Virus record (IMG/VR): IMGVR_UViG_3300035670_000079
Span: 1 to 64,000 of that record
Direction: 5' to 3' (one strand)
DNA length: 64,000 nucleotides
Origin: a virus
In this document: piece after piece, positions 1 through 64,000 of the stretch
Layout of the letters: every line of letters begins with the position of its first letter
Position numbering within the stretch: position 1 is the first letter of the stretch
Made by a program: the position numbers and the translations under genes
The notes under the pieces: model-generated
Databases searched by the model: none
The model's input: only the letters and a program-made list of their open reading frames with translations
Told to the model about the DNA's origin: nothing

Positions 1-126
1 TAGTGAATCCGGCGAGTCTAGTGAATCCGGCGAGTCTAGTGAATCCGGCGAGTCTAGTGAATCCGGCGAGTCTAGTGAATCCGGCGAGTCTAGTGAATCC
101 GGCGAGTCTAGTGAATCCGGCGAGTC
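1..126 (+). repeat. 18-bp tandem repeat x7 (tagtgaatccggcgagtc), in-frame coding repeat
   Basis: Seven identical head-to-tail 18-mers start at the window edge. In frame 2 they encode (SESGES)n and continue into the vWA ORF. Confidence 0.95.
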
Positions 127-1402
127 TGATGATTACAAGGAGGAGAAAGGCTCTAAGGGTAAATCTAAAAATTCCAGTAAATCAGAAAATGGCTCGGATT
201 CTAGCAATAACTCCAAGTCAGGGTCTGAGGACTCCGGTAAGCCTAAGGACTCCGGTAAGCCTGAGAAGGATTCTGGTGATACTGCTAACGGTAGTGAGGC
301 CGACAGTCCAAAGAAATCGCCTAAGAAAACGGCTTCGGCAACTGCTGGTAAGAAACCGCGTGATCCGGAGGTGCCTAAGAAACTGCTACAGGCACTAGAA
401 AAGATGTTACAGAATGGTGTAATACCGGATAGATCAAGATTAGACATAAATAGTACTCTAGGTAAGACTATGGTACAGGTTCTCACGGATTCCTATACGC
501 ACACCACTGAGGATGATGACGGCTTCCTGTCTAAGCCTACGGTTAATAACCTAGTATTTGGTTATACCAATAACGGTGATGTTGAGACGCCTCCTGTTAT
601 GGTTGTGCGTGAGCCTATTACCGGACACACGTCCAAGACTTATGCTGCTGCTAGTGCCGCTATGGCAAATAGTGTAGCCGCTTTGCGGAGTATCTTTTCG
701 ATACGTCGCAATAGTTTGAAAACTACTCAGCATAACCTTAAAACTGGTTTTATAGATAGACGGTCACTGCATAAGGCTCCGTTCGATCCACACATTTTTA
801 AGATGTCCTCTACTAAAATGGCTGAGGGTATTGATATTGCCTTACTTATTGATGAATCTGGTTCCACCTCCGGTAGTGTTAGCAGAACGCTTCGAGAGAT
901 TTGTGTACTGTTTGCAAATGCTCTTAGCGGTGTGCCTAAAGTGCGTCTGCGTGTTTATGGTCACTCAACATCGCTCAGCGGTAGAGAAGCTATGGCCATG
1001 TTTGAGTACTATGATTCTAAGAATCCTAAACTTCGTAATTTGACACGACTAGGCAATACTGGTAGTCGCGGTAGTAATTACGATGGCTTTGCTATCCAGT
1101 GGGTTGCTGATAAGTTTGCAGATAGCAATTACGAGTCAAAGTGGCTCTTAGTAATGTCTGACGGTGCTCCTAATGGTGGTCACGGCTATTATGATCTTAG
1201 TGCTATTCGTCACACATCTGGATCAGTGCAGTATGTAGAGAAGAAGGGCATAAATGTAGTGGGAATTGGTGTAGCGGCCAGAGTACCGCTGCACAAGCTG
1301 TATACGCACTACATTGATTACTCGGATAAGTTGTTGGATGATGTTAGAAAACTGATTATCAAGATCATAAAGGATTCTGAAAGTCGTCTTAGGGAACTGT
1401 GA
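2..1402 (+). CDS. vWA-domain protein (5' partial) with acidic Ser/Glu/Lys-rich N-terminal repeat region
   Basis: Frame 2 is open from the window edge and is the same frame as track ORF 371..1402. MIDAS-like DIALLIDESGSTSG and LLVMSDGAPNG motifs are present. Confidence 0.8.
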   Translation, partial: SESGESSESGESSESGESSESGESSESGESSESGESSESGESDDYKEEKGSKGKSKNSSKSENGSDSSNNSKSGSEDSGKPKDSGKPEKDSGDTANGSEADSPKKSPKKTASATAGKKPRDPEVPKKLLQALEKMLQNGVIPDRSRLDINSTLGKTMVQVLTDSYTHTTEDDDGFLSKPTVNNLVFGYTNNGDVETPPVMVVREPITGHTSKTYAAASAAMANSVAALRSIFSIRRNSLKTTQHNLKTGFIDRRSLHKAPFDPHIFKMSSTKMAEGIDIALLIDESGSTSGSVSRTLREICVLFANALSGVPKVRLRVYGHSTSLSGREAMAMFEYYDSKNPKLRNLTRLGNTGSRGSNYDGFAIQWVADKFADSNYESKWLLVMSDGAPNGGHGYYDLSAIRHTSGSVQYVEKKGINVVGIGVAARVPLHKLYTHYIDYSDKLLDDVRKLIIKIIKDSESRLREL

Positions 1403-1404
1403 GT

Positions 1405-1872
1405 ATGCCTAAGCGTAGCCGTAAGACTCGGAAACCGTTGCATACTGTGTGCTTCCCGGTTTCCGAGTCTGATTATTGGGTGTATCTAGCCTTAAAGCAG
1501 CGTCAATTGCAGCTAGAGGCTGTTACGGGTATACCTCTGCCTCTATCGGAATTGGTGTTAGCTCTGTTGAAGGATGTTCTTAAGGATAATTACAAGCCCG
1601 ATATTGCTGCCGATATAGCTAAAGTTGCAGAAAATTCCACTAGATACGCTGGTGCGTCTGGAGTAGTTCACGTTAAACTTAGCGGCGAGACGGCTTGGTT
1701 GAACGATTTAGTAGTTGCGGCGGCTAATTCGGCGTATGTTGCGGGTAGTTCTAATGTGACACCTTCGGATATGCTCAGGGCGTTAGCTATGGCGGCGGTA
1801 TTTCAGAATACCGGAATGGTTGACAGTATTCTCAGGTTAGCCAAACTAGGCGGCTACAAGGAGTCGAAGTAA
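1405..1872 (+). CDS. hypothetical protein
   Basis: Track ORF 1399..1872. ATG 1405 lies 8 nt after agggaa. The ORF abuts the upstream stop. Confidence 0.6.
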   Translation: MPKRSRKTRKPLHTVCFPVSESDYWVYLALKQRQLQLEAVTGIPLPLSELVLALLKDVLKDNYKPDIAADIAKVAENSTRYAGASGVVHVKLSGETAWLNDLVVAAANSAYVAGSSNVTPSDMLRALAMAAVFQNTGMVDSILRLAKLGGYKESK

Positions 1873-1875
1873 ATC

Positions 1876-2130
1876 ATGGTCATACCGCTAACAGCGCTCA
1901 ATGGGTTTAAAAATATTTTAAGTGAGTGTGGTATTGTGCAGTTGACATCGAATCTTAAGGCTAAGACTGGGCGATCTGCCTATATTGGTAAGTTCGGCGA
2001 TGAGTTGGTTATAGGTACTGTGGTGGATGATAAGATATCGTTCGTATTTCCGTCACAACGACTAGCTGAGGAGGTAGAGAGCCTCTGGCAGTTAGTACTA
2101 GAAAAGCTGGAGTCCGAAGGTGGCAATTGA
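1876..2130 (+). CDS. hypothetical protein
   Basis: Track ORF that tiles the + strand with no gap. Confidence 0.55.
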   Translation: MVIPLTALNGFKNILSECGIVQLTSNLKAKTGRSAYIGKFGDELVIGTVVDDKISFVFPSQRLAEEVESLWQLVLEKLESEGGN

Positions 2131-2605
2131 AGAAATTACACTTAGTGCAATGACTGAGGATGAGCTAGTAGCTACTGTCTACGAGATACTCACTCTTAAG
2201 GATAGGATAGACGAGTTGCAGACTAGGCAACGGGAGTTGCGGCAGCAGCTTGCTAATAAATTACTGCCAGCAGACAAGAATGCTATCGCTGTACCCTTTA
2301 CGATCAACAGTCTGCGAAAGAAGGTTGTTATCGAGGTTCCGCTTACTCCTAAGTATCATGACGTGGAAGTTAGCGCGGATGATGGCACTGTTAGGAAGTT
2401 AGATGCTATCGAGTACCTTATCAGCAAGTGTCCTAACTTAAGCAGTTGCTATTCCATTAAATACTCAGAGAAAACTGCCACGCTTAAGTCTAGGCTGCAA
2501 GTACTTGCAAGTACACCTGAGTATGCGGAAGCTATGGCTATACTGAAAGCTCATAGAACTGAAACTAAAGGTCTCCCGACTGTGGATGTGGTTGATGTCA
2601 AATAG
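2120..2605 (+). CDS. hypothetical protein (coiled-coil-like N-terminus)
   Basis: Track ORF. The start is uncertain: either GTG 2120 inside a CCGAAGGTG motif, or ATG 2150. Confidence 0.5.
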   Translation: MAIEEITLSAMTEDELVATVYEILTLKDRIDELQTRQRELRQQLANKLLPADKNAIAVPFTINSLRKKVVIEVPLTPKYHDVEVSADDGTVRKLDAIEYLISKCPNLSSCYSIKYSEKTATLKSRLQVLASTPEYAEAMAILKAHRTETKGLPTVDVVDVK

Positions 2606-2912
2606 GCGACCACCGGACGAGTTACCTAAGACAGTACCTAAAGAGGCTCCGACCCTAAATAGGGTTACAGCCGAAATAATTCATAAGCGAATCTCTGAAG
2701 CACGTAGGGGTATAACCTTAAATCAACTCATTGCCAGCTTTCAGTGGGATGGTATGACTAGGCTGGAGAAGAAGGATTTGAGATATTCCATCATACGTGT
2801 TGTGCAAGAATTGCAACGATCTGGTAAGGTTGACTCTTGTCTAACAATATCTAGTGATTCTGTGGGTAATAGCTACAAGGTTTCCGGAGGTGCCAGTGGC
2901 AAAAGTACGTAA
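2586..2912 (+). CDS. hypothetical protein
   Basis: Track ORF with ATG 2586. It overlaps the upstream stop. Confidence 0.5.
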   Translation: MWLMSNRRPPDELPKTVPKEAPTLNRVTAEIIHKRISEARRGITLNQLIASFQWDGMTRLEKKDLRYSIIRVVQELQRSGKVDSCLTISSDSVGNSYKVSGGASGKST

Positions 2913-3489
2913 GACTAAACAATTACAGATATTCAGATACGTGTGTGCGAATGGTTTATACTCTTATGACCCCTCTGGTAAGATATTGAATAATAAGGGA
3001 GTTGAACTTAAGCTAAGCATCTCTCCGTCACATACTTATCCTACGGTGTCGTTTTACGTAGGGGTTAGTTTTGCTCAGAGTATAGGCAGGGCCGGTGGTT
3101 CGATAGCTGTGTCTGCCCACAGGTTTGCAGCTTATTGCCTCTTCGGTGAGAGTGCTTTTATAGGTAATACTCAGATTAGACATCTTAACGGTAATGTTAT
3201 GGATATCTCCAAAGCTAATTTAAAGTTAGGGGATGCCTCTAGCAATATGCGGGATATTCCTGCACATATTCGATCCGCCGCAGCTAGAACTGCGAGGGCT
3301 GCTCAGCCTAAGCGACCATCTACGGCTAAACTTACAGATAATCAAGTTACACACATAAAGCGGATTTGTAAAAAGGCTAGTAACGGCGTACCGCTACACG
3401 GTGAGGTTGGACGTATTGCTAAGATGTATGGAGTTGCACCCGCTACAATCAGTGGCATTCTTGCCGGAAAGATTTACAGAAATGACTGA
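2896..3489 (+). CDS. free-standing HNH endonuclease with C-terminal HTH
   Basis: HNH-type motif AHRFAAYCLF...IRHLNGNVMDISKANLKLGDASSNMRD. The C-terminal segment GRIAKMYGVAPATISGIL looks like an HTH. GTG 2896 lies 5 nt after GGAGG; the track start is 2854. Confidence 0.75.
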   Translation: MAKVRKTKQLQIFRYVCANGLYSYDPSGKILNNKGVELKLSISPSHTYPTVSFYVGVSFAQSIGRAGGSIAVSAHRFAAYCLFGESAFIGNTQIRHLNGNVMDISKANLKLGDASSNMRDIPAHIRSAAARTARAAQPKRPSTAKLTDNQVTHIKRICKKASNGVPLHGEVGRIAKMYGVAPATISGILAGKIYRND

Positions 3490-3823
3490 CGCCGTGACAA
3501 CATTTGAAATTCCGCAGACAAGCTACAACAATCTTATCAAAGCGGTTGAGCGAGTTCAAACCGCTCTTTCCGAGGTTAGTGGCGCCGGCCTGCCGTTTCA
3601 GCTTACTTCTGGTGTTATTATGGATCTGACTAATATTGCTGCGAGAGTACAGAGTCTCGTAAATATGTCTACACCTGTTAAATCGGGTCGTGGCCGTAAG
3701 GCTGAGGGTGTTGATTTTGCGGAAACTCCCGTAGGTGTGGATGATCCGCGTACTCCTGAGGAGAAAGCTGCGGATGCTGCGGCCGGAATTAATCCCCTGA
3801 CTACAGGGGCAGGATTGACATAA
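3482..3823 (+). CDS. hypothetical protein
   Basis: Internal ATG 3482 of track ORF 3401..3823. It overlaps the upstream stop. Confidence 0.55.
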   Translation: MTDAVTTFEIPQTSYNNLIKAVERVQTALSEVSGAGLPFQLTSGVIMDLTNIAARVQSLVNMSTPVKSGRGRKAEGVDFAETPVGVDDPRTPEEKAADAAAGINPLTTGAGLT

Positions 3824-3841
3824 CTTACATCTAATGTTACA

Positions 3842-3875
3842 ATACCTCCGGATAACCTCCGGAGGTATTTTTTTG
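3842..3875 (+). terminator. rho-independent terminator
   Basis: Perfect 11-bp stem atacctccgga/tccggaggtat with a 5-nt loop, followed by T7. Confidence 0.85.
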
Positions 3876-3884
3876 GAGTTAGCA

Positions 3885-4217
3885 ATGGTTTACAAGTCTG
3901 TGATTGTACGTGTAACGCTTAGAACGCAGCCGGCAGTACTCTTTGAGTCAGAGTACCCGTTATTGCAGCGACTTGGTGAGTTGCAGCATAGCTTGCAGCC
4001 TATTGCAAGTACTTGCAACCTTGTCTGCGAGAATTGTTTAAGCCTAAGTGTCGGGAAATACGCTACTTTCACGGGATCGTGGGAGTTTCCTGTAAGTGAC
4101 TTACACGAACTAGAAGTGGCGTCGCTTGCTCTGTTATTTGCTGAGATATCTGATAAGGTTCTTGCAGAGTCTGACGTGATTAGTTACGAAGTTTTGAGAT
4201 TCTCCGCAAACGTCTAA
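3885..4217 (+). CDS. hypothetical protein
   Basis: ATG 3885 follows ggag just after the terminator. It is in frame with track ORF 3834..4217. Confidence 0.5.
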   Translation: MVYKSVIVRVTLRTQPAVLFESEYPLLQRLGELQHSLQPIASTCNLVCENCLSLSVGKYATFTGSWEFPVSDLHELEVASLALLFAEISDKVLAESDVISYEVLRFSANV

Positions 4218-4234
4218 AAGCATTGGATTTGGTT

Positions 4235-5263
4235 ATGGATGCGCTGTTTGTGCCCTACTTTGCATTGACTGGAAATATCACTAGGTTTAAAGCCTTCATT
4301 TCCACATGCGAAGCTATAACTAAGGAGATTCCAAATACTCCGTTGTATACTTATACGCTGGGTTTACGTGAGCACGAAATTGCTGCTTTACGGTCCACAG
4401 GTGCCCATGTGCTGGGTAATATAGCGTTAGAGCCAACTTCAGCTAGGGTATGGTACAAAGAGGCTTTAACTAATGCTGCAATGTCAGCTTTGCTGCGTGA
4501 TAAGATTGTTAACTATGAGTCTATGGTAGCTGTCATTGACGCGGATGCTTATCCCGTCGCTGGTTGGGGTGCTACTATAGAGGCGTATGATAAGTTGATC
4601 TCATGTGGACTTACTGCGTTTCAGGGTTTTGGTACTTGCACATATAACGGCAATTCTAGGATGTCGGCAACATTGAAACTGTTTGATATGTTGGCGGAGA
4701 TGCCTTTAACTTTGCCTAAAGGTACAGTATTTCAAGTGGCATCTGAAAATCCTCCCGGAGGTGTTGTAGTAGGAAGACCCGGAAGAGAGCTACAACAATT
4801 TGAGTTATGTTTTAGCGGCGGCGGCGATTCTGCATGGTTTTACCCGATAAGTAACGGGTATTTCGGGTATTTTATCGAGTCCTACATGGGTATGAGTAAT
4901 ATTTATGCCTACGATAGTTGTAGCGTTACTCACGCTCATGATACAATTAGGAATCTGTATCGAAGTTACTATAAGGTAATGGCGGAGAAGTTCTACGAGG
5001 GCTTGGTAGGGCGGTCTGCGGTTACTTTGCAATCACTGAATACGGCTAGGGAAGTTCTGTCTAAGGTGCATTTCAACTTCGCATCTACGCGGGCCGTTAA
5101 CCCTAGATACGAGTCTAGGGCGAAATTGTTGGCAAATATTGACTTAAGGTGGTTTAATTTTACTGAGTTTGGTGGCGATCTTACGCCGACTATTTCAGTC
5201 AAGGATGAGCAAAAGTATAATCCACATTTACTGGAACTTAGAGCTTATCTGGAGAATGTATGA
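4235..5263 (+). CDS. hypothetical protein
   Basis: Track ORF 4223..5263. The first ATG is at 4235. Confidence 0.6.
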   Translation: MDALFVPYFALTGNITRFKAFISTCEAITKEIPNTPLYTYTLGLREHEIAALRSTGAHVLGNIALEPTSARVWYKEALTNAAMSALLRDKIVNYESMVAVIDADAYPVAGWGATIEAYDKLISCGLTAFQGFGTCTYNGNSRMSATLKLFDMLAEMPLTLPKGTVFQVASENPPGGVVVGRPGRELQQFELCFSGGGDSAWFYPISNGYFGYFIESYMGMSNIYAYDSCSVTHAHDTIRNLYRSYYKVMAEKFYEGLVGRSAVTLQSLNTAREVLSKVHFNFASTRAVNPRYESRAKLLANIDLRWFNFTEFGGDLTPTISVKDEQKYNPHLLELRAYLENV

Positions 5264-6192
5264 CTGACTTTACTGGCGGTGTGTCTGGCATTTATGCAGT
5301 TACCACTGCGGCTACATTCTCTGACTTATGGATATTTGGGGCTACTCCGGCTATATTTAGTATTCCGGAGGTGCTAGATCAATTTGTAGACGTAGTAAAC
5401 TTAGATCCCAGAGCTAGGGAGGGTGACGTAATTAGAAGTATAGTGGCCTACGATGTCGGGGGAGGTGCTCCTCTTAGTAGGGTATTTTCATTAAATTATC
5501 ACCAAGATTCTGGCAAAGATGCCCTTAAGGTAGGCTTATTACAAATCATCGGCAGTAAATTGCTTGTTAGTATGGGTAACCTTTTCAGTCAGCCACATTT
5601 ACGTTCAAATGCTCAGAAAGCTAATACAATACTGACTGAGGTTGTAAAAGACCTAACTAACTTGAGTAGCGGAACTCCGCCAAGCTTTGAGCAAGGTCGT
5701 TCGGTTATTTTAAATGCCGGGCGACGTTTATACGAATATTGGGAGGTGACCGCGGATAAAGCGGGTTACAGCAATACTTTGCGTTTATGGAACGATGCCA
5801 TGCTTAATTCGTATTACGCTGCATCGACCAATTGGATGTTTGTAACTCCGGCATCGGTTGCTTATACGTTTAAGTGCCTACATGGTATTACTTCCAAGGA
5901 ATTGCCGCCGTTTGTCTTCGTGCCGGCTATACGTGCTGACTATTGTGCTGACATGTACGGGGCTAAATATTGTCCTGACATGTACGTAGATGAGGTAAAT
6001 TCGCCTGATATGGTCCTTGAGACCGTGGTTAATGTTCCAGCCAGCTATACTGGTAGTAGTATGTTGTGGGTGAACTTAGGTAGGTTTTTACATGATGTTG
6101 TATTAGGTGATTCTGCCGGTGTAGTTATGCGGGAGAGTCCCGCAAGAAAGGGATATTGCTGGCAAATAAGTTACCCGGAGGGTGCGGAATAA
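5260..6192 (+). CDS. hypothetical protein
   Basis: Track ORF with an ATGA start/stop overlap with the upstream gene. Confidence 0.6.
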   Translation: MTDFTGGVSGIYAVTTAATFSDLWIFGATPAIFSIPEVLDQFVDVVNLDPRAREGDVIRSIVAYDVGGGAPLSRVFSLNYHQDSGKDALKVGLLQIIGSKLLVSMGNLFSQPHLRSNAQKANTILTEVVKDLTNLSSGTPPSFEQGRSVILNAGRRLYEYWEVTADKAGYSNTLRLWNDAMLNSYYAASTNWMFVTPASVAYTFKCLHGITSKELPPFVFVPAIRADYCADMYGAKYCPDMYVDEVNSPDMVLETVVNVPASYTGSSMLWVNLGRFLHDVVLGDSAGVVMRESPARKGYCWQISYPEGAE

Positions 6193-7520
6193 TGGTTATG
6201 ACTATACCTATAACGTCACAAGAAGATTTGATACTCAAGACACTGCTTAATCACCGGTCACCTAGGGTAGCACCCAATATTTGGATTAAGGTTACATTTT
6301 GGCAACTGTTTGGGCCTCCGATACCCCTTAGGCATGATAACGCTATTAGTCTTGAGGTTATGCAGACATTGCCTAAAATTACCTCAACTCTTATATCTGA
6401 GTGGAATTCGCACTCTAGGCCTAACATGCCTGCATGTAATTTGGTAGGGGATGCCAGCTTATATTCGATTAGGTTTGACTTCCAGTATTCGAGAAACTGG
6501 GATAATACCGATTGCATTGGGGCTGACTATGGTAAGTGTGGCTCGTATTTCGTTGCGTACCATACTCCTCTTGTGCGGCCGATTGTGTCGGAATTGCGAA
6601 AATCTCTTAAGGAAACCTATACAGATGCAATGCAATTTTGTGAGCGTAACAATCTTGGGGAGAAGTTTAGAAAGGTTATTCGTAATTTGCTTGTATGCCC
6701 TGTTAACCTAGTGCGCTCCGTGATGTTAGGCAGCGAGTATTTTTCGGGAACGCCGGTTAGACCTGCTGGCATGACAGTTAATGTAGATGTGATATTGGAT
6801 AGTCGTGGTAGCATTCTAATGCCATTTGATGGTTTTTGTGACTTAATTATATCTAAGTTTAGAGTACTTCTACGCTGTGTTTATAATACAGCAGTAGTTG
6901 GAAACTCCGATTCTAGTTGGGATCATGATGTACGTAAGGTAGCAGCTCGCGGTGGTGTTATAGGCTTAGGACAGGCCATGCTTCCGGATGGCCGAGATAA
7001 CTCTCCAGATGTGGCCGATTTAGTCAGACATCCTGAAGATGCTGTAGCTTTAATGTCGGCCTTAAATATAGGTGACGATCCTACATACGAGGCTATCATG
7101 GCGGAGTCACGTTTAGGGTTATTTCCTATTAATGTGCCGTTTGGATATGCTGACAAGGCCGTTGTGTTTAACGGTCTTCGCACGGCTAGTCCTGACATAT
7201 TTGAGGGTAGTTGCCGAAAATACGACGAGTGGATGTTACCCGCTGATATTTGTCATCTCGCGTTTAAGCTAGTGAAACCACACTATCGGAAGATATTGTC
7301 GTGCTATCCTGCGGACTTTGATAAGATTCTTGCGTCAAATTCTGTAGAGTTGCCTAGGCTAGACTTAGGTAGTACGCATGCTGAGATAATTCTTAATAGC
7401 AGTGGTGGAAATATTCCGGCTGACTTAGATAGTTCTCTTAGGGGTAAGCTAAGAGATGAAGGTCTTCAAGCTCGGTTACAATTCATTCTTTCCGGAGGTG
7501 GCAGTGATGAGGTTTTTTAG
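6192..7520 (+). CDS. hypothetical protein
   Basis: ATG 6192 overlaps the upstream TAA (TAATG). It is in frame with track ORF 6156..7520. Confidence 0.6.
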   Translation: MVMTIPITSQEDLILKTLLNHRSPRVAPNIWIKVTFWQLFGPPIPLRHDNAISLEVMQTLPKITSTLISEWNSHSRPNMPACNLVGDASLYSIRFDFQYSRNWDNTDCIGADYGKCGSYFVAYHTPLVRPIVSELRKSLKETYTDAMQFCERNNLGEKFRKVIRNLLVCPVNLVRSVMLGSEYFSGTPVRPAGMTVNVDVILDSRGSILMPFDGFCDLIISKFRVLLRCVYNTAVVGNSDSSWDHDVRKVAARGGVIGLGQAMLPDGRDNSPDVADLVRHPEDAVALMSALNIGDDPTYEAIMAESRLGLFPINVPFGYADKAVVFNGLRTASPDIFEGSCRKYDEWMLPADICHLAFKLVKPHYRKILSCYPADFDKILASNSVELPRLDLGSTHAEIILNSSGGNIPADLDSSLRGKLRDEGLQARLQFILSGGGSDEVF

Positions 7521-8283
7521 AGTTCTGGTGTGTATGCTGCTGTTAAGCTCATACGCCTATAGCGCTGATCCTATGGCTGTCATTAGTGGCGTTAATTCTG
7601 ACAAGCCGCCGGCTGCGGGTGTTACTGGCAGACTGCTCGTGTTTAGTTCTGAGGCGTCCAGTGCGGATACCCTTTTGTGGCAATTTGATGCCATTGAGCG
7701 GGTGGCTGAAATTTATGTTTGTAATAGCGGTACTACTGCTATTGTCAACTTCGTTACTCCCGGTGAGCACACTTTTAGCTTGTTGGCAATGTCAGTTAAC
7801 GAGACTCCCGGACCTAATAGGCCTAAGATACTCACGCATAGCGTGAAGCATACAGTAAAGGTAGTAGGAGATAACAAGAAAGATACACCGATTACACCTA
7901 AGCCGGATGATCCCGTAGTAGACGTTCCGAAGGTGCCGGAAGAGCAGGATAAGCCGGGACCATTTAATGATAAGTTTGGATTCTACTCACACATTACGGC
8001 AGTGGCTAAAACGGTGGAGTTGGATAAGAAACTGGCTAAAGCTATGGGCTTGAGCTACATTGCTAGATCGCTTCGTAAGTATGATGATATTCAAAAACTG
8101 GTACTGGATCAGAAGGCCGAAAATCAAACAATTGTGGGTACAGACGCGGCTGGCTTGCAAGTCTTGCAAGCTGTGACTGCCAAGCTGATAGAATCGGCTA
8201 AAGCTGGTAAGATTGCCACGTTAGCGGATCATGGTCAGGTGTGGTTGGAGATAGGGAGCGCACTCAATGACTATTCTAAGTAA
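7507..8283 (+). CDS. secreted protein with signal peptide and Pro-rich linker
   Basis: ATG 7507 lies 8 nt after GGAGG. The N-terminus MRFFRVLVCMLLLSSYAYSA looks like a signal peptide. Confidence 0.65.
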   Translation: MRFFRVLVCMLLLSSYAYSADPMAVISGVNSDKPPAAGVTGRLLVFSSEASSADTLLWQFDAIERVAEIYVCNSGTTAIVNFVTPGEHTFSLLAMSVNETPGPNRPKILTHSVKHTVKVVGDNKKDTPITPKPDDPVVDVPKVPEEQDKPGPFNDKFGFYSHITAVAKTVELDKKLAKAMGLSYIARSLRKYDDIQKLVLDQKAENQTIVGTDAAGLQVLQAVTAKLIESAKAGKIATLADHGQVWLEIGSALNDYSK

Positions 8284-9127
8284 TATCTCCGATTTAAGCG
8301 ATGCTGCAATAGCTAGATTGTACCATTTGGGGTATATCGACAACGGTATAGAGTTGCAGGAAGTCTTAGATATTAGGAGTCTCCCCGAACTTCAAGATGC
8401 GATAGCACACTTTCAACAGGCTAACAATATAGTTGAGACAGGTACTGTAGATAGTGAGACACTAACAGCGCTGACAATTGCGCGATGCATGACGCCAGAT
8501 AGGGCGGGGTCGGTCTGCGCGTGGCCGGCAAATATGCCCAAAACGCCAGAAGGCAACCTATTGATTAAGACTACTCATAGGATTGAGAATCTTAACCCGC
8601 TTGCGGCGGAACTTGAGCGGAAGGCTTGGTTGCAAGCTCTTGCAAACTGGTCGCAAGTTTGTGGGATTGAGTTAGTTCTGCACACGTCATTCGCAGATAG
8701 TAATATTCATGCCGAGGTCAGTGTCCTTGACGCGGGGACACTGGCTTATAGTTATTTGCCGTGCAATGCTAAGCCGACTACAAAGTTGGAGCAGCGTTAC
8801 AATAGAGCCGTTAACTGGAACTATAATCTGTTAGTGCAGGTCATTACGCATGAAATTGGTCATGCAATAGGGCTAGATCACGGTCCTCGCGGTGCTCTCA
8901 TGCAACCTACGGCTAATGGAGATATTCTTACGCCGCAGGCTTGGGATATTACAGAGGTAGTCAAGAGGTATGGTCCCCGTAAGGGTTCTGTACCTAAACC
9001 TAATCCAACACCTACTCCCGAAGGTGGGAAAGTAGTAGGAAAACTTGTATTGGATCAAACTCTTAACAAAGGTGAGTATGCCATCACACTTCGCGACGGT
9101 AAGCTGGAGATAGACTATGCGCAGTAG
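8267..9127 (+). CDS. matrixin (MMP/M10A)-like zinc metalloprotease zymogen with PG-binding-like prodomain
   Basis: Prodomain AIAHFQQANNIVETGTVDSETLTAL, cysteine-switch-like ARCMTPD, catalytic HEIGHAIGLDH (HExxHxxGxxH), and Met-turn GALMQP. Confidence 0.8.
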   Translation: MTILSNISDLSDAAIARLYHLGYIDNGIELQEVLDIRSLPELQDAIAHFQQANNIVETGTVDSETLTALTIARCMTPDRAGSVCAWPANMPKTPEGNLLIKTTHRIENLNPLAAELERKAWLQALANWSQVCGIELVLHTSFADSNIHAEVSVLDAGTLAYSYLPCNAKPTTKLEQRYNRAVNWNYNLLVQVITHEIGHAIGLDHGPRGALMQPTANGDILTPQAWDITEVVKRYGPRKGSVPKPNPTPTPEGGKVVGKLVLDQTLNKGEYAITLRDGKLEIDYAQ

Positions 9128-9425
9128 GTCAGGGCAGTTAAGTGCAGGTAATGCTTTTATGGCCATAGCTGCCTTTGGCTTTACGCTGATAGCCTTTGCT
9201 GTGAGTGTGTCATATCATATAAACCGTTCTTGGAATAATCGTGGATTACATGAGTCAGAAGTAGTTAAACTGGAAGAGTTAGTCAGTAAGGATACTACAG
9301 GTCTAGTAAGATCGGATATAGCTTACGCTATGCGTGATGGACATATTACATACAAGGAATATGAGTTTATACAAGTAGAAGATATGCGGCGCAGATTGCA
9401 GAAACTCTCTGAGACACCGAAGTGA
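9117..9425 (+). CDS. small single-pass membrane protein (paralog 1 of 3)
   Basis: TM segment FMAIAAFGFTLIAFAVSVSY and a shared DGHITYKEYEFI motif. Confidence 0.55.
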   Translation: MRSRSGQLSAGNAFMAIAAFGFTLIAFAVSVSYHINRSWNNRGLHESEVVKLEELVSKDTTGLVRSDIAYAMRDGHITYKEYEFIQVEDMRRRLQKLSETPK

Positions 9426-9685
9426 TTGCCGGCAACACCGCAGTACAAGATCCAACATTTCTGATGCTACTGGTGTCGTTAATTTCAGCATTGTCCCTAG
9501 TAGGACTCATGATTGTACACGCCGTAGAGGAGAAAGGTTGCTACTTTAAGGCTGATTTTGTAGATGCTTTTGTGGCGTATACTAGGCTTGATAGGCACCA
9601 GTACCTTCAGAAGCTTCTGGAGTATGTTGACTCAGGCTATGTGACGAGTACGGAGTTTTTGATGATTTGGGGACAAGTATTATGA
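9422..9685 (+). CDS. small single-pass membrane protein (paralog 2 of 3)
   Basis: TM segment LMLLVSLISALSLVGLMIV and a shared SGYVTSTEFLMI motif. Confidence 0.5.
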   Translation: MIAGNTAVQDPTFLMLLVSLISALSLVGLMIVHAVEEKGCYFKADFVDAFVAYTRLDRHQYLQKLLEYVDSGYVTSTEFLMIWGQVL

Positions 9686-9957
9686 ATTTCGATGCCATCA
9701 AGGGTATTACTATTCTTGCCTGCGTTATAGGTATTATTGGCGGTCTTCTTGCAATGACGGCTGGAGTGATTGGTGAGTCTCCTGCAAGTCAGGTTCACCT
9801 AGAGAAGCTGTATCTATACTATTATATTAATCCGGAGGTGGTAAAACCTATAATAGATAAATACTCCAGTGATGGAGTTATAACTGAGAATGACTACTGC
9901 GACATTGTTAGGGAGATTCATTTTAAGTTTCACGATGACTTAGTGGGTAAGCCTTAA
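9682..9957 (+). CDS. small single-pass membrane protein (paralog 3 of 3)
   Basis: ATG 9682 overlaps the upstream TGA. TM segment ITILACVIGIIGGLLAMTAGVIG and motif DGVITENDYCDI. Confidence 0.55.
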   Translation: MNFDAIKGITILACVIGIIGGLLAMTAGVIGESPASQVHLEKLYLYYYINPEVVKPIIDKYSSDGVITENDYCDIVREIHFKFHDDLVGKP

Positions 9958-10041
9958 AATCAATTTCAAAAATTCTGTCGGTTTATTGACAATATCCTCC
10001 CCGCGCCTCTTGCTAGGCCTTTCACTTAGATAGGAGTAAGG

Positions 10042-10602
10042 ATGCGACACTGGTTAATGGCAATGTTGTGCCTAGTTGATTACTCACAGATAGTGGATTA
10101 TTCACAAGTAGCTGAAGTTATTAGCTATAGTCAAGTTGATATTGTTGTAGAGACACCTACGGTAAAACCTGTAGAGGTGCCGAAACGTGTTTATGTTTAT
10201 ACTGCTGATTGGTGTGGGCCGTGTCTGGCATTCAAGGCGGAACCTAAACCAAGTGGTTATGAATTTATTTTCATAAATGAAGCTAATTGGCCGAGTTACG
10301 TTTACGGTAGGAAGCGGTTACCAGTGTTTCACTGGGAATATGCTGAAGATAGGTGGACATTTCAAGATGGTTATTTTGGAATGTCTCAACTTACGTCAGC
10401 TATTAGCAATAAGCCTATTGTTAGGGATGATTCTAGTCCGCTGTTCGGGGAGTGGACATTCCCCGGTAAAACTAGGGGTGACCTGATTAAGCATTTAGCC
10501 GGGCCACCGCATAACTATAGGTTAGGTTATCTGAAGGGTTTGTCTAACAGTCAATTACTGAACTTACACGACACTTGGCACAACAAGAACGGAGAAAATT
10601 GA
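10042..10602 (+). CDS. thioredoxin-fold protein (WCGPC) with N-terminal DYSQ(I/V) repeats
   Basis: Active-site-like YTADWCGPCLAFK. The N-terminus reads VDYSQIVDYSQV..ISYSQV. Confidence 0.7.
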   Translation: MRHWLMAMLCLVDYSQIVDYSQVAEVISYSQVDIVVETPTVKPVEVPKRVYVYTADWCGPCLAFKAEPKPSGYEFIFINEANWPSYVYGRKRLPVFHWEYAEDRWTFQDGYFGMSQLTSAISNKPIVRDDSSPLFGEWTFPGKTRGDLIKHLAGPPHNYRLGYLKGLSNSQLLNLHDTWHNKNGEN

Positions 10603-10605
10603 ATT

Positions 10606-10983
10606 ATGCCCGCAGCTAGAAACTCAGTTGAGTCGGCGGTAATTGCTTCTATCGGGGCCAGCAATAGGGTTATCCCTGAGGCATTGGTAGCTATGCTTAC
10701 CGATCTTATTTTCTCTGTTATCGGTAATTGCTTTAATCAGGGAGCGAGTCCGGCTAGCGTTAAAGCTAGCCTCTCTAAACCTTCCCCTTACCAGTTCGCG
10801 CAGTTTCGTTCTGCGGTGATTAAGAAAGCTTTTAAGGGTAGTTATTTCAAGTATATTAAAGAGGGCGGAGATGAGATGCTCCGCAATCTTATGGCACAGG
10901 CCGCTGCTGCGCCCGAAGGTGACTACGAAAAACTTAGTGACGACATTAAGAAAGACATTGCGATAGACTACTCTCAGATATAG
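10606..10983 (+). CDS. hypothetical protein ending in DYSQI
   Basis: Track ORF. The C-terminal sequence is IAIDYSQI. Confidence 0.55.
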   Translation: MPAARNSVESAVIASIGASNRVIPEALVAMLTDLIFSVIGNCFNQGASPASVKASLSKPSPYQFAQFRSAVIKKAFKGSYFKYIKEGGDEMLRNLMAQAAAAPEGDYEKLSDDIKKDIAIDYSQI

Positions 10984-11111
10984 CGGATTAGCATTAGTGA
11001 TAGTCGGCCGGACGGTAGAGCGAGCCGCTTAGTGGGCACCAGCCCGTTAGTGGTCGCCGCCGCCCGGCCTTAGTTTTTTCATTAGTGGCGGAAAGTCTGC
11101 CCGATAAAGGC

Positions 11112-11140
11112 TTGACAGGTCGATTAGTGGATGTTAAAAT
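11112..11140 (+). promoter_or_regulatory. sigma70-type promoter TTGACA-N17-TAAAAT with TTAGTGGA in the spacer
   Basis: Sequence is ttgaca ggtcgattagtggatgt taaaat. It lies in a 245-bp intergenic region carrying about 7 TTAGTG(G) sites. Confidence 0.6.
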
Positions 11141-11227
11141 GCGTGCTGCGAGCGGAGTGTGCCGCTTAGTGCGGCAACTTAGTGGGCCAGCCGGCTGGGT
11201 TAGTCGGCAGACCAGTAACTTACTCTT

Positions 11228-11740
11228 ATGGGGTGTGCTATGTTTAAGTTCTTTCGCGGCGATGATGTCACATGGTTACGTCATGGGGTGCTGGTTAAAG
11301 GTAGGATTACCGAGATTCTCCCGGATGCTCGGATGCTTGTGTGTTACAACACGGGCTACTTTAGGATTTCCATGAGGGATGTTAAGTATGTCAACGACAA
11401 TCCAGTTACGGCTGGGTTTATTGACGAGGCCATTGTACGGTCGCGTGTTACAGTTACGTCTTACATCAAGAATGGTGTTGAGGTTACCGTTTGTCGCGCT
11501 TGTCAATCTGGGCCATGCCGTTGTGCTGAGCTTGCCGCTATGCGTGACGATTGCATGTATGACTATTGGGATTACTGTGGTGATCCAGAAGAGTTAGCTG
11601 AGTGGGATATGTATGTTGATGCCTTTATTGACCGGGAAGAGGCTAAGTACACCGATCTTCGGATTAAGTATCGGCCATCCGGAAAGTACTGGAAGCATCA
11701 GCCGCGTAGGAGTAAGCCAGTGGCAAGCCCTTGCAAGTAG
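11228..11740 (+). CDS. hypothetical protein
   Basis: Track ORF. An alternative ATG is at 11240. Confidence 0.55.
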   Translation: MGCAMFKFFRGDDVTWLRHGVLVKGRITEILPDARMLVCYNTGYFRISMRDVKYVNDNPVTAGFIDEAIVRSRVTVTSYIKNGVEVTVCRACQSGPCRCAELAAMRDDCMYDYWDYCGDPEELAEWDMYVDAFIDREEAKYTDLRIKYRPSGKYWKHQPRRSKPVASPCK

Positions 11741-11846
11741 CAGCGGCTTAGAGATAGTGAGCGACGGGCAGCGGGCTTAGTGACAATACTGTGATTGCAG
11801 TTGTATAAGAGTAATCAGCAGCCGGATACTTGGAAGGATTACTCGG

Positions 11847-12062
11847 ATGAGTTGTGTTGTGTGCGGAGCTAATGTTCACCCCGATAGGGTAGAGTGGCTC
11901 CGGGATAACAATAAACCAGTGACATGCTTAGCTCACAGTACTGCTAAGTCTGTCACTGGTTTTATGGTCTTTAGTCACAAGACTGCACCGGAACTTATGA
12001 TTATTCCGGACGGTGCTGAAGCTAGGCGAGTTGCGGAACGTGCGTTTAAGCGTAGTCGCTAA
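11847..12062 (+). CDS. small zinc-finger protein (CxxC...CxxH; TraR/DksA-like?)
   Basis: Motif CVVCGANVHPDRVEWLRDNNKPVTCLAH. The family assignment is tentative. Confidence 0.45.
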   Translation: MSCVVCGANVHPDRVEWLRDNNKPVTCLAHSTAKSVTGFMVFSHKTAPELMIIPDGAEARRVAERAFKRSR

Positions 12063-12080
12063 TACATAGGGGTAAGTATT

Positions 12081-12998
12081 ATGAACGAACTTAAGTACGG
12101 GCCTTGTACAGAAGCTGGATTAGACACTGTGCTGGAGTGTTGTGTGCAAGCTGGTGGGGTAATTGCATGTGAGTTTTATAATGGGCCGGCGTCTTGTGTG
12201 GTAGTCTTAGGCCGAGATGCGTGGCCTTTAGTTCCAGTGTTGCGGCATATTTACTCTGTGCCAACTCAGTATTTCTGTTGGTCGCGTTCTAGCGATAGCG
12301 ATAGTATTGGTAAGCAGTGGCTCAAGGAAGTCCCCGTAGGTGCCTTAGTGGTAGACACAGGGTATTACGGAAGCATACCTATTGAGATTAAGCATAATTG
12401 TGATGACAGCATTTACGCAATTATGCTTAGCAGTGGCAGTGGTTCGCCCGTTAGGGGTATCTTCGGAAACTACGTTGGTGTTGACCACATACCTATATCA
12501 CTGCTGGAGTCACTGCCAAAGCCCCATTGTAGGGTTAGGACTTACGAGGGTGATAAGCCGATATGTGAGTCACATCCAAGCGATGCTGGTACAGTGGACG
12601 CGGACTTAGCAAGTTACATAGCATGGCATTACTGCCGTGAATTGGGGGAGCGACTTAAGAAGTATGTTCCAACTTGGGAACACGGTATTACAATAGAAGA
12701 GCGGATAGGTGTAACCGGTGATGCTCTTAATAAGCATCTGGCTTCTGTAGCCGCCGGACGATTAGAGTATGCCGACGCTCAAAGAGATGTTCGCAATAGG
12801 TTTACCATAGGTGACCTCGCAGGGATTAGGAATAAGTGGTGTAATGTACTGCCAGCTCTCTATAGTGAGATACTGGAACCTGAGATTCAGCGTGAGCTTA
12901 ACGCACTGGATAAAGATGATCCAGATGATGTTAAGTTGCATGAAAGATTGAAGGGCTTCGAGGAGCATTGTGTTAGGCTGTCAAAGTTGTACTTTTAG
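12081..12998 (+). CDS. hypothetical protein
   Basis: Track ORF of 305 aa. Confidence 0.6.
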   Translation: MNELKYGPCTEAGLDTVLECCVQAGGVIACEFYNGPASCVVVLGRDAWPLVPVLRHIYSVPTQYFCWSRSSDSDSIGKQWLKEVPVGALVVDTGYYGSIPIEIKHNCDDSIYAIMLSSGSGSPVRGIFGNYVGVDHIPISLLESLPKPHCRVRTYEGDKPICESHPSDAGTVDADLASYIAWHYCRELGERLKKYVPTWEHGITIEERIGVTGDALNKHLASVAAGRLEYADAQRDVRNRFTIGDLAGIRNKWCNVLPALYSEILEPEIQRELNALDKDDPDDVKLHERLKGFEEHCVRLSKLYF

Positions 12999-13136
12999 TG
13001 GAAAGGAGGATTACTCATAGTAATTAGGCCTATGCCTGTAGGCACGTAGCTTAGCGTTACTAAGCAAAAGGGACTGAGTTGCTCGCAATTTACTGGTGTT
13101 TCTCACTCATTGGGCTGATTTTAAGGGTACGAAAAG

Positions 13137-13583
13137 ATGACTGTACGATCAACTGCCGCGTCTATTGTGATCCCCGCCGCTAATCCTGAAAGCCGTGTCC
13201 GTCCTTTCAATATGATTGAGGATGAGAAGCATGTTATGGCCAGCCTTGATCCTAGGCTCGCCTCGGCTATCTCTACCATTATTTCCCGCCGCAATTCGTG
13301 TTACGAAACGCGAATTGATGTTCCGGCAAATAGCTTTTTCAACAACATTAAGAATCGCGGAGCAGCTCTGGCTAACGGCGATGACAGTGATATTGATGGC
13401 CAGAAGTTCTGGATCAGTAAAGATGAGGATGGTCGGGTTAGTGTTATTCTGGAACCCAGCTTCGCAATTCGGCTGGTAAGCTGGATTCTCGACACTACTG
13501 GCAATGTTAAGCCCACGCGGCCCATGTTGAGTTTCGGATATCTGCTTAAGAATGGGGGTAATCACCAGCAGACCTCCGAATAA
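13137..13583 (+). CDS. hypothetical protein
   Basis: Track ORF on the sense strand of the operon. The antisense ORFs here were disregarded. Confidence 0.5.
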   Translation: MTVRSTAASIVIPAANPESRVRPFNMIEDEKHVMASLDPRLASAISTIISRRNSCYETRIDVPANSFFNNIKNRGAALANGDDSDIDGQKFWISKDEDGRVSVILEPSFAIRLVSWILDTTGNVKPTRPMLSFGYLLKNGGNHQQTSE

Positions 13584-13617
13584 TCTCCGTTAGGTTACTC
13601 ATACAGGGGCAATCAGG

Positions 13618-13857
13618 ATGAACGAAGAGGACGATTTCAAAGGCCCGGTTAATTACGAACCCGGAAGTGCTGATAAAGTTAGGGTGCTGATACAACGGTA
13701 TGAACAGGGTTTACCTTTGTGGCATCCAGAAGACTTCACACGAGGTAAGTATGATTACGGGCAAGATTTTTCGTTTATCGGCGGAAAGCCCCGGAAAAAG
13801 TCCGTGGTTAAACACGCTGATATGGGTGACGACGAGGGGGATAGTTCTGAGGGCTGA
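13618..13857 (+). CDS. hypothetical protein
   Basis: Track ORF preceded by caggggcaatcagg. Confidence 0.5.
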   Translation: MNEEDDFKGPVNYEPGSADKVRVLIQRYEQGLPLWHPEDFTRGKYDYGQDFSFIGGKPRKKSVVKHADMGDDEGDSSEG

Positions 13858-13966
13858 CCCTAGTATTAACTGGAGTGTAGGTATCCCCTACATACGTTTG
13901 TTGGAATGGTTAGAGGGGAAGGGGTACTTGGTTACGGCTGAGTATCGCTTCCCCTTTTCTGAGTAG

Positions 13967-13981
13967 TTGCAAGTCTTGCAA
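13967..13981. promoter_or_regulatory. intergenic copy of the dispersed palindrome TTGCAAG-T-CTTGCAA fused to the SD
   Basis: The context is tag|TTGCAAGTCTTGCAAGGAGctagtATG, with the motif between an upstream stop codon and the SD. Confidence 0.6.
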
Positions 13982-13990
13982 GGAGCTAGT

Positions 13991-14215
13991 ATGAGTCCAG
14001 CTAAGTTGCGGCGTAAGCGTAGAGCTTATGATAGGCTTGTTGCTCGCTGGCGTGAGGTTGCTGCATGGCGGGATCGTCTGTTACGGAATAAGCCTAAGTC
14101 TGCCTACGACGAAGGCTGCATTGACTATTATGTGCAGTTGGCACTTAAGCTAGAGGAGGAGGTAAGATACCTCGAAAGGCTTAATGGTTGGCCCGCTATT
14201 CTGCTTAACGGTTAA
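13991..14215 (+). CDS. hypothetical basic protein
   Basis: ATG 13991 follows AAGGAG. It is in frame with track ORF 13967..14215. Confidence 0.55.
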   Translation: MSPAKLRRKRRAYDRLVARWREVAAWRDRLLRNKPKSAYDEGCIDYYVQLALKLEEEVRYLERLNGWPAILLNG

Positions 14216-14241
14216 TTACACCTAATTAGGAGTTGCTTGTT

Positions 14242-15603
14242 ATGTGGATTGAACTTAAGAATCAGGGTAAGTTTGAAGTCGTCACAGCACTGACAATGAT
14301 TGGTGCCAGCGTTAAAGTTACTGACGATCCAATCGGGCTGTTTGGTAGCGGTACTAAGTATGCACTGGCACAGGCATTACGGCTTGGCATTCGTGTTGTG
14401 TTTCAGGTTGGCTCTGTGCGATACAGCCTGACTTCTGTTAGGCAGGATTTCAGGGGTACTACTTTCGATATGGTTGCGTTAGCAGAGATGCACGCCCCTT
14501 TCGATAGTATTACAGCTACGCATGTTACTGGGATTACGTCCCAGTTTGGCAAAGAGGACTGGCAAGACCCGTGGTTTATATTCCGCGAGTTCTTTAGTAA
14601 TGGCTTGGATGAGGTAGGCTTTGAGCATCAAGTAGTTGCGGAGCTGCCTATTAACCCTACTGATGACGATACAACTCGCGTCTACCTTGAGTACGAGCCG
14701 CTGGCTCACGTCTACGATAACCTCAGTGATTACTTTCTGGATTCGCGTGAACCTGCTATATGGCTTACCGCAAATACTAGTGATCTCGGACGTGCTTACA
14801 AGTTAGGCGTTTATGTTGGACCCGCTGTGTACGGGTACAACGTAAGTAGCGAGAACATTAGTCTGAACGAGTGCCGTGTTGCTGATAGGGACTCTGTTCG
14901 ACGTGCTGTTAGCCGACGACTTAACCTCTCCACTAATCCGGAGCTATTTGAGCGGCTACTTAGTCCAGAGTATTACGATGTCACCGATCTCGATGTGAAT
15001 CTGGAAAAAAGTTTGCAGATTGTCATCAGCGATAGTAGTCTGTGCTCGGATACATGTAAATCAGTGGTACTGGCAAAGTTGCCGCCTACAGGTAAGCCGC
15101 CGATTGTTTGCTCTCATGGCGATAATGAGCTTAAGGATACGCTGAAGTCAATAGGCTTGCCGTTTATATCCCTGCCGCGTGGTGTCAGCATTACGGCGGA
15201 GTGGGTTGTTACCGGTGAGAAAGAGTTAGAGTCTCGGAATTACGTCCAACTTAACTCACGGGAGCGTAAAGTAATTGCGGCGGTGTTGCCTTGTGTTAGG
15301 GCAGCTTTCGGAGTTGAGTTGCCGGTAGTCACGTTTCTTAAGCTTAACGGCTCCCAAATGGTTAGTGGGCAGGCCAATAGGTCTAAGCGAGAGATTTCGA
15401 TTAACGCAGACCTGTTTGAACCTGCGAATGGGTTTGAATTAGTCGAGACCCTAATTCATGAATATGGTCATATAATCTCCAACTCTGGGGATTACGAGCG
15501 TAAGTTTGTGAATTGTTTTACGTCTGCCCTTACCAGACTGGCAGTTGCCAGTAATTTTGGAGGAGAGTCATGGCTGATAGCCCGTCTGACATCATTGGTA
15601 TAA
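14242..15603 (+). CDS. hypothetical protein with C-terminal HExxH motif
   Basis: ATG 14242 lies 8 nt after aggag. LIHEYGHII occurs near the C-terminus, so a metallopeptidase role is possible but unproven. Confidence 0.6.
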   Translation: MWIELKNQGKFEVVTALTMIGASVKVTDDPIGLFGSGTKYALAQALRLGIRVVFQVGSVRYSLTSVRQDFRGTTFDMVALAEMHAPFDSITATHVTGITSQFGKEDWQDPWFIFREFFSNGLDEVGFEHQVVAELPINPTDDDTTRVYLEYEPLAHVYDNLSDYFLDSREPAIWLTANTSDLGRAYKLGVYVGPAVYGYNVSSENISLNECRVADRDSVRRAVSRRLNLSTNPELFERLLSPEYYDVTDLDVNLEKSLQIVISDSSLCSDTCKSVVLAKLPPTGKPPIVCSHGDNELKDTLKSIGLPFISLPRGVSITAEWVVTGEKELESRNYVQLNSRERKVIAAVLPCVRAAFGVELPVVTFLKLNGSQMVSGQANRSKREISINADLFEPANGFELVETLIHEYGHIISNSGDYERKFVNCFTSALTRLAVASNFGGESWLIARLTSLV

Positions 15604-16022
15604 CGTCATGTCGTGTTACCGTTACGGGTACACAGGAATACGTTTACCGGCATTGTGTGCAACCACTGGCACGTCCCGGCATACTTATGTATATTGTTAA
15701 GTTGCCGGGTTATCCATTCCCATTCTCTGTTCTGGAGGGTAGGTTTACTAAGGAGCTTGTAGTTGAACCTACGGTTGTTGATAGCAACCGTGAGGTTATC
15801 ATCTGCCGTAATGTTTACTGTAGGCATTCGGATTGGCTGATTGATTACGGTGAGCATTTGCAGGAGGTGCGGGATATCACTACTCTTATGATGATAGCGG
15901 ATATTCTTGCACCTTACCACAAGCTTCGAGTTAACTATAAGAAAGACTACGGCAAGCTGGGCAGGCCATTTGAGGTACGCCGCGACGCTGCTGGTAAGCG
16001 TTGGGTAGCATTTAATAGGTAA
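15570..16022 (+). CDS. hypothetical protein
   Basis: ATG follows ggaggagagtc. It overlaps the end of the upstream gene. Confidence 0.55.
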   Translation: MADSPSDIIGITSCRVTVTGTQEYVYRHCVQPLARPGILMYIVKLPGYPFPFSVLEGRFTKELVVEPTVVDSNREVIICRNVYCRHSDWLIDYGEHLQEVRDITTLMMIADILAPYHKLRVNYKKDYGKLGRPFEVRRDAAGKRWVAFNR

Positions 16023-16073
16023 GGCAATAAGCTTTGAGGTACCGCCACAGTGAAATACACACAGTGGTAATTA

Positions 16074-16163
16074 CGCCCCTTAGCATAATGGTAATGCCTC
16101 CGGCTTATACCCGGATCAGCGTCTGATAAACGCGAGATGTAGGTTCGACTCCTACAGGGGTGA
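16074..16163 (+). tRNA. atypical ~90-nt tRNA with anticodon loop CUUAUAC (UAU, Ile-type) and a 23-nt extra arm
   Basis: Hand fold: acceptor CGCCCCT/AGGGGTG, D arm GCAT-aatggta-ATGC, anticodon arm TCCGG-cttatac-CCGGA, extra hairpin GCGT-ctgataa-ACGC, T arm GTAGG-ttcgact-CCTAC. Confidence 0.6.
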
Positions 16164-16214
16164 CTTAGAGTTGTAGGTTACTACGAGTATTAGTACCATT
16201 CTTGGGAGATAGCT

Positions 16215-16544
16215 ATGTGTATTTGGTTAGACGATGAGCGTGATCCTAAAGACCCGGTAATTCAGGAAAAGTTTTGGGCCACTGGGGATGAGGTTTGGGT
16301 TAAGACTGCCGATGAGGTGATACTGTTGCTCTTGTCGAATGAGGTAGAGTTTATTTCGTTTGACCACGACTTAGGCGAGAGTCAGCGTACCGGTTATGAC
16401 GTGGCTAAGTTTATAGAAGCCGGTGCTGAAAATGGTACTATTGATCCTATGGGCTGGAGAGTACACTCTCAGAACTCCGTAGGTGCTGCAAATATCCGTA
16501 GTGCTATGCATAGTGCGGAAAGGTGGTGGGACAATAATGCTTGA
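16215..16544 (+). CDS. hypothetical protein (IWLDDERDP...FDHDLG motif; receiver-like fold?)
   Basis: Track ORF. The motif resembles a small phage-associated receiver-like domain that I recall only from memory. Confidence 0.55.
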   Translation: MCIWLDDERDPKDPVIQEKFWATGDEVWVKTADEVILLLLSNEVEFISFDHDLGESQRTGYDVAKFIEAGAENGTIDPMGWRVHSQNSVGAANIRSAMHSAERWWDNNA

Positions 16545-16890
16545 GCTACCGCTAGTATCTAACTGTGATAATTGTGGTGCTTGTTGTATGGCTATGGAGT
16601 CACCTCCGGGATACATTCGGCTACTTGTGTCCGGAGGTGACGATATCTCTGAAAGTAATGGGTACTTAGACAGGCTAGCTAGCTAGCCTGCTGAGTTACG
16701 GCAGGGTTTGCGAGATTACATTAGTCATATGCACGAAGGGGGTACACATCCGAATAATAATGCTTGCATTTGGTTTGACGTAGATACTCATAAATGTAAG
16801 CATTATGAGCATCGTCCTGCGATATGCCGGGACTTTCCAGTTGGTAACCCATCATGCTTATGGTGGCGTGAGCATTTTCACATAACCTAG
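16537..16890 (+). pseudogene. YkgJ/UPF0153-like CxxCxxCC cysteine-cluster gene interrupted by one in-frame TAG (16684-16686)
   Basis: The N-half carries CDNCGACC and the C-half carries CIWFD..HKCKHYEHRPAICRDFP. Both halves are in the same frame. The stop lies inside the palindrome aggctagctagctagcct. Confidence 0.65.
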
Positions 16891-16905
16891 TTGCAAGGCT
16901 TGCAA
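16891..16905. promoter_or_regulatory. intergenic copy of the dispersed palindrome TTGCAAG-G-CTTGCAA fused to the SD
   Basis: The context is tag|TTGCAAGGCTTGCAAGGAGtgagtagtATG. Confidence 0.6.
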
Positions 16906-16917
16906 GGAGTGAGTAGT

Positions 16918-17175
16918 ATGTTCAAGTATGCTCGATATTTGCGAGACGAACCGGAAGATGTTACTGATAGGTACGAAAAGGACTGGTTCACATTAGAGGA
17001 GCTAGTCAGCCAATGCGCTTATTGGGAGGTGCCTATGGACAAAGGTAGTAAAATTGCATTTCTCGACTTACTTATGTATTGGAACAACAATACAGACGCT
17101 TGGGCTTATGTACCGCTGGCTGCCGAAGATGTTACGCTTGCAGGTAGTCAGGCCTGTATGCCGGAGGTGATATGA
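16918..17175 (+). CDS. hypothetical protein (paralog of 17172..17405)
   Basis: ATG 16918 follows AAGGAG. It shares the LLMYWNNN...YVPL signature with the next gene. Confidence 0.55.
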   Translation: MFKYARYLRDEPEDVTDRYEKDWFTLEELVSQCAYWEVPMDKGSKIAFLDLLMYWNNNTDAWAYVPLAAEDVTLAGSQACMPEVI

Positions 17176-17405
17176 CATACTTTAAGTTTACAAGAGCAAC
17201 CTTTAAGAATGGGGTACTAGCTCATGTAGATGAGGTAAAGCTAGATAAGGAGGCCTTACGAGAAGCGTCATACGATGTAGGTAGCTTACGCTGGGTAGAT
17301 AATGACTACGAATTGTTCCTGAAGCTGCTTATGCACTGGAACAAAAACGGTCCTGATAATCGCTCAGGATTAAGTTACCTGTACGCACCTCTTTCGATGG
17401 AGTGA
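17172..17405 (+). CDS. hypothetical protein (paralog of 16918..17175)
   Basis: ATG lies 4 nt after the GGAGG of a CCGGAGGTG motif. Signature LLMHWNKN...LYAPL. Confidence 0.55.
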   Translation: MTYFKFTRATFKNGVLAHVDEVKLDKEALREASYDVGSLRWVDNDYELFLKLLMHWNKNGPDNRSGLSYLYAPLSME

Positions 17406-17408
17406 CTA

Positions 17409-17609
17409 ATGCTCAAGCCCATGATGCTTTCCACTATTCTGGTGGATATGGCTGACGTGATTTGTGTGGATTCTTATGAATCTGAGGAGGAGGGTTATGT
17501 CCTGCGTGTGTTGTTTAGGAATGGTGACGAGCGCTATATCTCAGGTTTGACCTGTGAGGAGGCGGCTAAGATAGTGGTATCCGCTTTTGAGATGCTGCGA
17601 CAGCAATAA
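17409..17609 (+). CDS. hypothetical protein
   Basis: Track ORF of 66 aa. Confidence 0.5.
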   Translation: MLKPMMLSTILVDMADVICVDSYESEEEGYVLRVLFRNGDERYISGLTCEEAAKIVVSAFEMLRQQ

Positions 17610-17651
17610 GTGTAGTGGGGATATGGCGAAATAGGCAGACGCATCGGACTT

Positions 17652-18325
17652 TGGGGGACTCTTTACAGTGAAGCCTTATCATAACTGCAAGATTTCCGGA
17701 CCCTTCTTACGTAAGGATGGGCGGCAGCATGTTGTAGTCGTACATTCTTGCGGTAAACGGACTACCGTATCTTACCCGAAGTACTTAATGGAGTGCCATC
17801 TGGGTAAGTATCTTGCAAGTAATGAGACGGTTGATCACATTGATCAAAATTTTAGGAATAACAATCTTGACAATCCTAGGGTTATGGACAGAGTTGCTCA
17901 CAGTCGCAAAGATGCTTTGAGACTGCTACCGGTTGACCTGAGATGCCAAGTTTGTGGGAAGTCCTTCAGCCTTGTCGGTAAGAGATTGCACGACGCTATT
18001 TACAATAGAGCTAGGGGTAAGAAAGGACCATTTTGCTCTAAGAGTTGTGCAGGTATTGGAGGTAGGCTGAAACTCCCATTAGTGGAATTGCCTAGAATTT
18101 TAGAGTCCAATGGAGCCTTTGAGTAGAAATATTCAAAGTGGACGGGGCTAATTCGGTGAATCCTCTGATCATGGTAACGCCGAGCTAGGCTTATGGTAAT
18201 GATCCATAAGTTGAGTGTAGAGACTTTACACCCCGCACCTAAGTCTTGCTTATGTAAGATATGGTGAAGACAAAGTCCAGACTACAAACGCACTTAATTG
18301 CGGCGTCGAAAGACGTAGTAGTACG
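17652..18325 (+). mobile_element. group I intron (IC3-like core) carrying an HNH homing endonuclease ORF
   Basis: It sits between U34 and A35 of the tRNA-Leu anticodon and ends in G. Core-like blocks are ctaattcggtgaatcc (18148), atggtaacgccgagctaggc (18171), gtgtagagact (18215) and cacctaag (18236). They resemble the Azoarcus/cyanobacterial tRNA introns as I remember them. Confidence 0.7.
17668..18126 (+). CDS. intron-encoded HNH homing endonuclease
   Basis: Motif YPKYLMECHLGKYL..ETVDHIDQNFRNNNLDN..RVAH, plus C-terminal CQVCG..CSKSC. Confidence 0.8.
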   Translation: MKPYHNCKISGPFLRKDGRQHVVVVHSCGKRTTVSYPKYLMECHLGKYLASNETVDHIDQNFRNNNLDNPRVMDRVAHSRKDALRLLPVDLRCQVCGKSFSLVGKRLHDAIYNRARGKKGPFCSKSCAGIGGRLKLPLVELPRILESNGAFE

Positions 18326-18392
18326 AAAATCCGATGGGGGTTACCCCGTGTGGGTTCGAGTCCCACTATCCCTAATTCTTAGAGGTAGCGTT

Positions 18393-18794
18393 ATGGAAGA
18401 GTTTGCTGAGCAGCTACGCGAGTTTATAGCTAATTGGCAGCAATTCAATAAATCTGCCACTGTATTTCGTGGTAGCAGTAGGTGGATTCACGTTGATGAA
18501 CTCTCGGCTTACCTTAGGATATCTCTTAGATATATCAACGGCACTTACTGCACCGTGTTAGACGTAGCCTCTGTTACAGTACATGACGAGAACTTAGGTT
18601 ACTGTCAGCAGATATTTAGGCTAGTGGAATCCGAGGCATCTAAAACTGTAGGTGGTGTTTTTGTTGAGAGTGTGTGCCACCCTGCTATGGCACACATTTG
18701 TGAAAAGCGTGGTTACTCCCGTATTAGTAATGGCGGGGGTTTAAATTACTTCAAATGTAAGGATGAATTATGTACTGCAACGACCCTGCTGTAG
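18393..18794 (+). CDS. hypothetical protein
   Basis: ATG 18393 lies just after the tRNA 3' exon. The upstream part of track ORF 18261..18794 reads through the intron and exon. Confidence 0.55.
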   Translation: MEEFAEQLREFIANWQQFNKSATVFRGSSRWIHVDELSAYLRISLRYINGTYCTVLDVASVTVHDENLGYCQQIFRLVESEASKTVGGVFVESVCHPAMAHICEKRGYSRISNGGGLNYFKCKDELCTATTLL

Positions 18795-19342
18795 TTAGTG
18801 TCGCACGTACCGTAGCTGGTTCAGGTGTTCGTCAAGTTACGTATGAACTTACGGATACGGTTACACTTCACAGCCGGTACTGGAGTGGCGGAACTAAGCA
18901 CCACTATTACCGCAGAAGTATCGCGGTGTCTCCTAGTGGTACTATTAAATTCCCGGAAACTCAGAAAACTGAAGACTATAAACTGAGTCCCGGTGAGGTT
19001 GTAGTGCTGTGTGCTGATGTTGGCACTAAGCAGTATGTGACAGTGTACTGTCACCCGGATACGCCTATTGCCAAGATGCCGGCGAATCAAGTTACGCTGC
19101 AAGGCTTAACTACGCACCTGAAACTCGTGTTGTGGTCAACCCGCAACAATAAGTCAAGTTATGCTGGTATCAGCAACTACAGATACTACTGCGTTCGCAG
19201 TTATATTACGCAAAGTGAGTGGGATGCTGCCCGGTCTGCCTTGATAAAAGTAGGCCTGCTCGACGGGCGTGGTGCTCTTACTACTGCTGGTAAGAATCTT
19301 GCAGATGAGCTTGGGCATACAGTTACTAGCATCGTAGGTTAG
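18770..19342 (+). CDS. hypothetical protein
   Basis: Track ORF. Confidence 0.55.
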   Translation: MYCNDPAVVSVARTVAGSGVRQVTYELTDTVTLHSRYWSGGTKHHYYRRSIAVSPSGTIKFPETQKTEDYKLSPGEVVVLCADVGTKQYVTVYCHPDTPIAKMPANQVTLQGLTTHLKLVLWSTRNNKSSYAGISNYRYYCVRSYITQSEWDAARSALIKVGLLDGRGALTTAGKNLADELGHTVTSIVG

Positions 19343-19344
19343 TC

Positions 19345-19992
19345 ATGCGTCGATTAGACGTACCCAAGAGCGTGCTGCTGAAGATAATCTCAGACCGCCC
19401 CTTAATTAACCTGAAGAGTCTAGCTGCTGTTGCCCAGGTTAGCCCTAAAATAGCTCGCAGGCTTTGTAAGGTATATGACCTTAAGCTTGCCGGTAAGCAT
19501 ACGCGATCGGTAGTTAGTTACATCAAGTTAACTGCTGCTGACGTGGAAGAGTTACGGGCTAGGCATGCTGCGGGGGATATGATTAAGGAATTAGCTCGCC
19601 GCTATAAGATTAGCCGCCAACGTATTTATGAGCTGTGCGGTAAGCGGCGTACCCCCGCTGTGCGTGCCCCTAAAGTACGCAAGCCACGCTTAGGTAAGCA
19701 CGGCGAAAAATACAATATGCTACTCGCCGGACCTAAGCTTAGTAATGCACAATTAGCCGCCCAGCTAGGTATAAGCTTAGACAGCCTGTACCAGCTAGAT
19801 TACCGGCGTCGGCTTAATGGTCTGCCTACCATGAATCCTAGTGGTCGTCCTTATAATAGGACACCTCCGGAGGTGGTTAAAGCAATACACGCAGACTTAG
19901 CGGCTGGTTTTAGTGACGCGGCCATAGCTAAGAGGCAAGGCGTACCTAGATACATTCCTAAAGGGTACAGGAAACGCTATGTCAACAGCTAG
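19345..19992 (+). CDS. multi-HTH DNA-binding protein (paralog family member 1)
   Basis: Modules IKELARRYKISRQRIYELCGK and RRRLNGLPTMNP...PPEVVKAI are shared with the next two genes. Confidence 0.6.
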   Translation: MRRLDVPKSVLLKIISDRPLINLKSLAAVAQVSPKIARRLCKVYDLKLAGKHTRSVVSYIKLTAADVEELRARHAAGDMIKELARRYKISRQRIYELCGKRRTPAVRAPKVRKPRLGKHGEKYNMLLAGPKLSNAQLAAQLGISLDSLYQLDYRRRLNGLPTMNPSGRPYNRTPPEVVKAIHADLAAGFSDAAIAKRQGVPRYIPKGYRKRYVNS

Positions 19993-20293
19993 GGATACCC
20001 TTCTAAGTGAGGTCAGTGCGTTAATAGCCGTAGAACCTAACTTAACGCTGGCCGATATTGCCAAACTCTTGCAGTATAACCAAAGATACTTGGGTAGGCA
20101 GCTTAGCGGTACAGCCCTTAGGAAGAAGATACGAAACAAGGCTAGGGGTATGCGTTACTCTAAGCTTAATGCTGCTAAGCACGAAGAGATACGGGCACTA
20201 CGCCTTAAGGGTAAAAAACTGCGAGAACTCGCAGAGCAGTTTGGCGTAAGCCATCAAATGATTTCACAAATATGTTCAAAGGGGTTAAAATGA
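19979..20293 (+). CDS. HTH DNA-binding protein (paralog family member 2)
   Basis: Module KHEEIRALRLKGKKLRELAEQFGVSHQMISQICSKG. Confidence 0.6.
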   Translation: MSTARDTLLSEVSALIAVEPNLTLADIAKLLQYNQRYLGRQLSGTALRKKIRNKARGMRYSKLNAAKHEEIRALRLKGKKLRELAEQFGVSHQMISQICSKGLK

Positions 20294-21231
20294 CAGTTCA
20301 CAGGGATGAGTTGCAGGTAAAAATACAAGAGCTACTGGATAAGGAGCCTACCCTAACTATTAGGGAAATTGCTGACGAGCTTAGACACTGTCAGCAAGTT
20401 GTCAGCGATACTATGAAAGCTATGGGAGTTAAGTCTCTACGCGAGCGTAGGACTGCGGATGCTGTTATGCGTATGCGGATGCTCTTGCAGGATGCGCCTG
20501 AGATTACGTTGGCTGAGCTTGCTGCTAATCTAGGATACTGCGAGGAGTATGTAAGGGGGATGGCTAAAGCTGCGGGCATTACGCTTAAGCGTAAGCCGGT
20601 TGCTGTTAAACGGTATTCTAAACTTAGTTCGGATAAGTACGAAGAGATACGTGTACTTCGCCGCACAGGTAAGACGTTACGCCAGCTTGCTAAGCAGTTC
20701 GGTATAACTTATCAAATGGTATCCCTTATCTGTAAGGGGATTAAGGTTGAACGTGAGCCTAAGCTGATTATACCTAAGGCTGAGCTTGAGCAGGCTATTA
20801 AGTCTGATCCTGAGGCTGATCTTAAGAGCCTCGCAGCTAAATTTAACAGTAGTGTATCCCGTGTACGCTATGCAATACAGCGATACGGGCTTAGTTACAA
20901 GTCTAAGCTGTACCGTCCGTGGAGTAAGCTTAACAAGATGTATGATGCGATATTGGCATCGGGAGTTAAGCTCACTAATAATGAGCTGTATGCTCGCTTA
21001 GGGGTTAGCCGCGTTCACGGCGGGATTATTACGCTGCGTAGGCGACGTAAGGGTTTGCCTACGATGAACCCTAAGACAAAGACTTACTCTCCCGGCCCTA
21101 GTCCGGAGGTGGTAGCACAGGTAGAGGCTACGCTTAATAGCGGGCTTGGTGTAACAGCTACTGCTAGAGAATTAGGTCTTAAGCATACTCAAGTAGCTTG
21201 GATACGGCGGAAGATGAAGCGAGTACGCTGA
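20290..21231 (+). CDS. multi-HTH DNA-binding protein (paralog family member 3)
   Basis: ATG 20290 has an ATGA overlap with the upstream gene. Modules KYEEIRVLRRTGKTLRQLAKQFGITYQMVSLICKG and RRRRKGLPTMNP...SPEVVAQV. Confidence 0.6.
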   Translation: MTVHRDELQVKIQELLDKEPTLTIREIADELRHCQQVVSDTMKAMGVKSLRERRTADAVMRMRMLLQDAPEITLAELAANLGYCEEYVRGMAKAAGITLKRKPVAVKRYSKLSSDKYEEIRVLRRTGKTLRQLAKQFGITYQMVSLICKGIKVEREPKLIIPKAELEQAIKSDPEADLKSLAAKFNSSVSRVRYAIQRYGLSYKSKLYRPWSKLNKMYDAILASGVKLTNNELYARLGVSRVHGGIITLRRRRKGLPTMNPKTKTYSPGPSPEVVAQVEATLNSGLGVTATARELGLKHTQVAWIRRKMKRVR

Positions 21232-21277
21232 TGTAGGCATACTCGCCATACAGAGTTCCCTGAATTAGGATTTGAAG

Positions 21278-21796
21278 ATGAAATTTTTGCACAACGGTGG
21301 TTACGATACACGTGCCAGCAGTTACTTGGATGCATTGCGGTACTGGTATATGGCGGCTCGTAATGATGAGAGGCTGCCAGTACCAGATGGCTCTGCTCTT
21401 ATTGAAGCAGTTACTAATCAACTTGTACTTACATGTGGTTTTGAAGATACTCCGCACCTCCGGGAACATACTCCCGAAGGTGCTGCTATGATATTGTTTA
21501 AGTTTCTTAAAGTAAAGGGGTTGGTGACGGACGTTACTGATGAGCCTTGCAAGACTTGCGAGCTTATGGTGGCGTTCTCCGGCTCGCTCAGGGTTAGCTC
21601 TGATGATGTTACGTTTGTTTGTGTGGATGGTAACTCGCGGTTCGTAGAGATTACCGGAGGTGACTGGGTTAATTTGCCATATGGGGATAAGCCTAGATAT
21701 GTGCTGAAGTCATTGGCAGACGCCATGAATGCCACTAATGATACTACTATTGATGAACTTGACATTACTATTGAGGATGAGACATGTCTGAGTTAG
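21278..21796 (+). CDS. hypothetical protein
   Basis: Track ORF 21272..21796. The first ATG is at 21278. Confidence 0.55.
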   Translation: MKFLHNGGYDTRASSYLDALRYWYMAARNDERLPVPDGSALIEAVTNQLVLTCGFEDTPHLREHTPEGAAMILFKFLKVKGLVTDVTDEPCKTCELMVAFSGSLRVSSDDVTFVCVDGNSRFVEITGGDWVNLPYGDKPRYVLKSLADAMNATNDTTIDELDITIEDETCLS

Positions 21797-22143
21797 GCCC
21801 ACTTCAAACTGAGTTTATACGGGCACTTAGGGAGGACAATATTCCCCAAGGTAGGTTTGCGTTCTTTCGGATAATTCCCGGTAAAGAGGTGTGCGAGCAT
21901 TGTGCCTTAGGGGTAGCCATTATGACCTGTGCCAGTAATGGTTTAGATTTAAGGTGGACTAAGGTAAACTCTAAGTGGACACTTAATGATAATCAAGGGC
22001 TTAAAGTAGCAGAGATGCTGAAGTTTACTGAAGCCGGCTCACATCAGATAATTGTACTCAACGATATTAATATGTTGACGTTCCCACAAATAGCTGATGA
22101 GATTGAGAAAAATCCTCTTTTCTATTTTACGGAGCCTGCATAA
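21784..22143 (+). CDS. hypothetical protein (tandem paralog A)
   Basis: Its N-terminus LGPLQTEFIRALREDNIPQG is nearly identical to that of the next gene. Confidence 0.6.
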   Translation: MSELGPLQTEFIRALREDNIPQGRFAFFRIIPGKEVCEHCALGVAIMTCASNGLDLRWTKVNSKWTLNDNQGLKVAEMLKFTEAGSHQIIVLNDINMLTFPQIADEIEKNPLFYFTEPA

Positions 22144-22496
22144 TGGAACTAGGGCCACTTCAAACTGAATTTATTCGAGCACTCCGTGAGGATAACATCC
22201 CTCAGGGTTTCGGTCAAGAGTTTACTATTGTACCCGGTGAGCCTGTGTGTAGGCACTGCGCATTCGGTGTAGCAGTTATGACGTGTGTTAGCAACGGTCT
22301 TAAATTGAAATGGGCTAAATCTGATAATGGGTGGTACTACAGGGACTCACAATCACTTATTAGGGGCATGCTGGCAATGACGTTTTGCGGTAACGCTAAC
22401 ATTATTAGAATGAATGACTCTAAAAAGTTGACTTTTCCTGAGATAGCTGCCTGTATTGAAGCTACTCCTGCCTATTATTTTGAGAGGTCAGTGTGA
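22143..22496 (+). CDS. hypothetical protein (tandem paralog B)
   Basis: Shares LGPLQTEFIRALREDNIPQG, C.HCA.GVA.MTC.SNGL and LTFP.IA with paralog A. Confidence 0.6.
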   Translation: MELGPLQTEFIRALREDNIPQGFGQEFTIVPGEPVCRHCAFGVAVMTCVSNGLKLKWAKSDNGWYYRDSQSLIRGMLAMTFCGNANIIRMNDSKKLTFPEIAACIEATPAYYFERSV

Positions 22497-22729
22497 GATA
22501 CCGTGTGATTGAACCGTGTACTTTTGAAGTGTTCGATAGTTGTGCTGGCGGCGATGCCAGTGACCCAATACTTAGGGAGTGCTCCGTAGGTGACATATTA
22601 GAAGTAATGCATACAGACCACCCTCATACGTTCGAGGGTGTTGAGATTAGTGATCTCATTAACGCTGAATTTGCAGATGGTACTGTTGCCTTCTGCTTAA
22701 GTACGACATGGTTTGAGGAGATTGAATAG
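22493..22729 (+). CDS. hypothetical protein
   Basis: Track ORF with a GTG start that overlaps the upstream stop. Confidence 0.5.
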   Translation: MRYRVIEPCTFEVFDSCAGGDASDPILRECSVGDILEVMHTDHPHTFEGVEISDLINAEFADGTVAFCLSTTWFEEIE

Positions 22730-23100
22730 TGAGAGTATTTAGCTTATCGCGGCAACCGGAATCCCTGCCACCTAACGGCAGATGTTACTCCTTTGGGTTA
22801 GCCAAGACCCTAATTTCTGTTAAGCGGTCCTTCACAAAGTTGGAGTTACAAAAGGCTCGCAGAGACTATATTCTCTGTAATGGTAAGATTACCGCTTCCG
22901 CAGATGCGACGTGGTTAATGTCACTTCCGCTAAATTTGTGCGTTAAGTTTGCACACCTGTGGCGTGATGTTAAGGTTATTGGTAATAAGGTTACCGTGAG
23001 TAAGGCACCCCGCGATAATGATATTCAACGGTTTAAGAGAGTTGGGTACATACGATATAATCCGCACTTGAAGGTACGCGGGCAACGCCGTTACGGGTGA
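22729..23100 (+). CDS. hypothetical protein
   Basis: Track ORF with a GTG start. Confidence 0.45.
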   Translation: MRVFSLSRQPESLPPNGRCYSFGLAKTLISVKRSFTKLELQKARRDYILCNGKITASADATWLMSLPLNLCVKFAHLWRDVKVIGNKVTVSKAPRDNDIQRFKRVGYIRYNPHLKVRGQRRYG

Positions 23101-23204
23101 TACTCAATTCATGTACTTTCTAATAATGAAAAAGTTAGATATTTTGACGAATTTAGTCACAAATGGTTGGAATTGTTGTAAAAAGGCCTACAGGATGACA
23201 AGAC

Positions 23205-23774
23205 ATGTTTACTGTTGTTGATACTGCCGGGTTCCGACATGACTGGCTTGATGCTAAGCCAGTCATATTCCTTGCCAATACACGTGATCCGAGTGAAGCC
23301 TATGATATGTATAGGCGTGAAGGCTATAAAAGCCTTCACGGATCGTCAGTTACAGTGGCTCTGTTGCAGGATATGAGTGTGTATATCACTGTGTCTGCTG
23401 CACCGCTCATTGATGTAGTTATGCAGAACGCTATGTTACGTGAGGCGTTTACTCAAGTTTACGATGAGTATGACTATGACTCACTTGAGGATGTTGCTAA
23501 TGATCTTGCAGAGGCTTTCTGCACCAATACGTTAGAGGAGCCGCACTTACGGGTTCTTCTAGATGTTGTGAATACTTATAGGAAGTGGATTTTGGATGCA
23601 TACGACATCCCATTGCTCATTGGTTTTAATGGTGAGGGGTATATTTATAGGTTAATCAGTACGCCCAAGGTTATTAGCAGGCTCAGTCTTACGCTGGATG
23701 TGGCACAGATTCGTGTGAATAAGGCTGCGTTGTTGCAAGCCTTGCAAGCAACCTCCTCAAGTAATATTCCGTAG
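23205..23774 (+). CDS. hypothetical protein
   Basis: Track ORF. Confidence 0.55.
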   Translation: MFTVVDTAGFRHDWLDAKPVIFLANTRDPSEAYDMYRREGYKSLHGSSVTVALLQDMSVYITVSAAPLIDVVMQNAMLREAFTQVYDEYDYDSLEDVANDLAEAFCTNTLEEPHLRVLLDVVNTYRKWILDAYDIPLLIGFNGEGYIYRLISTPKVISRLSLTLDVAQIRVNKAALLQALQATSSSNIP

Positions 23775-24365
23775 GTGACACAAATGCAATTTAACTACGA
23801 CAACGACACTGGAATGGGTAAACTCATTAATAGAGGTGCTATCATACCTATTACGGATATCGACGGTGAGGTTATGGGGGAGATTGCTGATAAGTACTTG
23901 CAGCGTGTGTTCTTGCAACTTGCTGCTTATGATGTTACTCTTGGGCAGTTAGCTGAGAGTATTAAGGATTCGCAGGTAACTAAGGCCAAGTTATTGGGAA
24001 TGGCCGCACTGGTTAAGCAGTTGCCGGGCACTGCTGACGATATTCGTGAGGATATTGACAATAAGTACCCAGTGTATGCCAGCATGGTGGCATCACTGGT
24101 GGCGATAGTGGCCACTGCGTATAATCGTAAGTATCCGGAAACGCCTTATAATATCTCTGTGATTAGGTATCAGCTCTCTGATGGTGAGCAGTCCGGTTGC
24201 TTGGCCATGTGCAATACTGATAAGATGCGTGAGATAATGGAGGAGGACGGCGGTACCGTTACAGAAGTTCGTGGTGATACGCCTAATACTGCTGAGGTTA
24301 CTTTTAAGTCACCTACGGGTAAGACCAGTCTTAGCGATATTCAAGGTGATCCTAGCCTGAATTGA
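23775..24365 (+). CDS. hypothetical protein
   Basis: Track ORF starting at GTG 23775. An alternative ATG is at 23784. Confidence 0.55.
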   Translation: MTQMQFNYDNDTGMGKLINRGAIIPITDIDGEVMGEIADKYLQRVFLQLAAYDVTLGQLAESIKDSQVTKAKLLGMAALVKQLPGTADDIREDIDNKYPVYASMVASLVAIVATAYNRKYPETPYNISVIRYQLSDGEQSGCLAMCNTDKMREIMEEDGGTVTEVRGDTPNTAEVTFKSPTGKTSLSDIQGDPSLN

Positions 24366-24419
24366 GCTTACTAGTCTATATGCTTGTGTGATCACACTTA
24401 ATTCTCTTGAAAGGTTGAC

Positions 24420-25661
24420 ATGCCGTTTTTGACTTGTGCTTCTGATTTTGTCTACATGGCCGGTAATACGTCTAATGCCATTGTAGACACATTACCAGCC
24501 GGCGTATATACGCTGGATTACAACAAGTTTAGGGGGTGGTTGTTTACGCCGACTACTATGTACACTGTTCCGGAGACTCTTTACGGTAATACTGTTAGCC
24601 GGGCAGATAGGGTTATGCAGTCGTTTAATGCCCGCAGCACCGGATTAGGTGTACTGCTTAGTGGTAGGAAAGGTGCCGGTAAATCCCTATTGGCCAAGCT
24701 TATTGCTCTTAGGTGCATTGAGGCAGGTATTCCTGTAGTTACTTTGCAGCAGGCTATTGCTGGACAGGACTTTACTGGTCTGATTACGGCTATTAATCAA
24801 CCGTTGTGCGTATTTGTAGATGAGTTTGAGAAACTGTATATTCCCAATGATAATGAGGAGACTAATCCTCAAGCTCACCTACTTACATTGCTTGATGGGG
24901 TTACTCATAATGATAAGAGGCTCTGGCTATTTACTGCTAATAGTTCTGGTAGTGTGCATGAGGCTTTGCTCGGTAGGCCCAGTCGTATTTTTTACAACTT
25001 CAAGTATAAGGGGCTTGATCCGGAGGTGATTACAGAATACTGTAAGGACAACCTCAAGGATAAGTCTAGGGCACAGGACGTACTGGCAATAGGCCGAAAG
25101 CTTGAATTGTTTGAGTTCGACGGCCTGAAGTCAGTAGTAGAGGAGATTAATAGGTATCCTGATATTACTACTGAAGAAATTTTCGCGAGCCTTAATTTGG
25201 GAGATATCAAATATACGCTGGGTGATTGGCAGACTTACCAGATGGATATCGAGATAACCCCTAAAGCTACTCGTGGTAAGTCTCTTCATGAGATTAAGCC
25301 TTCGGTTCCGGCACACCTTAGTAGGAACTATATGCATAGTGTTGGCATGACTGATAGTTTCCGAATGTCGGCTACACTTGAAGCAGGGGAGCATACCTTG
25401 CTGTTTGATAATGCATATAGTTTGATAATTCGTACTATCGAAGGTATGGGTAGGGATGAGGACGATACTACCGTTATTACGGGTGTGTGTCATTGTGTTA
25501 ATGGTAAGTATCTTATTCTTACACCTACGGAAAAGTGTATTCAGAAGTGGCGTGACGATATTGCCCGGAATCTTATGGTCTTAGGTGATACCAAGCATAC
25601 CACAAAGGTGCTGGGTACGTATACAATTCGATTTACACCTGTCATTGATGTGGAGAGGTAA
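24420..25661 (+). CDS. AAA+ ATPase
   Basis: Walker A GRKGAGKSLLAK, Walker B CVFVDEFEK, sensor-1-like LFTANS, and GRPSRIF. Confidence 0.8.
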   Translation: MPFLTCASDFVYMAGNTSNAIVDTLPAGVYTLDYNKFRGWLFTPTTMYTVPETLYGNTVSRADRVMQSFNARSTGLGVLLSGRKGAGKSLLAKLIALRCIEAGIPVVTLQQAIAGQDFTGLITAINQPLCVFVDEFEKLYIPNDNEETNPQAHLLTLLDGVTHNDKRLWLFTANSSGSVHEALLGRPSRIFYNFKYKGLDPEVITEYCKDNLKDKSRAQDVLAIGRKLELFEFDGLKSVVEEINRYPDITTEEIFASLNLGDIKYTLGDWQTYQMDIEITPKATRGKSLHEIKPSVPAHLSRNYMHSVGMTDSFRMSATLEAGEHTLLFDNAYSLIIRTIEGMGRDEDDTTVITGVCHCVNGKYLILTPTEKCIQKWRDDIARNLMVLGDTKHTTKVLGTYTIRFTPVIDVER

Positions 25662-25791
25662 CGAGGATACGCCCATTACGGCAGACATTAAGTTAATAGA
25701 TTACATAAATGAGCCGGCAGACTCAGTGCTGGATTATATATTGAAGCATCATCTCAGCTACGCTATAGCTAAGGGGTTTCTCGACAACTGA
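25648..25791 (+). CDS. possible small protein
   Basis: Internal ATG of track ORF 25585..25791 that overlaps the ATPase stop. It ends just before a strong terminator. Confidence 0.3.
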   Translation: MWRGNEDTPITADIKLIDYINEPADSVLDYILKHHLSYAIAKGFLDN

Positions 25792-25812
25792 GTTTACGCG
25801 CAAAGAAACTTA

Positions 25813-25847
25813 CTCGCAAGCACTTGCAAGTGCTTGCGAGTTTTTTT
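25813..25847 (+). terminator. rho-independent terminator built around the CTTGCAAG core
   Basis: Perfect 11-bp stem ctcgcaagcac/gtgcttgcgag with loop ttgcaa, followed by T7. Confidence 0.9.
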
Positions 25848-25886
25848 ATGCCCATAGCTAGAGTCACTTAGTGTTACACTTACAGA

Positions 25887-26106
25887 GAATTTTAGCACAC
25901 CGAAAATTTTAGCACACCAAAAAATTTTAAGGCCCGGCCGAGCGTAAGCGAGGTGACACAAAGAATAACACATAAGAGAGAGAGAGAGAGAGTATAGAGA
26001 TAGAAGTAAGGCATACAGGTAGGCGCACGCCTATACCAAAAATTTTAAGCGAAGGCCTATACCAAAAATTTTAGCGAAGGCCCGTACCAAAAATTTTAGA
26101 GGCCGG
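25887..26106 (+). repeat. six dispersed copies of (ACC)AAAAATTTTAG
   Basis: Copies lie near 25887, 25902, 25919, 26035, 26061 and 26085. The third and sixth lead directly into box/polypurine units. Confidence 0.8.
25921..26012 (+). repeat. box + polypurine unit 1 (forward)
   Basis: Box ggcccggccgagcgtaagcgaggtgaca is followed by a largely purine stretch that includes (GA)n. Confidence 0.85.
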
Positions 26107-26200
26107 CCGAGCGGAGCGAGGTGACAGTTAAGAGTAATATAAAGAAGAGAAGGAAAGTATAGGAAGAGAGGAGATAGTAGAGGGGGAGTAATAGGTAGTG
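26091..26200 (+). repeat. box + polypurine unit 2 (forward)
   Basis: Box aaaattttagaggccggccgagcggagcgaggtgaca is followed by a ~75-nt A/G-rich tract. Confidence 0.85.
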
Positions 26201-26511
26201 TTCTCGCCCTTTCTGTTGCAAGCCTTGCATAACCCATAACTTCCATAACTTCCCTAGAGTAGACTTTAGTTAGTAGACTTTAGTTCCCTGTTCCCTAGAG
26301 TAGACTGTAATTTTAGTGCTAATTTTAGTAAAAATTGTAGTTTTATAGCTATTTTTATGCGTATTTTGGTCATTTACGAGTAGTTTTAGTACTATTTCTG
26401 GTAGTTTTAGTGAAAAATTTTAGTCTTGGTGCTAACTCACGCACAGCGGGGAATTTTTGGTCGGAATTTTCGGTAAAATTTCTGCTAAAATTCTTGGTAC
26501 GGAATTTTTGG

Positions 26512-26746
26512 TTGCAAGTGCTTGCAATTATGACCTAAAAGACGGTCTGAACTGTAAAAGTGTACACACTTTTAGAAGTAAAAGTTGCAAGCGCTTGCAA
26601 GTATAACCAAAATGATGGTTTGAACTGTAAAAGTGTACACACTTTTAAAAGTAAAAGTTGCAAGCGCTTGCAAGTACAACCAAAATGATGGTTTGAACTG
26701 TAAAAGTGTACACACTTTTTAGTTTCATAATTGCAAGTACTTGCAA
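26512..26746 (+). repeat. 73-bp tandem repeat x3 plus a fourth palindrome
   Basis: TTGCAAG..CTTGCAA palindromes start at 26512, 26585, 26658 and 26731. Each unit also contains aaaagtgtacacactttt, an 8-bp inverted repeat. Confidence 0.9.
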
Positions 26747-26875
26747 GAATAGAGGTGAGCGGAATCAGAATGAAAAATTTTCGCTTATTGTTATAGTTAG
26801 TGGGGCGAGGCCGGCAGAGCCGGCTTAGTGGGTTACGTAGCGGTATAGTTGCGGCTCGTAGTGCGGTTGGGCGTG

Positions 26876-26944
26876 TTAGTGTCTCTTATCTCTGTTCTAA
26901 TCTCATGCCAATTATTAGCACCTCGCTTACGCTCGGCCCGGCGG
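26876..26944 (-). repeat. box + polypurine unit 3 (reverse)
   Basis: cacctcgcttacgctcggcccggc is the reverse complement of the unit-1 box. On + it is preceded by a pyrimidine-rich tract. Confidence 0.8.
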
Positions 26945-26954
26945 TTAAATTTTT

Positions 26955-27040
26955 CGGATAGTCCGCTGCCGAGGCGTTAGCCGAGGTGACACAAAGTAGT
27001 GAGGAGATAGGTAACAAGGTAGTGGAGAGAGATAGAGGCG
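26955..27040 (+). repeat. box + polypurine unit 4 (forward, divergent from unit 3)
   Basis: Box ccgaggcgttagccgaggtgacaca is followed by aagtagtgaggagataggtaacaaggtagtggagagagatagagg. Confidence 0.8.
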
Positions 27041-27162
27041 TGCCACGCTGGTTAATTTTTTATGCGCCAGGTAAAAGCTTGCAAGGCTTGCAAGTGCCCT
27101 CAATAATTTTAGCGGTAGGGATATTTCCGAGGGCTTTATTTTAGTGGGGAATTTATGTACTC

Positions 27163-27240
27163 AAAATTTTAGAGGCCCGGCCGAGGCGTTAGCCGAGGTG
27201 ACACAGATAAGTAATAAGGAGAGGAGTAGAGATAAGAATG
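27163..27240 (+). repeat. box + polypurine unit 5 (forward)
   Basis: Box aaaattttagaggcccggccgaggcgttagccgaggtgacaca is followed by gataagtaataaggagaggagtagagataagaa. Confidence 0.85.
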
Positions 27241-27326
27241 AAATCGAATCAAAAAATTCCCGTTTTCTGTAATGATACTGGAAAATTTAGAAATAGTGGT
27301 TGGGGCGGCGCGTTAGCCGCCCTCCC

Positions 27327-27399
27327 GCCATTTTGGCGTGCTCATTTTGACTGCTCAAAAAATAGGCAGCCATTTTGGCAGGAAATCGGCCAATTTGGC
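27327..27399. repeat. three GCCAWTTTGGC near-palindromes
   Basis: gccattttggc at 27327 and 27369, and gccaatttggc at 27389. Confidence 0.75.
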
Positions 27400-27464
27400 A
27401 GCAAAATCGCGTGCCAATTCTCAAAAATGAGAAAAAAATTTTATTATTATCGAAAATGATAAAA

Positions 27465-27510
27465 AATTTTCCCGAAAGTGAGAAACTTTTTCCCGAAAGT
27501 GAGAAAATTA
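27465..27510 (+). repeat. direct repeat ttttcccgaaagtgagaaa x2
   Basis: Two adjacent copies read directly from the sequence. Confidence 0.8.
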
Positions 27511-27584
27511 TCAGAATTTCGCGGATTGGTATGCCATAATGGCGTGCCAAACTCGCGGCGGTCGCCGGGAATTCTCATTTGTGG

Positions 27585-27672
27585 GAATCTTCTGTTTTTC
27601 CCTTCTCTTTTGTGGGAATTGGCATGCCATTTTATGTAATCTGGATAATTATTATCACCTCGCTCCGCTCGG
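27585..27672 (-). repeat. box + polypurine unit 6 (reverse)
   Basis: tcacctcgctccgctcgg is the reverse complement of the unit-2 box. On + it is preceded by cttctgtttttcccttctctttt. Confidence 0.8.
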
Positions 27673-27780
27673 TAGTGTAGTCAAACTGATACTGCCCGGT
27701 TTCTGACGGACAGTGCCCGGTTTCTGTGCAGTGCGAAGTCAGGGTATTTTCGGCGATCCTCTAAAATAGTTGGTCCGGCC

Positions 27781-27934
27781 TGCCAATTTGACACCCGCGC
27801 GAAAGCGGAGTAAACCCGCTTGTGGACAGCGGTTGACGGCCGGCTCCTAGTGGTCGTCTGCGTCGGCTCCCCTGCGTACACTGAACACATGCCAATTTGG
27901 CACATGCGTCGAAGCGGAGTAAACCCGCTTATGG
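27781..27934 (+). repeat. two ~45-nt copies of tgccaatttgRca...gaagcggagtaaacccgctt
   Basis: Copies lie at 27781-27826 and 27890-27934. Each ends in the hairpin aagcgg-agtaaac-ccgctt. Confidence 0.8.
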
Positions 27935-27958
27935 GCGGGGGCGGGCGGGTGATTTGGT

Positions 27959-28055
27959 TAGCCAAATTTGCATAACCAAATTGGCATAACCAAATTTGCC
28001 GAACCAAATTTGCCGAACCAAATTGGCATAACCAAATTGGCATAACCAAACCTGG
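27959..28055 (+). repeat. 14-bp tandem array x7 (AACCAAATTGGCAT / AACCAAATTTGCCG)
   Basis: Unit boundaries are 27974, 27988, 28002, 28016, 28030 and 28044, plus a degenerate first unit. Confidence 0.9.
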
Positions 28056-28180
28056 AGCGTGCCGCACGTTCACCAGTGTCCGGAGGTGACCTTCTGACGA
28101 TAATTCATAACGTGGCATAATGGCATATCGTGGCAAGCGTATAGTGACACGGGCGGAACTATACACGGGCATCGTCACTC

Positions 28181-28216
28181 TACTGTGTCCGCAGTAGGTA
28201 CTGTGTCCGCAGTAGG
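28181..28216 (+). repeat. 18-bp tandem repeat x2 (tactgtgtccgcagtagg), each an inverted repeat
   Basis: Two exact adjacent copies. Each unit contains TACTG..CAGTA. Confidence 0.9.
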
Positions 28217-28487
28217 TCACGCCCAGCGTGGACCGTAGGTGCCTGCCTTACTAAGCATGCGGCACCTGATGCGATGCTATGGGTCCAGAATCGCCTAGGA
28301 TGCGTTCTGACGCATCGAATCGGCGGACGATATATCCATCGTCCTGATAGGCTATCGTCGATCCTACGCGAAATAAGGTTTTACTTATACTAGGTCACGC
28401 AAGCGGGGACTGGTTGCAAGTGCTTGCAAGTGCAGGACTTGTGACTACGGGTTTCACCGTTGGTACGCGGTTTGCGTTTCTTTATAT

Positions 28488-28532
28488 CACGCCCAGACCG
28501 GCCACGCCCAGACCGGCCACGCCCAGACCGGC
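28488..28532 (+). repeat. 15-bp tandem repeat x3 (cacgcccagaccggc)
   Basis: Three exact adjacent copies. Confidence 0.9.
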
Positions 28533-28691
28533 CACTTGCCGTAGGTGACATGCGAGCATGAATTGAGATTCAGTCTCAGCTAAAAAATTAGTCCAGAAAA
28601 GTAATCGTCTGGGATAGACACTGCCGATACTGGTCGTCATAGTCCGCTTCGTTGGTTGTGTGCTGATGACGCTAACTGAAAGGAATGATTG

Positions 28692-28790
28692 ATGAGTAAG
28701 ACAGAATTCGTGATTGCTCTGTCAGTCGCTGTGATGTGGGCCGCGTGTGTGGCTTACAGTTTCTGTCTGGTTTTCTGTAAGGGGTTTTGA
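28692..28790 (+). CDS. possible 32-aa hydrophobic peptide
   Basis: MSKTEFVIALSVAVMWAACVAYSFCLVFCKGF, preceded by gaaagga. It ends 2 nt before the next ATG. Confidence 0.3.
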   Translation: MSKTEFVIALSVAVMWAACVAYSFCLVFCKGF

Positions 28791-28792
28791 AA

Positions 28793-29167
28793 ATGGCCGA
28801 TGCACGTAATCTTGCTCAGAATCTGGAGTCTCGTTTCAAAGGCAGTCGTCTCGCTGCCGTTGCTGCTGAGTGTCTGGAGTTGTTTCGGCGGGCTGATCGG
28901 CTCCAGAGAGCCGCTCAGTTGGCGTATGATGAGTCAGTGGGTGCTTATGCTGATGCTGATGAGTCCGGCGAACAACCCTACTTGCGGGCTGAGGAGATGC
29001 TTGGACATAGGGCGTGGCAACTCCGGGGGCAGGCGATTGCCTGCCTCAATAGGGAATTGGCCACGCTACCGATTGAGGCTCGGTATAACGTGTTGTCCAT
29101 TGCCTGCGGGCTTGGCGGTGTGCTGGACGATGCCTTGCCGAAGGCTGAAACGGTGCCGGCTCTGTGA
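28793..29167 (+). CDS. hypothetical protein (GC-rich island gene 1)
   Basis: Track ORF 28787..29167. The ATG is at 28793. The sequence is helical and Ala/Leu/Arg-rich, and its codon composition is visibly G/C-skewed. Confidence 0.55.
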   Translation: MADARNLAQNLESRFKGSRLAAVAAECLELFRRADRLQRAAQLAYDESVGAYADADESGEQPYLRAEEMLGHRAWQLRGQAIACLNRELATLPIEARYNVLSIACGLGGVLDDALPKAETVPAL

Positions 29168-29169
29168 GC

Positions 29170-29207
29170 CTGCTGGAAGCAAGTTTGACTCTCATCCGCG
29201 TTTGTTT
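29170..29207 (+). repeat. 38-nt island leader repeat, copy 1
   Basis: ctgctggaagcaagtttgactctcatccgcgtttgttt. It is followed by CCGGAGGTG at 29249. Confidence 0.85.
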
Positions 29208-29286
29208 CCTGCCCGGCGTGGTGCCGGGCGGGGTTTCATGGTCGGCTTCCGGAGGTGATCCGGGAGCCAGATAAGGGGTGTGTGCT

Positions 29287-29964
29287 ATGTCTACGATTAG
29301 GTGCTGGAATGCGTCTGCGTTTGCTCTGCTGACGATGCCTCTGCCTGTCGGGGCAGATGGACTCGTGCGGAGTCGTGACGTGCGGTCCTCTCTGCGGGGT
29401 GCGGGGTTGATCGAGTGCACCCGGCTCCGGGAGTCGGTCGAAACCGGCGGGCTGGAGCGTGTGTCTCTGGCAGCGACGCTGCGGGAGGGTGATACTCTCA
29501 CTCTCCCGGCGGGCTGGACGGTTGCGGGGGCAGTCCCCCGGAGCAAGCTGGTTCATGTGGTACGTGGGGAACTGCGGTCCCTCACGGCATCAATTGATGC
29601 CGCGGTGCACCACTACGCCGCCCTCGCCGGCGATGTCTCCGATGCCGAACGCAAGGCTTCGCGGGATGATGCCTATCGACTGATGCGTGAAATGGGCGAG
29701 AGCATCGAGTCCCTCGTTCCGGCGGGGCGGTTCGGCGTGCTGATGGTGCCGCCGGCGTGGCTGATGGCCCTGCTGCCGTCAGCCTTCCGGGTCAAGCCGT
29801 CAGCGGGCGGACGCTACCGTGGTCCGGGCATCACCGCTCCGGCCGTGTCCCTGCTGTCGGCGGACGATCTGATCGTCCCGTCTGCGAGTGACTCACAGCC
29901 GTCTGCCGGTGAGTCGCTGGAAGTCGTCTTCGCTGAAGCTGCGGCGGACTTGCTCAACGCCTAG
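29287..29964 (+). CDS. hypothetical protein (GC-rich island gene 2)
   Basis: Track ORF 29278..29964. The ATG is at 29287. Confidence 0.55.
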   Translation: MSTIRCWNASAFALLTMPLPVGADGLVRSRDVRSSLRGAGLIECTRLRESVETGGLERVSLAATLREGDTLTLPAGWTVAGAVPRSKLVHVVRGELRSLTASIDAAVHHYAALAGDVSDAERKASRDDAYRLMREMGESIESLVPAGRFGVLMVPPAWLMALLPSAFRVKPSAGGRYRGPGITAPAVSLLSADDLIVPSASDSQPSAGESLEVVFAEAAADLLNA

Positions 29965-30010
29965 CTGTTGCAAGTGCTTGCCAGTGCGGGGCGGGCCACT
30001 TCGGTCCGCC

Positions 30011-30048
30011 CTGCCGGAAGCAAGTTTGACTCTGTTCCGCGTTTGTTT
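30011..30048 (+). repeat. 38-nt island leader repeat, copy 2
   Basis: ctgccggaagcaagtttgactctgttccgcgtttgttt. It is followed by CCGGAGGTG at 30053 and ATG 30068. Confidence 0.85.
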
Positions 30049-30067
30049 TTGTCCGGAGGTGCTGAGA

Positions 30068-30292
30068 ATGATCGAAGTCAAGCGTGAACCGTGGGGCGTC
30101 CGCCAGTATGTCCGGCGTCTGCAATGGGAGGGCGGGGCAACCATCCCCGCCTGCGTCTGGCGGGGATGGCGGGAAGCCAAGCGGGACCGTGTGCGGTCTG
30201 CCGTACGGTCTGCGGGCGGCCGCTTCCGCATTGAAGCGGTCCGCTCCGAGGAAGGGCGGCGGATTGTTTCCGCCGTTATCGTTGAGTTTTGA
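30068..30292 (+). CDS. hypothetical basic protein (GC-rich island gene 3)
   Basis: ATG 30068 lies 8 nt after GGAGGTG. It is in frame with track ORF 29888..30292. Confidence 0.5.
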   Translation: MIEVKREPWGVRQYVRRLQWEGGATIPACVWRGWREAKRDRVRSAVRSAGGRFRIEAVRSEEGRRIVSAVIVEF

Positions 30293-30426
30293 ATAATTCT
30301 GGGATAACCGATATGCCGTGAGATAATTTTATCACGCGGCATATCGGTCCGCCATTCCGGCAGGCTGTCAATCTGACAGTTTGCCGGGGGCATGCCAAGA
30401 TGGCAGGTCCGGCGGGTGCGCAAACA

Positions 30427-30605
30427 GTCAATATGTATTTTTTTGCGTATTTTTTATTTTGCGTATTTTTTTGCGTATTTTTTATTTTTCAAACTTTTAG
30501 TCAATATGTATTTTTTTGCGTATTTTTTATTTTGCGTATTTTTTTGCGTATTTTTTATTTTTCAAAACTGGCAACCAATACGTATTTTTTTTTATTTTTC
30601 AAAAT
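30427..30605 (+). repeat. AT-rich 73-bp tandem repeat (~2.4 copies) built of GCGTATTTTTT sub-repeats
   Basis: Units start at 30427 and 30500, with a partial third from ~30573. Confidence 0.9.
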
Positions 30606-30671
30606 TCTAACTCTCTCAGCGTCCGCGAACAGGCATGCTCGAAACAATACATATTGCTCGAAAGAGCTAAC

Positions 30672-30716
30672 GTGCTTGGCGTGCTCCCGGTGCTTGACGT
30701 GTTCGACGTGCTTCGG
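30672..30716 (+). repeat. 9-bp tandem repeat x5 (GTGCTTNNC)
   Basis: The five units are gtgcttggc, gtgctcccg, gtgcttgac, gtgttcgac and gtgcttcgg. Confidence 0.8.
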
Positions 30717-30788
30717 CAGTTGCAAGACTTGCAAGCGTGCTACCTTAGTTAGGTGCGCGAAAACGGCAGATACGTGTAAAGTACGGAT

Positions 30789-30817
30789 TTGACTTACGAT
30801 TCACAGTGTGCTATAAT
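30789..30817 (+). promoter_or_regulatory. near-consensus sigma70 promoter TTGACT-N17-TATAAT
   Basis: Sequence is ttgact tacgattcacagtgtgc tataat. The -10 lies about 90 nt upstream of ATG 30909. Confidence 0.75.
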
Positions 30818-30826
30818 ACACTAGGG

Positions 30827-30874
30827 ATGTATCCTACGTTGAGACGTATCCTACGTTACGATGTATCCTGTATT
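30827..30874 (+). promoter_or_regulatory. three 17-bp-phased repeats (GTATCCTACGTT-like) in the 5' leader; candidate operator
   Basis: atgtatcctacgtt at 30827, acgtatcctacgtt at 30844 and atgtatcctgtatt at 30861, immediately downstream of the -10. Confidence 0.6.
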
Positions 30875-30908
30875 AAGACATACCTCAAACTAAAAAGGTG
30901 CTAGAAAG

Positions 30909-33161
30909 ATGCCCAGTTTTCCAAGTAAACGCCCGTATGGTGACAGTAGTGAGTCTTACAGTAGCAGTGAGTCTTACAACAGTGAGTCTTACAGCGATAA
31001 TGAGCTTGACAACAGTGATAGTGACAACAGTAGTCCTGTAGATAACGCTGAAGATAATAGTTCCGCTAGTAAAAGTTTATCTGTAGCGGGTGTTCTGACA
31101 CGTGCCGAAGAGGTGCATGCCAGCATTGCCACTAATTGGGTAGTACTTATATCTGATAGCCCTGCACCCACTACTCCTGAACGTATGCTCAGAGAAGCTG
31201 CAAAGCTTGGCGAGACTACTAAGCTCGGTGAGACTACTGAATTCAGTGAGGCTGCTCTGAATGGGCGTAGTTTAACACCGGAAGAAACCGCTAAAAGAGA
31301 TGCATTGCTGGATTTTGGGTTAATGGAGAGATTCCACAATGTAGCTTCCCAAGTCGCGGAATACTTCAAATTAGATAGGGCTTGTGCCTTGCGGCTGCGT
31401 AAGGCAACTGCCGCAGATTTTCAAGAGATAGCTAAAGGTAAGTGTAGTCCTAATAACCTTGCGGATCTCACGCTTGTGCGGTTAAGCCCATGTATTAGTG
31501 AGGGTTATGACCTTGGTGAGCTTTGCCAATGTGATTACAGCCGACACTCCCATACAGTAAAGCTCCTGTGGGATGTGCGGCGGGACATGGAGAAACTCCG
31601 CGATAACCCACACGTCAGACAAGAGGATAAGCCTAAATTGATAGAAGCAAGCCGTAAACTCTACGAAGCTGAGCATGTACTTGAGTTACTGCAATTCAGC
31701 CTTCTTAAATTTGCAAGTGCTTGCAAGCTCGGTGTTGTCACTATGCCGGAGTTGCATTTACCGAAAGACGCACGTGGTAACTTCGTTGCTCCTATGCTTT
31801 ACAGGGAGGAGGAATACGATACCAGCGGTATCCTGATATTGGAGGGGGAATTAATGCCGATGAATGGCGAAGTTCCAAGTAATCCGCGCACATGGCTACC
31901 TTCCAGCGCTAATAGTCGATCTGAATTCACCGAAAATGACTACGAATATCTTAAACATACTGCTAGTGCCGGGCCTTTTCAGCCGCAACCAAATAACTTA
32001 GTTGCTGGCATTCTTGTCAATATCCTGATGAATAACAGCAAAGCTTGCCGTAACTTGACTGACCTTATTCGGGAATTTCCAGTTAGACCTATGGCTGCCG
32101 TACATAATGAGGCTGCTGTACCTAATAACACTGCTGGTATACTCCGTCCGGTAACTCACGTAGTGTTGCCACACTTTGACAGAGCCAGTGTTATCCCTGC
32201 TACTAATTACGCTGTGGTGGAACTTTCGGATAGTGTTGATAACTGTGGGGAAACTATTGAAAACTATGCTTACAATCACCCCGATAATGACGGTCCTGTA
32301 AAACCCCTCACTACTAAGCAGGCTATTCGTAAATTTGGTTATCGCAAGACCGGTGAAATGGGTATTATGTCAATAAGTGATGCCAATCTTGCCACTAGCA
32401 ATGTCACAACCGGAATTACGGAAGTGTTCGGTAATGATGGTATTGAAGTGGATAGGTTTACACTCAATACACGGGAATATCGTCCTGTTGGTATCTCTTC
32501 GTGTAAATTTGAAGATATCTCATTTTTCATAGAAGTTCCGGGCATGCTTACCAGAGCTGCCCTTGCAGATGCCCTGCGTGAGTGCGCTCAAACATATTCG
32601 CATAGGTACACCACTAGTCACGAAGTTTTCATCAATGCTGACAAAAATCTTCGTGATATCCTCAGGCCTAATGAGTACCGCAAAGCGTTGGTAACAGCCG
32701 ATAACTACTATGCCTTTACGTTACGGCAGCCGGAGCAGCGATTAGTGTTTTTTTCTTATGGTTATGTACAGCCGCCGACATTGTCACAGCTTTACTCTAC
32801 TATTATCACTGGGTTAGAGCGTACATGTTACCGTGGGCGGACAATACTTCCTCGCCAATTTGTAGATGGCCGAGAAGTTATGAAATTATCAATTGAAGAC
32901 TTCAGTGCGGACGGGTCGCTTGCACAGCATAAGGTTATAGGTGAGCTTGAGATATCATTGGCTGCGGAACCTCCTATTGAAGATATCCCAGTTCTCGATA
33001 AAGCAAGCTTCGATAAGTATGGTAATCAAACCCGTACCCCCACAATCGTGGGCAAGTACAGCGTTAAAATTGCAAGTCTTGCAACTTTGAAGTTCACACC
33101 TTGTTATGATTCCGCTTATGCTAGTGGTGGCTCTGACGACACTTTTTCTGAAACACTGTGA
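30909..33161 (+). CDS. large hypothetical protein (750 aa) with Ser/Glu/Asp-rich N-terminus
   Basis: Track ORF. It is the first gene after the strong promoter. I recognised no motif. Confidence 0.7.
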   Translation: MPSFPSKRPYGDSSESYSSSESYNSESYSDNELDNSDSDNSSPVDNAEDNSSASKSLSVAGVLTRAEEVHASIATNWVVLISDSPAPTTPERMLREAAKLGETTKLGETTEFSEAALNGRSLTPEETAKRDALLDFGLMERFHNVASQVAEYFKLDRACALRLRKATAADFQEIAKGKCSPNNLADLTLVRLSPCISEGYDLGELCQCDYSRHSHTVKLLWDVRRDMEKLRDNPHVRQEDKPKLIEASRKLYEAEHVLELLQFSLLKFASACKLGVVTMPELHLPKDARGNFVAPMLYREEEYDTSGILILEGELMPMNGEVPSNPRTWLPSSANSRSEFTENDYEYLKHTASAGPFQPQPNNLVAGILVNILMNNSKACRNLTDLIREFPVRPMAAVHNEAAVPNNTAGILRPVTHVVLPHFDRASVIPATNYAVVELSDSVDNCGETIENYAYNHPDNDGPVKPLTTKQAIRKFGYRKTGEMGIMSISDANLATSNVTTGITEVFGNDGIEVDRFTLNTREYRPVGISSCKFEDISFFIEVPGMLTRAALADALRECAQTYSHRYTTSHEVFINADKNLRDILRPNEYRKALVTADNYYAFTLRQPEQRLVFFSYGYVQPPTLSQLYSTIITGLERTCYRGRTILPRQFVDGREVMKLSIEDFSADGSLAQHKVIGELEISLAAEPPIEDIPVLDKASFDKYGNQTRTPTIVGKYSVKIASLATLKFTPCYDSAYASGGSDDTFSETL

Positions 33162-33176
33162 AATTAAGGTAAAAAA

Positions 33177-34430
33177 ATGCCAGCAAGCTATGACACACCT
33201 AAAGGTATCCGCGAGTTAGCGGGAATTATGAGTTCACCGGGAGTTACTACCCATGTTGCCGGTAAAGTTATTAGCAATCTAGCTAAGGCGGGAGACCTTG
33301 CCACTAAGAGTGGAGACCTCGCTGCCGTGTCCGGTAAACCGGTAATCAATAGTTTTACTGAGCTTAACCGTGAGTTGCGAGAGCTTACGGCTGCTTCCGA
33401 TAACGCCTCAGGTAAGTTACAGGAACTTTTGAATACCGACAATCCTGAGATTACCTGCAATCCTGAGATTACCTGTGACGATTTTAGTGAAGCGGTTGAG
33501 GGCGCCGCTAAGCCGATATTTGACGTAACTCCGTTTGATGAACTAGTATTTCAGGTTCGCAGGGAGCATGCAGGTAAGCGACCTCCGGGAATTACGCTTG
33601 CCGTTACTGAGCGTGATCCTGATATAGGCGGATCATTAGATTCATTCTTTGTCGTAGATTCTACCAATAATTTCAGTTTTAAGTTCTCGGAAATGCAGTC
33701 CGGAATAACGCTACACTTGGCGGATTACGCCGATGAGGCATTGATTTCTAAGATGTTACCCAATACTCACCCAATTTCACAGATTCCTCTCAATGGCCGG
33801 GCTTTTTACGGTGAGTGCCAGAATCACTGGATTAGTGCCGTATTTCGGATGCCTAATATACCTAATAGGGTACCGGGTATTCTACTATCTCCTAGTCGGC
33901 TTGATCATCTAGAAACTAGAGTTCGGGACATGCGGTACGCTATGGACCGCAACTACGATTACTCTGCCCCAATGGACGGGTGGTTATATGACTTTAGGAC
34001 ACTTTCTGACCATATCATAGGTGTAATGGAGCGTGTTGTAAACAAAGTTCACCCTGACTATGGACATATAATGGGTGTAATATATATTGCAAATAGGTTG
34101 ATACAGTCTTATAGGTCTGTGTGTAAACTCTGCCGTGACTATGGGGTTATAGCAATTAATGCCGGAGATATAGACGAGCTGGTGGTGCGGATTAAGTCAC
34201 TGTTACCCAAGTATGAATCTATTCGTGCTAATATACATAGCACTGCTCGCGGAGAGTTACTGCAAAAGCTAAATAAGCGCATAAAAAATGCCGGTTATAA
34301 CGCACGTTTTATAGATACCGATGAGATGCAGATAACGTCCAGAGGTGATCGCCAACTTGACTTAGGTAGAATCACATTTAAGCACGAATATGATAATATA
34401 TTTACCATTAAATACACCTCTCGCATCTAG
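33177..34430 (+). CDS. hypothetical protein (417 aa)
   Basis: Track ORF. Confidence 0.65.
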   Translation: MPASYDTPKGIRELAGIMSSPGVTTHVAGKVISNLAKAGDLATKSGDLAAVSGKPVINSFTELNRELRELTAASDNASGKLQELLNTDNPEITCNPEITCDDFSEAVEGAAKPIFDVTPFDELVFQVRREHAGKRPPGITLAVTERDPDIGGSLDSFFVVDSTNNFSFKFSEMQSGITLHLADYADEALISKMLPNTHPISQIPLNGRAFYGECQNHWISAVFRMPNIPNRVPGILLSPSRLDHLETRVRDMRYAMDRNYDYSAPMDGWLYDFRTLSDHIIGVMERVVNKVHPDYGHIMGVIYIANRLIQSYRSVCKLCRDYGVIAINAGDIDELVVRIKSLLPKYESIRANIHSTARGELLQKLNKRIKNAGYNARFIDTDEMQITSRGDRQLDLGRITFKHEYDNIFTIKYTSRI

Positions 34431-34436
34431 GAGCAC

Positions 34437-35324
34437 ATGATGGGCGACGACAAGATCCTTGAATATGCTTCCATTGATGCAGATTATGAGGATGTAATCT
34501 ACAAAACTTTAGAATCTGCTATATTCAATTCAGGGAAGTCTCCCCCTATATTAGAAAGCGTTCCTAAGCATATACTTTTTGGTCACACAGGTCATCCGAT
34601 AATCGGCAATACCTTACCGCAGGATACAGATAATGCCGAGGAATCTGATGCTATGGAAATTTTCGGTGACAGTGATGAGGGCGTGCCGCTAAAGGTGGAT
34701 GACCCACTTAATAATCGGTTGCCGCGACTTGTCGAGCCTCCAACTAAGCTGACATATCGGGATATTATTGAACCTGTGATATGCGACCCCTATGAGCGCT
34801 GTACAATAAGTGGCGAATTTATGCAAAAAATTTATACACAACTACGCATCCTTCTCGATGAGTCCCCTGAACCTCTGTTAGGGAGATACAGAAGTGATAC
34901 GAGTTTCTACGTAGAGAGATATAGTGTTCCGGGCATGTCCTTTTACTACGCTGCGGTATTGCAAGCACTTGCAGATACGCTATCTCACAAGGCCCACTAC
35001 TTTAATGGGATAGCCCCAAGAGTGGGTACGTTGGTTAAAGATAGGTTTTACAGATTTTGTGAAATTACTCTAGTGAATGGCCATAACAGGACTCTTGGGG
35101 TATTCCGTGTAAGTGTTGAACCAATTGGGCCTGCGCCACTGCCAGCCGGTGTTTACACCGTAATACATAACAACGCTAATAGGATTGAGAATATTGTTGG
35201 GTTAGCTCTGCCTATACTTAAGTATCAATTTACTCCTATATTTGTACCGGTTGAGTATTCCGTGGCGGCAATCCACGACGAGGTTAAAACTACACTGGAA
35301 GGTATTAAATACAGTGTCAATTGA
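34437..35324 (+). CDS. hypothetical protein (295 aa)
   Basis: Track ORF preceded by aggagcac. Confidence 0.65.
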   Translation: MMGDDKILEYASIDADYEDVIYKTLESAIFNSGKSPPILESVPKHILFGHTGHPIIGNTLPQDTDNAEESDAMEIFGDSDEGVPLKVDDPLNNRLPRLVEPPTKLTYRDIIEPVICDPYERCTISGEFMQKIYTQLRILLDESPEPLLGRYRSDTSFYVERYSVPGMSFYYAAVLQALADTLSHKAHYFNGIAPRVGTLVKDRFYRFCEITLVNGHNRTLGVFRVSVEPIGPAPLPAGVYTVIHNNANRIENIVGLALPILKYQFTPIFVPVEYSVAAIHDEVKTTLEGIKYSVN

Positions 35325-36036
35325 AGAAAGCTTCTCTAATCCTTCCGTAGGTGCCCCTATACTGGAATCAGTGGAAGACTTACTAGGTAAGCTCCCTGTA
35401 ATATTCCCCATGTTCCAGCGTCCGACTACGCCGACCTACGTATTAAAGGGGTGTCTGTATAGTGGCAGGACCATCTCCTGTGATCCGCATAGTAGGTCTA
35501 CCACTGAGGAAGATATTAGCGTGTATAATTTCTTTGTAAACGAGTATAGGCACGCTGTAGAAGAGGCCTTAAGACTAGCCTCGCGCCACCATAACACGTC
35601 TGTAATGGAGGTTGCCGCTGGGGTATTCCTCCGGACTATTGAAGGTTGCTATCTTGCTACTTATGATGCTAGTGTGTGGGAGCCGCTCAAGACTCTTACA
35701 TTTTGGACTATGTCGGAATTTATTCGGAACAGATTCTTGGATGTATTCACACAGCATGCCAACACTAGTGGACATCTCAAGCTACACGGTACTTTCCTAG
35801 CCCCCAATATGTACGGGTTACCAATGATTAAAATTGGGTACTATCACCCAGCAGTGGCCTCTAATGGTAATTGTGTCGATTTCTTGGGTAATCTCTATTT
35901 AAATTTCGTGACACGGGGTAGGCCCGTAACTGTTAAATTAGCTGGGCATGGTGATAGTATTGAGGTGGAGTCTGTACAGCTACCTTACATGATGCGCGGA
36001 CAATTTGAAATGCATCCAGAGGCTAGGGGAGTGTAA
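35314..36036 (+). CDS. hypothetical protein
   Basis: Track ORF 35242..36036. The start is uncertain: GTG 35314 overlaps the upstream stop, and ATG 35410 is an alternative. Confidence 0.5.
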   Translation: MSIEESFSNPSVGAPILESVEDLLGKLPVIFPMFQRPTTPTYVLKGCLYSGRTISCDPHSRSTTEEDISVYNFFVNEYRHAVEEALRLASRHHNTSVMEVAAGVFLRTIEGCYLATYDASVWEPLKTLTFWTMSEFIRNRFLDVFTQHANTSGHLKLHGTFLAPNMYGLPMIKIGYYHPAVASNGNCVDFLGNLYLNFVTRGRPVTVKLAGHGDSIEVESVQLPYMMRGQFEMHPEARGV

Positions 36037-36040
36037 GATT

Positions 36041-36613
36041 ATGCCAGATGGTCAGAAGCTGCTAGACGGTCTTTCAGGATACCACTCGCTGTATACAGAC
36101 GGTTCCCTAAATACTGCCCGCAATGCCGGCGGTTATGCAGTAATTGCCCTAGTTAATAGGGGTGGAATAAATTATCCTGAAGTGCTTACCGTAGGTGCTA
36201 TAGCAGGAGCCACTAATAACATAGTAGAACTAGCCGGTATAGGTGAAGCTATGCTATTCTCACCTACATTGATATACAGTGACTCACGCTACGCGATTGG
36301 TACGCTAGCGGAGTGGTCAGATAAGTGGCGAGCTAATGGATGGGCACGCAGTGCTGGCCCGATAGCAAATCTAGCTATTGTAAAAACATTGAATCACGTG
36401 TATAATACACTTCAAACCCATAGCAACTTGCCGACGTTGTTACACGTCAAAGGTCATGCCGGAAATATTGGTAATGAAGCTGCTGACAGTGAATCTCGTA
36501 ATTTCATTGATAGGGCAGATTCAATTCCCAGTATTTCTGCATGGCTAGAGGGCTATAGGCAACGTGCCACACTGGTATTGCAGAGTCTTGGAAGTACTGC
36601 ACCAATCCCGTGA
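36041..36613 (+). CDS. rnh: ribonuclease HI
   Basis: Motifs LYTDGS..GGYAV, NNIVELAGIGEA, SDSRYAIGTL..W...W and VKGHAGNIGNEAAD. Confidence 0.85.
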   Translation: MPDGQKLLDGLSGYHSLYTDGSLNTARNAGGYAVIALVNRGGINYPEVLTVGAIAGATNNIVELAGIGEAMLFSPTLIYSDSRYAIGTLAEWSDKWRANGWARSAGPIANLAIVKTLNHVYNTLQTHSNLPTLLHVKGHAGNIGNEAADSESRNFIDRADSIPSISAWLEGYRQRATLVLQSLGSTAPIP

Positions 36614-36636
36614 CACTCAAAGGATTGACATAAAAC

Positions 36637-37449
36637 ATGTCTTCTGAACTTTCAGATACTCCCGCTACGTGTAGTAATCCTGAGACTAGTGTTAACCTAT
36701 CTAGCGTACCCGTTAAAGCTAATAGCTTGATGGTTAGCAAGTATGTTACAGTTAATAAAATTCCAGATGGGGTTATAGTAACTCCTAGCCTATTCGCCGA
36801 GGTTATGCGTCACCTATCGGAGAAGCGTCACCCGTATTACTACTCACGAGATTTACAGGACTCCGTTACCGTGGCAGAAGCTATTTCAAAGAGTGCATTC
36901 CCACTAGTTGTTTTCGCGTACTCCTCAAAGCCTGCTGAGGAGCTAGAGCCGCTATTTAAGTTAATGCAAGAAATGATGCTCACTGACTTCGGTGAGTATG
37001 GTCTTACCGTATTTGTGGCAACAGGCAACCTTAGCTGTGTTACGCTGCATGAGCTGGGTTTACCCGCTAAGTATGATGTTGCGTTTACATCGGCTTCGTT
37101 TGCCTCGCAGGATGCAAGCGCTTGCAAGCTTCAAATCACGGCAAGCTTGCTGCGTAATCTTTATCCTGATAGCTGGGTAGCAGGTTGTATTGACTTAGAC
37201 TTAATGACACCTGAATCCTTTAAGGCAGTACTGAAAACGGCTAAGTCACTATTCTTCTCTGTGGCTATAACAAATACGACTATACGAAGCTCTGTGAAGT
37301 ATGTGAAAAATACTGTCAATTACGCCAATATAAAATGGCAACTCTATAAGTTGGATTGTGCTGTATTTGCAAGTGCTGACATGTGGTTAGATGGTCTGTC
37401 TGCTGTGAAAGATAATCTAATGCTTGAGCATCATCCTTTAACCCAGTGA
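36637..37449 (+). CDS. hypothetical protein
   Basis: Track ORF. Confidence 0.6.
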   Translation: MSSELSDTPATCSNPETSVNLSSVPVKANSLMVSKYVTVNKIPDGVIVTPSLFAEVMRHLSEKRHPYYYSRDLQDSVTVAEAISKSAFPLVVFAYSSKPAEELEPLFKLMQEMMLTDFGEYGLTVFVATGNLSCVTLHELGLPAKYDVAFTSASFASQDASACKLQITASLLRNLYPDSWVAGCIDLDLMTPESFKAVLKTAKSLFFSVAITNTTIRSSVKYVKNTVNYANIKWQLYKLDCAVFASADMWLDGLSAVKDNLMLEHHPLTQ

Positions 37450-37456
37450 GGTAATC

Positions 37457-37600
37457 ATGATAAAGTATTTGGCGATAGTGAGTTTTATTTTAGTCGTTGT
37501 GGCAATACTGCGAATGCGCCTGTTACGTAAACGCTGCAAGTATATGGTCTGGAAAACTGACTCACAACCCCTTCAGAAAAGAACCGGAAATGCCAGTTAA
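37457..37600 (+). CDS. possible 47-aa membrane peptide
   Basis: MIKYLAIVSFILVVVAILRMRLLRKR..., with ATG 5 nt after gaggt. It overlaps the thyX start. Confidence 0.3.
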   Translation: MIKYLAIVSFILVVVAILRMRLLRKRCKYMVWKTDSQPLQKRTGNAS

Positions 37601-38537
37601 AGTCACTGCTGCAAATTTTAGCGTTGAAGTTATCGCTGACACCGTAAATTTAGGACATCGGATTAGTTCAGTGGTTTTGACTTACCCTAGAATTATCCTT
37701 GCTGAGCTTAATACTCATCGTGTTTTTAGTCGTAATTCTGCAAGTAGCCGTGCGATTCCTACTAGGATTATGCTTGAAACCATTAAGAATAGTCCATTTG
37801 TACCTATTAAGATACCTGTACCCGCTCCGGGTATGGCGACTACTAAGTTTATGGAAGATCCTTCAGAAATACTGCGACAACATCAGAAACATCTTGAGTA
37901 TACGCTGGCGTTTGTGCAAGAATGTCTTGATAAGGGTATGCCTAAGAGTCTGGCTAATAGATATCTTGAACCTTTTATGATGGTATCTACCATTGTCACT
38001 GCTACGGAGTGGGCTAACTTTCTCCGCTTGCGTCGGCATAAGGATGCTGAGACTCATTTTACACTGCTTGCGGAGATGACGTTCAGGGCTTTTAGGGCTA
38101 GTACTCCTCGACTCGGCGTAATCCATGCGCCTTTTGCGCTACCGGATGAGTTAGAAGACTTAGAAAGTTGTTATGATAATCCTGCTAAACTGCTGGAGTC
38201 GGCTGCTATGAAGTCTGTAGTAGCCCGCGCAGCGCGCGTGTCCTATTTGAATCACGGTACACCTAAATCTGACGAAGCCGCTATGTTCGATAAGCTTGTC
38301 AGTGGTTCCGGTTTCGGGCACTGGTCGCCACACGAGCACATGGCAATATCTCCTACGCACATGCCATCACATGCCACTAAGTATAACGGCGGTAATTTTG
38401 ATTGGTGGCTGCAACTTCGGCAATTCTTTAATGGTGAGAATCTGCCCGGTCACGTTGATGAGTATCTTGATGCTATGCCGAATGCGTCTGTACCGGAGAC
38501 TATCGCAGATATTCCCATTACGGTTACACTGACATGA
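37590..38537 (+). CDS. thyX: flavin-dependent thymidylate synthase ThyX
   Basis: The ThyX signature (R/T)HRxxSxxxxSxR appears as THRVFSRNSASSR. ATG 37590 is in frame with track ORF 37497..38537. Confidence 0.9.
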   Translation: MPVKVTAANFSVEVIADTVNLGHRISSVVLTYPRIILAELNTHRVFSRNSASSRAIPTRIMLETIKNSPFVPIKIPVPAPGMATTKFMEDPSEILRQHQKHLEYTLAFVQECLDKGMPKSLANRYLEPFMMVSTIVTATEWANFLRLRRHKDAETHFTLLAEMTFRAFRASTPRLGVIHAPFALPDELEDLESCYDNPAKLLESAAMKSVVARAARVSYLNHGTPKSDEAAMFDKLVSGSGFGHWSPHEHMAISPTHMPSHATKYNGGNFDWWLQLRQFFNGENLPGHVDEYLDAMPNASVPETIADIPITVTLT

Positions 38538-38818
38538 GCGTAGATTTCGCAGGTATAGTAGAGTCATTTGAGGAGTGTGGTGTAACTGTGGTTAACCTTA
38601 ATAAAGACTTGACTAGCTTAACTAATGCGGAGTTGCAGGCTAAGTTAGGGCAAGTTGATAGCGATATGCGCCAAGCGGGTAGCTTCTCGGCGTTAAATGG
38701 TTCGGCCAAGGCATTTGAGTCCGTGGCCTTAGGTGAGCCTCATCCGGGTACTGGAGGTATTGCACAGTTAGTTCAGCAACGCTCGAAAATAGTGCCGGCA
38801 TTGATGAAATCCGATTAG
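38534..38818 (+). CDS. hypothetical protein
   Basis: Track ORF with an ATGA overlap with thyX. Confidence 0.55.
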   Translation: MSVDFAGIVESFEECGVTVVNLNKDLTSLTNAELQAKLGQVDSDMRQAGSFSALNGSAKAFESVALGEPHPGTGGIAQLVQQRSKIVPALMKSD

Positions 38819-38843
38819 TCGGCAAGAGAGCGTCAATAAACCC

Positions 38844-38872
38844 TTGACAAGCCCGTTAGTGGACGCTACACT
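38844..38872 (+). promoter_or_regulatory. sigma70-type promoter TTGACA-N17-TACACT with TTAGTGGA in the spacer
   Basis: Sequence is ttgaca agcccgttagtggacgc tacact. The architecture matches the promoter at 11112. Confidence 0.6.
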
Positions 38873-38952
38873 ACGTGGTCGGTGTTCGTTTTCCGGAGGT
38901 GCCATGACGGCGACTTTTATGGCGGTAGTTGGCAGCTTAGTGGAGCTTAGCA

Positions 38953-39324
38953 ATGAGTCCTAAACCGGTGGGACCGCCTAGAAAATTCCTAGATTATATA
39001 CAGTGGAAAGTTAGACGTATGCATACTAGGCCGGGCGTAACCTTGCCCTGCATGGATTGTCGCGGCTACGGTGTAGTATATGATCCTAATGACCCTCCAG
39101 ATGTTTACGAAGGTAATAAGAATAGACGTAAGATTGGTTGCAATTCTTGCAAGGGTACGGGCCATGCTAAGTTGCAGGATTATCGCGAAAGCTATCGACA
39201 GGATTGGGCTACTTATAGCCAGAGACTTAAAGAATACAACAACACTAAAAAACTTATTGCTAGTATTAAGCGTAAGCTTAATAAAGAGGAGCAGCTATAT
39301 CTGCGAGGTAACTTTTTGAGGTAG
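38953..39324 (+). CDS. zinc-finger protein with two CxxCxGxG motifs (DnaJ cysteine-rich-domain-like)
   Basis: Motifs CMDCRGYG and CNSCKGTG. Confidence 0.6.
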   Translation: MSPKPVGPPRKFLDYIQWKVRRMHTRPGVTLPCMDCRGYGVVYDPNDPPDVYEGNKNRRKIGCNSCKGTGHAKLQDYRESYRQDWATYSQRLKEYNNTKKLIASIKRKLNKEEQLYLRGNFLR

Positions 39325-39345
39325 ACCTGAGGAGATTTGTTTCAG

Positions 39346-39840
39346 ATGAGCGGACCCAAGACAATACTGGGAGATTACTTTAATTTGAATGATAGGATAT
39401 ACTTTGTACCGTCACTTGCAGATATTGAAAAACGCAAACTATTAATTCGTGCGGATGGTAAGGTATACTCCCCCAGGAATTGGCATAGAGGTTTGCCGCT
39501 ATCCTTGGATTTAGTACCTGAGTCCGAAGGTGCCACTAATGTAGTAGATGCCATGTATTATGGGTACATGGCAGATAAGACTACTAAGTTTGAGGCTGGT
39601 GCTGATCAAGTTCGCACGGGCAAAGTATTTGTAATACGATTAAACTTAACTGACATTATGGGTATGACTTATGATGCCTTTTGCAGTTACCTAGTCTCGA
39701 TATTCACTGATCCTAGTATCTGGAAGCAAGTAACTTGTCAGTGGGTTATAGTAGGTTTCGAGGCACCTTACACTGTGATGATTAAAGGTAAGCTCATCCC
39801 TAAGGATAAGCTCATCCCTAAGGAGCGGGTTCAAAAATGA
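39346..39840 (+). CDS. hypothetical protein
   Basis: Track ORF 39337..39840. The first ATG is at 39346. Confidence 0.55.
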   Translation: MSGPKTILGDYFNLNDRIYFVPSLADIEKRKLLIRADGKVYSPRNWHRGLPLSLDLVPESEGATNVVDAMYYGYMADKTTKFEAGADQVRTGKVFVIRLNLTDIMGMTYDAFCSYLVSIFTDPSIWKQVTCQWVIVGFEAPYTVMIKGKLIPKDKLIPKERVQK

Positions 39841-40181
39841 GACCAGCGTGGCTAACTGACTTCAATGCATTTAAAGCGCTGGTTGTCGGCGTTTTATGTA
39901 GGTTGGATTTAACCGAGGAAATGCTAGAAGATGCCTTCACTGGTCTTACAGTACCTCAAGCTAACTTCAATTATGATGGTTGGAACGACTGGAATACTGA
40001 AAGTGTCTGGATTAGCTGGTTGAAGAATAGGTTGCCAGCATTTCAACCTGTTGCACCTGCGCGTGAGCCTATTCCTTATGCTACCGATGGGTGTAAGGTT
40101 AGACGTAGTGAAGTAGCCGAAATTCAATCACACTTGTGTCGCACAATAGGTCAACGCACTAAGCTTGGAATGGGCCATTGA
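39837..40181 (+). CDS. hypothetical protein
   Basis: Track ORF with an ATGA overlap with the upstream gene. Confidence 0.55.
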   Translation: MRPAWLTDFNAFKALVVGVLCRLDLTEEMLEDAFTGLTVPQANFNYDGWNDWNTESVWISWLKNRLPAFQPVAPAREPIPYATDGCKVRRSEVAEIQSHLCRTIGQRTKLGMGH

Positions 40182-40786
40182 TTACTGATCCTAAGTTGCC
40201 TAGAAATTTTGTAATTGTTGACCTAGAGTTCGCAGACTACACTGTAGCAGTGCGTACTACTGGTAGCTTACCGTGTCCACTGCAAATTGGTGCCACTCAC
40301 GTCGCCTTTGACGGGGCATTCGAGGTAGTGTCGGAATACTCCACTAACATAATTCCGCATGATGCCTCGCATGTAACTGAGGCGATACAAAACTTCCTTG
40401 AGTTAGACTTGCAAGACTTGCAACGAACTGGTAAACCTCTATCTGAAGTTTTGACGGAGTTTAAGGCTTTTCAAGGTCATAAGCCACTGTGGTCATTCAC
40501 TGCGATAGATGCCCTGATTTTACACTACTGGTATCAAAAATGCAGTATGACTTCCTTACATCTGGCTAACCATACGGATGTTGCCTCATACGCACAAGCT
40601 CTAGGTAATTACCCAACTGCCCCTAGTTTGAATGCGCTGTGTAAGTCACTGGGAATTGAAGTTAGGCCGGGGCATCACGCATTAACACACGTTAAGCTGG
40701 TTGTGAGAGTGTTGGAAGTTCTGCTGGGGCTTGATACTATTGAGGAAAAGCCTAGTTCAGATTCCTTTAAGTTGTTTGAGTTTTGA
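40178..40786 (+). CDS. DEDD-type 3'-5' exonuclease
   Basis: Exo I FVIVDLEF, Exo II-like FTAIDALIL, and Exo III-like GHHALTHV. Confidence 0.6.
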   Translation: MITDPKLPRNFVIVDLEFADYTVAVRTTGSLPCPLQIGATHVAFDGAFEVVSEYSTNIIPHDASHVTEAIQNFLELDLQDLQRTGKPLSEVLTEFKAFQGHKPLWSFTAIDALILHYWYQKCSMTSLHLANHTDVASYAQALGNYPTAPSLNALCKSLGIEVRPGHHALTHVKLVVRVLEVLLGLDTIEEKPSSDSFKLFEF

Positions 40787-40816
40787 TTGTTGAGACAACC
40801 TGCATTTGAGGTCACA

Positions 40817-41383
40817 ATGATTCAAGCGGCAGCAATTATGCCAGACGATTTGGAACAAGGCGTACCCTACCACGACGACATACGTGTTAGGGCTTACCTA
40901 TCTTCTCTGAGTAAGGAAGAACGTATTGCGTGGCATTCCGCTAGGGTGGAACGCGAGCAGCGGCCGCAGGATATTGTAGATACCGTTACTATGAATACTG
41001 TAATTGATGAGGAGCTTATAAAAAATTATCACGCCACTAAAGCTGAGTTGCGATTAGCTAGTAAAGTTAAAGCTTTTCGGCAACGTCCGGAGGTGGCAAT
41101 AGTAATAAATAGGGTAAACGTACTAATGACGGAGATAAGACGACTAGCTAATCAAAGAGTTGAATTATTCTTCAAAGGTAATAGAAAAGATGCCGCAGTT
41201 AAACTACGACAAGAGGACGCCTACATTGAGGGTATACTTGAGTTAGAGTGTCAGCTTGAGAGATATGCGGAAGGTTTAAAATTTCCGCCGGAGATATTTA
41301 AAATTGCCCATAAAATTCTCGAAGAAACTCGCGGAGCTGTTACTAAGGCATTTGCCGTGGAAGTTACTGGAAGTCCATTCTGA
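40817..41383 (+). CDS. hypothetical protein
   Basis: ATG 40817 follows gaggt. It is in frame with track ORF 40787..41383. Confidence 0.55.
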   Translation: MIQAAAIMPDDLEQGVPYHDDIRVRAYLSSLSKEERIAWHSARVEREQRPQDIVDTVTMNTVIDEELIKNYHATKAELRLASKVKAFRQRPEVAIVINRVNVLMTEIRRLANQRVELFFKGNRKDAAVKLRQEDAYIEGILELECQLERYAEGLKFPPEIFKIAHKILEETRGAVTKAFAVEVTGSPF

Positions 41384-41393
41384 AGGGTGTTCG

Positions 41394-41876
41394 ATGATTA
41401 CGACTTGTACAACTGGAGGTAGTTGCGGTGTTCCCGCAGGTGAGCCGGATAGGCTTGGCCAGCTAGTCCTTGCAGGCTTAACCATAGGTGAGTTGTTGGA
41501 TAAGCTCAGTATCGCTAGAATTAAGTTTAAGGGATGCCCAAGTGAGGTAAGCGAGAATAGGCATACGCAGTTAACTGCACTTGTTCAGGCTGTGTTTAAT
41601 ACGCAGGGTATGGTTACACCAATCCAAGCGCCGACATCTATTGGTGCAGTGGGTTGCGATATACTGGAGCGTATTAATGAGGCGTTGTATATGCTGGAGA
41701 ATGCTGTTAGGTCTGAAGAGGCTGTCGGATTAGCGGAGTATCGGCAAATCACTGTTTTAAATGATTTACGTCATGCTGTTAAGCGTGCTATTGATAAAGC
41801 TGTAGGCCAATCTGAGTATACCGATACTAAGCAATACGGTGCTAGTGTTAGTCCAGTTCCCGCAGTGCGAAGGTAA
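41394..41876 (+). CDS. hypothetical protein
   Basis: Internal ATG 41394 of track ORF 41304..41876, located just after the upstream stop. Confidence 0.55.
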   Translation: MITTCTTGGSCGVPAGEPDRLGQLVLAGLTIGELLDKLSIARIKFKGCPSEVSENRHTQLTALVQAVFNTQGMVTPIQAPTSIGAVGCDILERINEALYMLENAVRSEEAVGLAEYRQITVLNDLRHAVKRAIDKAVGQSEYTDTKQYGASVSPVPAVRR

Positions 41877-41881
41877 ATCCA

Positions 41882-42382
41882 GTGGCTGGCAACGTCCCAA
41901 TGACGCAAGTTCAAGGTAGTGTGACGCTCTACTCCACTAAAGCGTGGGGCGATGATTTTCGCACTATCTTCTCATTGCCATTCTCGCCTTATTATGAGAG
42001 TGACGATGCTAAGAATGCCTCACTATGCTTAGCCGCTGAGCGTGCTAGGGCACTTCTCAAGGAATTTGGTGTAGTTTATTACAGGGATGAGTTTAACGCT
42101 AATAACGGCATAATTATACCATCCCCCGATGTGCCGGCTATGAAAGATATGACTGAGTATGATTCAGTTAATTTCCCATTAGAGGAACCACTAACACTGT
42201 ATAGGTATGTAGGTATCTGTAAGTACCCGAAAGTTGAAATCTGCATTATGCCTAGAAACAATGCTCGCAGTAAGCGGCCGGGTAAGCAAGCTGCTGTTTA
42301 CAAAGACTTGGCTAGGTGGCTTATTTGGAAGCAGCCGGTTCAAGTTGTTAGCATCTCTCCCACTATTGTTAGGACTATCTAA
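41882..42382 (+). CDS. hypothetical protein
   Basis: Track ORF with a GTG start. An alternative ATG is at 41900. Confidence 0.5.
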   Translation: MAGNVPMTQVQGSVTLYSTKAWGDDFRTIFSLPFSPYYESDDAKNASLCLAAERARALLKEFGVVYYRDEFNANNGIIIPSPDVPAMKDMTEYDSVNFPLEEPLTLYRYVGICKYPKVEICIMPRNNARSKRPGKQAAVYKDLARWLIWKQPVQVVSISPTIVRTI

Positions 42383-42978
42383 TGGCTAAGAAAAAACCAT
42401 TAGAACTTATGTTAATGTCTGACGCCGAGTTAGATGCTTACATAGAGGATCTCGGAAAGTCTGAGGAGCGACTGGCAACTGCCATGCTTATCAGGGATTG
42501 TCCGGCATACGCTAATCTGATAAAGCGAATTGCTGCACATGCCTGTAAACTCAGCAGCACGGTCAAAGAGGCATCTGCGTTGTCCTTTACCGATGGTGAT
42601 GAAGTAGCTGCTAATAAAGAGCGTTTAATTGAGAATATCCGTAGACTTAAGGCCAAGATAGATTCTCTGCCTAATAACGAACATGGGGCGAAGTTAAAGC
42701 TATTCTATGGAGAAGGTCTTAAGAAGGCTGAAGTAGAGTTGCTTGGTTGTAATATGACTCCGAAGATGCGTAAGCTGACAGATGAGTTTGGTAAGCTTAA
42801 GCAAGACTTGCAAGTGATGCTTACGCAGTGGAACAATACACCTGAGTTGCAGTCACACGATATTTTCCAGTATTTCCCGGTATTGGTGACAATATTTAAT
42901 TGCACCACAGTGTCTAGTTTACCTGCGGATGCTAGTGATGACTTTTCTGAAGCGGAGACTTCAAATGTCGGGCAGTGA
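42382..42978 (+). CDS. hypothetical protein
   Basis: Track ORF with a TAATG overlap with the upstream gene. Confidence 0.55.
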   Translation: MAKKKPLELMLMSDAELDAYIEDLGKSEERLATAMLIRDCPAYANLIKRIAAHACKLSSTVKEASALSFTDGDEVAANKERLIENIRRLKAKIDSLPNNEHGAKLKLFYGEGLKKAEVELLGCNMTPKMRKLTDEFGKLKQDLQVMLTQWNNTPELQSHDIFQYFPVLVTIFNCTTVSSLPADASDDFSEAETSNVGQ

Positions 42979-43612
42979 GGACATGGAACTTTGGGTACAT
43001 CCGTCTACGCTGGTGTTCGATCCCAATAATAGGAATAGACATACTCCCAGCGATTTGGAGGTTACGCGGCGTCTTCTGGAGAAGTTCGGCCAGATTGAGC
43101 CGCTGATTGTTCGCAAATCTAATAATATGGTAATCTCCGGTAATGGTCGTCTTAAGATTATCCTTGAGCAGCTTAAGTGGGATAAAGTTTGGATTAAGTA
43201 CTTGGATTGTACTGATACAGAGTTCCAAGCTCTTAGTATTGCCATAAACCAGTCTGGCAGAAACAGTGAGCTGGATTACGACAGTATCACTGGATTCTTG
43301 GTTAACCTGCGAGACAGTGATCCAGAAATGCTGGGCTTAGTTGGTTTTTCGCAGGATTACATTAACGAGAATATCCTAGCTCTCAACGTAGCAGCAGAGT
43401 TGCCAGAAGATGCAGGTGAAGTAGCCCCTCCGCCACCGCCACCTAAGGCTAGGTCACGTGGCATGACTGTTGGGTTTAGTGATAGTAATAGGGACTTGCT
43501 GGAAAACTGCTTCTCTTTGGTCAGGGATAAGTGGAATGATCACGGCCTTACGCCGAGCGAGTGTATTCTGAAAATCCTCAATGAGTACTGGAAAAATAAT
43601 GGCGGTACGTAG
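42965..43612 (+). CDS. ParB N-terminal-domain (ParB/Srx-like nuclease) protein
   Basis: Motif LVFDPNNRNRHT...FGQIEPLIV....VISGNGRL. ATG 42965 is in frame with track ORF 42929..43612. Confidence 0.7.
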   Translation: MSGSEDMELWVHPSTLVFDPNNRNRHTPSDLEVTRRLLEKFGQIEPLIVRKSNNMVISGNGRLKIILEQLKWDKVWIKYLDCTDTEFQALSIAINQSGRNSELDYDSITGFLVNLRDSDPEMLGLVGFSQDYINENILALNVAAELPEDAGEVAPPPPPPKARSRGMTVGFSDSNRDLLENCFSLVRDKWNDHGLTPSECILKILNEYWKNNGGT

Positions 43613-43991
43613 ATTTATTTGCCTTACGATTCCTGTAGCATTTTGGCACGCTGAACCTATAGAGCCGTTAGTACCTGAGGGCGAGTTATCTCCCCACAGT
43701 CATTATCATAACGGTAGACTCACACTTAAGTTCGCGGTCCCGGAAGGCGCAGATAGTCGCGAGGTCATCTCCGTAAATGCTGTATACTCTGAGGTTATCC
43801 GACAACTTAGAGATGCAAGTCTTGCAGGTGCGTCTGAGCAGGACTTTGATTTTGGCTATGCGACTGTTCCAGAAATTGGTGAGATTATCTGGCAAATACT
43901 CAAATCAAAGTACTTTCATATATTACATACACTTGAGTTTACAGATGGTGTTATGCTAAATACTATAGTTACTTGTGATGATATTATTTGA
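43599..43991 (+). CDS. hypothetical protein
   Basis: Track ORF 43581..43991. ATG 43599 overlaps the end of the upstream gene. Confidence 0.5.
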   Translation: MAVRRFICLTIPVAFWHAEPIEPLVPEGELSPHSHYHNGRLTLKFAVPEGADSREVISVNAVYSEVIRQLRDASLAGASEQDFDFGYATVPEIGEIIWQILKSKYFHILHTLEFTDGVMLNTIVTCDDII

Positions 43992-43998
43992 TTTCATC

Positions 43999-44026
43999 TT
44001 GACTTTTACACAATCTGATGTACAAT
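43999..44026 (+). promoter_or_regulatory. sigma70-type promoter TTGACT-N16-TACAAT
   Basis: Sequence is ttgact tttacacaatctgatg tacaat. The -10 overlaps the 5' arm of the adjacent terminator stem. Confidence 0.5.
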
Positions 44027-44063
44027 GGCCAGTGACGCTAATGTGTCACTGGCCATTTTTTTT
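44024..44063 (+). terminator. rho-independent terminator
   Basis: 13-bp stem aatggccagtgac/gtcactggccatt with an 8-nt loop, followed by a T run. Confidence 0.85.
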
Positions 44064-44072
44064 GGAGTAACT

Positions 44073-44480
44073 ATGCGTACATTAATTTTAGTGATAATCA
44101 TACTGCTATGCACTCCAGTTAGTGCGGATACGTTTAAGCTATCCAATATAACAGTAGTGGATGGTGATACCGTTAGAGCGGATATTCATTTACCGTTTCA
44201 GATAACTCTCACTAATAAAAGTATACGTCTTAAGGATATTGATGCTCCGGAGGTGACTCAGCGCAGAAAATCTGTAACAGTAACAGCAGAAGAAATAGAA
44301 CGAGGTAAGGCGGCTAAGGCCTATTTGCAGACACTGCTAAAGAATGGCGCATTGCTGGAGATAGGTCATAGCGGTTACTCAGATAAGTACGGCAGGGTAA
44401 GCGGAAAGTTGTTAATACTGGAGAAGGGTAGTAGGGTATCTGTGGCGGTCCCAATGAAGGCTGCGGGGTACTCGCGGTAA
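44073..44480 (+). CDS. secreted staphylococcal-nuclease (SNase/thermonuclease)-like nuclease
   Basis: Signal peptide MRTLILVIIILLCTPVSA. Motifs VVDGDTV, IRLKDIDAPE and DKYGRVSG. Confidence 0.75.
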   Translation: MRTLILVIIILLCTPVSADTFKLSNITVVDGDTVRADIHLPFQITLTNKSIRLKDIDAPEVTQRRKSVTVTAEEIERGKAAKAYLQTLLKNGALLEIGHSGYSDKYGRVSGKLLILEKGSRVSVAVPMKAAGYSR

Positions 44481-44481
44481 C

Positions 44482-44496
44482 TTGCAAGACTTGCAA
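44482..44496. promoter_or_regulatory. intergenic copy of the dispersed palindrome TTGCAAG-A-CTTGCAA
   Basis: The context is taaC|TTGCAAGACTTGCAAgcggagatttggaATG, between the stop and the SD of the TerS-like gene. Confidence 0.6.
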
Positions 44497-44509
44497 GCGG
44501 AGATTTGGA

Positions 44510-45364
44510 ATGGCGTCTTCGGGTTTTGGTCCAACTCATCCATCTAATACCAGTACGGCTGACATACTCGGCGACGTACAGTCACTCGGTATAGTGGCAG
44601 CGTCGGTTAGTGCCGGCTCTGCCCCTTCGACGCCAGCCACTCCTGATTTTGGGGAGATGACTGATAAAGAGTTTGAAGAGATGCTTACGCTTGATCGTAG
44701 GAAAAAGACTGCCTACGATCTTTACTCTAAGCAAGTTCCTGTCAATACAATCGCCAAGCACTTTAGAGTTGCCTCATCGACAGTCTACAACTGGATTAAA
44801 GACTATCGTGATAGTGTTACTACTAGGTACACAAGCAGGACTCGTTCTGATTTACTCTTAGATAGCATAAGTTTTCTTGAACTTATTCGAGATGGCGCGA
44901 TGATGGAAGTTCATAATGTTGACCTCCGGGTAGCTTCTGCCGCCGCCGGTACTGGTAAATCTCTTGAAGGTCGCGCTAAGCTTGCGGAGCTGGCTACTAA
45001 GCGTAAGTTCATGGAATTAGCCGTAGACGCAAATACGCATATATTCACCGAATTGCTCAAAACTGGCGTACTGCCGAACGCCGTTAAAGAAATGCATTGT
45101 TCGTTTGAGGCTACTCGTCCAGTGGTCGCAGATTCGCGCGATGTTAAGGCCGTCAAGAGCCGGGAAGAACTTGAGGCATCTATTTTGGACTTGTTGAGAT
45201 GTGGACGAACTATTGATATCAAAGATGAGGCAGAAGAGGAGGTTCCGGATGGTAAGTACGGTAAACGACTTGGGGAAGATGCTGGAGACAGCATCGGAAC
45301 AGGAACTTGTGCGGGCGCAGAAGCTTCTGGAGATACGCAACAACCGAGTCCTGTTTGCAACTAA
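44510..45364 (+). CDS. terminase small subunit-like HTH protein
   Basis: HTH VNTIAKHFRVASSTVYNWIKDY. It lies immediately upstream of TerL and overlaps it. Confidence 0.55.
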   Translation: MASSGFGPTHPSNTSTADILGDVQSLGIVAASVSAGSAPSTPATPDFGEMTDKEFEEMLTLDRRKKTAYDLYSKQVPVNTIAKHFRVASSTVYNWIKDYRDSVTTRYTSRTRSDLLLDSISFLELIRDGAMMEVHNVDLRVASAAAGTGKSLEGRAKLAELATKRKFMELAVDANTHIFTELLKTGVLPNAVKEMHCSFEATRPVVADSRDVKAVKSREELEASILDLLRCGRTIDIKDEAEEEVPDGKYGKRLGEDAGDSIGTGTCAGAEASGDTQQPSPVCN

Positions 45365-46952
45365 GGCACACATAAATAGTCGTGGTGAACCCCTAAACTT
45401 TGTGGATTATCCGCATATTCGAGAACTATATAATTCTGCTGCGCCTCACATAATTCTTAAGGGGTCTGTGCAGTGCTTTAAGAGTGAGTTTATCATTGTA
45501 GACCATTTTGCTGCCGCTGTAGCGGGCTTATCAATATTCTTTGTGCTCCCTAAAGTGGAATCACGCAGTACCTATGTTCAAAACCGGATTAATCGAACAG
45601 TTGAGAATGTAGATGCCTATAAGACAATTATCGGAGAAAGTTTCTTTGACAGTGTTATCCTTAAGAGTTTCGGCAAGGGCGTTATTAAATATGTGGGTTC
45701 TAATAGTATAGCGGACTTCCGAGAGTTCCCGGCTGATATGCTGATAGTGGATGAATATGACGAATGTAACATGGATAATATTGCGTATGCGTCTGACCGG
45801 TTACGCGGATCACCTTACCAGTTTTCTAGGCTAATAGCTAACCCTAGTATAGTTGATGGCGGCATAAGTCAACTTTATAAGGATTCATCTCAAAAGGCTT
45901 GGCATGTGCCGTGCTATGCTTGCGGTAAGTACTCTGAAGTAGACTGGTTCAAAACAGTCGTCCGAGAAGTACGCGACGGCGGTAATAACATCATAGACTA
46001 TGCGTTAAGGGATACTGAGTGGGAACCCGGCATGCGCCGGGATATTTATTTAATCTGTCCACATTGTAATGGCGCAATGCTTAGGCATAGTAAGAAGGGT
46101 AAGTGGGTTCCGAAGGTGCCAGATCACCCCATAGAAGGGTATCACTTATCTATGCTCACTAGTTTGCTTAATAGAGTCTCCGACATGTACCGGAGATTTA
46201 AAGTTGCACAACATGATCCTTCAGCTTTGCAGCATTTTTACTCATCTGAATTGGGTCTAACCTATGCAACCTCTGACAATAAAATTACGCTGGATCTTTT
46301 GAGAAGTTGTACGCAGGGTGGGTATAATTTTGAGATTCAGGATAGCTATGCGTCTATTCCCGGAGATGCCTGTGTTGGACCATGCTCTATGGGAATAGAT
46401 GTTGGAAAGTCGCTTGATGTTAGGATTAGTCGTAAGCTACAGAATGGCAAGCGATTGGCCGTATTCATTGGAAAGGTCTTCGGACAGAGTAACGTGCTGG
46501 AGTTGATTGAACGATATAATGTACAAGCTGTCGTAATGGATGCTGGACCCGAACTGGCCTTTGCTCGTGAGACGCAGGAGATAGTTCAAAATGAACTCGG
46601 ACTTGAAATGTGGTTATGCCGTTTTAAGGGTAATGATGGTACTCCCGGTAATATCACTCATAACGAAGTTAGTCGTACTATATCTATAGACCGCACAGAA
46701 GGTTTAGATAAAGTTCTCAGTGAGTTACGCAGAAAGCGTACAATTCTACCGGAGAACTTTGAAGCTATCTATCAGGGTGGTTATAAGGCCGAGATGTGTA
46801 CGCTGAATAGAATAGCAGAGGAGGATGCTAAAGGTCGTAAGAAATATAGGTGGGTCGGAAAGGATGCCGACCATTCTATGTTCGCTGATCTTTATGACAT
46901 CTTAGCGTCAAGTTTTATAGACTCTACTCCGATCGAAGCCATAGTCGGCTAG
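45279..46952 (+). CDS. terminase large subunit (GpA-like)
   Basis: Walker-A-like LKGSVQCFKSE, Walker B MLIVDEYDE, and Cys pairs CYACG..CPHCNG. It is followed by the portal. The start is uncertain (ATG 45279, GTG 45309 or track 45201). Confidence 0.8.
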   Translation: MLETASEQELVRAQKLLEIRNNRVLFATKAHINSRGEPLNFVDYPHIRELYNSAAPHIILKGSVQCFKSEFIIVDHFAAAVAGLSIFFVLPKVESRSTYVQNRINRTVENVDAYKTIIGESFFDSVILKSFGKGVIKYVGSNSIADFREFPADMLIVDEYDECNMDNIAYASDRLRGSPYQFSRLIANPSIVDGGISQLYKDSSQKAWHVPCYACGKYSEVDWFKTVVREVRDGGNNIIDYALRDTEWEPGMRRDIYLICPHCNGAMLRHSKKGKWVPKVPDHPIEGYHLSMLTSLLNRVSDMYRRFKVAQHDPSALQHFYSSELGLTYATSDNKITLDLLRSCTQGGYNFEIQDSYASIPGDACVGPCSMGIDVGKSLDVRISRKLQNGKRLAVFIGKVFGQSNVLELIERYNVQAVVMDAGPELAFARETQEIVQNELGLEMWLCRFKGNDGTPGNITHNEVSRTISIDRTEGLDKVLSELRRKRTILPENFEAIYQGGYKAEMCTLNRIAEEDAKGRKKYRWVGKDADHSMFADLYDILASSFIDSTPIEAIVG

Positions 46953-46967
46953 TTGCAAGACTTGCAA
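46953..46967. promoter_or_regulatory. intergenic copy of the dispersed palindrome TTGCAAG-A-CTTGCAA
   Basis: The context is tag|TTGCAAGACTTGCAAggggtgatcATG, between the TerL stop and the portal SD. Confidence 0.6.
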
Positions 46968-46976
46968 GGGGTGATC

Positions 46977-48689
46977 ATGCCGTCCGCCGTAGATACACTT
47001 GAGTTTACCGAAGACTCCGATGAAGTCGTTGAGATTACTGAAGCCTTCATCGTTGGGGACGGTGATGCTGAGACCATTACAACTGATCCCTTAACGTCCT
47101 TTATAGCAAGTCTTCAAAAGTCTGCAAAATCTACATCGCCTGAGGGTACGTTTGACGTACTTAAAAGCGTCGTAGGTAGTCAGCAGATATTGGAATTGCC
47201 GGCAGGTATCACGGAGAAAGTGGTACCTCCGCCATATAATCCGGCTATACCTTTGTTTTTTCTGCAAATGGACGAAGTAGTTCATAGAGCCGTAATGGCA
47301 AAGGCCTACGATTCCGTAGGTGTTAAATTTAACCTAGTGCATAGGAAAGCACCCGATGGTCAACCTACAAAGAATGAACGTAAGGTTAAAGCTGAGTTAG
47401 AGGAAATACGGACCTTTATAGAGAATTGCAACGAAGCGTTTGGCTTTACCGGCGTACTCACCAAAACCTGTATGGACATGGAAGCTGTAGGTTGGGGTGC
47501 CATTGAAGTTATCCGTGGCGCGGATATGAAGATAAAGAAAATTGATCACGTACCGGCTCAGCGTATACAGGTAGCTCGTGGTTGGGAGTATTTTGTAGAA
47601 TCATTTGCCGGAGAGGTTCGATACTATCAACCGTTCGGTAGGAAAGTTGTAAGTAAGACTAGACGCCAACTTGATGGCAAGCCCGCAAGCTTTGATCCAC
47701 GATTAGACGGCGGACCTCCTACTGCTGTAAATGCGCAGTTTAACCTTATTGACGCAACTACCGGTCAAGGCACTGAAAACTTCTTAAAATCCGCTAATGA
47801 AATTTTATGGTTTACTAAGCATCACCCTGCCACCGTGTACTACGGAGTTTCCGATAGCGTACCGGCCAGATCGCAGATACTCGGCAACATTCATATTAGA
47901 GAGTATCTATTGCAGTTCTTTGAGCACAATACTGTACCTCGTTACGCTATTATCGTTAAAGGTGCCAATCTGTCTCCGGAGGTTAGAGACGCTATCTTAA
48001 GCTACTTCCAAACTAATATCAAAGGTAGAGCACATAAGACATTGTTTATACCTATTCCTAGTGTTAGGGGCAATATTGAAGTTAAGTTTGAAAAACTGGA
48101 TATGGGTACTGAGAATAGTTTCTTCAAAGATATCTCCTTGGAACTTGCCCATTCTATCGGACGCGCTCACGGTGTACCCTCGGCTATTTTAGGTTTTAGT
48201 GAAGCGGCTTCGCTTGGTTCTGGTAAAGGCACTGCTCAGAACCAGATGTACAAAGATAGGGTCATTACACCACTTCAGGAGAAATTCAGTACAGCTATTA
48301 ATGCCATGTTTTCTAAGGGTTTAGGTGTATCCAATGTAGATATTATATTTAATCCCCTCGATATTCGTGATAGGGAAGCTGAGGCTCGGCTGTACGGACA
48401 ATTATTTGATAGGGGTAGTGTGACTATTAATCAAGTTATTGAAGCTTTTCAACTGGGTAAGCCTATTGAAGGTGGTGACAGGGCATTCATTAAGTTTGGC
48501 AATAAGATTGTATTTATTGATGAGTTGCCCGGTATGGAGTCCGGAGATATCGGAGAAGATGAACCTCCGGCAGGTGATAATGGTGCTCCCGGAGTGCCTA
48601 AGACGCCTGATGGTAATAGTAAGACTAAGAAAGGTCCGGAGAATACTCCAGATAATATGATAGAGTCTCAATTATCTGGAAAAAACTAA
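46977..48689 (+). CDS. portal protein
   Basis: A ~570-aa ORF directly after TerL and before the protease/scaffold and capsid genes. The acidic/Pro-rich C-terminus is typical of portals. The call is positional. Confidence 0.7.
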   Translation: MPSAVDTLEFTEDSDEVVEITEAFIVGDGDAETITTDPLTSFIASLQKSAKSTSPEGTFDVLKSVVGSQQILELPAGITEKVVPPPYNPAIPLFFLQMDEVVHRAVMAKAYDSVGVKFNLVHRKAPDGQPTKNERKVKAELEEIRTFIENCNEAFGFTGVLTKTCMDMEAVGWGAIEVIRGADMKIKKIDHVPAQRIQVARGWEYFVESFAGEVRYYQPFGRKVVSKTRRQLDGKPASFDPRLDGGPPTAVNAQFNLIDATTGQGTENFLKSANEILWFTKHHPATVYYGVSDSVPARSQILGNIHIREYLLQFFEHNTVPRYAIIVKGANLSPEVRDAILSYFQTNIKGRAHKTLFIPIPSVRGNIEVKFEKLDMGTENSFFKDISLELAHSIGRAHGVPSAILGFSEAASLGSGKGTAQNQMYKDRVITPLQEKFSTAINAMFSKGLGVSNVDIIFNPLDIRDREAEARLYGQLFDRGSVTINQVIEAFQLGKPIEGGDRAFIKFGNKIVFIDELPGMESGDIGEDEPPAGDNGAPGVPKTPDGNSKTKKGPENTPDNMIESQLSGKN

Positions 48690-48766
48690 AAATTAATTTA
48701 TGATTATTCATATTGCAAGTTAACGAATATCTGTTAAAATTAACACATCCACGAGGTACACCGATT

Positions 48767-50176
48767 ATGCCCGACGTTGTAGTTGCAGTTAGCCCTGGAA
48801 ATTCTGTCATTTATGACAATACGGCAGATCGTATTGTCATAGAAGGCACTCCGGATATGACCTCAACCCTCAATATTAAGGGTTTTGTGTCGGTAGATAT
48901 TGTAGACCGTCAGGGTGAGAAAGTAGACCCCTCTGCATTCGACATTGATGGGTTTATGAGGGCTGGCTCTGTTCTGGTCAATCATCACCTCTGGTTTGAT
49001 GATAGGGGTTGTCCAGGTTCCGTAGGTACCGTAACTTCTCTTCATGAAGTAGAGTTACGGGAACTTGATGCAGAAAACTGGGAAGTCTACGACGTGCGTA
49101 AGAATGTGCGTGTAGATACTTATCCCAAATCTCGCAATGGTAACTTCTATAAAGGCTTAAAGGGTCTTTATACATTTATACGTCTTTCTAATCCTGATGT
49201 TATAAGTATGGTTAATAAGGGAGAGTTGAAGTCATTCTCATGGCGCGGCGATTCGATACGTGACTACAGATATGACCGCGCTACAAACTCTACATACCCC
49301 AGTTACTCTAAAATAGGTATTTGGGAAATATCCTTAGTATCGGTACCGGTGCAACCAGACTCCGGTTTCGTGGTTTCAAAGGATATGTTCCACTCAATGT
49401 GGTTAGATAAGAGTCGGTATAACTTGAATCAGGCAAGAGCACTGGCAGATAAATTTAGACTGCCTTGTGATAAAATATACGAAACTGATGACGGTATCTG
49501 CATTTATTCAGGTAATGCTACATTGGCTACCAAGTCGCTATCTACGTTCGAGGCGTTTTCAGGAGCCTGTATAGTAACTGCAAGTACTTGCAACTTGGCG
49601 ACTACCTCGCAGGCTAAGTTCGATATTTCAAAAGATGCCCTAACTCGATTTCATTCCAGTTTGATGAGGACGACTCAAATGAGTGAACAGGCTCCTGCTA
49701 CGGGTAATGCTACTCCGGTGGCGCCGGTTGCAAAGTTTACCCCCGAAGAACTCTCTGTTGTGACTAAGGGTGTCGTGGATGCGCTCATCCCGGCATTCTC
49801 TGAAACCATCACAAAGTTGACTGACAGCCTTACCAGTACGCTCACCACTGGTATGACCGGTCTGACTGAGGTGGTTAAGGGTATGCAACCCAAGACGCCC
49901 GAACCTGCGGCTAAGGCACCTGAAGTTGCTGCCGAAGGTGCTCAGAAGCTTGTGGATAGCGTTAAGAGTCTTATTGAAGAGCATCAGAGGGCTGTTGATG
50001 CTAAGTTGGCTGATATTCAAAAGTCCTTTACTACGATTATTCCGCAGAGTAAGCCGCGTGGTGACTCTACGGAACCGGGGAAGACGCCCGCTGACGGCAA
50101 TACCGGCAATAATGGAGGTACTCCGGATAAGAACTCCGTGTTTAATTCTATTTTCTTGCAGATGGCTCGGCGCTAA
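48767..50176 (+). CDS. prohead protease/scaffold-like protein
   Basis: It lies between the portal and capsid genes. The C-terminal third is Ala/Glu/Lys-rich and helical, as in scaffolds. I recognised no catalytic motif. Confidence 0.45.
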   Translation: MPDVVVAVSPGNSVIYDNTADRIVIEGTPDMTSTLNIKGFVSVDIVDRQGEKVDPSAFDIDGFMRAGSVLVNHHLWFDDRGCPGSVGTVTSLHEVELRELDAENWEVYDVRKNVRVDTYPKSRNGNFYKGLKGLYTFIRLSNPDVISMVNKGELKSFSWRGDSIRDYRYDRATNSTYPSYSKIGIWEISLVSVPVQPDSGFVVSKDMFHSMWLDKSRYNLNQARALADKFRLPCDKIYETDDGICIYSGNATLATKSLSTFEAFSGACIVTASTCNLATTSQAKFDISKDALTRFHSSLMRTTQMSEQAPATGNATPVAPVAKFTPEELSVVTKGVVDALIPAFSETITKLTDSLTSTLTTGMTGLTEVVKGMQPKTPEPAAKAPEVAAEGAQKLVDSVKSLIEEHQRAVDAKLADIQKSFTTIIPQSKPRGDSTEPGKTPADGNTGNNGGTPDKNSVFNSIFLQMARR

Positions 50177-50232
50177 CTGCGGGATGTATCTAGGTTAAGT
50201 GGCGTCTTCACAGTTCAATTGAGGGTTTCCCA

Positions 50233-51261
50233 ATGTCGTACCAGATTTCTCAGGCCTTAAACGGCCTCTTCACTCAGGAACAGGTTGATGCACTGAAGGG
50301 TGTTATCGACCAGAATACGCTGCCGAATAGTGTATTGAACCGGCAGCAGTCAAATGCCTTTATTGATATGCTTGTTGATGAGACGGTGCTCATCAAGAAT
50401 ATTCGTAGGTCTGTTGTCAGTGCTCCTAAGGGCGAGATCAATAAGCTGGATATCGGTGTTATCGTTACAGAGGGCGCGCATGCTACTAGTGGTGCCACAG
50501 TTCGCGGTGTCACTGAAGATGCTGTGTCCTACGATACCGTGAAGTATCGTAGTGCCTTCGATATTCGGCAGGACTTCCTTGAGGATAATCTGGAAGGTCC
50601 GGCCGTCCGTGATAAGATTCTGCGTATGTTTACTAAGCGTATCGCCATCGACAGCGAACTGGCTGCTATTCGTAGCGACGATACGCTGACCGTGGGTGAC
50701 AGTCAGAGCGATGAGAATAACCTGTATGGTGTTAACGTCGGCTTCAATAAGATTTTGCTGGACGAAGTTCCGGCTGGCCAGATTCTTGCGGCTGAGGGTG
50801 CGGCCCCGTCGCATAAGTTGTATTATGATATGAAGCGGCTGATTCCGTCGCGCTACCGTGCGGCTGCGCCAAATTACACTTGGGTTATGCCGTCTGGTCC
50901 TCACGATAAGTGGCAGTATGATATGTCACTGCGTGAGACTAATTACGGTGACTCAGCTATCATGGGAGTGCCCGTTAAAGGTCCGATGGGTTATCCCATG
51001 CTTCAGGTTCCTCTTATGCCTGAAGATATGACTTATACTGGCGGAAGTGGTGGCAGCACTGGTTCAATGATCTGGCTGACCCCGCTCGATAATCTGATCT
51101 TCTTTATTCAGCGTGAAATTACTATTGAATTTGAGCGTAAGCCCCGGCTGGACCTGTGGGAAGCTACTATCCACTGGCGTGGTGACTTCGAGGTTGAAAA
51201 TCCGGATCTTTGTGTGATTGCACACGAAGTGGATATGAGCGGGTCCGACTACGCCGGCTAA
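50233..51261 (+). CDS. major capsid protein
   Basis: A 342-aa ORF after the protease/scaffold gene, followed by a strong hairpin. The call rests on position and size. Confidence 0.65.
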   Translation: MSYQISQALNGLFTQEQVDALKGVIDQNTLPNSVLNRQQSNAFIDMLVDETVLIKNIRRSVVSAPKGEINKLDIGVIVTEGAHATSGATVRGVTEDAVSYDTVKYRSAFDIRQDFLEDNLEGPAVRDKILRMFTKRIAIDSELAAIRSDDTLTVGDSQSDENNLYGVNVGFNKILLDEVPAGQILAAEGAAPSHKLYYDMKRLIPSRYRAAAPNYTWVMPSGPHDKWQYDMSLRETNYGDSAIMGVPVKGPMGYPMLQVPLMPEDMTYTGGSGGSTGSMIWLTPLDNLIFFIQREITIEFERKPRLDLWEATIHWRGDFEVENPDLCVIAHEVDMSGSDYAG

Positions 51262-51272
51262 GGTGTAATATT

Positions 51273-51314
51273 GCAAACAGGCTAATCAGGGGGAATACTG
51301 GTTAGCCTGTTTGC
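51273..51314 (+). terminator. stable hairpin after the capsid gene (terminator or mRNA stabiliser)
   Basis: 13-bp stem gcaaacaggctaa/ttagcctgtttgc with a 16-nt loop. No clear T tract follows. Confidence 0.5.
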
Positions 51315-51370
51315 GAGTTTGGGGCAAACAAATTAATTTGCACCAAAACCAGCATGTCGGAGCATTAAAT

Positions 51371-51691
51371 ATGTGGCTTCTCGCAGAGAGTGAGGTCATA
51401 CCAAACGCTATTTTTGATATAATAAATACTGGGTTTTTGGCGTGGTACGCATGGTATACTACGGTAAAACTCATTCCAAGTATAATTAAAGATAACCAAA
51501 TTGCCACTAAAGAGCTTATGGCAAGATATGATGCACAAGTTGCTGAGATAACAGAATCATCAGAACTCCGATCAGCCGAAGCTGCAAGTATACTGGAAGA
51601 GGAGCGTAAAAAGCTCACATCGCTTGTCAGTTCATTTGAGAGTCTAAGTGACTCGTTTGAAAAGTTAGCTAAATCGTATTATGATAAGTAA
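51371..51691 (+). CDS. hypothetical membrane-associated protein
   Basis: ATG 51371 is in frame with track ORF 51311..51691. The N-terminus is hydrophobic and the C-terminal half is coiled. Confidence 0.5.
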   Translation: MWLLAESEVIPNAIFDIINTGFLAWYAWYTTVKLIPSIIKDNQIATKELMARYDAQVAEITESSELRSAEAASILEEERKKLTSLVSSFESLSDSFEKLAKSYYDK

Positions 51692-51711
51692 GGCAGGCTA
51701 TGTCCTGCCTT
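51690..51711 (+). terminator. small hairpin aaggcagg-ctatgt-cctgcctt
   Basis: An 8-bp stem right at the stop codon with only a weak T tract. Confidence 0.35.
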
Positions 51712-51719
51712 CTGTCATG

Positions 51720-51735
51720 TTGCAAGCCCTTGCAA
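51720..51735. promoter_or_regulatory. intergenic copy of the dispersed palindrome TTGCAAG-CC-CTTGCAA
   Basis: It lies between the hairpin and the next start (GTG 51737 or ATG 51749). Confidence 0.55.
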
Positions 51736-51736
51736 A

Positions 51737-51946
51737 GTGGAACTAAAAATGGTCTCAATCGGCAATTCAAAGCATCCAGTTTGGCCATTCTTAGAACGCA
51801 TTCTAGGGCTGGCTGCTCTTGTAGCTATTCTGTATATTAATGCCAATAAGTTCGATGAGAGTGAGATTAAGGTAATATTACAGCAGTTGGTAGCTATGGT
51901 TGGGTTAGGTGCAATCGGTGCTAAGTTGGCAGGTAAATCCGAATGA
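51737..51946 (+). CDS. small two-TM membrane protein
   Basis: Hydrophobic segments WPFLERILGLAALVAILYI and LVAMVGLGAIGAKLAG. Confidence 0.5.
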   Translation: MELKMVSIGNSKHPVWPFLERILGLAALVAILYINANKFDESEIKVILQQLVAMVGLGAIGAKLAGKSE

Positions 51947-52416
51947 CTGATGCGGAGCTGCGTTCTGCAATATTGGCTAATCCTACTGTACTGCAACTAG
52001 TTAAAGACGGCGATGATTACGCTGCTGCCAGTGAGCTTTGCAATATACTACCAGCAGAGGTTAGAACAACTCGCGTTAATTATATGGACATATCTGTTGC
52101 CCCCGGTGCAGCTAATATTATTAGGAGGCTAATAGCTACAATTGATGCAGCCGCCTCAGTAGACCCCTTAGTTGCAGAGGCTCGGCACTGGTTGCGTAGT
52201 CCTACGGGGCTTGACGTAGGGCATCCGCTAACTCGGCAAATGCTGGATTTCTTTGGCGGGAGTAGCGAGTTACCTCTTACAGTTGAGGATGCAGCTACTA
52301 TTAAAGGTTTGGCTGAGTTTAAACCTAATATAACTTATCAGGATGTGGCTAGAGTAATGCGACAAAATCGAATTGGTGGTAAAGTTGGTGAAGCCAACTG
52401 GCAGGAGACACCGTAA
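51943..52416 (+). CDS. hypothetical protein (head module)
   Basis: Track ORF with an ATGA overlap with the upstream gene. Confidence 0.55.
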   Translation: MTDAELRSAILANPTVLQLVKDGDDYAAASELCNILPAEVRTTRVNYMDISVAPGAANIIRRLIATIDAAASVDPLVAEARHWLRSPTGLDVGHPLTRQMLDFFGGSSELPLTVEDAATIKGLAEFKPNITYQDVARVMRQNRIGGKVGEANWQETP

Positions 52417-52961
52417 TGGCATTGCCAGATTATTTCAAAGTGGCCCAAGGTACTGCCGTTATTTGGGGAGAGTCTGGCGCTACCGGCGGTTTAGGTGCTG
52501 TCACTAAGACACTGAGCTTAAATGCACTAGCATCCGGGTCAGGTAGAATGGGCGCATCTGCTGACTTAGGCGCCACTTGGGATATGGAGCATATCCTTAT
52601 AGGTGCGATAGAGTCTGGTACAGCCCCTACAGCCGGTTTAAGTATTGACATTTATTTGGCGTGGAGTCATGATAACACTAACTGGCCCGCAGGTGTAACT
52701 GGTAGTGACGGTGCATGGCCCGCTGACGGCAATGAGGATGAGTGGGCGCTGCAATTGACACCAATAGCCTTATCAGTAATCTCCACTAATGATGGTAATG
52801 TGGTTCAAATGCAGAATCCTCGCATAATTATACCTAAAGCGCGGTACGTGGCCCCTGTGGTAGATAATAACTGGAATCAGGCTATCAGGAATCAGGGTAC
52901 GGCCAGCAATAATTTGTCTAGAATACTGCTTGTACCATTAATATCCTCTGTTGAGGACTAA
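52416..52961 (+). CDS. hypothetical protein (head module)
   Basis: Track ORF with a TAATG overlap with the upstream gene. Confidence 0.55.
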   Translation: MALPDYFKVAQGTAVIWGESGATGGLGAVTKTLSLNALASGSGRMGASADLGATWDMEHILIGAIESGTAPTAGLSIDIYLAWSHDNTNWPAGVTGSDGAWPADGNEDEWALQLTPIALSVISTNDGNVVQMQNPRIIIPKARYVAPVVDNNWNQAIRNQGTASNNLSRILLVPLISSVED

Positions 52962-52962
52962 T

Positions 52963-53733
52963 ATGTTAAGCATTGATGGGCTAGAGGAGTATTTAACTAC
53001 ATTATGGTGCCCGCTAATTCAAAGTGGTCCAAATTTAACTGATCTTAGTGGGTTGGGCCATGACGTTAACTTAACTGGGACACTCACTAATGTGCCCAAT
53101 AAGGGGGTACTCCTCAATAACTCTACTGGCGCAATAGGTACATATAAGAGTCAGTTAGGTCGAAGGTTAGTCGGAACTCTATCTATTTGGTTTGAGCTAA
53201 TCAGCAGCGCTAGTACGGGTTATTTTATTAGGCAACGGTTTTCAGCCTCTGATTATGCAGAGTTTGGCATTAACAGTGCTGGAAGATTTTTTTACACTAC
53301 TAGCAGCGGCTTAGCAATTAACGATAGTATGCAAACATTTTCACCAGGGGTTCGCTATAACTTAATACTTTCTGTAGGCAGTTTTGGAAATAGGGTTTAT
53401 ATAAATGGCTCTAGGGATCTCTGTTCTTATGGTAATGGGACAGCCGCCACACAAGTGTTTTTAGCGACTGTTACGTATCCAGGAACGCTGACCTTAGGGC
53501 ACATCGGTGCAGGCGCTAGTAGCATTAATGCTTACCTAGGCGAGCTAGCTATCTTTGACTGTTCTATTAACGAAGTTTCAGCTAGACGACTTTACAGTAT
53601 TGGCCCCCTAGGACTGCTAAGTGCAAGAAATTTACTAAGACGCAAACGTGTAGGCTCAGCAAGTGCGGCTACTTTTAATGCCGCTTTAGCTCGACACTCA
53701 AATCAGCTTATTTACCCGAACTTGGTGAGATAA
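52963..53733 (+). CDS. LamG/concanavalin-like jelly-roll protein (tentative)
   Basis: ATG 52963. The C-terminal YLGELAIFDCSINEVSARRLYS resembles the LamG-type signature. The assignment is tentative. Confidence 0.5.
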   Translation: MLSIDGLEEYLTTLWCPLIQSGPNLTDLSGLGHDVNLTGTLTNVPNKGVLLNNSTGAIGTYKSQLGRRLVGTLSIWFELISSASTGYFIRQRFSASDYAEFGINSAGRFFYTTSSGLAINDSMQTFSPGVRYNLILSVGSFGNRVYINGSRDLCSYGNGTAATQVFLATVTYPGTLTLGHIGAGASSINAYLGELAIFDCSINEVSARRLYSIGPLGLLSARNLLRRKRVGSASAATFNAALARHSNQLIYPNLVR

Positions 53734-56147
53734 TGCGCAAAAACGTGGCTGGGCAGATCATCGGCATACAAATGCTGGCCACTGATGGCAGTAACTTCAC
53801 TGGCACAGTGACCGTGTATATCACTGGTGATAACGGTACGCAAGCAATTGGTACCGTTGGTTCAGGTGTGTGTACGCATAAAGGTAAAGGTTTTCACACT
53901 TACGCACCGTCGCAAGCAGAGACTAACTATGATCATATTGCTTTCACTTTTGAGGGGACCGGGGCAATAACTGCGACTCTGCAAGTCTACACTCGTGTAG
54001 ATGTCAATATTACGCATTGGTTAGCTACGGCAGTTACCGGAGACGGGGATTGGGCTGAGTTGCAAGGTGATATTGACGATATTTTAGTCGATACTGGCAC
54101 CTCCGGAGTTATTGTTGCCACCAATAATGACAAGACCGGGTATAGCCTTACTCAAGCATTTCCAACCAACTTTGCAAGTCTTGCAATTACGGTCGGTGGC
54201 GCCGTTACTGTGGGTACTAATAGCGATAAGACGGGGTATAGTGTTTCCGGCACAATTACTACGTTGGACGCACTTGATACTGCGCTCGATGCTGCTCATG
54301 GTGGTGGAAGCTGGGCAACTGCTACGGGTTTCTCCACATTTGACCATACTACAGATCAAGTTACAGTTGCTGTTAATAACGATAAGACTGGTTACAGTCT
54401 TACTCAGGCATTTCCTAGCAACTTTGCAAGTCTCGCAATTACTGTGGGAGGTGCTGTTACTGTTGGCACCAATAGTGATAAAACTGGATACAGTATTTCC
54501 GGCACAATTACTACGTTGGACGCACTTGATACTGCGCTCGATGCTGCTCATGGTGGTGGAAGCTGGGCAACTGCTACCGGATTTTCCACGTTTGATCACA
54601 CAACAGATCAAGTTACGGTTGCTACCAATAACGATAAAACGGGGTATAGCTTAACACAAGCATTCCCAAGTAACTTTGCAAGTCTTGCAATTACCGTAGG
54701 TGGTGCTGTGACAGTTGGAACTAATAACGATAAGTCTGGATATAGTATTTCCGGAACAATTACCACTCTCGATGCTCTGGATACCGCCCTTGATTCGGCG
54801 CATGGTGGTGGTAGCTGGGAAGCTCCAAGTGCGGCTACGGTTGCTGATGCAGTGTGGGACGAACTGCTTAGTGGGCATGTCATTGCAGGTAGCGCTGGGG
54901 CGGCTTTGTCCGCAGCAAGTAGTGCAGGAGATCCGTGGGCTACGGCTCTCCCCGGAGCATACTCAGCAGGTACGGCGGGGCATATTATTGGCAATCTCAA
55001 TGATTTGTCTATGGCGGATATCCGCACTGCTGTAGGGTTAGCGTCGGCTAATCTAGATACGCAGTTGTCCGGATTAAGTACTTTCGATCACACTTCAGAC
55101 CAAGTTACGGTGGCCACTAATAACGACAAGACCGGTTACAGTCTCACTCAGGCATTTCCTAGCAACTTTGCAAGTCTTGCAATTACGGGAGGTGGTGCTG
55201 TCACGGTTGGTACCAATAACGACAAAACTGGGTATAGTATCTCCGGTACGTTGACTACGTTGGATGCGCTTGATACTGCCCTTGATTCTGCTCACGGCGG
55301 TGGAAACTGGGAAGCTCCCTCGGCTGCTACGATAGCAGATGCTGTTTGGGATGAGTTATTAAGTGGTCATGTTATAGCAGGTAGTGCTGGTGCCGCACTG
55401 GCCGCTGCTGGTAGTGCAGGTGATCCGTGGTCAACTCTACTTCCGGGAGCGTATTCTGCGGGAACTGCCGGGCACATTATCGGTAATCTCAACGATCTTT
55501 CGGCAGCGGAGATTCGTACAGCGGTCGGGTTAGCTGCGGCTAATTTGGATACGCAGCTTGCAGCTATGGATACTATACTTGATAGATTTAATACCATGAT
55601 TGAACTTGACGGTTCCGTGTATCGGTATACTACGAATGCACTGGAATTAGCTCCGGCGGGGTCCGGAGGTGGCAGTACTGCCGCACAAATATGGTCGTAT
55701 GCTAGTAGAACACTTACTATGACGGCTCAACAGATACAGGATGTAGTAGAGTCAAATCTAATTACAATACATCGCGGAGACACGATCAGCATATCTTTGA
55801 CAGGTCTTGGTGACTTGTCTGACGCTTATGATATAATATTCACTATTAAGCGATCCTCTGGTGATCCGGAAGATTCAGCCTCAATGCTGCAAGTGCGTAT
55901 GGAAGGTGGCTTAATTTACTTAAACGGTGAAGTTGCCGCTGATTCCGCGCTGGGTGATATTCTTGTAGTGGATGAGGCCGAAGGTGATATTGAGATTAGT
56001 GTAGAGGCTGAGGCAAGTGCTGAGCTTGTACCCAGTGAATGCTACGTCTGCGATGTGCAAGTCTTGCGATATCCGACAGGCACCGTAAATACCGTGCATA
56101 ACAGCGCATGTCATGTGATTGAAGACGTTACACGAGGAATCGTCTAA
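53733..56147 (+). CDS. repeat-rich fibre protein (head or tail fibre)
   Basis: 804 aa. It has about 4 NNDKTGYSLTQAFP.NFASLAIT.GGAVTVGTN.DKTGYS.SGT.TTLDALDTALD.AHGGG.W modules and two AVWDELLSGHVIAGSAG...ANLDTQL modules. Confidence 0.7.
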   Translation: MRKNVAGQIIGIQMLATDGSNFTGTVTVYITGDNGTQAIGTVGSGVCTHKGKGFHTYAPSQAETNYDHIAFTFEGTGAITATLQVYTRVDVNITHWLATAVTGDGDWAELQGDIDDILVDTGTSGVIVATNNDKTGYSLTQAFPTNFASLAITVGGAVTVGTNSDKTGYSVSGTITTLDALDTALDAAHGGGSWATATGFSTFDHTTDQVTVAVNNDKTGYSLTQAFPSNFASLAITVGGAVTVGTNSDKTGYSISGTITTLDALDTALDAAHGGGSWATATGFSTFDHTTDQVTVATNNDKTGYSLTQAFPSNFASLAITVGGAVTVGTNNDKSGYSISGTITTLDALDTALDSAHGGGSWEAPSAATVADAVWDELLSGHVIAGSAGAALSAASSAGDPWATALPGAYSAGTAGHIIGNLNDLSMADIRTAVGLASANLDTQLSGLSTFDHTSDQVTVATNNDKTGYSLTQAFPSNFASLAITGGGAVTVGTNNDKTGYSISGTLTTLDALDTALDSAHGGGNWEAPSAATIADAVWDELLSGHVIAGSAGAALAAAGSAGDPWSTLLPGAYSAGTAGHIIGNLNDLSAAEIRTAVGLAAANLDTQLAAMDTILDRFNTMIELDGSVYRYTTNALELAPAGSGGGSTAAQIWSYASRTLTMTAQQIQDVVESNLITIHRGDTISISLTGLGDLSDAYDIIFTIKRSSGDPEDSASMLQVRMEGGLIYLNGEVAADSALGDILVVDEAEGDIEISVEAEASAELVPSECYVCDVQVLRYPTGTVNTVHNSACHVIEDVTRGIV
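54110..55570 (+). repeat. intragenic 252-bp (84-aa) repeats and a higher-order ~480-bp duplication
   Basis: The stretch tttccggcacaattactacgttggacgcacttgatactgcgctcgatgctgctcatggtggtggaagctgggcaactgcta recurs at 54244 and 54496. Confidence 0.85.
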
Positions 56148-56851
56148 TGCCGAACTATGCAACGGTGTCTCAGGTGATGGAGCACAAAATTGCAGGTGAG
56201 ATACCTCGCAAGATTAAAAATTATTCTCCGGAGGAGATAGCGGAGCATATCGAGGTAGCGGAAGCTATAATTGAGAATCATACTAATACAATTTTCTACA
56301 GCAAAACAGAGACCGTGTACCTTAATGGTACGGGTAATTTATCATTGTTTTTCTACCATGTTGTCAACTACCCTATTATATCTGCGACCTCTGTTAAAGA
56401 GGTAGACCCTGATGGCACTGTTAAATATACTTACTTGGCTACTGATTACGTAGTACAGCCTTGGTATATCTCAGTTGCGTATAACGAGCAGCTAGGTGCC
56501 AGAGAGTTTACTGTGCGACAGGCGCGTTGGCCGAAAGGCCTGCGTAATATTCAGATAGTGGGTACTTGGGGTAGGTCAGCAGTACCGTCGGTTGTAAAGA
56601 CAGCCACCATATTGCTGACTTTGGAATCTCTGATACCCGGATGTACTGGGCTGGTGTCTAATAATATTGTTGAGCGTGAGTGGGAGGATTTACGCTTGAA
56701 ATATCGTGGAACTAGTTCCGAAAGTATTCCTCCTCAGGCATCCGTAGGTTATGACTACATTGACCGGCTGTTAGCTAAGTACGTACTGTCACCGGCTATT
56801 TTTATAACGCCTGATACCCATATCCCTCATCCATTGAGCGATTATGTTTGA
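56147..56851 (+). CDS. head-tail connector/neck module protein (positional)
   Basis: Track ORF with a TAATG overlap. It is the first of four neck-sized ORFs before the tail tube. Confidence 0.5.
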   Translation: MPNYATVSQVMEHKIAGEIPRKIKNYSPEEIAEHIEVAEAIIENHTNTIFYSKTETVYLNGTGNLSLFFYHVVNYPIISATSVKEVDPDGTVKYTYLATDYVVQPWYISVAYNEQLGAREFTVRQARWPKGLRNIQIVGTWGRSAVPSVVKTATILLTLESLIPGCTGLVSNNIVEREWEDLRLKYRGTSSESIPPQASVGYDYIDRLLAKYVLSPAIFITPDTHIPHPLSDYV

Positions 56852-57236
56852 TAGTTACGGCTGCTATGAGAGTTTCGATATCTTCAGATATACGGTTGAG
56901 GATGATGGTATAGGTGGAATAATCCAAAGCGGTAAGACATTCTTGTACCGCAAATTAGTAGGTCGCTCAACGGTAATGAGTGCTAAAAAGCAATTAGACT
57001 TGCTGGGATTTGCCGGAGGTGTTAAGTGGTCGGTGTATATGGAAGCTGTACCATTAGTACCTCTGAATGGTGAGGGTATTTTCTTACGGCTGTCTCCCGG
57101 CAGTCCTGAAATAAATTTGAAGTTAAATACAATCTACAAAATAGTACATTGCAGGAATCAGCAAGACGAGTCAGGGCAGTTAGATCATGGGACTGTTGTA
57201 GTGGAGTTGGACGACGCTCGAACTGCTCAGGAGTAA
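56844..57236 (+). CDS. neck module protein (positional)
   Basis: Track ORF. Confidence 0.5.
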   Translation: MFDSYGCYESFDIFRYTVEDDGIGGIIQSGKTFLYRKLVGRSTVMSAKKQLDLLGFAGGVKWSVYMEAVPLVPLNGEGIFLRLSPGSPEINLKLNTIYKIVHCRNQQDESGQLDHGTVVVELDDARTAQE

Positions 57237-57240
57237 TCAA

Positions 57241-57840
57241 ATGCAAATCCGGATGAAGCCTAGAGAATTGCCGCTCTCTAGTGATAATCCGGATGCAGTC
57301 ATGTTCCGAAGATTTCTTATAGAGGCCTTCTACAAGAGAGTAGCCGGCAGGCCTCGGCAAGGGTTTGAAAAGCGCATATTGCAAACTATTCGTGAAAAAA
57401 TTATAGGTTATATGAGTGAGCATCTTATAGCTCATTATAGAGAGTACATGGACGGTCCTAACGGTGCCTACGGTAAGCCGATTAGCTTTACCGGTACGGC
57501 TGCTGATAGTTTTCAAGTAGTTGAATCCGGCGATAAGTCAATAACAGTGGCAGCAATTGATTATCTCTACCTTCAGGAAACTGATAGTCCGCCGCGAGAA
57601 GTTCCAGCAGATGAGTTTGAACGATTGATAGACTGGGTACTGGCTAGAGGTAGAGCTAAGCATTCCGATTCAGCAATTATCGCCGCAGACCGTATTATGG
57701 AAAAAATCGAGAATGAGGGTTCAGCATTACGGCCATTCATACGAGAGCAGTTTGAAGTATTCATGCAGGAGCATGAGGATAAGCTTGAGCAAATAGTTTT
57801 AGATATCTCTAAGTCCTCCCGAAGGTGGCGAAAGAAATGA
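57241..57840 (+). CDS. neck/tail-completion module protein (positional)
   Basis: Track ORF. Confidence 0.5.
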   Translation: MQIRMKPRELPLSSDNPDAVMFRRFLIEAFYKRVAGRPRQGFEKRILQTIREKIIGYMSEHLIAHYREYMDGPNGAYGKPISFTGTAADSFQVVESGDKSITVAAIDYLYLQETDSPPREVPADEFERLIDWVLARGRAKHSDSAIIAADRIMEKIENEGSALRPFIREQFEVFMQEHEDKLEQIVLDISKSSRRWRKK

Positions 57841-58301
57841 CGGAGCATACAGGCTTAGCGGGTGTATATCAGACGGTGATTGGCGGGCTGCGGGCTAATG
57901 CAACACTTGCAAGTCTTGCAACTCACACCACTACAAATTTGAGAATCGGCAGAGAGATGCCGATTACAGCTAAGTCAATACCATATGTCAGCGTAGCTGT
58001 GGCAAAGTCTATGCCGCAACTTGTGGATGTTCCGGATATCATATCGGGTAAGCTATGTGTGAGTGGGTATCATAGCAATTCAAAAGATTGCACGATATTA
58101 GCAGATGCTATTCAAGCGGTTTTTAATACGGCAATGTCTGATAATAGGGCATATTTTAATCCAAGTGGCGGAGTTAGTTTTAAGGATCTGAGATTTCTGA
58201 GTAGGTCTTCTCAAGTGTATAAACAGGCAGAGGGTTACTATATGGAGTCTGTGGAGGCTCTGTTTATCTGTAACATCACTACACCTTGCCCGGAGGTATA
58301 A
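57837..58301 (+). CDS. neck/tail-terminator module protein (positional)
   Basis: ATG 57837 has an ATGA overlap. It is in frame with track ORF 57825..58301. Confidence 0.5.
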   Translation: MTEHTGLAGVYQTVIGGLRANATLASLATHTTTNLRIGREMPITAKSIPYVSVAVAKSMPQLVDVPDIISGKLCVSGYHSNSKDCTILADAIQAVFNTAMSDNRAYFNPSGGVSFKDLRFLSRSSQVYKQAEGYYMESVEALFICNITTPCPEV

Positions 58302-58307
58302 GACTGA

Positions 58308-58784
58308 ATGGCGACTACGGACATCTTAATTGGCTCCGCGACGGTTCAGCTCAATGGAGCTGATATCGGATATACTCGCGGCGGTGTTATGTGGAGAATT
58401 GATTCTGAGCATGTCGATATTGACGCCGATCAGGCAGTTGGTATTGTTCGCGTAGCGCGAGCGATGGAGCGTGCTTATGTAGAATTTTCTATGATCGAGC
58501 TTACGCTCGAAAATATGCGTATTGCTATGATGCTGCCTACCGCTAATCTGGTTGGTAGTGTTCTTACGCTGGGTTACAACTCACCGTGTTGGGTTGATGA
58601 AATTGAGGTTATCCTCACTGGTCCCGGACCATCCTGTGGCGACAGGGTTGCTACTTTCCCGCGATGCGTTGCTAAGGGTCAGCGTGAGTACAGCATGAAG
58701 CGTGATGCTGCTGCTGAATTTAAGGTTACGTTTGAAGCTCTTAAGGATACTGATGGTAACTTCGGCACTATTGAAGATATCTAA
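58308..58784 (+). CDS. putative major tail (tube) protein (positional)
   Basis: A 158-aa ORF upstream of the chaperone and tape-measure genes. Confidence 0.45.
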   Translation: MATTDILIGSATVQLNGADIGYTRGGVMWRIDSEHVDIDADQAVGIVRVARAMERAYVEFSMIELTLENMRIAMMLPTANLVGSVLTLGYNSPCWVDEIEVILTGPGPSCGDRVATFPRCVAKGQREYSMKRDAAAEFKVTFEALKDTDGNFGTIEDI

Positions 58785-58846
58785 CGTAATCAGCTATACC
58801 GATTGTGCGGAAGCTGTGACACTCGTGACAAGGAGATGCAGGTAAC

Positions 58847-59200
58847 ATGGCTCATGGTTACACCCGATTCCAGTCGTTTACGGTTACAAAGAGCAACCCT
58901 AGCGGTAACATTGTTCGGTTCACTGTTGGCGATACGCCTAATGATCTTAGTGATCCTAAGATGATCCGTATGGTGCTGCAAGACGCTATTCAGCAGTGGA
59001 TCAACTCTGAACGGGCTGATCTTGATTCTAACGGGGATACTGACGTTACCGGTGAAGATACGGCTAATCCCGGCAACGGCTTCGCAGCCTTTAACTTCGT
59101 GTATGGTAGTAAGTATGCTCAAGTCACGCTTACGGCTCTGACCAGTATTTCCTCGACCGGCACTATTACCGCCGCAGTGCCTTTCTCTGACGTGGTTTAA
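58847..59200 (+). CDS. hypothetical protein (tail module)
   Basis: Track ORF preceded by aaggagatgcagg. Confidence 0.5.
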   Translation: MAHGYTRFQSFTVTKSNPSGNIVRFTVGDTPNDLSDPKMIRMVLQDAIQQWINSERADLDSNGDTDVTGEDTANPGNGFAAFNFVYGSKYAQVTLTALTSISSTGTITAAVPFSDVV

Positions 59201-59234
59201 CCGGCACTTAAATTGAAATTAATGGAAATGCACC

Positions 59235-59516
59235 ATGACAACCGATGAAAAATTTATCGAGTATTCTACGTCTGATTTCGCTACAGCGGCCTTCCTGTGG
59301 ACGCAGGCTGGGATTGATTACAAGGAAGCTGTCTTAGCGCCGGGAACATCCAATAAGTTGATATTTGTATTCAGAGCTTGTGGTTACACATCTGACACTC
59401 TGAATGAGCTATTGCTTAGATATTGCAATAAGAAATGTATGGTGGAGCCAAATGCCTTGGTAGCTGCCCAAAATGCTTTGAGGAATATCGTACACTCCAA
59501 GACACGGAAAAATTGA
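59235..59516 (+). CDS. hypothetical protein (tail module)
   Basis: Track ORF. Confidence 0.5.
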   Translation: MTTDEKFIEYSTSDFATAAFLWTQAGIDYKEAVLAPGTSNKLIFVFRACGYTSDTLNELLLRYCNKKCMVEPNALVAAQNALRNIVHSKTRKN

Positions 59517-59517
59517 A

Positions 59518-59922
59518 ATGACAGAGTCTGTCAGTGCTTATCTGTTGCCGTCTAAGGCGCTTAAGCTTAAGGATCAGGATGTCACGGTTAGAAATCCCAG
59601 CTTACGTGACACTATTCGAGTAATCTCAAAGCTGTTGGCACATAAGGATGATATTGTAGAGTACTTTCAGAGTGATAACGCCACCGATGGTGCCAATATC
59701 CTTTTGAAGATATCGGAGAATGATACCTTCTTCAACCTGTACTGCGACATTGCAAGTGCTTGCAGCGATAAACCTGCGAGCTTTTACGCTGACTTGTCGC
59801 TACCGGAATCGTTACAGTTTATAGATGCTCTTATTGAAGTTGTCAATTTTAAGCAAATTTATGACCTTTTTCAAAAAACCCTGATGAAAGTCCCGGCGCT
59901 GTCGTCGAGCAATTCGACGTAG
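59518..59922 (+). CDS. tail assembly chaperone (G-like, zero-frame product)
   Basis: It lies immediately upstream of the tape measure. A -1 frame ORF overlaps its 3' end. Confidence 0.65.
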   Translation: MTESVSAYLLPSKALKLKDQDVTVRNPSLRDTIRVISKLLAHKDDIVEYFQSDNATDGANILLKISENDTFFNLYCDIASACSDKPASFYADLSLPESLQFIDALIEVVNFKQIYDLFQKTLMKVPALSSSNST

Positions 59923-60221
59923 ACAACGTAGCTGCCATCATAGACACCATCTGCAACCAGTACGGTTGGTCTGACGAATATGTGTTGGATCGACCGTATT
60001 GTGTTGTAATGGCTTTATGTGGTGCGATCAGGGTTAGGAAGTATCGGGAAATTCGCCTAAATCACTCGGTAGCAGCGTTAGCTCAGCCGTTAGGTGAGGG
60101 CGGGACAACTGCAATAGATAATTTCTTTGAGTCGATATGTCCTAAAGATATGCTAGTAAGCTCTATGTATAGTTTTAATGTTAACAGTAGCTCTGCTCCG
60201 ACCGGTCTGGCAAGGATCTGA
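59518..60221 (+). CDS. tail assembly chaperone, -1 frameshift-extended form (GT-like)
   Basis: The -1 frame is open from 59865 (just after TGA 59862-64) to TGA 60219-21. A T5-C-A6 tract at 59867-59878 lies inside the 58-nt overlap window. Confidence 0.55.
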
Positions 60222-60224
60222 AAA

Positions 60225-63200
60225 ATGTCGCTGGGAAAGTTCATATTAGAGCTTGACCTTGAAGTTAAGAAATTCTCACAAGGGGCCGCGCAAGCTACTA
60301 GGGATTTCGCAGCCTTCTCTAAAGCCATCGGTGGCGATAGTGAGGCTATGCGAAATAGTCTTGAGAATAATCTCAAAACATGGGAAGCTGAGCTTTCCAA
60401 GATTCAGGGTCAACTTAAGAAGTTTAATGACCCAATGGCCCCTATGATGGGGTTATCTAAAACCAGTCCGCAGTTCTCACAACTTACGGCGGAACTTCAG
60501 CAAGCTACTGCAAATGTAGAGAAATTTAAAAGTGCTCTGGCAGGCTTGCCTACATTTGTAAATAATCTGTCATATTCGGCAAGTCTTGTTAAAGACCTCG
60601 CTTTTCAAGTAAATAGCCTTAACCTACAAAATATGGTCAATGCGGGTAATATTCTTGTAAGAACTTCTACTATGTTTAAGACTCAATTTGCCCTGATGAT
60701 CGGGCAAATCGGGTTATTTGGCATGGCTGTTAAATCAATCGTAGATTACGGTGCTGGTTTCCAGCAGCAAATGGACCGGGTTAGGTCCGTTGTTGGAGGT
60801 TTGGCGGAGCCTACTGAGCAGGCTACGGCAGACTTCAATAGACTTGAGGCTGAGATTACTCGGCTTGGTGATAAGTTACCGGTTACTTCGGCTCAAGTTG
60901 CAGAAGCAGCACAAGCGTTAGGTCAGGCTGGTTTCAGTGTTCAGGAAATTATAGATTCTCTTGAAGCTGCCGTTGACTTAGCGCTGATATCAGGTATGGA
61001 GTTAGGTAGGGCGGCTGAGGCTCTCGCGGATATTAAGACTGCGTTCGGACTTGAAGCAGACTCCCTTAACGGTGTGTTGGATGTGTTGGCTAAGACAGCC
61101 GCATCCGCTAATACTACCGTGGATCAGCTTGTTAACGCCTTTAGTTTTGCCGCACCGGTTGCCGCATCGCTGGGTCAAGCCGTAGATGAGACAGCTATTG
61201 CACTGGCAGCGTTGTCCAATTCAGGCATTAAGTCAAGTCGCGCAGGTACAGGCTTAGCTCAGATTCTCTCAGGTCTTGTTAGAAAGACCCAAGAGACCGA
61301 TGAGCTTATGCGTAAATATGGTTCTAGCTTTGATGCTGTTAACCCGGCTGTTCACAGTCTTACTGAGATTATAGCAGAATTCCAGCGAGTTAATATTAGC
61401 TCCGGCGATGCTATGGAGTTCTTCGGTGAGCGTGCCGGTAGAGCTATGCTTGCACTTACTAATATTGATCAAGATCAGCTTACGCGGCTTGGCACCACTA
61501 TTCGAGATAATTTTGGTGAAGGTGCTAAGCAGGCCGCAGTTCGATGGGAAAACGTCGCCGGCCTTATCGCCGAAGGCGTGTCACGTATAGAAGCAATTAA
61601 ACTTACAGTATTCAATGCAATAGAGAAGGATATAGTAAGGATTCTCTCTATTGCAGTTGACTGGCTGACAAAACTCTCCGAGGCTATGAAGATGCCGGAG
61701 AATCAGCAGTTTATTGCAAGTCTTGCAAGAATTGGTGCGATTCTCTCCATACTCTTGGTTACCTTAGGTGCGGTAGGCCTGGCACTGGGTTCTATTGCTG
61801 GTGTAATCGGTACCCTTACGGTTACATTTGCCTCAGCTTCGATGCAGGTAGCTATTACTGAGGCTAGTATAGCTAAGCTTGAGACTGAGCTAGAGCAAGC
61901 ACAGTTGGAGGCTTTGAAAACTGCCGCAGCTAACACAGAATTGGCTGCAAGCTACACTGCTTTGGCCATAGCTGCCGGTGCTGCCGGTAAAAAGCTTGTT
62001 GCAAATACTGCTGCTGCCCGCGCCACTGCTGACGTAGTTGCGGCTCAGGGTATGTTCGGCGCCATTATGCCGATGCTTAAGCAAGCTTTTCTGTACATGG
62101 GGCAATTTTTAGCTAAATTTGCAACAACTATTGCCACAACTCTGGTAATAGTAGGCGTAATAGTTAGCGCTATTGAGACATTATCTCAGCTTGCTGCGGA
62201 GGGTGCTGGTAAGTTCGGCATGCTGAGTGGTCTAGTTGAGGCTATTAGCAGCAGTCTTCGCGGCCTGTGGTCCGGTGTTATGGCTGTTTATGACGCTTTT
62301 GAGAGTCTTACAGGCTCCTTAGGCGGCACAGCTAAGACTGTAATGTATGAACTTGTCGAGCAATTTAGGATACTTCTTGAAGTCTTGCAGCCACTGTTTC
62401 CACTAATAGGCGCCATAGCGGCTATTTTCATAGGTGGTCCCATAGTGGCGGGGATGAAGGTATTTAAGTTATTGGTCATAGGCATTAGCGGCGCTATATC
62501 CTTTATGCTTGATATAGTGAACGGCCTTGTAGCAGGCTTAGCTGTATTGGCTAAAGGTTTTATGGAAAATCGCAGTCTTAGTGAAATGATGTTTGATGCC
62601 TACCTAGCCGCCTTTGGCGGACTTGTAGCTAATATCATGGATCTAATAGGTACCCTCGCCTATTATGCAGATTACGTGTTTATGGGATTAATTCCTGACC
62701 ATGTTATTGAAAAGATATTTGAAGAGGCTGACAAAGTTCGCAAGAAGCGTAAAGAGGTATTTGGAGATGTCGGTATAGAGACAGACTCCCAAGAGGGCAT
62801 GCGTGAGCGCGATGCGCGCGGTCGCGAAGAGTATAACCAATCAACTGAAACCAACGTAGTTCGCTCCAACTTACTGGATCGTCAAGTTCAGCAATACAAT
62901 GAAATGTTGGACTTGCAGAAGCGTTATGATCAGTTGACTGGTGCGGAGCTGGATAAGCTTGCCCAACTCAAGGACAGTTTAAGGAATAACGGTCAATCAA
63001 TAGAAGATTTAAAGAAACGTGCAGAAGAACTCATAGAAGTAGAAAAGAAAAACAGAGCGTTCGCAGAGGAGACTGGGCAAACTCAGGCTGTTCGTCTGCA
63101 CGATATTCGCATAGAAAAGCTTCAAGAGGAGTTGGAAACACTTAAGGAACTCGACAAAGCTAATCTTGAGTTCCAAGCTAACAAGACTATGACTACTTCT

Positions 63201-64000
63201 GCTGAAGATAGAGCCGCGTCTGCGGATAAACTTCGGTGGGATAAGCAAACTCGTGACTTGGCCGAAGCCCGAAAAGCGGCGGAAGAGATCGAGTCTAAGT
63301 ATAATAATGCATTTGAAGCCGCGACGAAGGAGCGTGACGGTAAATTAACAGGTGACTTCAATAAAGAGATGGCTAGAATTAAAGAACTGGAGAAGGCCTA
63401 CATGGACCTCTCCAAAGTTAAGAAGGATGCACTCACGGCACAAGAGACTGTGCTCGATACATCTGTTGCTACTGCTCAAGATGATTATATGAAAGCCGAT
63501 GCTAATTTGCAGAAGGCTACAGCAGAGGCTAATCAAGATTTGACTCGCATGCCTACACTCAGTAGGCAAGAGTCCGACGAATATGTACGTAAAAAGACAG
63601 AGGCATTCGTAAAGGCTAAGGAAGCAGCTTCTAAGCGGTTAGACGATCTTACTGCGGCGTATCTGGAGTTACTGGATCAGCAGCAGGCTGCTCAGACAAA
63701 AGATGCTGAAGTTCAAGCTAATACTGCTCAAGCTGTTACTAAGCTATATGCTGACAGCACTGAGGAGCGTAATGAGTATCTGCTTAAGCAGCGTATTGCT
63801 GAGGCAGAGGCTAAGGATGATATTGTCCAAGTTGCTACGCTTAAGGCTCAAGAGTACATTGCTCAAGAGCAGAAGCGTATAGACGAAGTGTTTGATATTA
63901 ATGATGCTGCTAATGCTCAGCTTAAGGCACAGGCCGAGCAGGCTATGCGTGATCGTGCGAAGCTGATGATAGACGAGGCTAATAAGAAACTCCAAGAACA
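60225..64000 (+). CDS. tail tape measure protein (3' partial, >1250 codons in window)
   Basis: The frame stays open from ATG 60225 to the window edge. The conserved TMP core reads MDRVRSVVGG...LPVTSAQVAEAAQALGQAGFS...AFSFAAPVAASLGQ..ALAALSNSGIKSSRAGTGL. TM-like segments and a long coiled coil are present. Confidence 0.85.
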   Translation, partial: MSLGKFILELDLEVKKFSQGAAQATRDFAAFSKAIGGDSEAMRNSLENNLKTWEAELSKIQGQLKKFNDPMAPMMGLSKTSPQFSQLTAELQQATANVEKFKSALAGLPTFVNNLSYSASLVKDLAFQVNSLNLQNMVNAGNILVRTSTMFKTQFALMIGQIGLFGMAVKSIVDYGAGFQQQMDRVRSVVGGLAEPTEQATADFNRLEAEITRLGDKLPVTSAQVAEAAQALGQAGFSVQEIIDSLEAAVDLALISGMELGRAAEALADIKTAFGLEADSLNGVLDVLAKTAASANTTVDQLVNAFSFAAPVAASLGQAVDETAIALAALSNSGIKSSRAGTGLAQILSGLVRKTQETDELMRKYGSSFDAVNPAVHSLTEIIAEFQRVNISSGDAMEFFGERAGRAMLALTNIDQDQLTRLGTTIRDNFGEGAKQAAVRWENVAGLIAEGVSRIEAIKLTVFNAIEKDIVRILSIAVDWLTKLSEAMKMPENQQFIASLARIGAILSILLVTLGAVGLALGSIAGVIGTLTVTFASASMQVAITEASIAKLETELEQAQLEALKTAAANTELAASYTALAIAAGAAGKKLVANTAAARATADVVAAQGMFGAIMPMLKQAFLYMGQFLAKFATTIATTLVIVGVIVSAIETLSQLAAEGAGKFGMLSGLVEAISSSLRGLWSGVMAVYDAFESLTGSLGGTAKTVMYELVEQFRILLEVLQPLFPLIGAIAAIFIGGPIVAGMKVFKLLVIGISGAISFMLDIVNGLVAGLAVLAKGFMENRSLSEMMFDAYLAAFGGLVANIMDLIGTLAYYADYVFMGLIPDHVIEKIFEEADKVRKKRKEVFGDVGIETDSQEGMRERDARGREEYNQSTETNVVRSNLLDRQVQQYNEMLDLQKRYDQLTGAELDKLAQLKDSLRNNGQSIEDLKKRAEELIEVEKKNRAFAEETGQTQAVRLHDIRIEKLQEELETLKELDKANLEFQANKTMTTSAEDRAASADKLRWDKQTRDLAEARKAAEEIESKYNNAFEAATKERDGKLTGDFNKEMARIKELEKAYMDLSKVKKDALTAQETVLDTSVATAQDDYMKADANLQKATAEANQDLTRMPTLSRQESDEYVRKKTEAFVKAKEAASKRLDDLTAAYLELLDQQQAAQTKDAEVQANTAQAVTKLYADSTEERNEYLLKQRIAEAEAKDDIVQVATLKAQEYIAQEQKRIDEVFDINDAANAQLKAQAEQAMRDRAKLMIDEANKKLQE

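Follow-up and report, generated by a model that had tools for sequence, protein, structure and literature searches.

In the window (the 64,000-nucleotide stretch of IMG/VR virus record IMGVR_UViG_3300035670_000079 analyzed here), the word CCGDAGGTG recurs on both strands, within genes and in non-coding DNA, far more often than protein sequence and codon usage predict. We tentatively read it as a recognition word that acts at the level of DNA and has accumulated through selection. Most likely it is a Chi-like site of a host helicase-nuclease of the RecBCD/AddAB class, and to this reading we give somewhat less than an even chance.

An earlier note on this DNA had reported a motif CCGRAGGTG. In that form the word occurs 30 times on the + strand and 6 times on the - strand, compared with an expectation of 0.55 and a largest value of 3 in dinucleotide-preserving shuffles. 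The definition was nevertheless too narrow, as it overlooked the near-freedom of position 4: CCGTAGGTG contributes a further 11 (+) and 3 (-) copies and CCGCAGGTG a further 2 (+), so that CCGNAGGTG totals 43 (+) and 9 (-) copies, against ~0.5 expected. Other single-base variants of the 9-mer are found 0-2 times each in the window. The true motif is CCGDAGGTG, with eight strict positions and one, the fourth, that may be G, T or A and rarely C. A pyrimidine is favored at -1 and +2, giving the extended form YCCGDAGGTGNY, and wider flanks are not conserved. The two halves of the word go together: CC precedes 43 of 59 occurrences of GNAGGTG, TG follows 43 of 55 occurrences of CCGNAGG, and GGAGGTG lacks the CC prefix in only 6 of 26 cases.

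CCGDAGGTG is the most frequent gapped 9-mer of the window. Its density is ~1 per 1.2 kb when both strands are counted, with a peak in the early arm; 83% of the copies lie on the + strand, and 8 of the 9 minus-strand copies fall within 0-25.7 kb. A held-out 5.9 kb of the identical phage, outside the window, adds 6 (+) and 1 (-) copies, and uses 5 of 5 (+) and 1 of 2 (-) synonymous opportunities (as defined below). These data confirm that the enrichment is real, and stronger than first stated.

Most copies lie deep inside ORFs, as the earlier note had said. Those of CCGGAGGTG on the + strand that are read as P-E-V stand at 365..373 (ORF 2-1402), 5365..5373 (ORF 5260-6192), 9832..9840 (ORF 9667-9957), 19867..19875 and 21103..21111 (multi-HTH genes 19345-19992 and 20272-21231), 25020..25028 (AAA ATPase gene 24420-25661), 41087..41095 (ORF 40787-41383) and 44247..44255 (nuclease gene 44025-44480). 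The same variant is found on this strand inside ORFs 4223-5263 (4755..4763), 16483-16686 (16631..16639), 21272-21796 (21654..21662) and 56844-57236 (57013..57021), and inside an 804-aa gene at 53733-56147 (55663..55671). CCGAAGGTG is read as P-K-V at 7927..7935 (ORF 7507-8283) and at 46110..46118, within the central part of the large terminase gene, and as S-E-G-G at 2114..2122, the 3' end of ORF 1876-2130; further + copies lie at 9018..9026 (peptidase gene 8267-9127), 10913..10921 (ORF 10606-10983), 21474..21482 (ORF 21272-21796), 39524..39532 (ORF 39337-39840), 49932..49940 (ORF 48713-50176) and 55978..55986 (the 804-aa gene). Genic + copies of CCGTAGGTG are at 3729..3737 (ORF 3401-3823, P-V-G-V), 12334..12342 (ORF 12081-12998), 16477..16485 (ORF 16215-16544), 22584..22592 (ORF 22493-22729), 35345..35353 (ORF 35242-36036), 36189..36197 (RNase H gene 36005-36613), 47314..47322 (portal gene) and 54694..54702 (the 804-aa gene), and the rare C variant CCGCAGGTG is at 41434..41442 (+, ORF 41304-41876) and 52687..52695 (+, ORF 52416-52961).

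On the minus strand, CCGGAGGTG occurs at 865..873, inside the + ORF 2-1402, and at 54098..54106, inside the 804-aa gene; CCGAAGGTG at 1760..1768, inside the + ORF 1399-1872; and CCGTAGGTG at 10154..10162 and 24310..24318, inside the + ORFs 10042-10602 and 23784-24365, and at 25522..25530, inside the AAA ATPase gene. Three of the 9 minus copies, all CCGGAGGTG, lie within 30 nt of a + copy and form inverted pairs: 16601..16609 with 16631 (21-nt spacer), 21455..21463 with 21474 (10-nt spacer), and 19862..19870, which overlaps the copy at 19867 to give the palindrome CACCTCCGGAGGTG. All 20 CCGGAGGTG and 9 CCGAAGGTG positions listed earlier for the + strand proved correct, but that list lacked CCGAAGGTG at 55978 (+), CCGGAGGTG at 865 (-) and CCGAAGGTG at 1760 (-).

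Could codon usage, repeated peptides, ribosome-binding sites (RBSs) or chance yield the word with no signal behind it? In shuffles of synonymous codons, which preserve proteins and codon usage, 2.14 (+) and 0.48 (-) copies were expected in coding DNA, whereas 37 and 9 are observed (Poisson P ~1e-32 and ~2e-9, respectively). We also compared the places where the protein sequence permits CCGDAGGTG with those that carry it: 35 of 64 such opportunities are used on the + strand (55%; 1.8 expected) and 9 of 29 on the - strand (31%; 0.34 expected), making the reverse complement ~20-fold enriched under the codon-preserving null (9 against 0.34-0.48), to much the same degree as the forward word. Consistently, CCG-GAG-GTG encodes 10 of the 13 P-E-V tripeptides. 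Within genes the word is read in two frames, as CCG-NAG-GTG or xCC-GNA-GGT-G; the claim of all three frames needs qualification, since the third is seen at gene 3' ends only. Three copies lie in non-coding DNA, in the untranslated repeat region at 25.7-28.6 kb (CCGGAGGTG at 28080..28088, CCGTAGGTG at 28233..28241 and 28539..28547, all +). A few points agree with an absence of signal, namely that paralogous genes carry the copies at 19867 and 21103 in segments homologous to each other, that one further copy lies within an internal protein repeat, and that coding constraints account for the strand ratio. However, the shuffles, the P-E-V spelling and the opportunity counts already refute this explanation; the two reading frames, the non-coding copies and the unconserved flanks also speak against it, and we give it virtually no credence.

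The strand bias is another matter. The raw ratio of 4.8:1 (43:9) is real but near what coding constraints predict (2.14 versus 0.48 copies in the shuffles). With 64 opportunities on the + strand and 29 on the - strand, the bias is mostly a by-product of these constraints.

The headline of that note, a sense-biased word defined by complementarity to the anti-Shine-Dalgarno (anti-SD) sequence, is not supported by our results. It is true that all variants retain AGGTG, which can pair with the anti-SD over 5 nt, that the G variant, with GGAGGTG, keeps 7 nt complementary to the 16S rRNA 3' end, and that, like SD sequences and the start-associated sequences of mycobacteriophages, 6-8 copies stand just upstream (3-10 nt) of credible starts. 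Copies of CCGGAGGTG at 2884..2892, 7492..7500, 17161..17169 and 30053..30061 (all +, the last in a high-GC module) double as RBSs for GTG 2896 and for ATG 7507, 17172 and 30068, as previously proposed, and so do two not named as RBSs before, CCGTAGGTG at 23769..23777 (+, ATG 23784) and CCGAAGGTG at 57819..57827 (+, ATG 57837). The remaining copy so proposed, CCGGAGGTG at 38893..38901 (+), is intergenic (between 38818 and 38953), and ATG 38904 starts only a very short ORF. One more + copy of CCGGAGGTG, at 29249..29257 in the high-GC module, lies where ORF 28800-29258 ends and intergenic DNA begins.

Nonetheless, ~80% of the copies are far from starts, and the ordinary RBSs of this phage are GGAG, AGGAG or AAGGAG. 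CCG, the invariant 5' triplet, is not complementary to the 3' tail of 16S rRNA, the sole free position falls within the GGAGG core, GGAGGTG is rarely seen without its CC prefix, and copies are enriched in antisense and present in untranslated DNA. Anti-SD complementarity therefore fails as the defining constraint: CCGDAGGTG is not a translation signal, and internal SD-like words that would pause ribosomes or capture 30S subunits on phage mRNAs are a very improbable explanation. Two of the fallback options in the earlier note, a Chi-like signal of the host and a site recognized by an unknown factor, are still the readings that fit best.

The closest parallels for the Chi-like reading are the Chi-rich phages that lack a recombination module, namely Escherichia coli phage LLS (23 Chi, 1 per 1.86 kb, 20:3 between strands), Pseudomonas phage MD8 and phage P1 (50 Chi per 94.8 kb) (PMC12315714). 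In these phages, too, a short asymmetric G-rich word tops the oligomer ranking, at ~1 per 1.5-1.9 kb, with one strand predominating. As in our phage, the word of LLS sits in genes at synonymous sites and fills about half of the permissive positions (15 of 32, or 47%, in the active orientation). The opportunity test gives comparable values for P1. This phage likewise carries both orientations, and its minority orientation is similarly kept to one region of ~20 kb: in its first 50 kb, Chi occurs 15 times on the top strand and 12 times on the bottom strand, all bottom copies lying within 1-21.5 kb.

There are differences as well. CCGDAGGTG specifies 8 bases and leaves one free; it bears no relation to GCTGGTGG or GCTGGCGC, and no known Chi word matches it or is enriched in the window. 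The minority orientation is also far more saturated here (31%) than the inactive orientation of LLS (1 of 21, or 5%), the probability of using at least 9 of 29 opportunities at 5% being ~8e-6, so a strict polarity of the LLS type does not apply. Nor are the inverted pairs predicted by a Chi model.

Numerically, the orientation pattern is closest to that of the uptake sequences of Haemophilus phage HP1, and the word might mirror an uptake sequence of a naturally competent host, of the USS (Pasteurellaceae) or DUS (Neisseriaceae) type. HP1 has 17 USS in 32 kb; their 9-mer core, AAGTGCGGT, occurs within genes in both orientations at ~1 per 1.9 kb, with very high synonymous saturation (11 of 13 sense opportunities, 85%, and 4 of 9 antisense, 44%) and a sense:antisense ratio of ~1.9, nearly equal to the ~1.8 found here. 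The 9-12 informative positions, the spacing of ~1 per 1.2 kb, the preferred frames in genes and the two orientations would all fit. USS and DUS are known to occur in inverted pairs, and three such pairs are present here, but within ORFs rather than at terminators. CCGDAGGTG has no sequence similarity to these elements, and we know of no USS or DUS dialect that matches it. To our knowledge, sequence-specific uptake occurs in two bacterial families only, which makes for a low prior. Furthermore, USS arise by a drive that operates on chromosomes and prophages; HP1, a temperate phage, lives in a chromosome under that drive, whereas 70 kb of the present phage showed neither an integrase nor a lysogeny module. 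In two inverted-pair genome scans in search of the host, the matches listed were chance-like, and no motif-dense genome was among them. We thus consider an uptake sequence improbable.

Somewhat more doubtful still are sites for a site-specific nicking endonuclease of the phage, which would produce single-strand interruptions of the T5 or phiKMV type. The genes for an HNH endonuclease (2896-3489) and a zinc-ribbon HNH protein (17668-18126) provide candidates, Xu and Gupta are said to have described phage zinc-ribbon HNH enzymes in 2013 as site- and strand-specific nickases of short specificity, and 83% of the copies are on one strand. The ten copies on the other strand, themselves ~20-fold enriched, do not fit, the saturation of synonymous opportunities is left without explanation, and known nicked phages have far fewer sites.

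A rather unlikely possibility, though one of more substance, is a duplex binding site, used regardless of orientation as a tag of self by a phage-encoded protein, such as one of the three tandem multi-HTH proteins (19345-21231) or a ParB-like protein (42929-43612). It could serve genome organization, transcription control, packaging choice or discrimination between phage and host DNA. The strong enrichment of both orientations is in line with it, as are the restriction of the word to one lineage, its maximal density in the early arm and the presence of genes for multi-HTH, ParB-like and HNH proteins. A monomer with tandem HTH domains would be expected to recognize a word of this kind, asymmetric and seemingly bipartite (CCG-N-AGGTG). 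That words recognized by proteins or as structures are written into genes in this phage family is shown by a second iterated one, the palindrome TGCAAG-N1-2-CTTGCA (31 copies, 17 within ORFs). On the other hand, we could neither link a protein to CCGDAGGTG nor find close homologues of the candidates elsewhere, and we know of no phage-encoded factor needing ~50 dispersed sites that saturate synonymous positions. The orienting sequences of FtsK and SpoIIIE (KOPS, GGGNAGGG; SRS, GAGAAGGG) are also asymmetric 8-9-mers with a free fourth position, a common GNAGG core and one predominant strand; however, they are counter-selected in reverse, where CCGDAGGTG is ~20-fold enriched, and no FtsK-like translocase gene was found.

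Returning to the Chi-like reading, in 45 relatives, with large-terminase identities of 25-53%, CCGDAGGTG is found 0-3 times per ~20 kb, which would be expected of a word that follows the host and not the phage family. Searches of the window with Pfam and PHROGs revealed no family of recombinases or anti-RecBCD proteins. Most ORFs lack annotation, however, and ~31 kb of the ~101-kb genome lie outside the data; either could conceal a recombination module or a RecBCD inhibitor. As the reader of the word we infer a host helicase-nuclease. Selection would have written CCGDAGGTG at nearly every position that the proteins tolerate, and a RecBCD/AddAB-class enzyme entering the phage DNA at an end or break would meet it, halt degradation there and turn to a recombination-promoting activity, for which the Chi-rich phages without recombination and anti-RecBCD genes of their own offer a precedent. 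The phage DNA would in this way be protected, and recombination-dependent growth would be fed.

The 9-mer CCGRAGGTG, for which 0.55 copies are expected, occurs 30 times on the + strand and 6 times on the – strand of the window. An earlier note had drawn attention to it as a sense-strand-biased word; every copy coordinate that it gave was correct and its + copies stood, but three copies, one + and two –, had escaped it. By fixing a purine at position 4, it had also overlooked that this position is nearly free: CCGTAGGTG contributes 11 + and 3 – copies, and CCGCAGGTG contributes 2 and 0, so that all variants sum to 43 (+) and 9 (–), or 52 in 64 kb. The remaining one-base variants are represented by 0–2 copies each. 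Position 4 of the + copies is G in 20, T in 11, A in 10 and C in 2, and C is rare even where the protein permits it (2 of 21 and 0 of 11 opportunities, an opportunity being a place where the protein sequence allows a synonymous spelling of the word). Since C is poorly used, we write the word as CCGDAGGTG. Restriction-site avoidance was not apparent behind the rarity of C, GCAGGT/ACCTGC not being depleted.

The word is asymmetric, with eight tightly coupled specified bases and one free position: CC precedes GNAGGTG in 43 of 59 instances and TG follows CCGNAGG in 43 of 55. The flanks show no conservation past two bases on either side, T or C being favoured at –1 and a pyrimidine two bases past the word; both reading frames and the – copies show these preferences. 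Five to six copies fall outside coding DNA, three of them in the untranslated stretch at 28.0–28.6 kb. A literature search for the 9-mer returned primers only.

The window covers part of the genome of a tailed phage. Genes for the small and large terminase subunits, portal, protease, major capsid and tape-measure proteins lie on its + strand, as do nearly all ORFs; the GC content is ~45% and the GC skew is positive throughout. The large terminase subunit (TerL) is 100% identical to a protein on a 101,068-bp JGI contig; the genome is ~101 kb long. The next-nearest TerL proteins are ~50% identical, many of them encoded on ~100 kb contigs. The same phage is present in at least four public assemblies at 98–100% identity, and a literature search found no paper mentioning its sample accessions. 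Its samples include SRR11566350, SRR13298164, ERZ4201046 and ERZ27299533. Rfam and tRNA scans of the window revealed one tRNA only, an unusually long (91 nt) tRNA-Ile with anticodon TAT at 16074–16164. The first position of the window already falls within a perfect 18-bp × 7.1 tandem repeat (1–127) that gives a VWA-domain protein NPASLV repeats at its N-terminus, and L085, an independent assembly of the same phage, likewise breaks there.

Gene models were obtained by our own ORF tiling and partly checked against the genes called in L085 and in L082, another assembly of this phage. When synonymous codons were shuffled among all + genes, preserving every protein and the codon usage, 2.14 + copies (maximum 7) and 0.48 – copies (maximum 3) were expected in coding DNA, as against 37 and 9 observed. 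Of all opportunities, 64 on the + strand and 29 on the – strand, the word filled 35 and 9, for which codon usage predicts 1.8 and 0.34. The tripeptide P-E-V was spelt CCG-GAG-GTG in 10 of 13 cases (~5% predicted from codon usage), and the codons TCC, GGA and GTG used in the word are non-preferred in this phage. Together, the shuffle and the opportunity counts attest to a ~17–26-fold enrichment on both strands, acting at synonymous sites, and rule out a codon or peptide artefact; an artefactual origin of the word is hardly conceivable. The word is very probably a DNA-level recognition word, built up by strong selection or drive.

The 43:9 strand bias is real, but it is mostly what coding constraints predict: the 4.8:1 ratio is close to the 2.14:0.48 of the shuffle and to the 64:29 of the opportunities. 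The bias thus arises largely because the phage codes on one strand; the orientation preference left over is modest (55% of + versus 31% of – opportunities; Fisher P = 0.044). Codon usage plus ribosome-binding sites (RBSs), which the earlier note had named as a possible explanation of both count and bias, therefore leave the count unexplained, while coding accounts for most of the strand ratio. The held-out stretch of L082, which is identical to the window over 55148–64000 and extends 5.9 kb further, confirms the word, with 6 more + copies and 1 more – copy, and 5 of 5 and 1 of 2 opportunities used.

Some copies do serve translation. Of the 43 + copies, 6 to 8 stand a short way before a credible start (Shine–Dalgarno (SD) spacing of ~4–12 nt); of the starts formerly proposed, those at 2896, 7507, 17172 and 30068 were borne out and that at 38904 only perhaps, and to these we add 23784, 57837 and, perhaps, 21488. 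The usual RBSs of the phage are GGAG, AGGAG and AAGGAG, and we rejected an explanation by RBSs alone. Nor could a definition of the word by its anti-SD complementarity be maintained, since the invariant CCG does not pair with the 16S 3' tail, the free base falls inside the GGAGG core, and there are antisense and untranslated copies. The reverse complement, reading CACCUHCGG in mRNA, is enriched too, and GGAGGTG lacks the CC prefix in only 6 of 26 occurrences. SD-like effects on ribosomes are very unlikely to explain the word: the pairing positions are not the conserved ones, the three copies at 28.0–28.6 kb are in untranslated DNA, and most + copies are away from starts. The SD resemblance is incidental to the word's main role.

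We calibrated the opportunity test on words of known function. Many host Chi sites are found in lambdoid phages that lack a recombination module, and Chi counts reach 23 in LLS (1 per 1.86 kb, strands 20:3) and 50 per 94.8 kb in P1, with a strand ratio of 32:0 in Pseudomonas phage MD8 (PMC12315714). In our test, LLS used 15 of 32 opportunities (47%) in the active orientation of Chi and 1 of 21 (5%) in the inactive one, while the first 50 kb of P1 held 15 top-strand and 12 bottom-strand sites, the latter all within 1–21.5 kb. Haemophilus phage HP1, with 17 uptake sequences in 32 kb, used 11 of 13 sense (85%) and 4 of 9 antisense (44%) opportunities. Measured against these comparators, our word, with 55% and 31% of its opportunities used, is as saturated as genuine DNA words under selection become in phages. 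Its pattern of orientation falls between the polarity of LLS (47% versus 5%) and the symmetry of HP1, and resembles P1, where both orientations are likewise present.

Saturation also varied along the genome. In the left arm (0–25.7 kb), 22 of 32 + and 8 of 17 – opportunities were used, as compared to 13 of 32 and 1 of 12 at 28.7–64 kb (P = 0.007), and full saturation returned in the tail genes past the window's end. Of the nine – copies within the window, eight are found to the left of 25.7 kb. The gaps between + copies had a coefficient of variation of 0.8, not clearly distinct from random, and regular spacing was discarded. Close inverted partners exist for three + copies only, at 16601/16631, 19862/19867 (a palindrome) and 21455/21474. 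We likewise rejected the idea that the true unit is a hairpin in RNA or ssDNA, because only these three have a nearly perfect inverted partner no more than 80 nt away, the rest behaving like random 9-mers. The pair 16601/16631 is located in ORF 16483–16686, which together with the adjacent ORF 16708–16890 encodes a split CxxCxxCC zinc/iron-chelating domain (PF03692); the split could reflect a frameshift, readthrough or a pseudogene.

Chi sites are short (5–8 nt), asymmetric and strictly specified, are recognised by the host's RecBCD/AddAB, whose nuclease they attenuate, stimulate recombination, and occur in the host genome in excess and in line with the direction of replication. In Chi-rich phages, which lack a recombination module and a RecBCD inhibitor of their own, Chi is the top-ranked oligomer, with about 1 copy per 2 kb built up at synonymous sites, and selection favours only the orientation that faces the entering enzyme. 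The word studied here is comparably strict, eight positions being specified and one free; it is the most frequent gapped 9-mer of the window, and its 43 + copies in 64 kb use 35 of 64 opportunities, against 15 of 32 in LLS. We tentatively rank first a Chi-type signal, whose reader would be the host's RecBCD/AddAB. This ranking reflects the fact that RecBCD/AddAB-type enzymes are near-universal and Chi words differ between taxa, most being unrecorded; that Chi accumulation is documented in phages at the same density and saturation; and that no recombinase or RecBCD inhibitor was detected by Pfam/PHROGs in the window, most ORFs of which lack annotation; with the extension in L082, the sequence covered is ~70 kb of the ~101 kb genome. 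Against it speak the high saturation of the minority orientation, the three closely spaced inverted pairs and the outcome of the host searches: inverted-pair scans returned chance-like matches both in viral contigs and, among the matches listed (at least 120), in genome contigs, with no motif-dense locus in either. Known Chi, KOPS or SRS words were not enriched in the window.

Uptake sequences (USS/DUS), which mark DNA for preferential uptake by the host, are 9–12-bp words found about once per kb, in both orientations, within and outside genes. The 52 copies in 64 kb, lying in both orientations inside and outside genes, are similar in these respects to the HP1 sequences; however, CCGDAGGTG is unlike the AAGTGCGGT, ACAAGCGGT and GCCGTCTGAA dialects and is not known to match the uptake word of any competent lineage, so that an uptake-type sequence seems improbable. 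Our comparisons also took in H. influenzae Chi, KOPS and zinc-ribbon HNH nickases. KOPS/SRS orienting sequences avoid the reverse orientation, which here has 9 copies versus 0.34–0.48 expected. Nick sites of the T5/phiKMV type are single-strand interruptions at a word, all on one strand. Two HNH endonuclease genes are present (2896–3489 and 17668–18126, the second with a C-terminal zinc-ribbon-like CxxC...CxxxC tail), but nicking by an HNH enzyme is a still less probable role for the word, given that 9 – copies in the window and 1 beyond break the one-strand rule.

A site for a phage-encoded duplex-binding protein is a somewhat unlikely alternative. The word would then be read in either orientation, for example by a tandem multi-HTH protein, and might serve as a self label on phage DNA in packaging, protection or genome organisation. 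Three consecutive genes at 19345–21231 encode multi-HTH proteins (HTH_7, HTH_23, HTH_28, Sigma70_r4, Mor-like); two of them contain the word, within homologous '...GLPTMNP...PEVV...' segments. A ParB-like protein encoded at 42929–43612 would be another candidate. We found no usable homologous loci of candidate reader proteins for a co-occurrence analysis. Taken together, a phage-autonomous duplex tag read by a phage protein, or a first uptake-type sequence outside Pasteurellaceae/Neisseriaceae, is possible, if on the doubtful side.

The word is confined to this lineage among the relatives compared: 45 loci of 12–22 kb around TerL homologues (25–53% identity), from IMG/VR and other assemblies, had 0–3 copies each and no analogous in-gene word at similar density. 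Among the matches searched for a site-conservation analysis, no TerL relatives fell between 53% and 98% identity, and near-identical strains differ too little to inform it. The relatives share another, family-wide feature, co-varying TGCAAG-N-CTTGCA-type palindromes, which read GTGCAAGCACTTGCAC in the relative's locus L002 and TGCAAACGTTTGCA in three others (L113, L119 and L120). The window has 31 copies of the TGCAAG-N1-2-CTTGCA palindrome/hairpin, 17 of them inside ORFs (e.g., at 2496, 8156, 13968, 26513–26732, 31712, 46954, 54173 and 61715). An in-frame 252-bp × 2.8 repeat at 54107–54819, in an 804-aa structural protein, carries in each unit a TGCAAGTCTTGCA palindrome followed by a motif-like word, exact only in the 54694 unit. 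In L002 (TerL 51% identical), a preQ0 (7-deazaguanine) synthesis cluster comprising QueC, PTPS/QueD, radical SAM/QueE and GTP cyclohydrolase I lies directly upstream of the terminase genes (6923–9361), pointing to DNA modification among some members of the family; the window lacks this cluster.

A large region of the window is non-coding and repeat-rich (25700–28600), with a 73-bp unit × 3 (26511–26751), a 14-bp unit × 6.4 (27962–28050), a 15-bp unit × 3 (28488–28535) and four 'box + polypurine' units with CGAGGTGACA (25949, 26117, 26982 and 27194). The boxes at 26982 and 27194 read CCGAGGTG, the motif minus its free base. A ~60% GC module follows at 28600–30300 in the 45% GC genome; searches found no homologues of its 226-aa protein, and a promoter-like element (AAGCAAGTTTGACTCT..TCCGCGTTTGTTT) occurs in duplicate, before the motif copy at 29249 and again before that at 30053. 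About eight AT-rich iterons (GCGTATTTTTT), within a 73-bp duplication at 30426–30591 just upstream of an unannotated 750-aa ORF (30909–33161), are a candidate replication origin.

Irrespective of the reader, the synonymous-opportunity saturation test, calibrated on LLS, P1 and HP1, separates real DNA words from codon and strand artefacts. Chi is so far known from experiments in only a handful of bacteria. If the word is Chi, an uncultured phage genome alone would reveal the recognition sequence of its host's helicase-nuclease, the host could be found by counting the word in metagenome bins, and the strategy of having no recombination genes and many Chi sites would extend beyond lambdoid phages to an unrelated family with ~101 kb genomes. 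Should the reader instead be a phage protein or an uptake machine, the word would be a new kind of genome tag, and a virus would have put saturating DNA words within its genes to a new use.

Follow-up and report, generated by a model that had tools for sequence, protein, structure and literature searches.

A dispersed palindrome in an uncultivated tailed phage and a ParB-like protein as its candidate reader

What kind of element is a short palindrome that recurs across the genes and gaps of a phage chromosome, and what might read it? We addressed this in a 64-kb stretch of DNA (the window) from an uncultivated tailed phage with a genome of ~100 kb.

Copies of the palindrome and their setting

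All 24 perfect copies of TTGCAAG-N1-2-CTTGCAA claimed by the original prediction were recovered in the window (Table 1), against an expectation of 0, and none arose in 100 dinucleotide-preserving shuffles. The element consists of 7-bp arms around a centre of 1-2 bp, 15-16 bp in all, with spacers of 1 nt in 15 perfect copies and 2 nt in the remaining 9. When up to two mismatches are allowed the count rises to 42 (24 + 18), as against about 0.6 expected (~0.32 + 0.32), and the density of copies over the phage chromosome is ~1 per 1.5-2.7 kb. Furthermore, CTTGCAAG occurs 27 times in the window versus 1.3 expected, and TTGCAA is its commonest palindromic hexamer (81 versus 17.8 expected).

Some details of the original prediction required revision. 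Nine of its twelve one-mismatch copies are such (2495, 11721, 26216, 29968, 34959, 37112, 49578, 54424 and 59750), but those at 42799, 43813 and 56055 have two mismatches each, and the list had omitted 21547, 39138 and the overlapping terminator pair 25814 and 25824. Similarly, among five copies described as lying exactly between a stop codon and a Shine-Dalgarno sequence, those at 13967, 16891 and 46953 directly follow TAG and that at 44482 begins 1 nt after TAA, whereas the one at 51720 is intergenic yet 28 nt past the stop. The 73-bp phasing of four copies, the presence of copies within the GC-rich island (one perfect, one with a single mismatch) and the building of the terminator at 25813-25847 on the same core were all borne out; the terminator has a computed energy of -21.6 kcal/mol and a T-run follows its stem.

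Six perfect copies, the phased four included, are located in a repeat-rich non-coding region, and each of the three 73-bp intervals of the array contains a second palindrome, AAAAGTGTACACACTTTT. In this setting the array resembles a centromere or an origin. An AAA+ ATPase gene (24420-25661) is situated directly upstream of the array region.

Table 1. Palindrome copies and associated features in the window
Position	Strand	Feature	Context
2495..2510		One-mismatch copy	
4003..4018		Perfect copy, 2-nt spacer (TA)	Intragenic
8155..8169		Perfect copy, 1-nt spacer	Intragenic, reads LQVLQ
8630..8645		Perfect copy, 2-nt spacer (CT)	Intragenic
11721..11736		One-mismatch copy	
13967..13981		Perfect copy	TAG stop, copy, GGAG Shine-Dalgarno of following gene
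16891..16905		Perfect copy	TAG stop, copy, GGAG Shine-Dalgarno
21547..21561		One-mismatch copy	Absent from earlier list
23733..23747		Perfect copy	Intragenic, close to gene 3' end, reads LQALQ
25813..25847	+	Intrinsic terminator	Stem of overlapping one-mismatch copies 25814 and 25824
26216..26230		One-mismatch copy	Non-coding region
26512..26746		Four perfect 16-bp copies (26512, 26585, 26658, 26731)	73-bp phase
27079..27093		Perfect copy	Non-coding region
28414..28429		Perfect copy	Non-coding, GC-rich island (28-30 kb)
29968..29983		One-mismatch copy	GC-rich island
30720..30734		Perfect copy	ORF 30400-30792, CKTCK frame
31711..31726		Perfect copy, 2-nt spacer	Intragenic
33070..33084		Perfect copy	Intragenic, close to gene 3' end
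34959..34974		One-mismatch copy	
37112..37127		One-mismatch copy	
39138..39152		One-mismatch copy	Absent from earlier list
40409..40423		Perfect copy	Exonuclease-like gene
42965..43612	+	Compact ParB-family protein, 215 aa	Candidate motif reader
43813..43827		Two-mismatch copy	200 nt past stop of ParB-like gene
44482..44496		Perfect copy	TAA stop, copy, Shine-Dalgarno of TerS-like gene
46953..46967		Perfect copy	TerL stop, copy, portal Shine-Dalgarno
49578..49593		One-mismatch copy	
51720..51735		Perfect copy	Intergenic; next ATG 13 nt downstream
54172..55182		Perfect copies 54172, 54676, 55168; 54424 broken by synonymous change	Gene 53733-56147, tandem 84-aa repeats
57907..57921		Perfect copy	Intragenic
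59750..59765		One-mismatch copy	
61714..61728		Perfect copy	Long ORF running off window end

Selection on the nucleotides and lineage-specific versions

Long ORFs on the + strand hold 14 perfect copies, against 0.2 expected (maximum 2) under a codon-preserving shuffle; 13 of these are truly intragenic, the copy at 46953 being upstream of the real portal start. Neither composition nor codons can account for the enrichment. The intragenic copies had been thought to be read in two frames, but we found three (LQxLQ, ASLA/ASxC and CKTCK). In the four tandem 84-aa repeats of one gene, the pairwise codon identity at amino-acid-identical codons is 0.92 over the motif and 0.47 outside it (n = 36), such that silent sites, where synonymous alternatives exist, are frozen over the motif and nowhere else. 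The same trend is seen between genomes: relatives 86% identical overall are 100% identical in the motif columns and 82% in the 30-nt flanks, and in relatives 71% identical overall the corresponding values are 98% and 67%. The copies are under purifying selection at the nucleotide level, and the proposal that selection acts on the nucleic acid rather than on a peptide finds support in the three frames, the codon shuffle and the frozen silent sites.

Relatives at ~50% TerL identity possess their own versions of the palindrome at a density similar to that of the window, namely GTGCAAG-YR-CTTGCAC in L120, L203, L298 and L299, TGCAAGCGCTTGCA in L124 and L144, and TGCAAACGTTTGCA in L132, L161 and L162; motif-bearing relatives hold 25-37 copies of the same core. 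Individual copies keep their position across genomes with ~50% amino-acid divergence. Site conservation in related phages, which the original prediction had set as a check, is seen in the copy of the TerL-portal gap, common to the window, L120, L124 and L125, and a copy within FolE is kept in four relatives, each with the preferred centre of its own genome. The uniformity of sequence within a genome, together with the differences between lineages, points to a co-evolving sequence-specific reader and not to an element recognized by structure only. A full-text search of the published literature found no TGCAAG-type variant, in agreement with the claim that the sequence was undescribed. Elements of this kind have been published before, the closest analogue being the 17-bp palindrome with 7-bp arms, of unexplained function, present in 34 copies in Cluster O mycobacteriophages (PMC4351075); the comparison with HIP1 drawn earlier holds as a loose analogy only.

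A ParB-like protein as the candidate reader

Our preferred reading, which we advance tentatively, is that the palindrome is the DNA recognition site of a phage-encoded dimeric sequence-specific protein, with the ParB-like product of 42965-43612 as the best candidate. A dimeric DNA-binding protein, as originally suggested, would be the most economical reader. Homologues in motif-bearing relatives were detected only for window genes from 36-64 kb, and only two of these, encoding the ParB-like protein and a TerS-like HTH protein, are DNA-binding candidates; of the proposed readers, only the ParB-like protein shows a distribution among relatives that follows the motif.

The original assignment to the ParB family is upheld by a match to phrog_620 (2e-20), by PDB sequence matches to ParB and Noc, and by Foldseek matches of an AF2 model (pLDDT 79) to ParB-CDP, Noc and KorB. 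The protein has an N-terminal ParB/Srx domain followed by three short helices (105-144), a proline-rich linker and a C-terminal domain with a strand and two helices, for which neither fold nor sequence searches returned a significant match. Its canonical ParB DNA-binding domain is mostly missing, and HMM alignments to Noc and ParB end where the HTH begins. Since GNGR stands in place of the GERR box and the catalytic Glu is missing, CTP-driven clamping is uncertain.

ParB with the C-terminal domain co-occurs with the TGCAAG palindrome in 8/8 distinct genomes with the region available, although these genomes all belong to one clade and the association is thus confounded by shared ancestry. In 7/7 relatives (8 loci) a perfect copy is found 1-152 nt past the ParB stop, which is the classical position of parS. 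L130/L131, which encode DpdA and Que proteins alongside a ParB devoid of the C-terminal domain, lack the palindrome; conversely, DpdA/Que genes are missing from the available sequence of the window and of L144, both of which have ParB and the motif, indicating that the motif follows ParB and not the modification genes. With its 73-bp phasing the array is reminiscent of F sopC, and the architecture of the palindrome matches that of the N15 SopB sites, GTGCGACC-NN-GGTCGCAC (PMC7205306, Table 4). However, L132/L133 and L161/L162 have a related palindrome, yet no ParB within the 10-22 kb available. The C-terminal domain of L144 is very divergent and its motif core unchanged, the occurrence of both 15- and 16-bp spacing in the window is unusual for a rigid dimer, and no ParA was found among ~45 ORFs scanned. 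Furthermore, ParB-like activators stimulate a DNA-modifying enzyme both in vivo, with E. coli genomic DNA as the substrate, and in vitro on lambda DNA; phage-specific sites are thus apparently not required (PMC13229309), which counts against ParB as the reader.

Other explanations and the possible role of the sites

It is possible, if rather unlikely, that the copies are operators or roadblocks of a different regulator: a fast-evolving phage repressor or activator of the stoperator or phiC31 CIR type, one of the multi-HTH proteins of the window, or a host factor, for instance LacI/PurR-type or nucleoid-associated, with specificity differing between hosts. The evidence from the codon shuffle, flanks, frames and silent sites applies equally to such a regulator. 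LacI-family operators follow the pattern TGNAANCGNTTNCA, which the relatives' TGCAAGCGCTTGCA and TGCAAACGTTTGCA fit, and GCAAACGTTTGC is identical to the core of the PurR box (PMC3159470, PMC3739930); a LacI-family gene was not found, though, and the CG centre used by LacI-type hinge helices is present in only 2/24 copies. Stoperators, with ~30 repressor sites throughout a phage genome that diverge along with the repressor, offer a precedent (PMC9283540, PMC6550527), but a lysogeny repressor is unlikely since neither an integrase nor an immunity repressor was seen and 185,579 species genomes yielded no prophage relatives. Four adjacent HTH-rich proteins are encoded at 18770-21231, and L161/L162 carry the motif without a nearby ParB. 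The multi-HTH family (19345-21231), proposed earlier as a reader, nevertheless has no detectable homologue in the relatives with 25-37 copies of the same core. Most copies are also away from promoters, the four stop-to-Shine-Dalgarno gaps being too short for one, and the odd spacing of 15 window copies is a further difficulty.

We consider it doubtful that the palindrome is the target or nucleation point of a site-specific base modification, such as ParB-assisted insertion of 7-deazaguanine by DpdA, with the copies as chemically marked positions. In seven relatives (L123/L120, L124, L179/L202, L203, L298, L299 and the P0140 contig) ParB is the first gene of a module that also comprises a small ORF, a DpdA-like protein (phrog_887, 1e-25), QueC, in some an amidotransferase, QueD, QueE and FolE. 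Known phage DpdAs act on a large share of G residues in short contexts, and there is no obvious gain from enriching a 16-bp site merely for modification. In Salmonella, DpdA with the ParB-like DpdB modifies ~1 in 1000 nt; the site is embedded in a 12-bp palindrome, and the target G must be followed by C (PMC10164549). Our palindrome contains TGCA, and its density of ~1 copy per 2 kb agrees in order of magnitude with bacterial Dpd modification; ParB-like activators of phage T-dioxygenases are also on record (PMC13229309). Against this, the window lacks DpdA, QueC, QueD, QueE and FolE in all its 64 kb, L144 likewise lacks all of these in its 12.5 kb, and L130/L131 show the reverse pattern.

A role in RNA, as a short intercistronic hairpin for mRNA processing, stability or translational coupling recognized by a phage RNA-binding protein or nuclease, appears very unlikely. 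Four window copies fill the stop-to-Shine-Dalgarno gap and a fifth precedes an ATG by 13 nt, about half of the L120 copies are arranged likewise, lineage changes in the outer pair (T-A to G-C) keep pairing, and the terminator shares the core. Yet most copies would form a marginal hairpin with a 6-bp stem and a 3-4-nt loop (about -3.6 to -4.6 kcal/mol), and the sequence itself, not pairing alone, is shared by every copy in a genome, which disfavors the processing or coupling element entertained originally. Only 4/13 one-mismatch variants are G-U compatible (17% expected by chance), 13/24 copies are intragenic in three frames, and six perfect copies are in the origin- or centromere-like non-coding region.

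Equally hard to sustain, and highly improbable in our estimate, is a replication-origin iteron bound by a phage initiator such as the AAA+ ATPase, with the dispersed copies as secondary origins or titration sites. The phasing of the array corresponds to ~7 helical turns, and the surrounding 5 kb contain further repeat families and AT-rich repeats and adjoin the AAA+ gene; but no homologue of the AAA+ protein was detected in relatives sharing the motif core, 38/42 copies are not part of the array and are scattered throughout the window, late genes included, and initiator iterons are usually direct repeats rather than perfect palindromes. Finally, that the palindrome is functionless, whether it arose from biased mutation or repair, is a selfish mini-palindrome or was created by faulty assembly, deserves next to no credence: templated mutation can spread short palindromes but nothing more specific favors this notion, which is effectively refuted by an identical 20.6-kb stretch independently assembled from another sample and by purifying selection relative to flanks in two independent relative pairs and within the repeated gene, and is at odds with the retention of position between divergent genomes.

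If the ParB-like protein is indeed the dimeric reader, it would co-evolve with the palindrome, and the copies would be parS-like docking or loading sites, one beside the parB-like gene, four as a phased array in the centromere- or origin-like non-coding region, and the others placed wherever coding sequence permits. Such placement would allow the protein to occupy, or spread or slide over, the whole genome rather than control individual promoters. This occupancy may serve genome organization or marking, long-range regulation as by KorB, or the escort of the DNA-modification enzymes encoded beside ParB in the relatives.

Enrichment and selection of the palindrome in the window

The dispersed palindrome TTGCAAG-N(1-2)-CTTGCAA is a real, functional feature of this genome at the level of DNA. 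Its 24 perfect copies lie exactly at the positions given in the original prediction, as against none in 100 dinucleotide-preserving shuffles of the window, and their centres span 1 nt in 15 cases (the 15-bp form) and 2 nt in the other 9 (the 16-bp form). Allowing up to two mismatches adds 18 near copies, giving 42 in all where about 0.64 would be expected in 64 kb. An earlier list of one-mismatch copies was mostly right, with the qualification that three of its 12 entries carry two mismatches and four true one-mismatch copies had been overlooked. The core TTGCAA, itself a palindrome, is the commonest palindromic hexamer of the window (81 occurrences versus 17.8 expected).

The perfect copies are divided between intragenic (13) and non-coding (11) locations, and are over-represented outside long ORFs, where 16% of the sequence holds 10 of the 24 (binomial P = 0.002). 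Between them, the intragenic copies use all three reading frames, not just the two that had been claimed; the accompanying claim that selection acts on the nucleic acid was borne out. When synonymous codons were shuffled within each long ORF, 0.2 copies were left (at most 2) against 14 observed, and hence the enrichment persists under a codon-aware null. Furthermore, in the gene at 53733-56147 an 84-aa domain occurs four times in tandem; the copies have diverged, and all of them encode the peptide NFASLAIT. At amino-acid-identical codons the mean pairwise codon identity between these repeats is 0.47 outside the motif (n = 36), whereas it rises to 0.92 over the six motif codons, in which the sole change is synonymous and disrupts one copy. 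The silent sites of the motif are thus frozen in this gene, and there is therefore selection on the nucleotide sequence.

As RNA, the palindrome would form a 6-bp stem with a 3-4-nt loop, with a folding energy of -3.6 to -4.6 kcal/mol for most copies. The terminator at 25813-25847 consists of two overlapping degenerate copies (-21.6 kcal/mol), and only this composite combines the stable GC-rich stem and U-tract of an intrinsic terminator, most copies having no T-run.

We noted many repeat families and no convincing genes in a region of about 5 kb at 25700-30900 (see table); an ORF in its GC-rich island (29278-29964) gave no Pfam match. Four copies of the 16-bp form are phased here at 73 bp, or about 7 helical turns, in an array that resembles a plasmid centromere, such as sopC of the F plasmid, or an origin, and the region is probably an origin or partition region. 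The 16-bp form predominates in this region, and the 15-bp form makes up four of the five intercistronic copies.

Coordinates of repeat features in the window and of modification modules in related phage loci
Sequence	Feature	Position	Description
Window	(GA)n run	near 25975	
Window	39-nt inverted repeats	25917-25955 and 26919-26957	
Window	Second palindrome AAAAGTGTACACACTTTT	26556, 26629, 26702	one in each of the three 73-bp intervals
Window	14-bp tandem repeats	27938-28064	seven units
Window	GC-rich island	28000-30000	58.6% GC against ~45% elsewhere; one perfect and one near palindrome copy inside
Window	GC-island direct repeats	28413 and 29967	38 nt, 79% identical, palindrome at the start of each
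Window	15-bp repeats CACGCCCAGACCGGC	28488-28535	three units
Window	GC-island direct repeats	29169 and 30010	39 nt, 92% identical
Window	AT-rich TTTTTTGCGTATTTT repeats	30426-30610	
L120	7-deazaguanine module	3939-9361	directly upstream of terminase genes
L298	7-deazaguanine module	5019-11497	directly upstream of terminase genes
L299	7-deazaguanine module	4082-10211	directly upstream of terminase genes

Related phages and their versions of the palindrome

The window comes from a 101-kb JGI metagenome contig and represents a tailed phage with a gpA-type large terminase (TerL, 45249-46952), portal, RNase H, ThyX and exonuclease, nearly all of its genes lying on the + strand. Given that a 20.6-kb stretch (32965-53612) was recovered at 100% identity from an independent run (L224, SRR11566350; L225 is JGI 3300034072), the phage is a real entity that has been found more than once. 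Rfam and tRNA scans of the window yielded nothing but one tRNA-Ile with the anticodon TAT (16074-16164), detected by both ARAGORN and Rfam (57 bits). The 53733-56147 product, probably a tail protein, is 804 aa long, and synonymous sites are near saturation between its four diverged tandem domains of 84 aa (252 bp). An ORF starting at about 60.2 kb (60222-64000) runs past the end of the window with at least 1259 codons; proteins of the relatives match its product at 45-49% identity, and a large tail or fibre protein is the probable assignment. Of the 64 palindromic hexamers, 15 that would each be expected 9-18 times do not occur in the window (TTCGAA, ATCGAT, AGATCT, AACGTT, GTCGAC, GGATCC, GAGCTC, GACGTC, CTGCAG, CTCGAG, CCATGG, CAGCTG, ACGCGT, GGGCCC and CCCGGG), which is strong restriction-site avoidance. 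In the related locus L120, 30 hexamers are missing from 21.7 kb, although it encodes a 7-deazaguanine module.

TerL homologues with about 40-53% identity are encoded by many metagenome contigs of about 100 kb, several of them labelled marine (TARA). Many of this family, among them those of 820-946 aa (P0012, P0017, P0043, P0062 and others) and that of L298 (12141-14951), are about 350 aa longer and contain LAGLIDADG/intein-type domains (PF14528, PF14890), suggesting that inteins are inserted in the terminase. A near-identity DNA search against GenBank phages gave no match, and the best TerL matches there show 21% identity. A scan of IMG/VR with the single TerL protein also gave none, an alignment being required to find relatives, and the 15-mer of the window recovered only single-copy matches and no close relative among the 80 IMG/VR loci listed of at least 119. 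From 185,579 species genomes we obtained two distant MAG contigs only, with no integrated prophage and no host identified.

Gapped inverted repeats, sought de novo in 79 TerL-related loci and in IMG/VR contigs, revealed lineage-specific versions of the element. The version (A)GTGCAAG-YR-CTTGCAC(T) has 13 copies in the 21.7 kb of L120/L123, 37 in 67.6 kb of IMGVR 3300009514_000019 and 14 in 33 kb of 3300010883_000205, and is also seen in L298 and L299. A second, GTGCAAGCGCTTGCAC, is present in 25 copies in 54.5 kb of 3300032132_000009 (L124) and in 6 in L125; L144 has TGCAAGCGCTTGCA(TAG), and the pairs L132/L133 and L161/L162 share TGCAAACGTTTGCA. Sparse palindromes of other sequence are found in L137, L157, L169 and L173, and the scan detected no such palindrome in L134, L135, L145 and L146. 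Only the 16-bp form occurs in the relatives, whose versions are perfect palindromes of 16-18 bp.

Individual copies are also kept in place. In the gap that separates the TerL stop codon from the start of the portal gene, a copy lies at the same position in the window (46953), L120, L124 and L125, and four relatives retain one inside folE, close to its 3' end, where the silent centre matches the preferred dinucleotide of each genome. Between L124 and L125, which are 86% identical overall, the motif columns are 100% identical as against 82% for the 30-nt flanks; the corresponding values for L161 and L162 (71% overall) are 98% and 67%. The presence of one sequence per genome, its difference between lineages and the purifying selection on it point to a co-evolving, sequence-specific reader. 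Among the general ideas put forward, that of recognition by a dimeric DNA-binding protein has the best support, and we predict that the palindrome is probably a protein-binding DNA site.

A compact ParB as candidate reader

Two candidates for this reader had been named in the window, a multi-HTH family and a ParB-like protein, and the comparison with relatives favors the latter. In tblastn or phmmer searches, motif-bearing relatives have homologues only for window genes from about 36 kb onward; with the same methods no homologue was found in the relatives examined for the HTH-rich paralogues at 18770-21231, nor in motif-bearing relatives for the AAA+ ATPase beside the repeat region. The HTH-rich genes are four adjacent ones encoding multi-HTH proteins, among which a 319-aa protein has HTH matches about every 50 residues. 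Only two of the shared proteins have DNA-binding credentials: an HTH protein resembling TerS, and the 215-aa product of 42965-43612.

The latter, a ParB-family member that we term the compact ParB, matches phrog_620 at 2e-20, its PDB sequence matches include pNOB8 ParB-N, Noc and ParB, and its AF2 model (pLDDT 79) retrieves ParB-CDP, Noc, KorB and PadC in Foldseek. Its N-domain carries an invariant GNGR box and is followed by three short helices (105-144) and a Pro-rich linker; the C-terminus, a strand plus two helices, is modelled with confidence. A ribbon-helix-helix fold, suggested for this terminus by the strand-helix-helix pattern, was dropped, as it was supported neither by Pfam and PDB sequences nor by Foldseek with a confident monomer model. 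When compared with the CTP-binding and hydrolysis motifs whose residue roles have been described (GERRxRA, ENLQR and the catalytic Gln/Glu; PMC13229309), G59-N60-G61-R62 and N95 are invariant, and the Glu and first Arg of GERR are substituted. The HMM alignments to Noc and ParB end where the HTH of those proteins begins; because of this, the conserved 'LTGFQEHEL' segment is only by our reading a putative helix-turn-helix.

Every genome with a TGCAAG-type palindrome for which the region is available has the ParB form bearing this C-terminal domain; these are eight distinct genomes (the window, L120, L124, L179/L202, L203, L298, L299 and L144, the last with a divergent version). ParB-N proteins lacking this domain, such as the methyltransferase fusions of L137 and L171 or the L130/L131 type, are not accompanied by the palindrome. 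Furthermore, a perfect copy lies 1-152 nt past the ParB stop codon in seven of seven relatives (8 loci), and in the window a copy with two mismatches is the only one so placed, 200 nt downstream. Two points qualify this co-occurrence: the eight genomes form a single clade, and the loci L132 and L161/L162 have a related palindrome and no ParB in the available 10-22 kb. A search of L162 for ParB or another reader brought up no ParB; what it did find, upstream of the terminase, were genes for an APS kinase, a sulfotransferase and an ECF-type sigma factor. Taken with its sequence and model matches, this distribution makes the compact ParB the favoured candidate for a protein that would bind the palindrome, an assignment that we hold tentatively and at somewhat under even chances.

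In the relatives, the ParB gene heads a module in which it is followed by a small ORF, a DpdA-like transglycosylase (phrog_887, 1e-25), QueC, QueD, QueE and FolE, and then by TerS and TerL; some modules (L298, L299) have an Asn-synthase-like amidotransferase after QueC. DpdA and preQ0 genes lie beside ParB in L120/L123, L124, L179/L202, L203, L298 and L299. The 64 kb of the window and the 12.5 kb of L144 contain ParB and the palindrome with no modification genes, whereas L130/L131 have ParB, DpdA and Que genes with no palindrome; hence the palindrome tracks the ParB form and not the modification genes. A TET/JBP dioxygenase beside ParB, as described in PMC13229309, was sought with Pfam and PHROGs and gave no match.

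DpdA requires the ParB-like protein DpdB to insert preQ0, at about one site per 1000 nt, and the single mapped site, in Salmonella, sits in a 12-bp palindrome (PMC10164549). DpdB and the ParB proteins that accompany phage T-dioxygenases (PMC13229309) resemble the window protein in their compact layout, in which an N-domain that binds nucleotide is followed by a short helical segment, an unstructured linker and, at the C-terminus, a domain for dimerisation. The position of the relatives' ParB gene at the head of a DpdA/preQ0 module by the terminase genes, and the palindromic nature of the Salmonella site, add to the likeness. However, neither DpdB nor the T-dioxygenase ParBs are known to need or recognise dispersed specific sites, and the window, unlike DpdA/DpdB systems, lacks modification genes in its 64 kb.

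If the palindrome were occupied genome-wide, this could serve organisation or self-marking of the DNA, KorB-like long-range control, or the escort of DNA-modifying enzymes. One conceivable mechanism is that the copies are loading sites by which a minimal clamp of the ParB type would recognise the phage chromosome as 'self'; such a clamp would load at sites about 2 kb apart, slide between them and so cover phage DNA only, and might escort or activate enzymes that modify DNA after replication, as with DpdA/7-deazaguanine in the relatives, or other activities acting across the genome. As a whole, this predicted combination of loading sites, sliding clamp and escort role is improbable.

Comparison with known systems and implications

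Sites of the ParB family (parS, Noc NBS, KorB OB on RK2, F sopC and the N15 SopB inverted repeats) are palindromes of 13-18 bp in which the central dinucleotide is often free. RK2 carries 12 sites per 60 kb and Noc has about 70 per 4 Mb, so that the density of the palindrome, about one per 2 kb, exceeds these 5-100-fold. Noc and KorB use multiple dispersed palindromes on one replicon, and sopC is a tandem phased array (see also PMC11790492). Its copy by the parB gene, tandem phased array and dispersed copies on one replicon make the phage element similar to these sites, and to N15, where SopB has four inverted repeats, GTGCGACC-NN-GGTCGCAC (PMC7205306). Against this, the window protein appears to be missing the catalytic Glu and the greater part of the ParB DNA-binding domain, copies are intragenic, two spacings are tolerated, and about 45 scanned window ORFs gave no match to ParA, CbiA or AAA_31; 37 kb of the contig lie beyond the window.

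A host LacI-type protein is still in play as the reader. The operator pattern of the LacI/GalR family, a palindrome of 14 bp resembling TGNAANCGNTTNCA and centred on CG, fits the relatives L124, L144, L132, L161 and L162; in the window, the centre is CG in only two of the 24 copies and a single nucleotide in 15. The identity of GCAAACGTTTGC in L161/L162 with the PurR box core keeps such a protein under consideration, and the scanned ORFs include no LacI-family regulator. We also observed that (T)GCAAACGTTTGC(A), the dispersed palindrome of L161, L162 and L132/L133, equals the core of the enterobacterial PurR operator.

Cluster A stoperators, too, number about 24-36 copies of one short site per genome (PMC9283540, PMC6550527); many of them sit in very short intergenic gaps, and they co-diverge with their binding protein. 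They are, however, asymmetric 13-bp sites, oriented with transcription and bound by the monomeric immunity repressor of a temperate phage, whereas the window site is a perfect palindrome and neither the scanned ORFs nor the 185,579 species genomes give a sign of lysogeny. No integrase or repressor was detected among the scanned window ORFs, and the fact that no integrated relative occurs in the species genomes argues against a lysogeny repressor system.

REP/RAYT elements are extragenic imperfect palindromes of 20-40 nt associated with a Y1 transposase, in contrast to a 15-16-bp site with 13 of 24 copies intragenic; no transposase was found among the scanned window ORFs. A suggested likeness to HIP1, the 8-bp GCGATCGC iterated across the cyanobacterial chromosome, did not hold, as sequence and length both differ and CGATCG occurs just twice in the window. 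A promoter reading, in which TTGCAA would approximate a -35 hexamer, was rejected because the gaps between stop codon and Shine-Dalgarno are too small for a -10 element. Chi-like, DNA-uptake-sequence-like and restriction-site readings were dismissed, as they do not fit a long palindrome that shows enrichment instead of avoidance and varies between lineages.

The closest published phenomenon is the repeat of Cluster O mycobacteriophages, Corndog and its relatives (TGTTCGG-N3-CCGAACA, 17 bp, 34 copies in ~70 kb), for which the authors predicted a dimeric DNA-binding reader (PMC4351075). Both elements have 7-bp inverted arms, a short variable centre and a genome-wide distribution mostly off promoters, in phages that are not obviously temperate and encode a protein with a ParB-like domain; about 40% of the Cluster O copies are intergenic and the rest lie in or at the edges of genes, comparable to 11 non-coding and 13 intragenic copies here. 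The two differ in sequence, phage lineage and spacer (3 versus 1-2 nt), and PMC4351075 contains no lineage-specific motif variants or synonymous-site tests. Corndog gp90 was rejected as a homologue of the compact ParB, being 502 rather than 215 aa long and of other architecture. Given the differences in motif, spacer and phage (the best TerL matches among GenBank phages being at 21% identity), the window palindrome is an analogue and not a homologue of the Cluster O repeat.

Reports of dense genome-wide palindromes in phages go back to at least 2015 (Cluster O), and orphan ParB-like proteins are widespread in phages, their link to DNA hypermodification being only recent. The phage family described here offers a tractable comparative system, with lineage variants of the site, selection even at synonymous positions and a single conserved candidate reader heading a 7-deazaguanine module. 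If the compact ParB does bind the palindrome, the sites would exceed in density those of every other known ParB-type system, and would hint at how a phage tells its own DNA apart for organisation, silencing or modification. If it does not, the palindrome would still mark another global DNA reader in abundant marine and sediment phages. Were the self-marking clamp to prove true, it would suggest a general role for the orphan compact ParBs of phages and for dispersed palindromes such as those of Cluster O.

Follow-up and report, generated by a model that had tools for sequence, protein, structure and literature searches.

A tRNA-Leu(UAA) gene in two halves

The window, a stretch of 64,000 nt of viral DNA, includes two halves of a tRNA gene, an ORF for an HNH endonuclease that lies between them and a protein gene a short distance downstream. 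The region is very probably a phage tRNA-Leu(UAA) gene split between U34 and A35 by a 674 nt IC3 group I intron, with the gene for an HNH homing endonuclease located in the P1 loop of the intron. The features of the region are:

17617..17651, + strand: tRNA-Leu(UAA) 5' exon, with the acceptor 5' strand, D arm, anticodon stem 5' strand and C32-U33-U34 (the joined exons are tRNA-Leu(taa) in ARAGORN)
17649..17653, + strand: P1 5' strand, exon C-U-U and intron U-G, pairs with 18111-18115 (read from the sequence)
17652..18325, + strand: group I intron of the IC3 type, 674 nt, from U17652 to omega-G (G18325) (ARAGORN -i, RF00028, covariance model R1)
17656..17662, + strand: putative P1 extension 5' strand GGACUCU, 7 bp, closing the ORF-bearing loop (perfect complement of 18102-18108; RNAduplex)
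17668..18126, + strand: HNH endonuclease ORF, 152 aa, GTG start, C-terminal CxxC...CxxxC zinc finger (PHROG 14913)
18102..18108, + strand: putative P1 extension 3' strand AGAGUCC, within the ORF (sequence; RNAduplex)
18111..18115, + strand: internal guide sequence U-G-G-A-G, with GAG 18113-18115 as the partner of exon CUU (alignment with the UUGAGC block conserved in relatives)
18117..18138, + strand: P2 hairpin, 9 bp, GAAA loop 18126-18129 (read from the sequence)
18143..18147, + strand: P3 5' strand, pairs with 18231-18235 (canonical in 52-55 of ~58 relatives, 4-6 pair types per position)
18153..18183, + strand: P4 (18153-18158/18178-18183), J4/5, P5 (18162-18163/18173-18174) and J5/4 (P4 canonical in 55-56 of 56 relatives)
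18184..18216, + strand: P6 (18184-18186/18214-18216) and P6a hairpin (18190-18196/18204-18210) (R1 alignment and relatives)
18220..18225, + strand: P7 5' strand GAGACU with bulged A18221, guanosine-binding helix, pairs with 18274-18278
18231..18235, + strand: P3 3' strand (pairing among relatives)
18236..18266, + strand: P8 (18236-18239/18263-18266) and P8a hairpin (18244-18249/18254-18259)
18267..18278, + strand: J8/7 (AAGACAA) and P7 3' strand AGUCC (18274-18278), the AGUCC block being invariant in the alignment
18281..18322, + strand: P9 domain, with outer helix ACUAC/GUAGU (18281-18285/18318-18322)
within 18281..18322, + strand: P9a (18289-18291/18300-18302) and P9b GCGUC-GAAA-GACGU (18303-18316)
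18326..18374, + strand: tRNA-Leu(UAA) 3' exon, with A35-A36, anticodon stem 3' strand, extra arm and T arm (ARAGORN)
18393..18794, + strand: downstream protein gene, outside the element, probable start ATG 18393 (GAGG 8 nt upstream)

The exons form a normal type-II tRNA-Leu. When 17617-17651 and 18326-18374 were joined, ARAGORN in its default mode returned tRNA-Leu(taa) with all of the features of this type, namely a 3-bp D stem, a long extra arm (GGGG-UUA-CCCC), discriminator A and the anticodon UAA. The 3' exon closes with the acceptor 3' strand and the discriminator base, and CCA is not encoded. The insertion lies in the anticodon loop, where CUU is followed by the intron with its final G and then by AAAA, and the terminal base of the 5' exon is U, matching group I rules. 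A preliminary description of this DNA had placed the two halves 674 nt apart and read them as a split type-II tRNA-Leu(UAA) with the intron after U34 and a terminal G; each sequence element that it listed was found at its position, and the fold that it proposed was recovered by ARAGORN once the halves were joined.

The 3' half matches annotated tRNA-Leu genes in Aeromonas and Mycobacterium phages, and ARAGORN without the intron option does not detect the gene. Among the ORFs in the window, TTA makes up 18.5% of Leu codons. Positions 17475-18536 of the window recur with 100% identity in a 1062 nt contig from JGI sample 3300034072, so the structure has been assembled twice, in assemblies that may not be independent. 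The downstream ORF can be extended to 18261, in which case it overlaps P8-P9 and the 3' exon. As GAGG is found 8 nt upstream of ATG 18393 and RNA genes occupy 18261-18374, a start at 18393 rather than 18261 is reasonable, if unproven. No homologues of this ORF were found in IMG/VR.

Intron structure and the HNH reading frame

A covariance model (R1) was built from 22 other tRNA-borne IC3 introns, with the window excluded. R1 matched the window at 18107-18333 with 156.5 bits (E 7e-45) over model positions 1-207 of 207, and this was the sole match within the 64 kb. The score is in the middle of the range for the family, and equals those of two bacterial tRNA-Leu introns found in MAGs (L085 and L087). 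The general Rfam model RF00028 aligned to 18091-18299 with 35.2 bits (E 4.2e-7), under its gathering score of 50, and P6 and P9 of the window were poorly aligned; at the gathering threshold the intron was not detected by Rfam. The IC3-type core put forward in the preliminary description was matched at full length by R1, while the search with Rfam that it had suggested gave a match of E 4e-7 that falls short of the threshold.

P3-P4-P6 and P7-P3-P8 are present with the P3/P7 pseudoknot, and of 61 distinct relatives 85-100% have canonical pairs in these helices. Covariation among the relatives is seen in P3, P8 and P9, with pairing of P8 in 51-53 of 53 (4-5 pair types) and 3-5 pair types in P9b, which has a GAAA loop at 18308-18311. 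Four elements (P7, the P9 outer helix, P9a and P2) lie outside R1, yet pair in both the window and the relatives: P7 is nearly invariant and pairs in 51-55 of ~56, the P9 outer helix pairs in 39-41 of 47 with exchange of C-G to U-A, and the inner positions of P2 pair in 37-42 of ~58 with 5-6 pair types. Without the ORF, the core is ~230 nt in length. Its IC3 traits are its compactness, the GAAA loops L2 and L9, the lack of a P5abc-type extension and an 11-nt GAAA-tetraloop receptor motif in P8, read from the sequence as CCUAAG (18238-18243) and UAUGG (18260-18264). The trait of classical members that is absent is the lack of an ORF, as L1 contains the 152-aa HNH ORF. The intron core is a full, undecayed IC3 core.

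The 3' end is formed by omega-G (G18325), and the conserved tail AGUAGUACG followed by AAAAUCC aligns to AGUGGUAAG followed by AAAAUCC in the relatives. The GAAA-capped hairpin at 18304-18315 that had been remarked on earlier does exist and forms the tip of P9. The earlier suspicion of 62 extra nt and an unusual 3' architecture proved wrong; the core runs past 18263, and J8/7, the P7 3' strand (18274-18278) and P9.0-P9 follow as they do in all relatives. The earlier core boundary near 18263 was based on a truncated Azoarcus sequence.

At the 5' splice site the wobble pair is U17651.G18113. GAG at 18113-18115 was chosen as the guide because it corresponds by homology to the guide in relatives that lack an ORF, and because it covaries with the exon end, four combinations being found among relatives (CUU/GAG, CAU/GUG, ACU/GGU and UCU/GGA). 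On the same grounds, a P1 formed by exon GGACUU with GAGUCC (18103-18108) was set aside, and CCUAGA (18091-18096), a candidate guide from RNAcofold, was dropped. We infer the 7-bp P1 extension from the perfect complementarity of its strands, and its energy in RNAduplex was no better than that of shuffled sequences (z -0.5). Its 5' strand includes the purine-rich stretch ahead of the GTG start. MFE folding of mini-constructs was uninformative.

The ORF matched PHROG 14913 (HNH endonuclease) with E 3e-22 and Pfam HNH_3 with 19.7 bits, under the cut-off of 24.8. It has 79 homologues, most with a precomputed PF13392 hit, and its N-terminus aligns with theirs from GTG 17668; the JGI gene call (P0001) begins at M41. 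The Shine-Dalgarno sequence is G-rich and non-canonical. All of the invariant residues (D17, S35-Y36-P37, E42, E53, H57, N69, C93, C96, C123 and C127) are kept. Of the HNH motif, D56-H57, N64/N65, N69 and H77 are present, and H57 and N69 occur without exception in 30 sequences. Residues 69-70 are NP, whereas NL is otherwise well conserved. An AF2 model of the protein (pLDDT 92.7) had as its best match in BFVD the HNH nuclease of phage SSE121 (E 2e-13, TM 0.71), and the top 23 named matches were HNH or homing endonucleases. Foldseek against PDB found no significant match, with none at E < 0.6, and a sequence search of PDB returned zinc-finger noise and a marginal match to I-HmuI (E 0.05). The ORF is intact and belongs to an HNH family that recurs in association with tRNA(UAA) genes. 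The preliminary description had located it in the 5' part of the intron; it is in the intron, though its place is better given as the P1 loop, from where it crosses the internal guide sequence and ends with the stop codon TAG (18124-18126) inside P2.

Relatives, alternative readings and proposed mobility

At least four other contigs (L022, L034, L073/L074 and L078/L079), which represent four other lineages, have a tRNA-Leu(UAA) intron with a member of the HNH family in the same P1 loop. In five contexts the member is free-standing and its neighbour is an intact tRNA(UAA) gene. Free-standing members abut, directly upstream, uninterrupted tRNA(UAA) genes in further contigs (L001, L075-L077 and L080-L083), and a free-standing homologue is in the same position in Salmonella phages PVP-SE1 and SSE121. 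The search of IMG/VR with the HNH protein itself found a single locus (L001), where the homologue is free-standing and an intron is absent. No close relative of the region was found among 50,697 GenBank phage records using megablast and blastn, which returned only short matches to the tRNA-Leu exons. Two cultured phages, Agrobacterium phage Atu_ph07 and Gordonia phage Daredevil, carry tRNAs split by IC3 introns that are unannotated in both.

The same insertion site is used in the Gly-Cys-Leu tRNA operon of Pseudomonadota and Thiotrichaceae MAGs (L085 and L087). The ORF-less tRNA-Leu introns of MAGs are ~70% identical to the window intron over the core, and the exon sequence around the site (GACGCA-N-CGGACUU before the junction and AAAAUCCG after it) is close to the tRNA-Leu(UAA) genes of these two. 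A scan of MAG contigs with a subtype-specific intron pattern found only four. Introns of this kind had been called rarely reported in phage tRNAs, which is true of the literature (PMC3984707, PMC6784885) and not of the sequence data, since tRNAs are split by IC3 introns in at least 35 IMG/VR contigs, 18 of which have tRNA-Leu(UAA) split at this site.

The check with ARAGORN intron models that had been proposed for this locus held for the insertion, as the same 674 nt were recovered, but not for the junctions, which were both shifted by 1 nt with the gene called tRNA-Phe(gaa). A tRNA-Phe(GAA) with junctions one base upstream can be practically discounted. It was rejected because the intron would then end in C18324 instead of G, and because a Phe anticodon would sit on a type-II body, with its long extra arm and 3-bp D stem, when bacterial type II tRNAs are Leu, Ser or Tyr. 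In addition, the guide GAG pairs with CUU, the last base of which is U17651, and ARAGORN, which works without group I rules, made the same miscall on two relatives (L006 and L022) that give Leu(UAA) once spliced. It is also very unlikely that the locus is a decayed relic, with splicing lost or the HNH gene dead and a tRNA-Leu pseudogene passively carried. The sub-threshold matches to RF00028 and Pfam HNH_3, the GTG start and a P5 of just 2 bp could be read in this way, but a short P5 is common to many relatives and the full-length R1 score is that of the bacterial chromosomal introns of the tRNA operon. Every helix is intact, as are omega-G, the U.G pair, J8/7 and the GAAA loop with the receptor motif; the ORF is full-length with every invariant residue, and the TTA codon is well used.

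A bacterial contig (prophage or chromosome), and hence an ordinary bacterial tRNA-Leu intron, is improbable. Similar ORF-less introns are present in the bacterial-looking tRNA operons described above, and IMG/VR overlaps with MAG bins, as seen for one 177,804-bp contig (L015 and L084) that was binned as Melioribacteraceae. However, the window encodes a terminase, a portal protein and a protease, almost all of its long ORFs are on one strand and no housekeeping genes were seen in it. Only two tRNAs are present, both for codons commonly supplemented by phages, and even an integrated prophage would count as a phage genome.

For the split tRNA-Leu(UAA), we infer splicing, translation, DNA cleavage and homing from the sequence. 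Once transcribed, the ribozyme would fold, with exon CUU paired to the guide GAG (18113-18115) and a wobble at U17651.G18113. Exogenous guanosine bound in P7 would attack 3' of U17651, after which omega-G18325 would occupy the guanosine site and the exons would be ligated. The ligated junction is predicted to read GGACUU-AAAAUCC and the spliced junction sequence to be GCATCGGACTTAAAATCCGATGG. The expected product is an 84-nt tRNA body that would be processed by RNase P, receive CCA and read UUA/UUG. The HNH protein, translated from GTG 17668, would nick or cut intron-less tRNA-Leu(UAA) near the anticodon region in co-infecting relatives, and repair off the intron-bearing copy would spread the intron and its flanks. 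The phage's own tRNA gene would be protected, as the intron splits the target. The ORF spans the P1 extension, the guide and half of P2, and therefore translation and ribozyme folding should exclude each other on one transcript, with folding hiding the ribosome-binding stretch.

Instead of or besides simple homing, the HNH protein might serve in competition, cutting the tRNA-Leu(UAA) of rivals or the leuZ-type tRNA-Leu(UAA) of the host. The phage copy would be immune via its intron-split site, the phage would supply the only intact tRNA-Leu(UAA), and the gain would be exclusion of rivals or host take-over. General precedents exist: T4 SegB leads to preferred inheritance of its tRNA region, and intron endonucleases can mediate marker exclusion. 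SegB has also been treated as an immune-evasion factor (PMC13096335). The free-standing family members beside intact tRNA(UAA) in unrelated phages fit a target-specialised lineage, and the similarity of the exon sequence around the site to bacterial tRNA-Leu(UAA) is in keeping with a host target. On the other hand, the uninterrupted tRNA(UAA) beside free-standing copies would need to be a resistant allele, and we consider this role rather unlikely.

Textbooks present the tRNA-Leu(UAA) intron as the 'ancient' intron, and whether it descended vertically or moved horizontally has been debated since the 1990s. Tentatively, and as a joint proposal that is possible but doubtful, a tRNA(UAA)-specialised HNH lineage may be represented here at both stages of a mobile intron, with the carrier phages as vehicles of the tRNA-Leu(UAA) intron that may also disable rivals or hosts. 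If so, the free-standing stage would be that of PVP-SE1, SSE121, L001, L075 and L080, beside the intact target, and the intron-lodged stage that of the window, L022, L034, L073 and L078, with the HNH gene inside the P1 loop of their tRNA-Leu(UAA) introns. This would provide the long-missing vehicle for horizontal moves of the intron among bacteria and phages, and phages might also disable the tRNA-Leu genes of rivals or hosts. Phage-borne, endonuclease-equipped copies make horizontal transfer of this intron directly testable. The 230-nt ribozyme, 152-aa nuclease and 84-nt target make up a compact experimental system, suited to studying how translation of the ORF and folding of P1/P2 are reconciled. 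There is also an annotation gap, in that phage tRNA inventories are undercounted, because ARAGORN by default and thresholded Rfam miss the gene and the Atu_ph07 and Daredevil introns are unannotated, and protein genes are called across ribozymes.

Comparison with known systems

To our knowledge, no tRNA group I intron with a homing endonuclease gene has been described other than the Synechocystis tRNA-fMet intron with I-Ssp6803I (Bonocora and Shub 2001, cited in PMC3984707). It shares with the window intron the presence of an endonuclease gene in a tRNA group I intron, and the target of I-Ssp6803I is the anticodon region of a tRNA gene. It differs in being located in tRNA-fMet on a bacterial chromosome, rather than in a phage tRNA-Leu(UAA), and I-Ssp6803I belongs to the PD-(D/E)XK class and not to HNH. 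An endonuclease-bearing group I intron in a phage tRNA gene appears to be undescribed, as none was found in the literature searched, which included few subscription journals.

The classical tRNA-Leu(UAA) introns are found in the same gene and at the same U34/A35 insertion site, and have an IC3 core, a short P1 with CUU/GAG and GAAA-capped P2 and P9. They are ORF-less, ~190-310 nt long and chromosomal or plastid, whereas the window intron is 674 nt, has the HNH ORF in L1 and is carried by a phage. The Azoarcus tRNA-Ile intron is the structural reference for IC3, and its features are taken here in part from established knowledge. It has in common with the window intron the blocks AAUUCGGxGAA, GGxAACGCCGAGC, GUGUAGAGACU and AGUCCAG, the GAAA loop L2 with the 11-nt receptor motif in P8, and the GAAA loop L9. 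It interrupts a different tRNA at a different position and has no ORF and, unlike in Azoarcus, P5 of the window intron is without a canonical receptor motif.

Group I introns with HNH genes are also known from phages (I-HmuI of SPO1 and others). They share the phage setting, an HNH_3/I-HmuI-like nuclease in a peripheral loop and an ORF that overlaps core helices (PMC3984707), but they interrupt protein-coding genes and the window intron a tRNA gene. All phage introns known at the time of a 2014 review were in protein genes (PMC3984707). This was explained there by endonuclease target preference. With an endonuclease-bearing intron in a phage tRNA, and dozens more, that explanation therefore needs revising. 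The 'enigmatic introns' in tRNAs of Lak megaphages, called the first report of introns in phage tRNAs, were checked against Rfam for classification and no class was reported (Devoto 2019, PMC6784885). They are unclassified, with no endonuclease gene reported, whereas the window intron is a clear IC3 intron with an endonuclease gene.

T4 SegB is likewise a free-standing endonuclease beside phage tRNAs, as the HNH family is in PVP-SE1, SSE121 and several contigs, although SegB is of the GIY-YIG type. The arrangement also resembles the 'free-standing HEG invades an intron' pathway that Bonocora and Shub are said to have set out in 2009, as the HNH family is found both beside intact tRNA(UAA) genes and inside the intron of the same kind of gene.

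The split tRNA-Leu(UAA) gene

On re-reading the window, the sequence elements at 17617–18374 were found as the preliminary description had given them. When the exons (17617–17651 and 18326–18374) were joined, ARAGORN in default mode called a tRNA-Leu(taa) with an acceptor stem of 7 bp, a D stem of 3 bp, the anticodon loop CUUAAAA, the extra arm GGGG-UUA-CCCC, the T loop UUCGAGU and a discriminator A. In the unspliced 64 kb the sole tRNA called in this mode was a tRNA-Ile(UAU) at 16074–16164, and Rfam at the gathering threshold found no match in the 64 kb beyond it. With the intron option, the same 674-nt insertion was recovered on genomic DNA, with both junctions set one base upstream and the gene called tRNA-Phe(gaa). 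This call was rejected; its intron would end in C and a type-II body would bear a Phe anticodon. By the group I rules, in which a U precedes the 5′ splice site and the intron ends in G, the junctions are 17651/17652 and 18325/18326, and the tRNA is therefore Leu(UAA). Window 17475–18536 recurs, with 100% identity, in a 1062-nt contig of JGI sample 3300034072 that was assembled separately. A weak sigma-70-like site (TTGACC, 17 nt, GATAGT) lies at 17547–17575 (+), inside the preceding ORF, with its end some 40 nt before the tRNA begins. It counts for little, since sites of this kind are not enriched in the window and are in fact fewer than in shuffled sequence.

Judged by its sequence, the window is phage DNA. 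It encodes a large terminase (45201–46949), a portal (46953–48686) and a head protease-like protein, with nearly all long ORFs on the + strand. None of 50,697 GenBank phage records is a close relative. TTA makes up 18.5% of the Leu codons and ATA 30% of the Ile codons, which fits the two tRNAs, Leu(UAA) and Ile(UAU). The latter (16074–16164, +) is long, as are those of loci L078 (5193–5284) and L062 (334–424). All are 91–92 nt with an extra arm of about 20 nt, in whose loop GAU stands in an anticodon-like setting (window, GCGU-CUGAUAA-ACGC; L078, GCGC-CAGAUUA-GCGC; L062, CGGU-AGAUG-ACCG), while every other tRNA-Ile(UAU) gene in the loci examined has a normal size (75–77 nt). The extra arm might mimic the GAU anticodon arm recognised by IleRS, the true anticodon UAU reading AUA. 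At 19345–21231 (+), three successive ORFs (19345–19992, 19979–20293 and 20272–21231) share helix-turn-helix-like repeat segments (for example KLS..K.EEIR.LR..GK.LR.LA.QFG.S.QM.S.IC) and appear to encode small DNA-binding proteins of one tandem family.

Anatomy of the ribozyme

The Rfam Intron_gpI model matched 18091–18299 at a relaxed threshold with 35.2 bits (E 4e-7), under the gathering score of 50. IMG/VR was scanned for the P4-P5-P4′ signature ATTCGGYGAA-N(8-38)-GGYAACGCCGAGC, giving 69 contigs, and a covariance model (R1) was built from 22 aligned, distinct compact cores inside ARAGORN-detectable split tRNAs, with the window excluded. RNAalifold recovered P3, P4, P5, P6, P8 and P9 from this alignment, with compensatory changes in 19 of 30 pairs. 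R1 matched the window only once, at 18107–18333, with 156.5 bits (E ~7e-45) over all 207 model positions. This score is mid-range for the family and equals that of ORF-less introns from a Gly(GCC)-Cys(GCA)-Leu(UAA) tRNA operon in Thiotrichaceae and Pseudomonadota MAGs.

Helices and coding region of the intron
17668–18126 (+): HNH ORF, GTG start, 152 aa
C17649-G18115, U17650-A18114, U17651.G18113, U17652.G18112, G17653.U18111: P1, with splice-site wobble U17651.G18113
GG/AA: internal loop between P1 and P1 extension
17656–17662 (GGACUCU) / 18102–18108 (AGAGUCC): putative P1 extension, 7 bp, closing the ORF loop
18117–18125 / 18130–18138: P2, GAAA loop
18143–18147 / 18231–18235: P3
18153–18158 / 18178–18183: P4
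18162–18163 / 18173–18174: P5, 2 bp
18184–18216: P6 and P6a
G18220, G18222–U18225 / A18274–C18278: P7, A18221 bulged
18236–18239 / 18263–18266: P8, with CCUAAG...UAUGG, the 11-nt GAAA-receptor motif; plus P8a
AAGACAA: J8/7
18281–18285 / 18318–18322: P9 outer helix
18289–18302: P9a
18303–18316 (GCGUC-GAAA-GACGU): P9b
18325: omega-G

The mapped pairs are canonical, with several pair types, in most of 61 distinct relatives. P2, P7, P9a and the outer helix of P9, none of them in the structure of R1, follow the same pattern. The triplet aligned to 18113–18115 covaries with the end of the exon (GAG with CUU in Leu, Ser and Ile; GUG with CAU in Met; GGU with ACU in L045; GGA with UCU in L012), which on comparative grounds fixes 18113–18115 as the internal guide sequence. 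RNAduplex recovered the putative P1 extension, which is plausible but does no better than shuffled controls. An unusual 3′ architecture, proposed earlier from 62 supposedly extra nt between a core end near 18263 and the 3′ exon, was not borne out; these bases are J8/7, P7′ and P9, present in every relative.

The HNH endonuclease and its family

The ORF matched PHROG 14913 ‘HNH endonuclease’ (E 3e-22) and, weakly, Pfam HNH_3 (19.7 bits; cut-off 24.8), and its C-terminal CxxC...CxxxC finger is similar to zf-FCS. A search of 5.8 billion proteins yielded 79 homologues with 36–59% identity, most with a precomputed HNH_3 match. None of the residues found invariant in two alignments (14 and 30 sequences) is missing (D17, S35-Y36-P37, L40, E42, E53, H57, N69, C93, C96, C123 and C127). 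The N-terminus aligns with homologues from the GTG, so the JGI start at M41 is too short. The AlphaFold2 model was confident (pLDDT 92.7). Foldseek found no match to it in the PDB; the best match in BFVD was the HNH nuclease of Salmonella phage SSE121 (E 2e-13, TM 0.71), with many entries named ‘HNH/homing endonuclease’ ranking below it. Among PDB sequences, a profile search found I-HmuI marginally (E 0.05). The predicted product is an HNH_3-type phage nuclease with a putative homing function. The original interpretation, an intron-split phage tRNA-Leu(UAA) with an HNH gene, is upheld.

The P1 loop houses the ORF, which continues through the P1 extension (3′ strand), the guide sequence and P2 (5′ strand). 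Its TAG stop (18124–18126) covers the final pairs of P2 together with the first base of the loop. Free-standing members of the family, with no intron nearby, were found immediately 5′ of, and overlapping, an uninterrupted tRNA with anticodon UAA (L001; L075–L077, homologue P0028; L080–L083, homologue P0069). The cultured Salmonella phages PVP-SE1 and SSE121 carry a free-standing member (46% identity) that extends 38 nt into an intact 86-nt tRNA-Leu(UAA) gene, its TAA stop coinciding exactly with the anticodon (PVP-SE1, L093, NC_016071.1, 1972–1974; SSE121, L094, 1008–1010). The ORF is not annotated in the PVP-SE1 record.

Of the 69 IMG/VR contigs, 35 gave a tRNA split by an IC3 core when ARAGORN was run with introns allowed. 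In 18 this was tRNA-Leu(UAA) split at the same site as in the window, eight with introns of 587–685 nt; the others included Met, Ile, Ser, Thr and Lys. Members of the window's HNH family occupy this P1 loop elsewhere too: in L022 and L034, as P0005 (55% identity) in L073 and L074, and as P0013 (52% identity) in L078 and L079, within a tRNA cluster; in each locus an R1-positive core directly follows the HNH gene. A second, unrelated HNH family was found in L1 of L033 and L060 and in P6 of L006 and L055, and L067 has another ORF in P6. The core nearest to that of the window belongs to the ORF-less intron of L015 (75% identity), whereas cores bearing the same HNH family share only 57–62%, which hints at separate histories of nuclease genes and ribozymes.

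L015 (IMG/VR UViG_3300014205_000177) and L084 (JALNXG010000002.1) are one 177,804-bp contig, filed both as a viral genome and in a ‘Melioribacteraceae’ MAG: a huge-phage contig binned as a bacterium, or the reverse. In L002 and L069, a tRNA-Leu(UAA) has a 679-nt intron with a large P6 insertion that holds no sense-strand ORF of at least 50 aa. The insertion appears coding on the opposite strand, ending ...TTTCAT right before the core resumes, and looks like an antisense ORF in a ribozyme loop. L070 (389–1013 of the extracted region) has adjacent split tRNAs, Ile(UAU) (intron of 218 nt) followed by Leu(UAA) (intron of 211 nt), and in L078 (5193–5510) a second IC3 core begins about 130 nt past the long tRNA-Ile(UAU).

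Unannotated introns with this type of core were also found in GenBank phage records. The cultured jumbo phage Atu_ph07 of Agrobacterium (MF403008.1, ~112,890–113,251; L088 1386–1747) has a split tRNA-Leu(UAA) with a 278-nt IC3 intron (R1, 150.8 bits); the record places a ‘hypothetical protein’ CDS (AUZ94936.1) over the intron 3′ end and 3′ exon. Uncultured huge phages LR756511 and LR756501 have tRNA-Leu(UAA) introns of 700 and 205 nt, respectively. In Gordonia phage Daredevil (NC_048021.1; L089 1340–1651) a tRNA-Lys(UUU) contains a 238-nt GC-rich IC3 intron. It lies ~570 nt from the integrase gene and may belong to an attP/tRNA integration site whose source was a host tRNA with an intron. The cultured Pelagibacter phage HTVC120P (MH598807.1; L090 1281–2455) has an IC3-type core (R1, 142.5 bits) between two ‘capsid protein’ CDSs, an unannotated intron that interrupts its major capsid gene.

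Proposed mechanism and comparison with known systems

The analysis establishes the tRNA, the anatomy of the ribozyme and an intact nuclease family; the steps that follow are proposed. Guanosine-initiated self-splicing at U17651 and G18325 would yield a functional tRNA-Leu(UAA). The HNH protein, made from unspliced or excised RNA, would cut intron-less tRNA-Leu(UAA) genes of co-infecting genomes, and repair would copy the intron into the cut gene. The ORF overlaps the P1 extension, guide and P2, and the purine-rich stretch before its start lies within the P1 extension, so intron folding and HNH translation should be mutually exclusive. Such solutions have been noted for ORFs reaching into core sequences (PMC3984707).

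In 2014 every known phage intron sat in a protein-coding gene (PMC3984707), a generalisation that the window intron contradicts. The ‘enigmatic introns’ of Lak megaphage tRNAs were presented in 2019, unclassified, as the first in phage tRNAs (PMC6784885), and a 2026 survey goes no further than a count of ‘intronic sequences in tRNAs’ (PMC13037316). Our literature search, of incomplete coverage, found no description of an endonuclease-bearing group I intron in a phage tRNA gene. The finding is also of value because many such examples, some of them in cultured phages, have gone unrecognised, and because a single nuclease family is tied to tRNA(UAA) genes both within and outside the intron.

From its sequence, the intron RNA is assigned to the IC3 tRNA-intron family, specifically the tRNA-Leu(UAA) type, with which it shares the insertion site, the match to a family-specific model and the tertiary-contact motifs. 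Introns of this type are ORF-less, whereas that of the window carries an ORF, the only defining habit in which it departs from them. The element is not a new type of system; it is a variant of two kinds already well known, tRNA-Leu(UAA) introns of class IC3 and the HNH-bearing mobile introns of phages.
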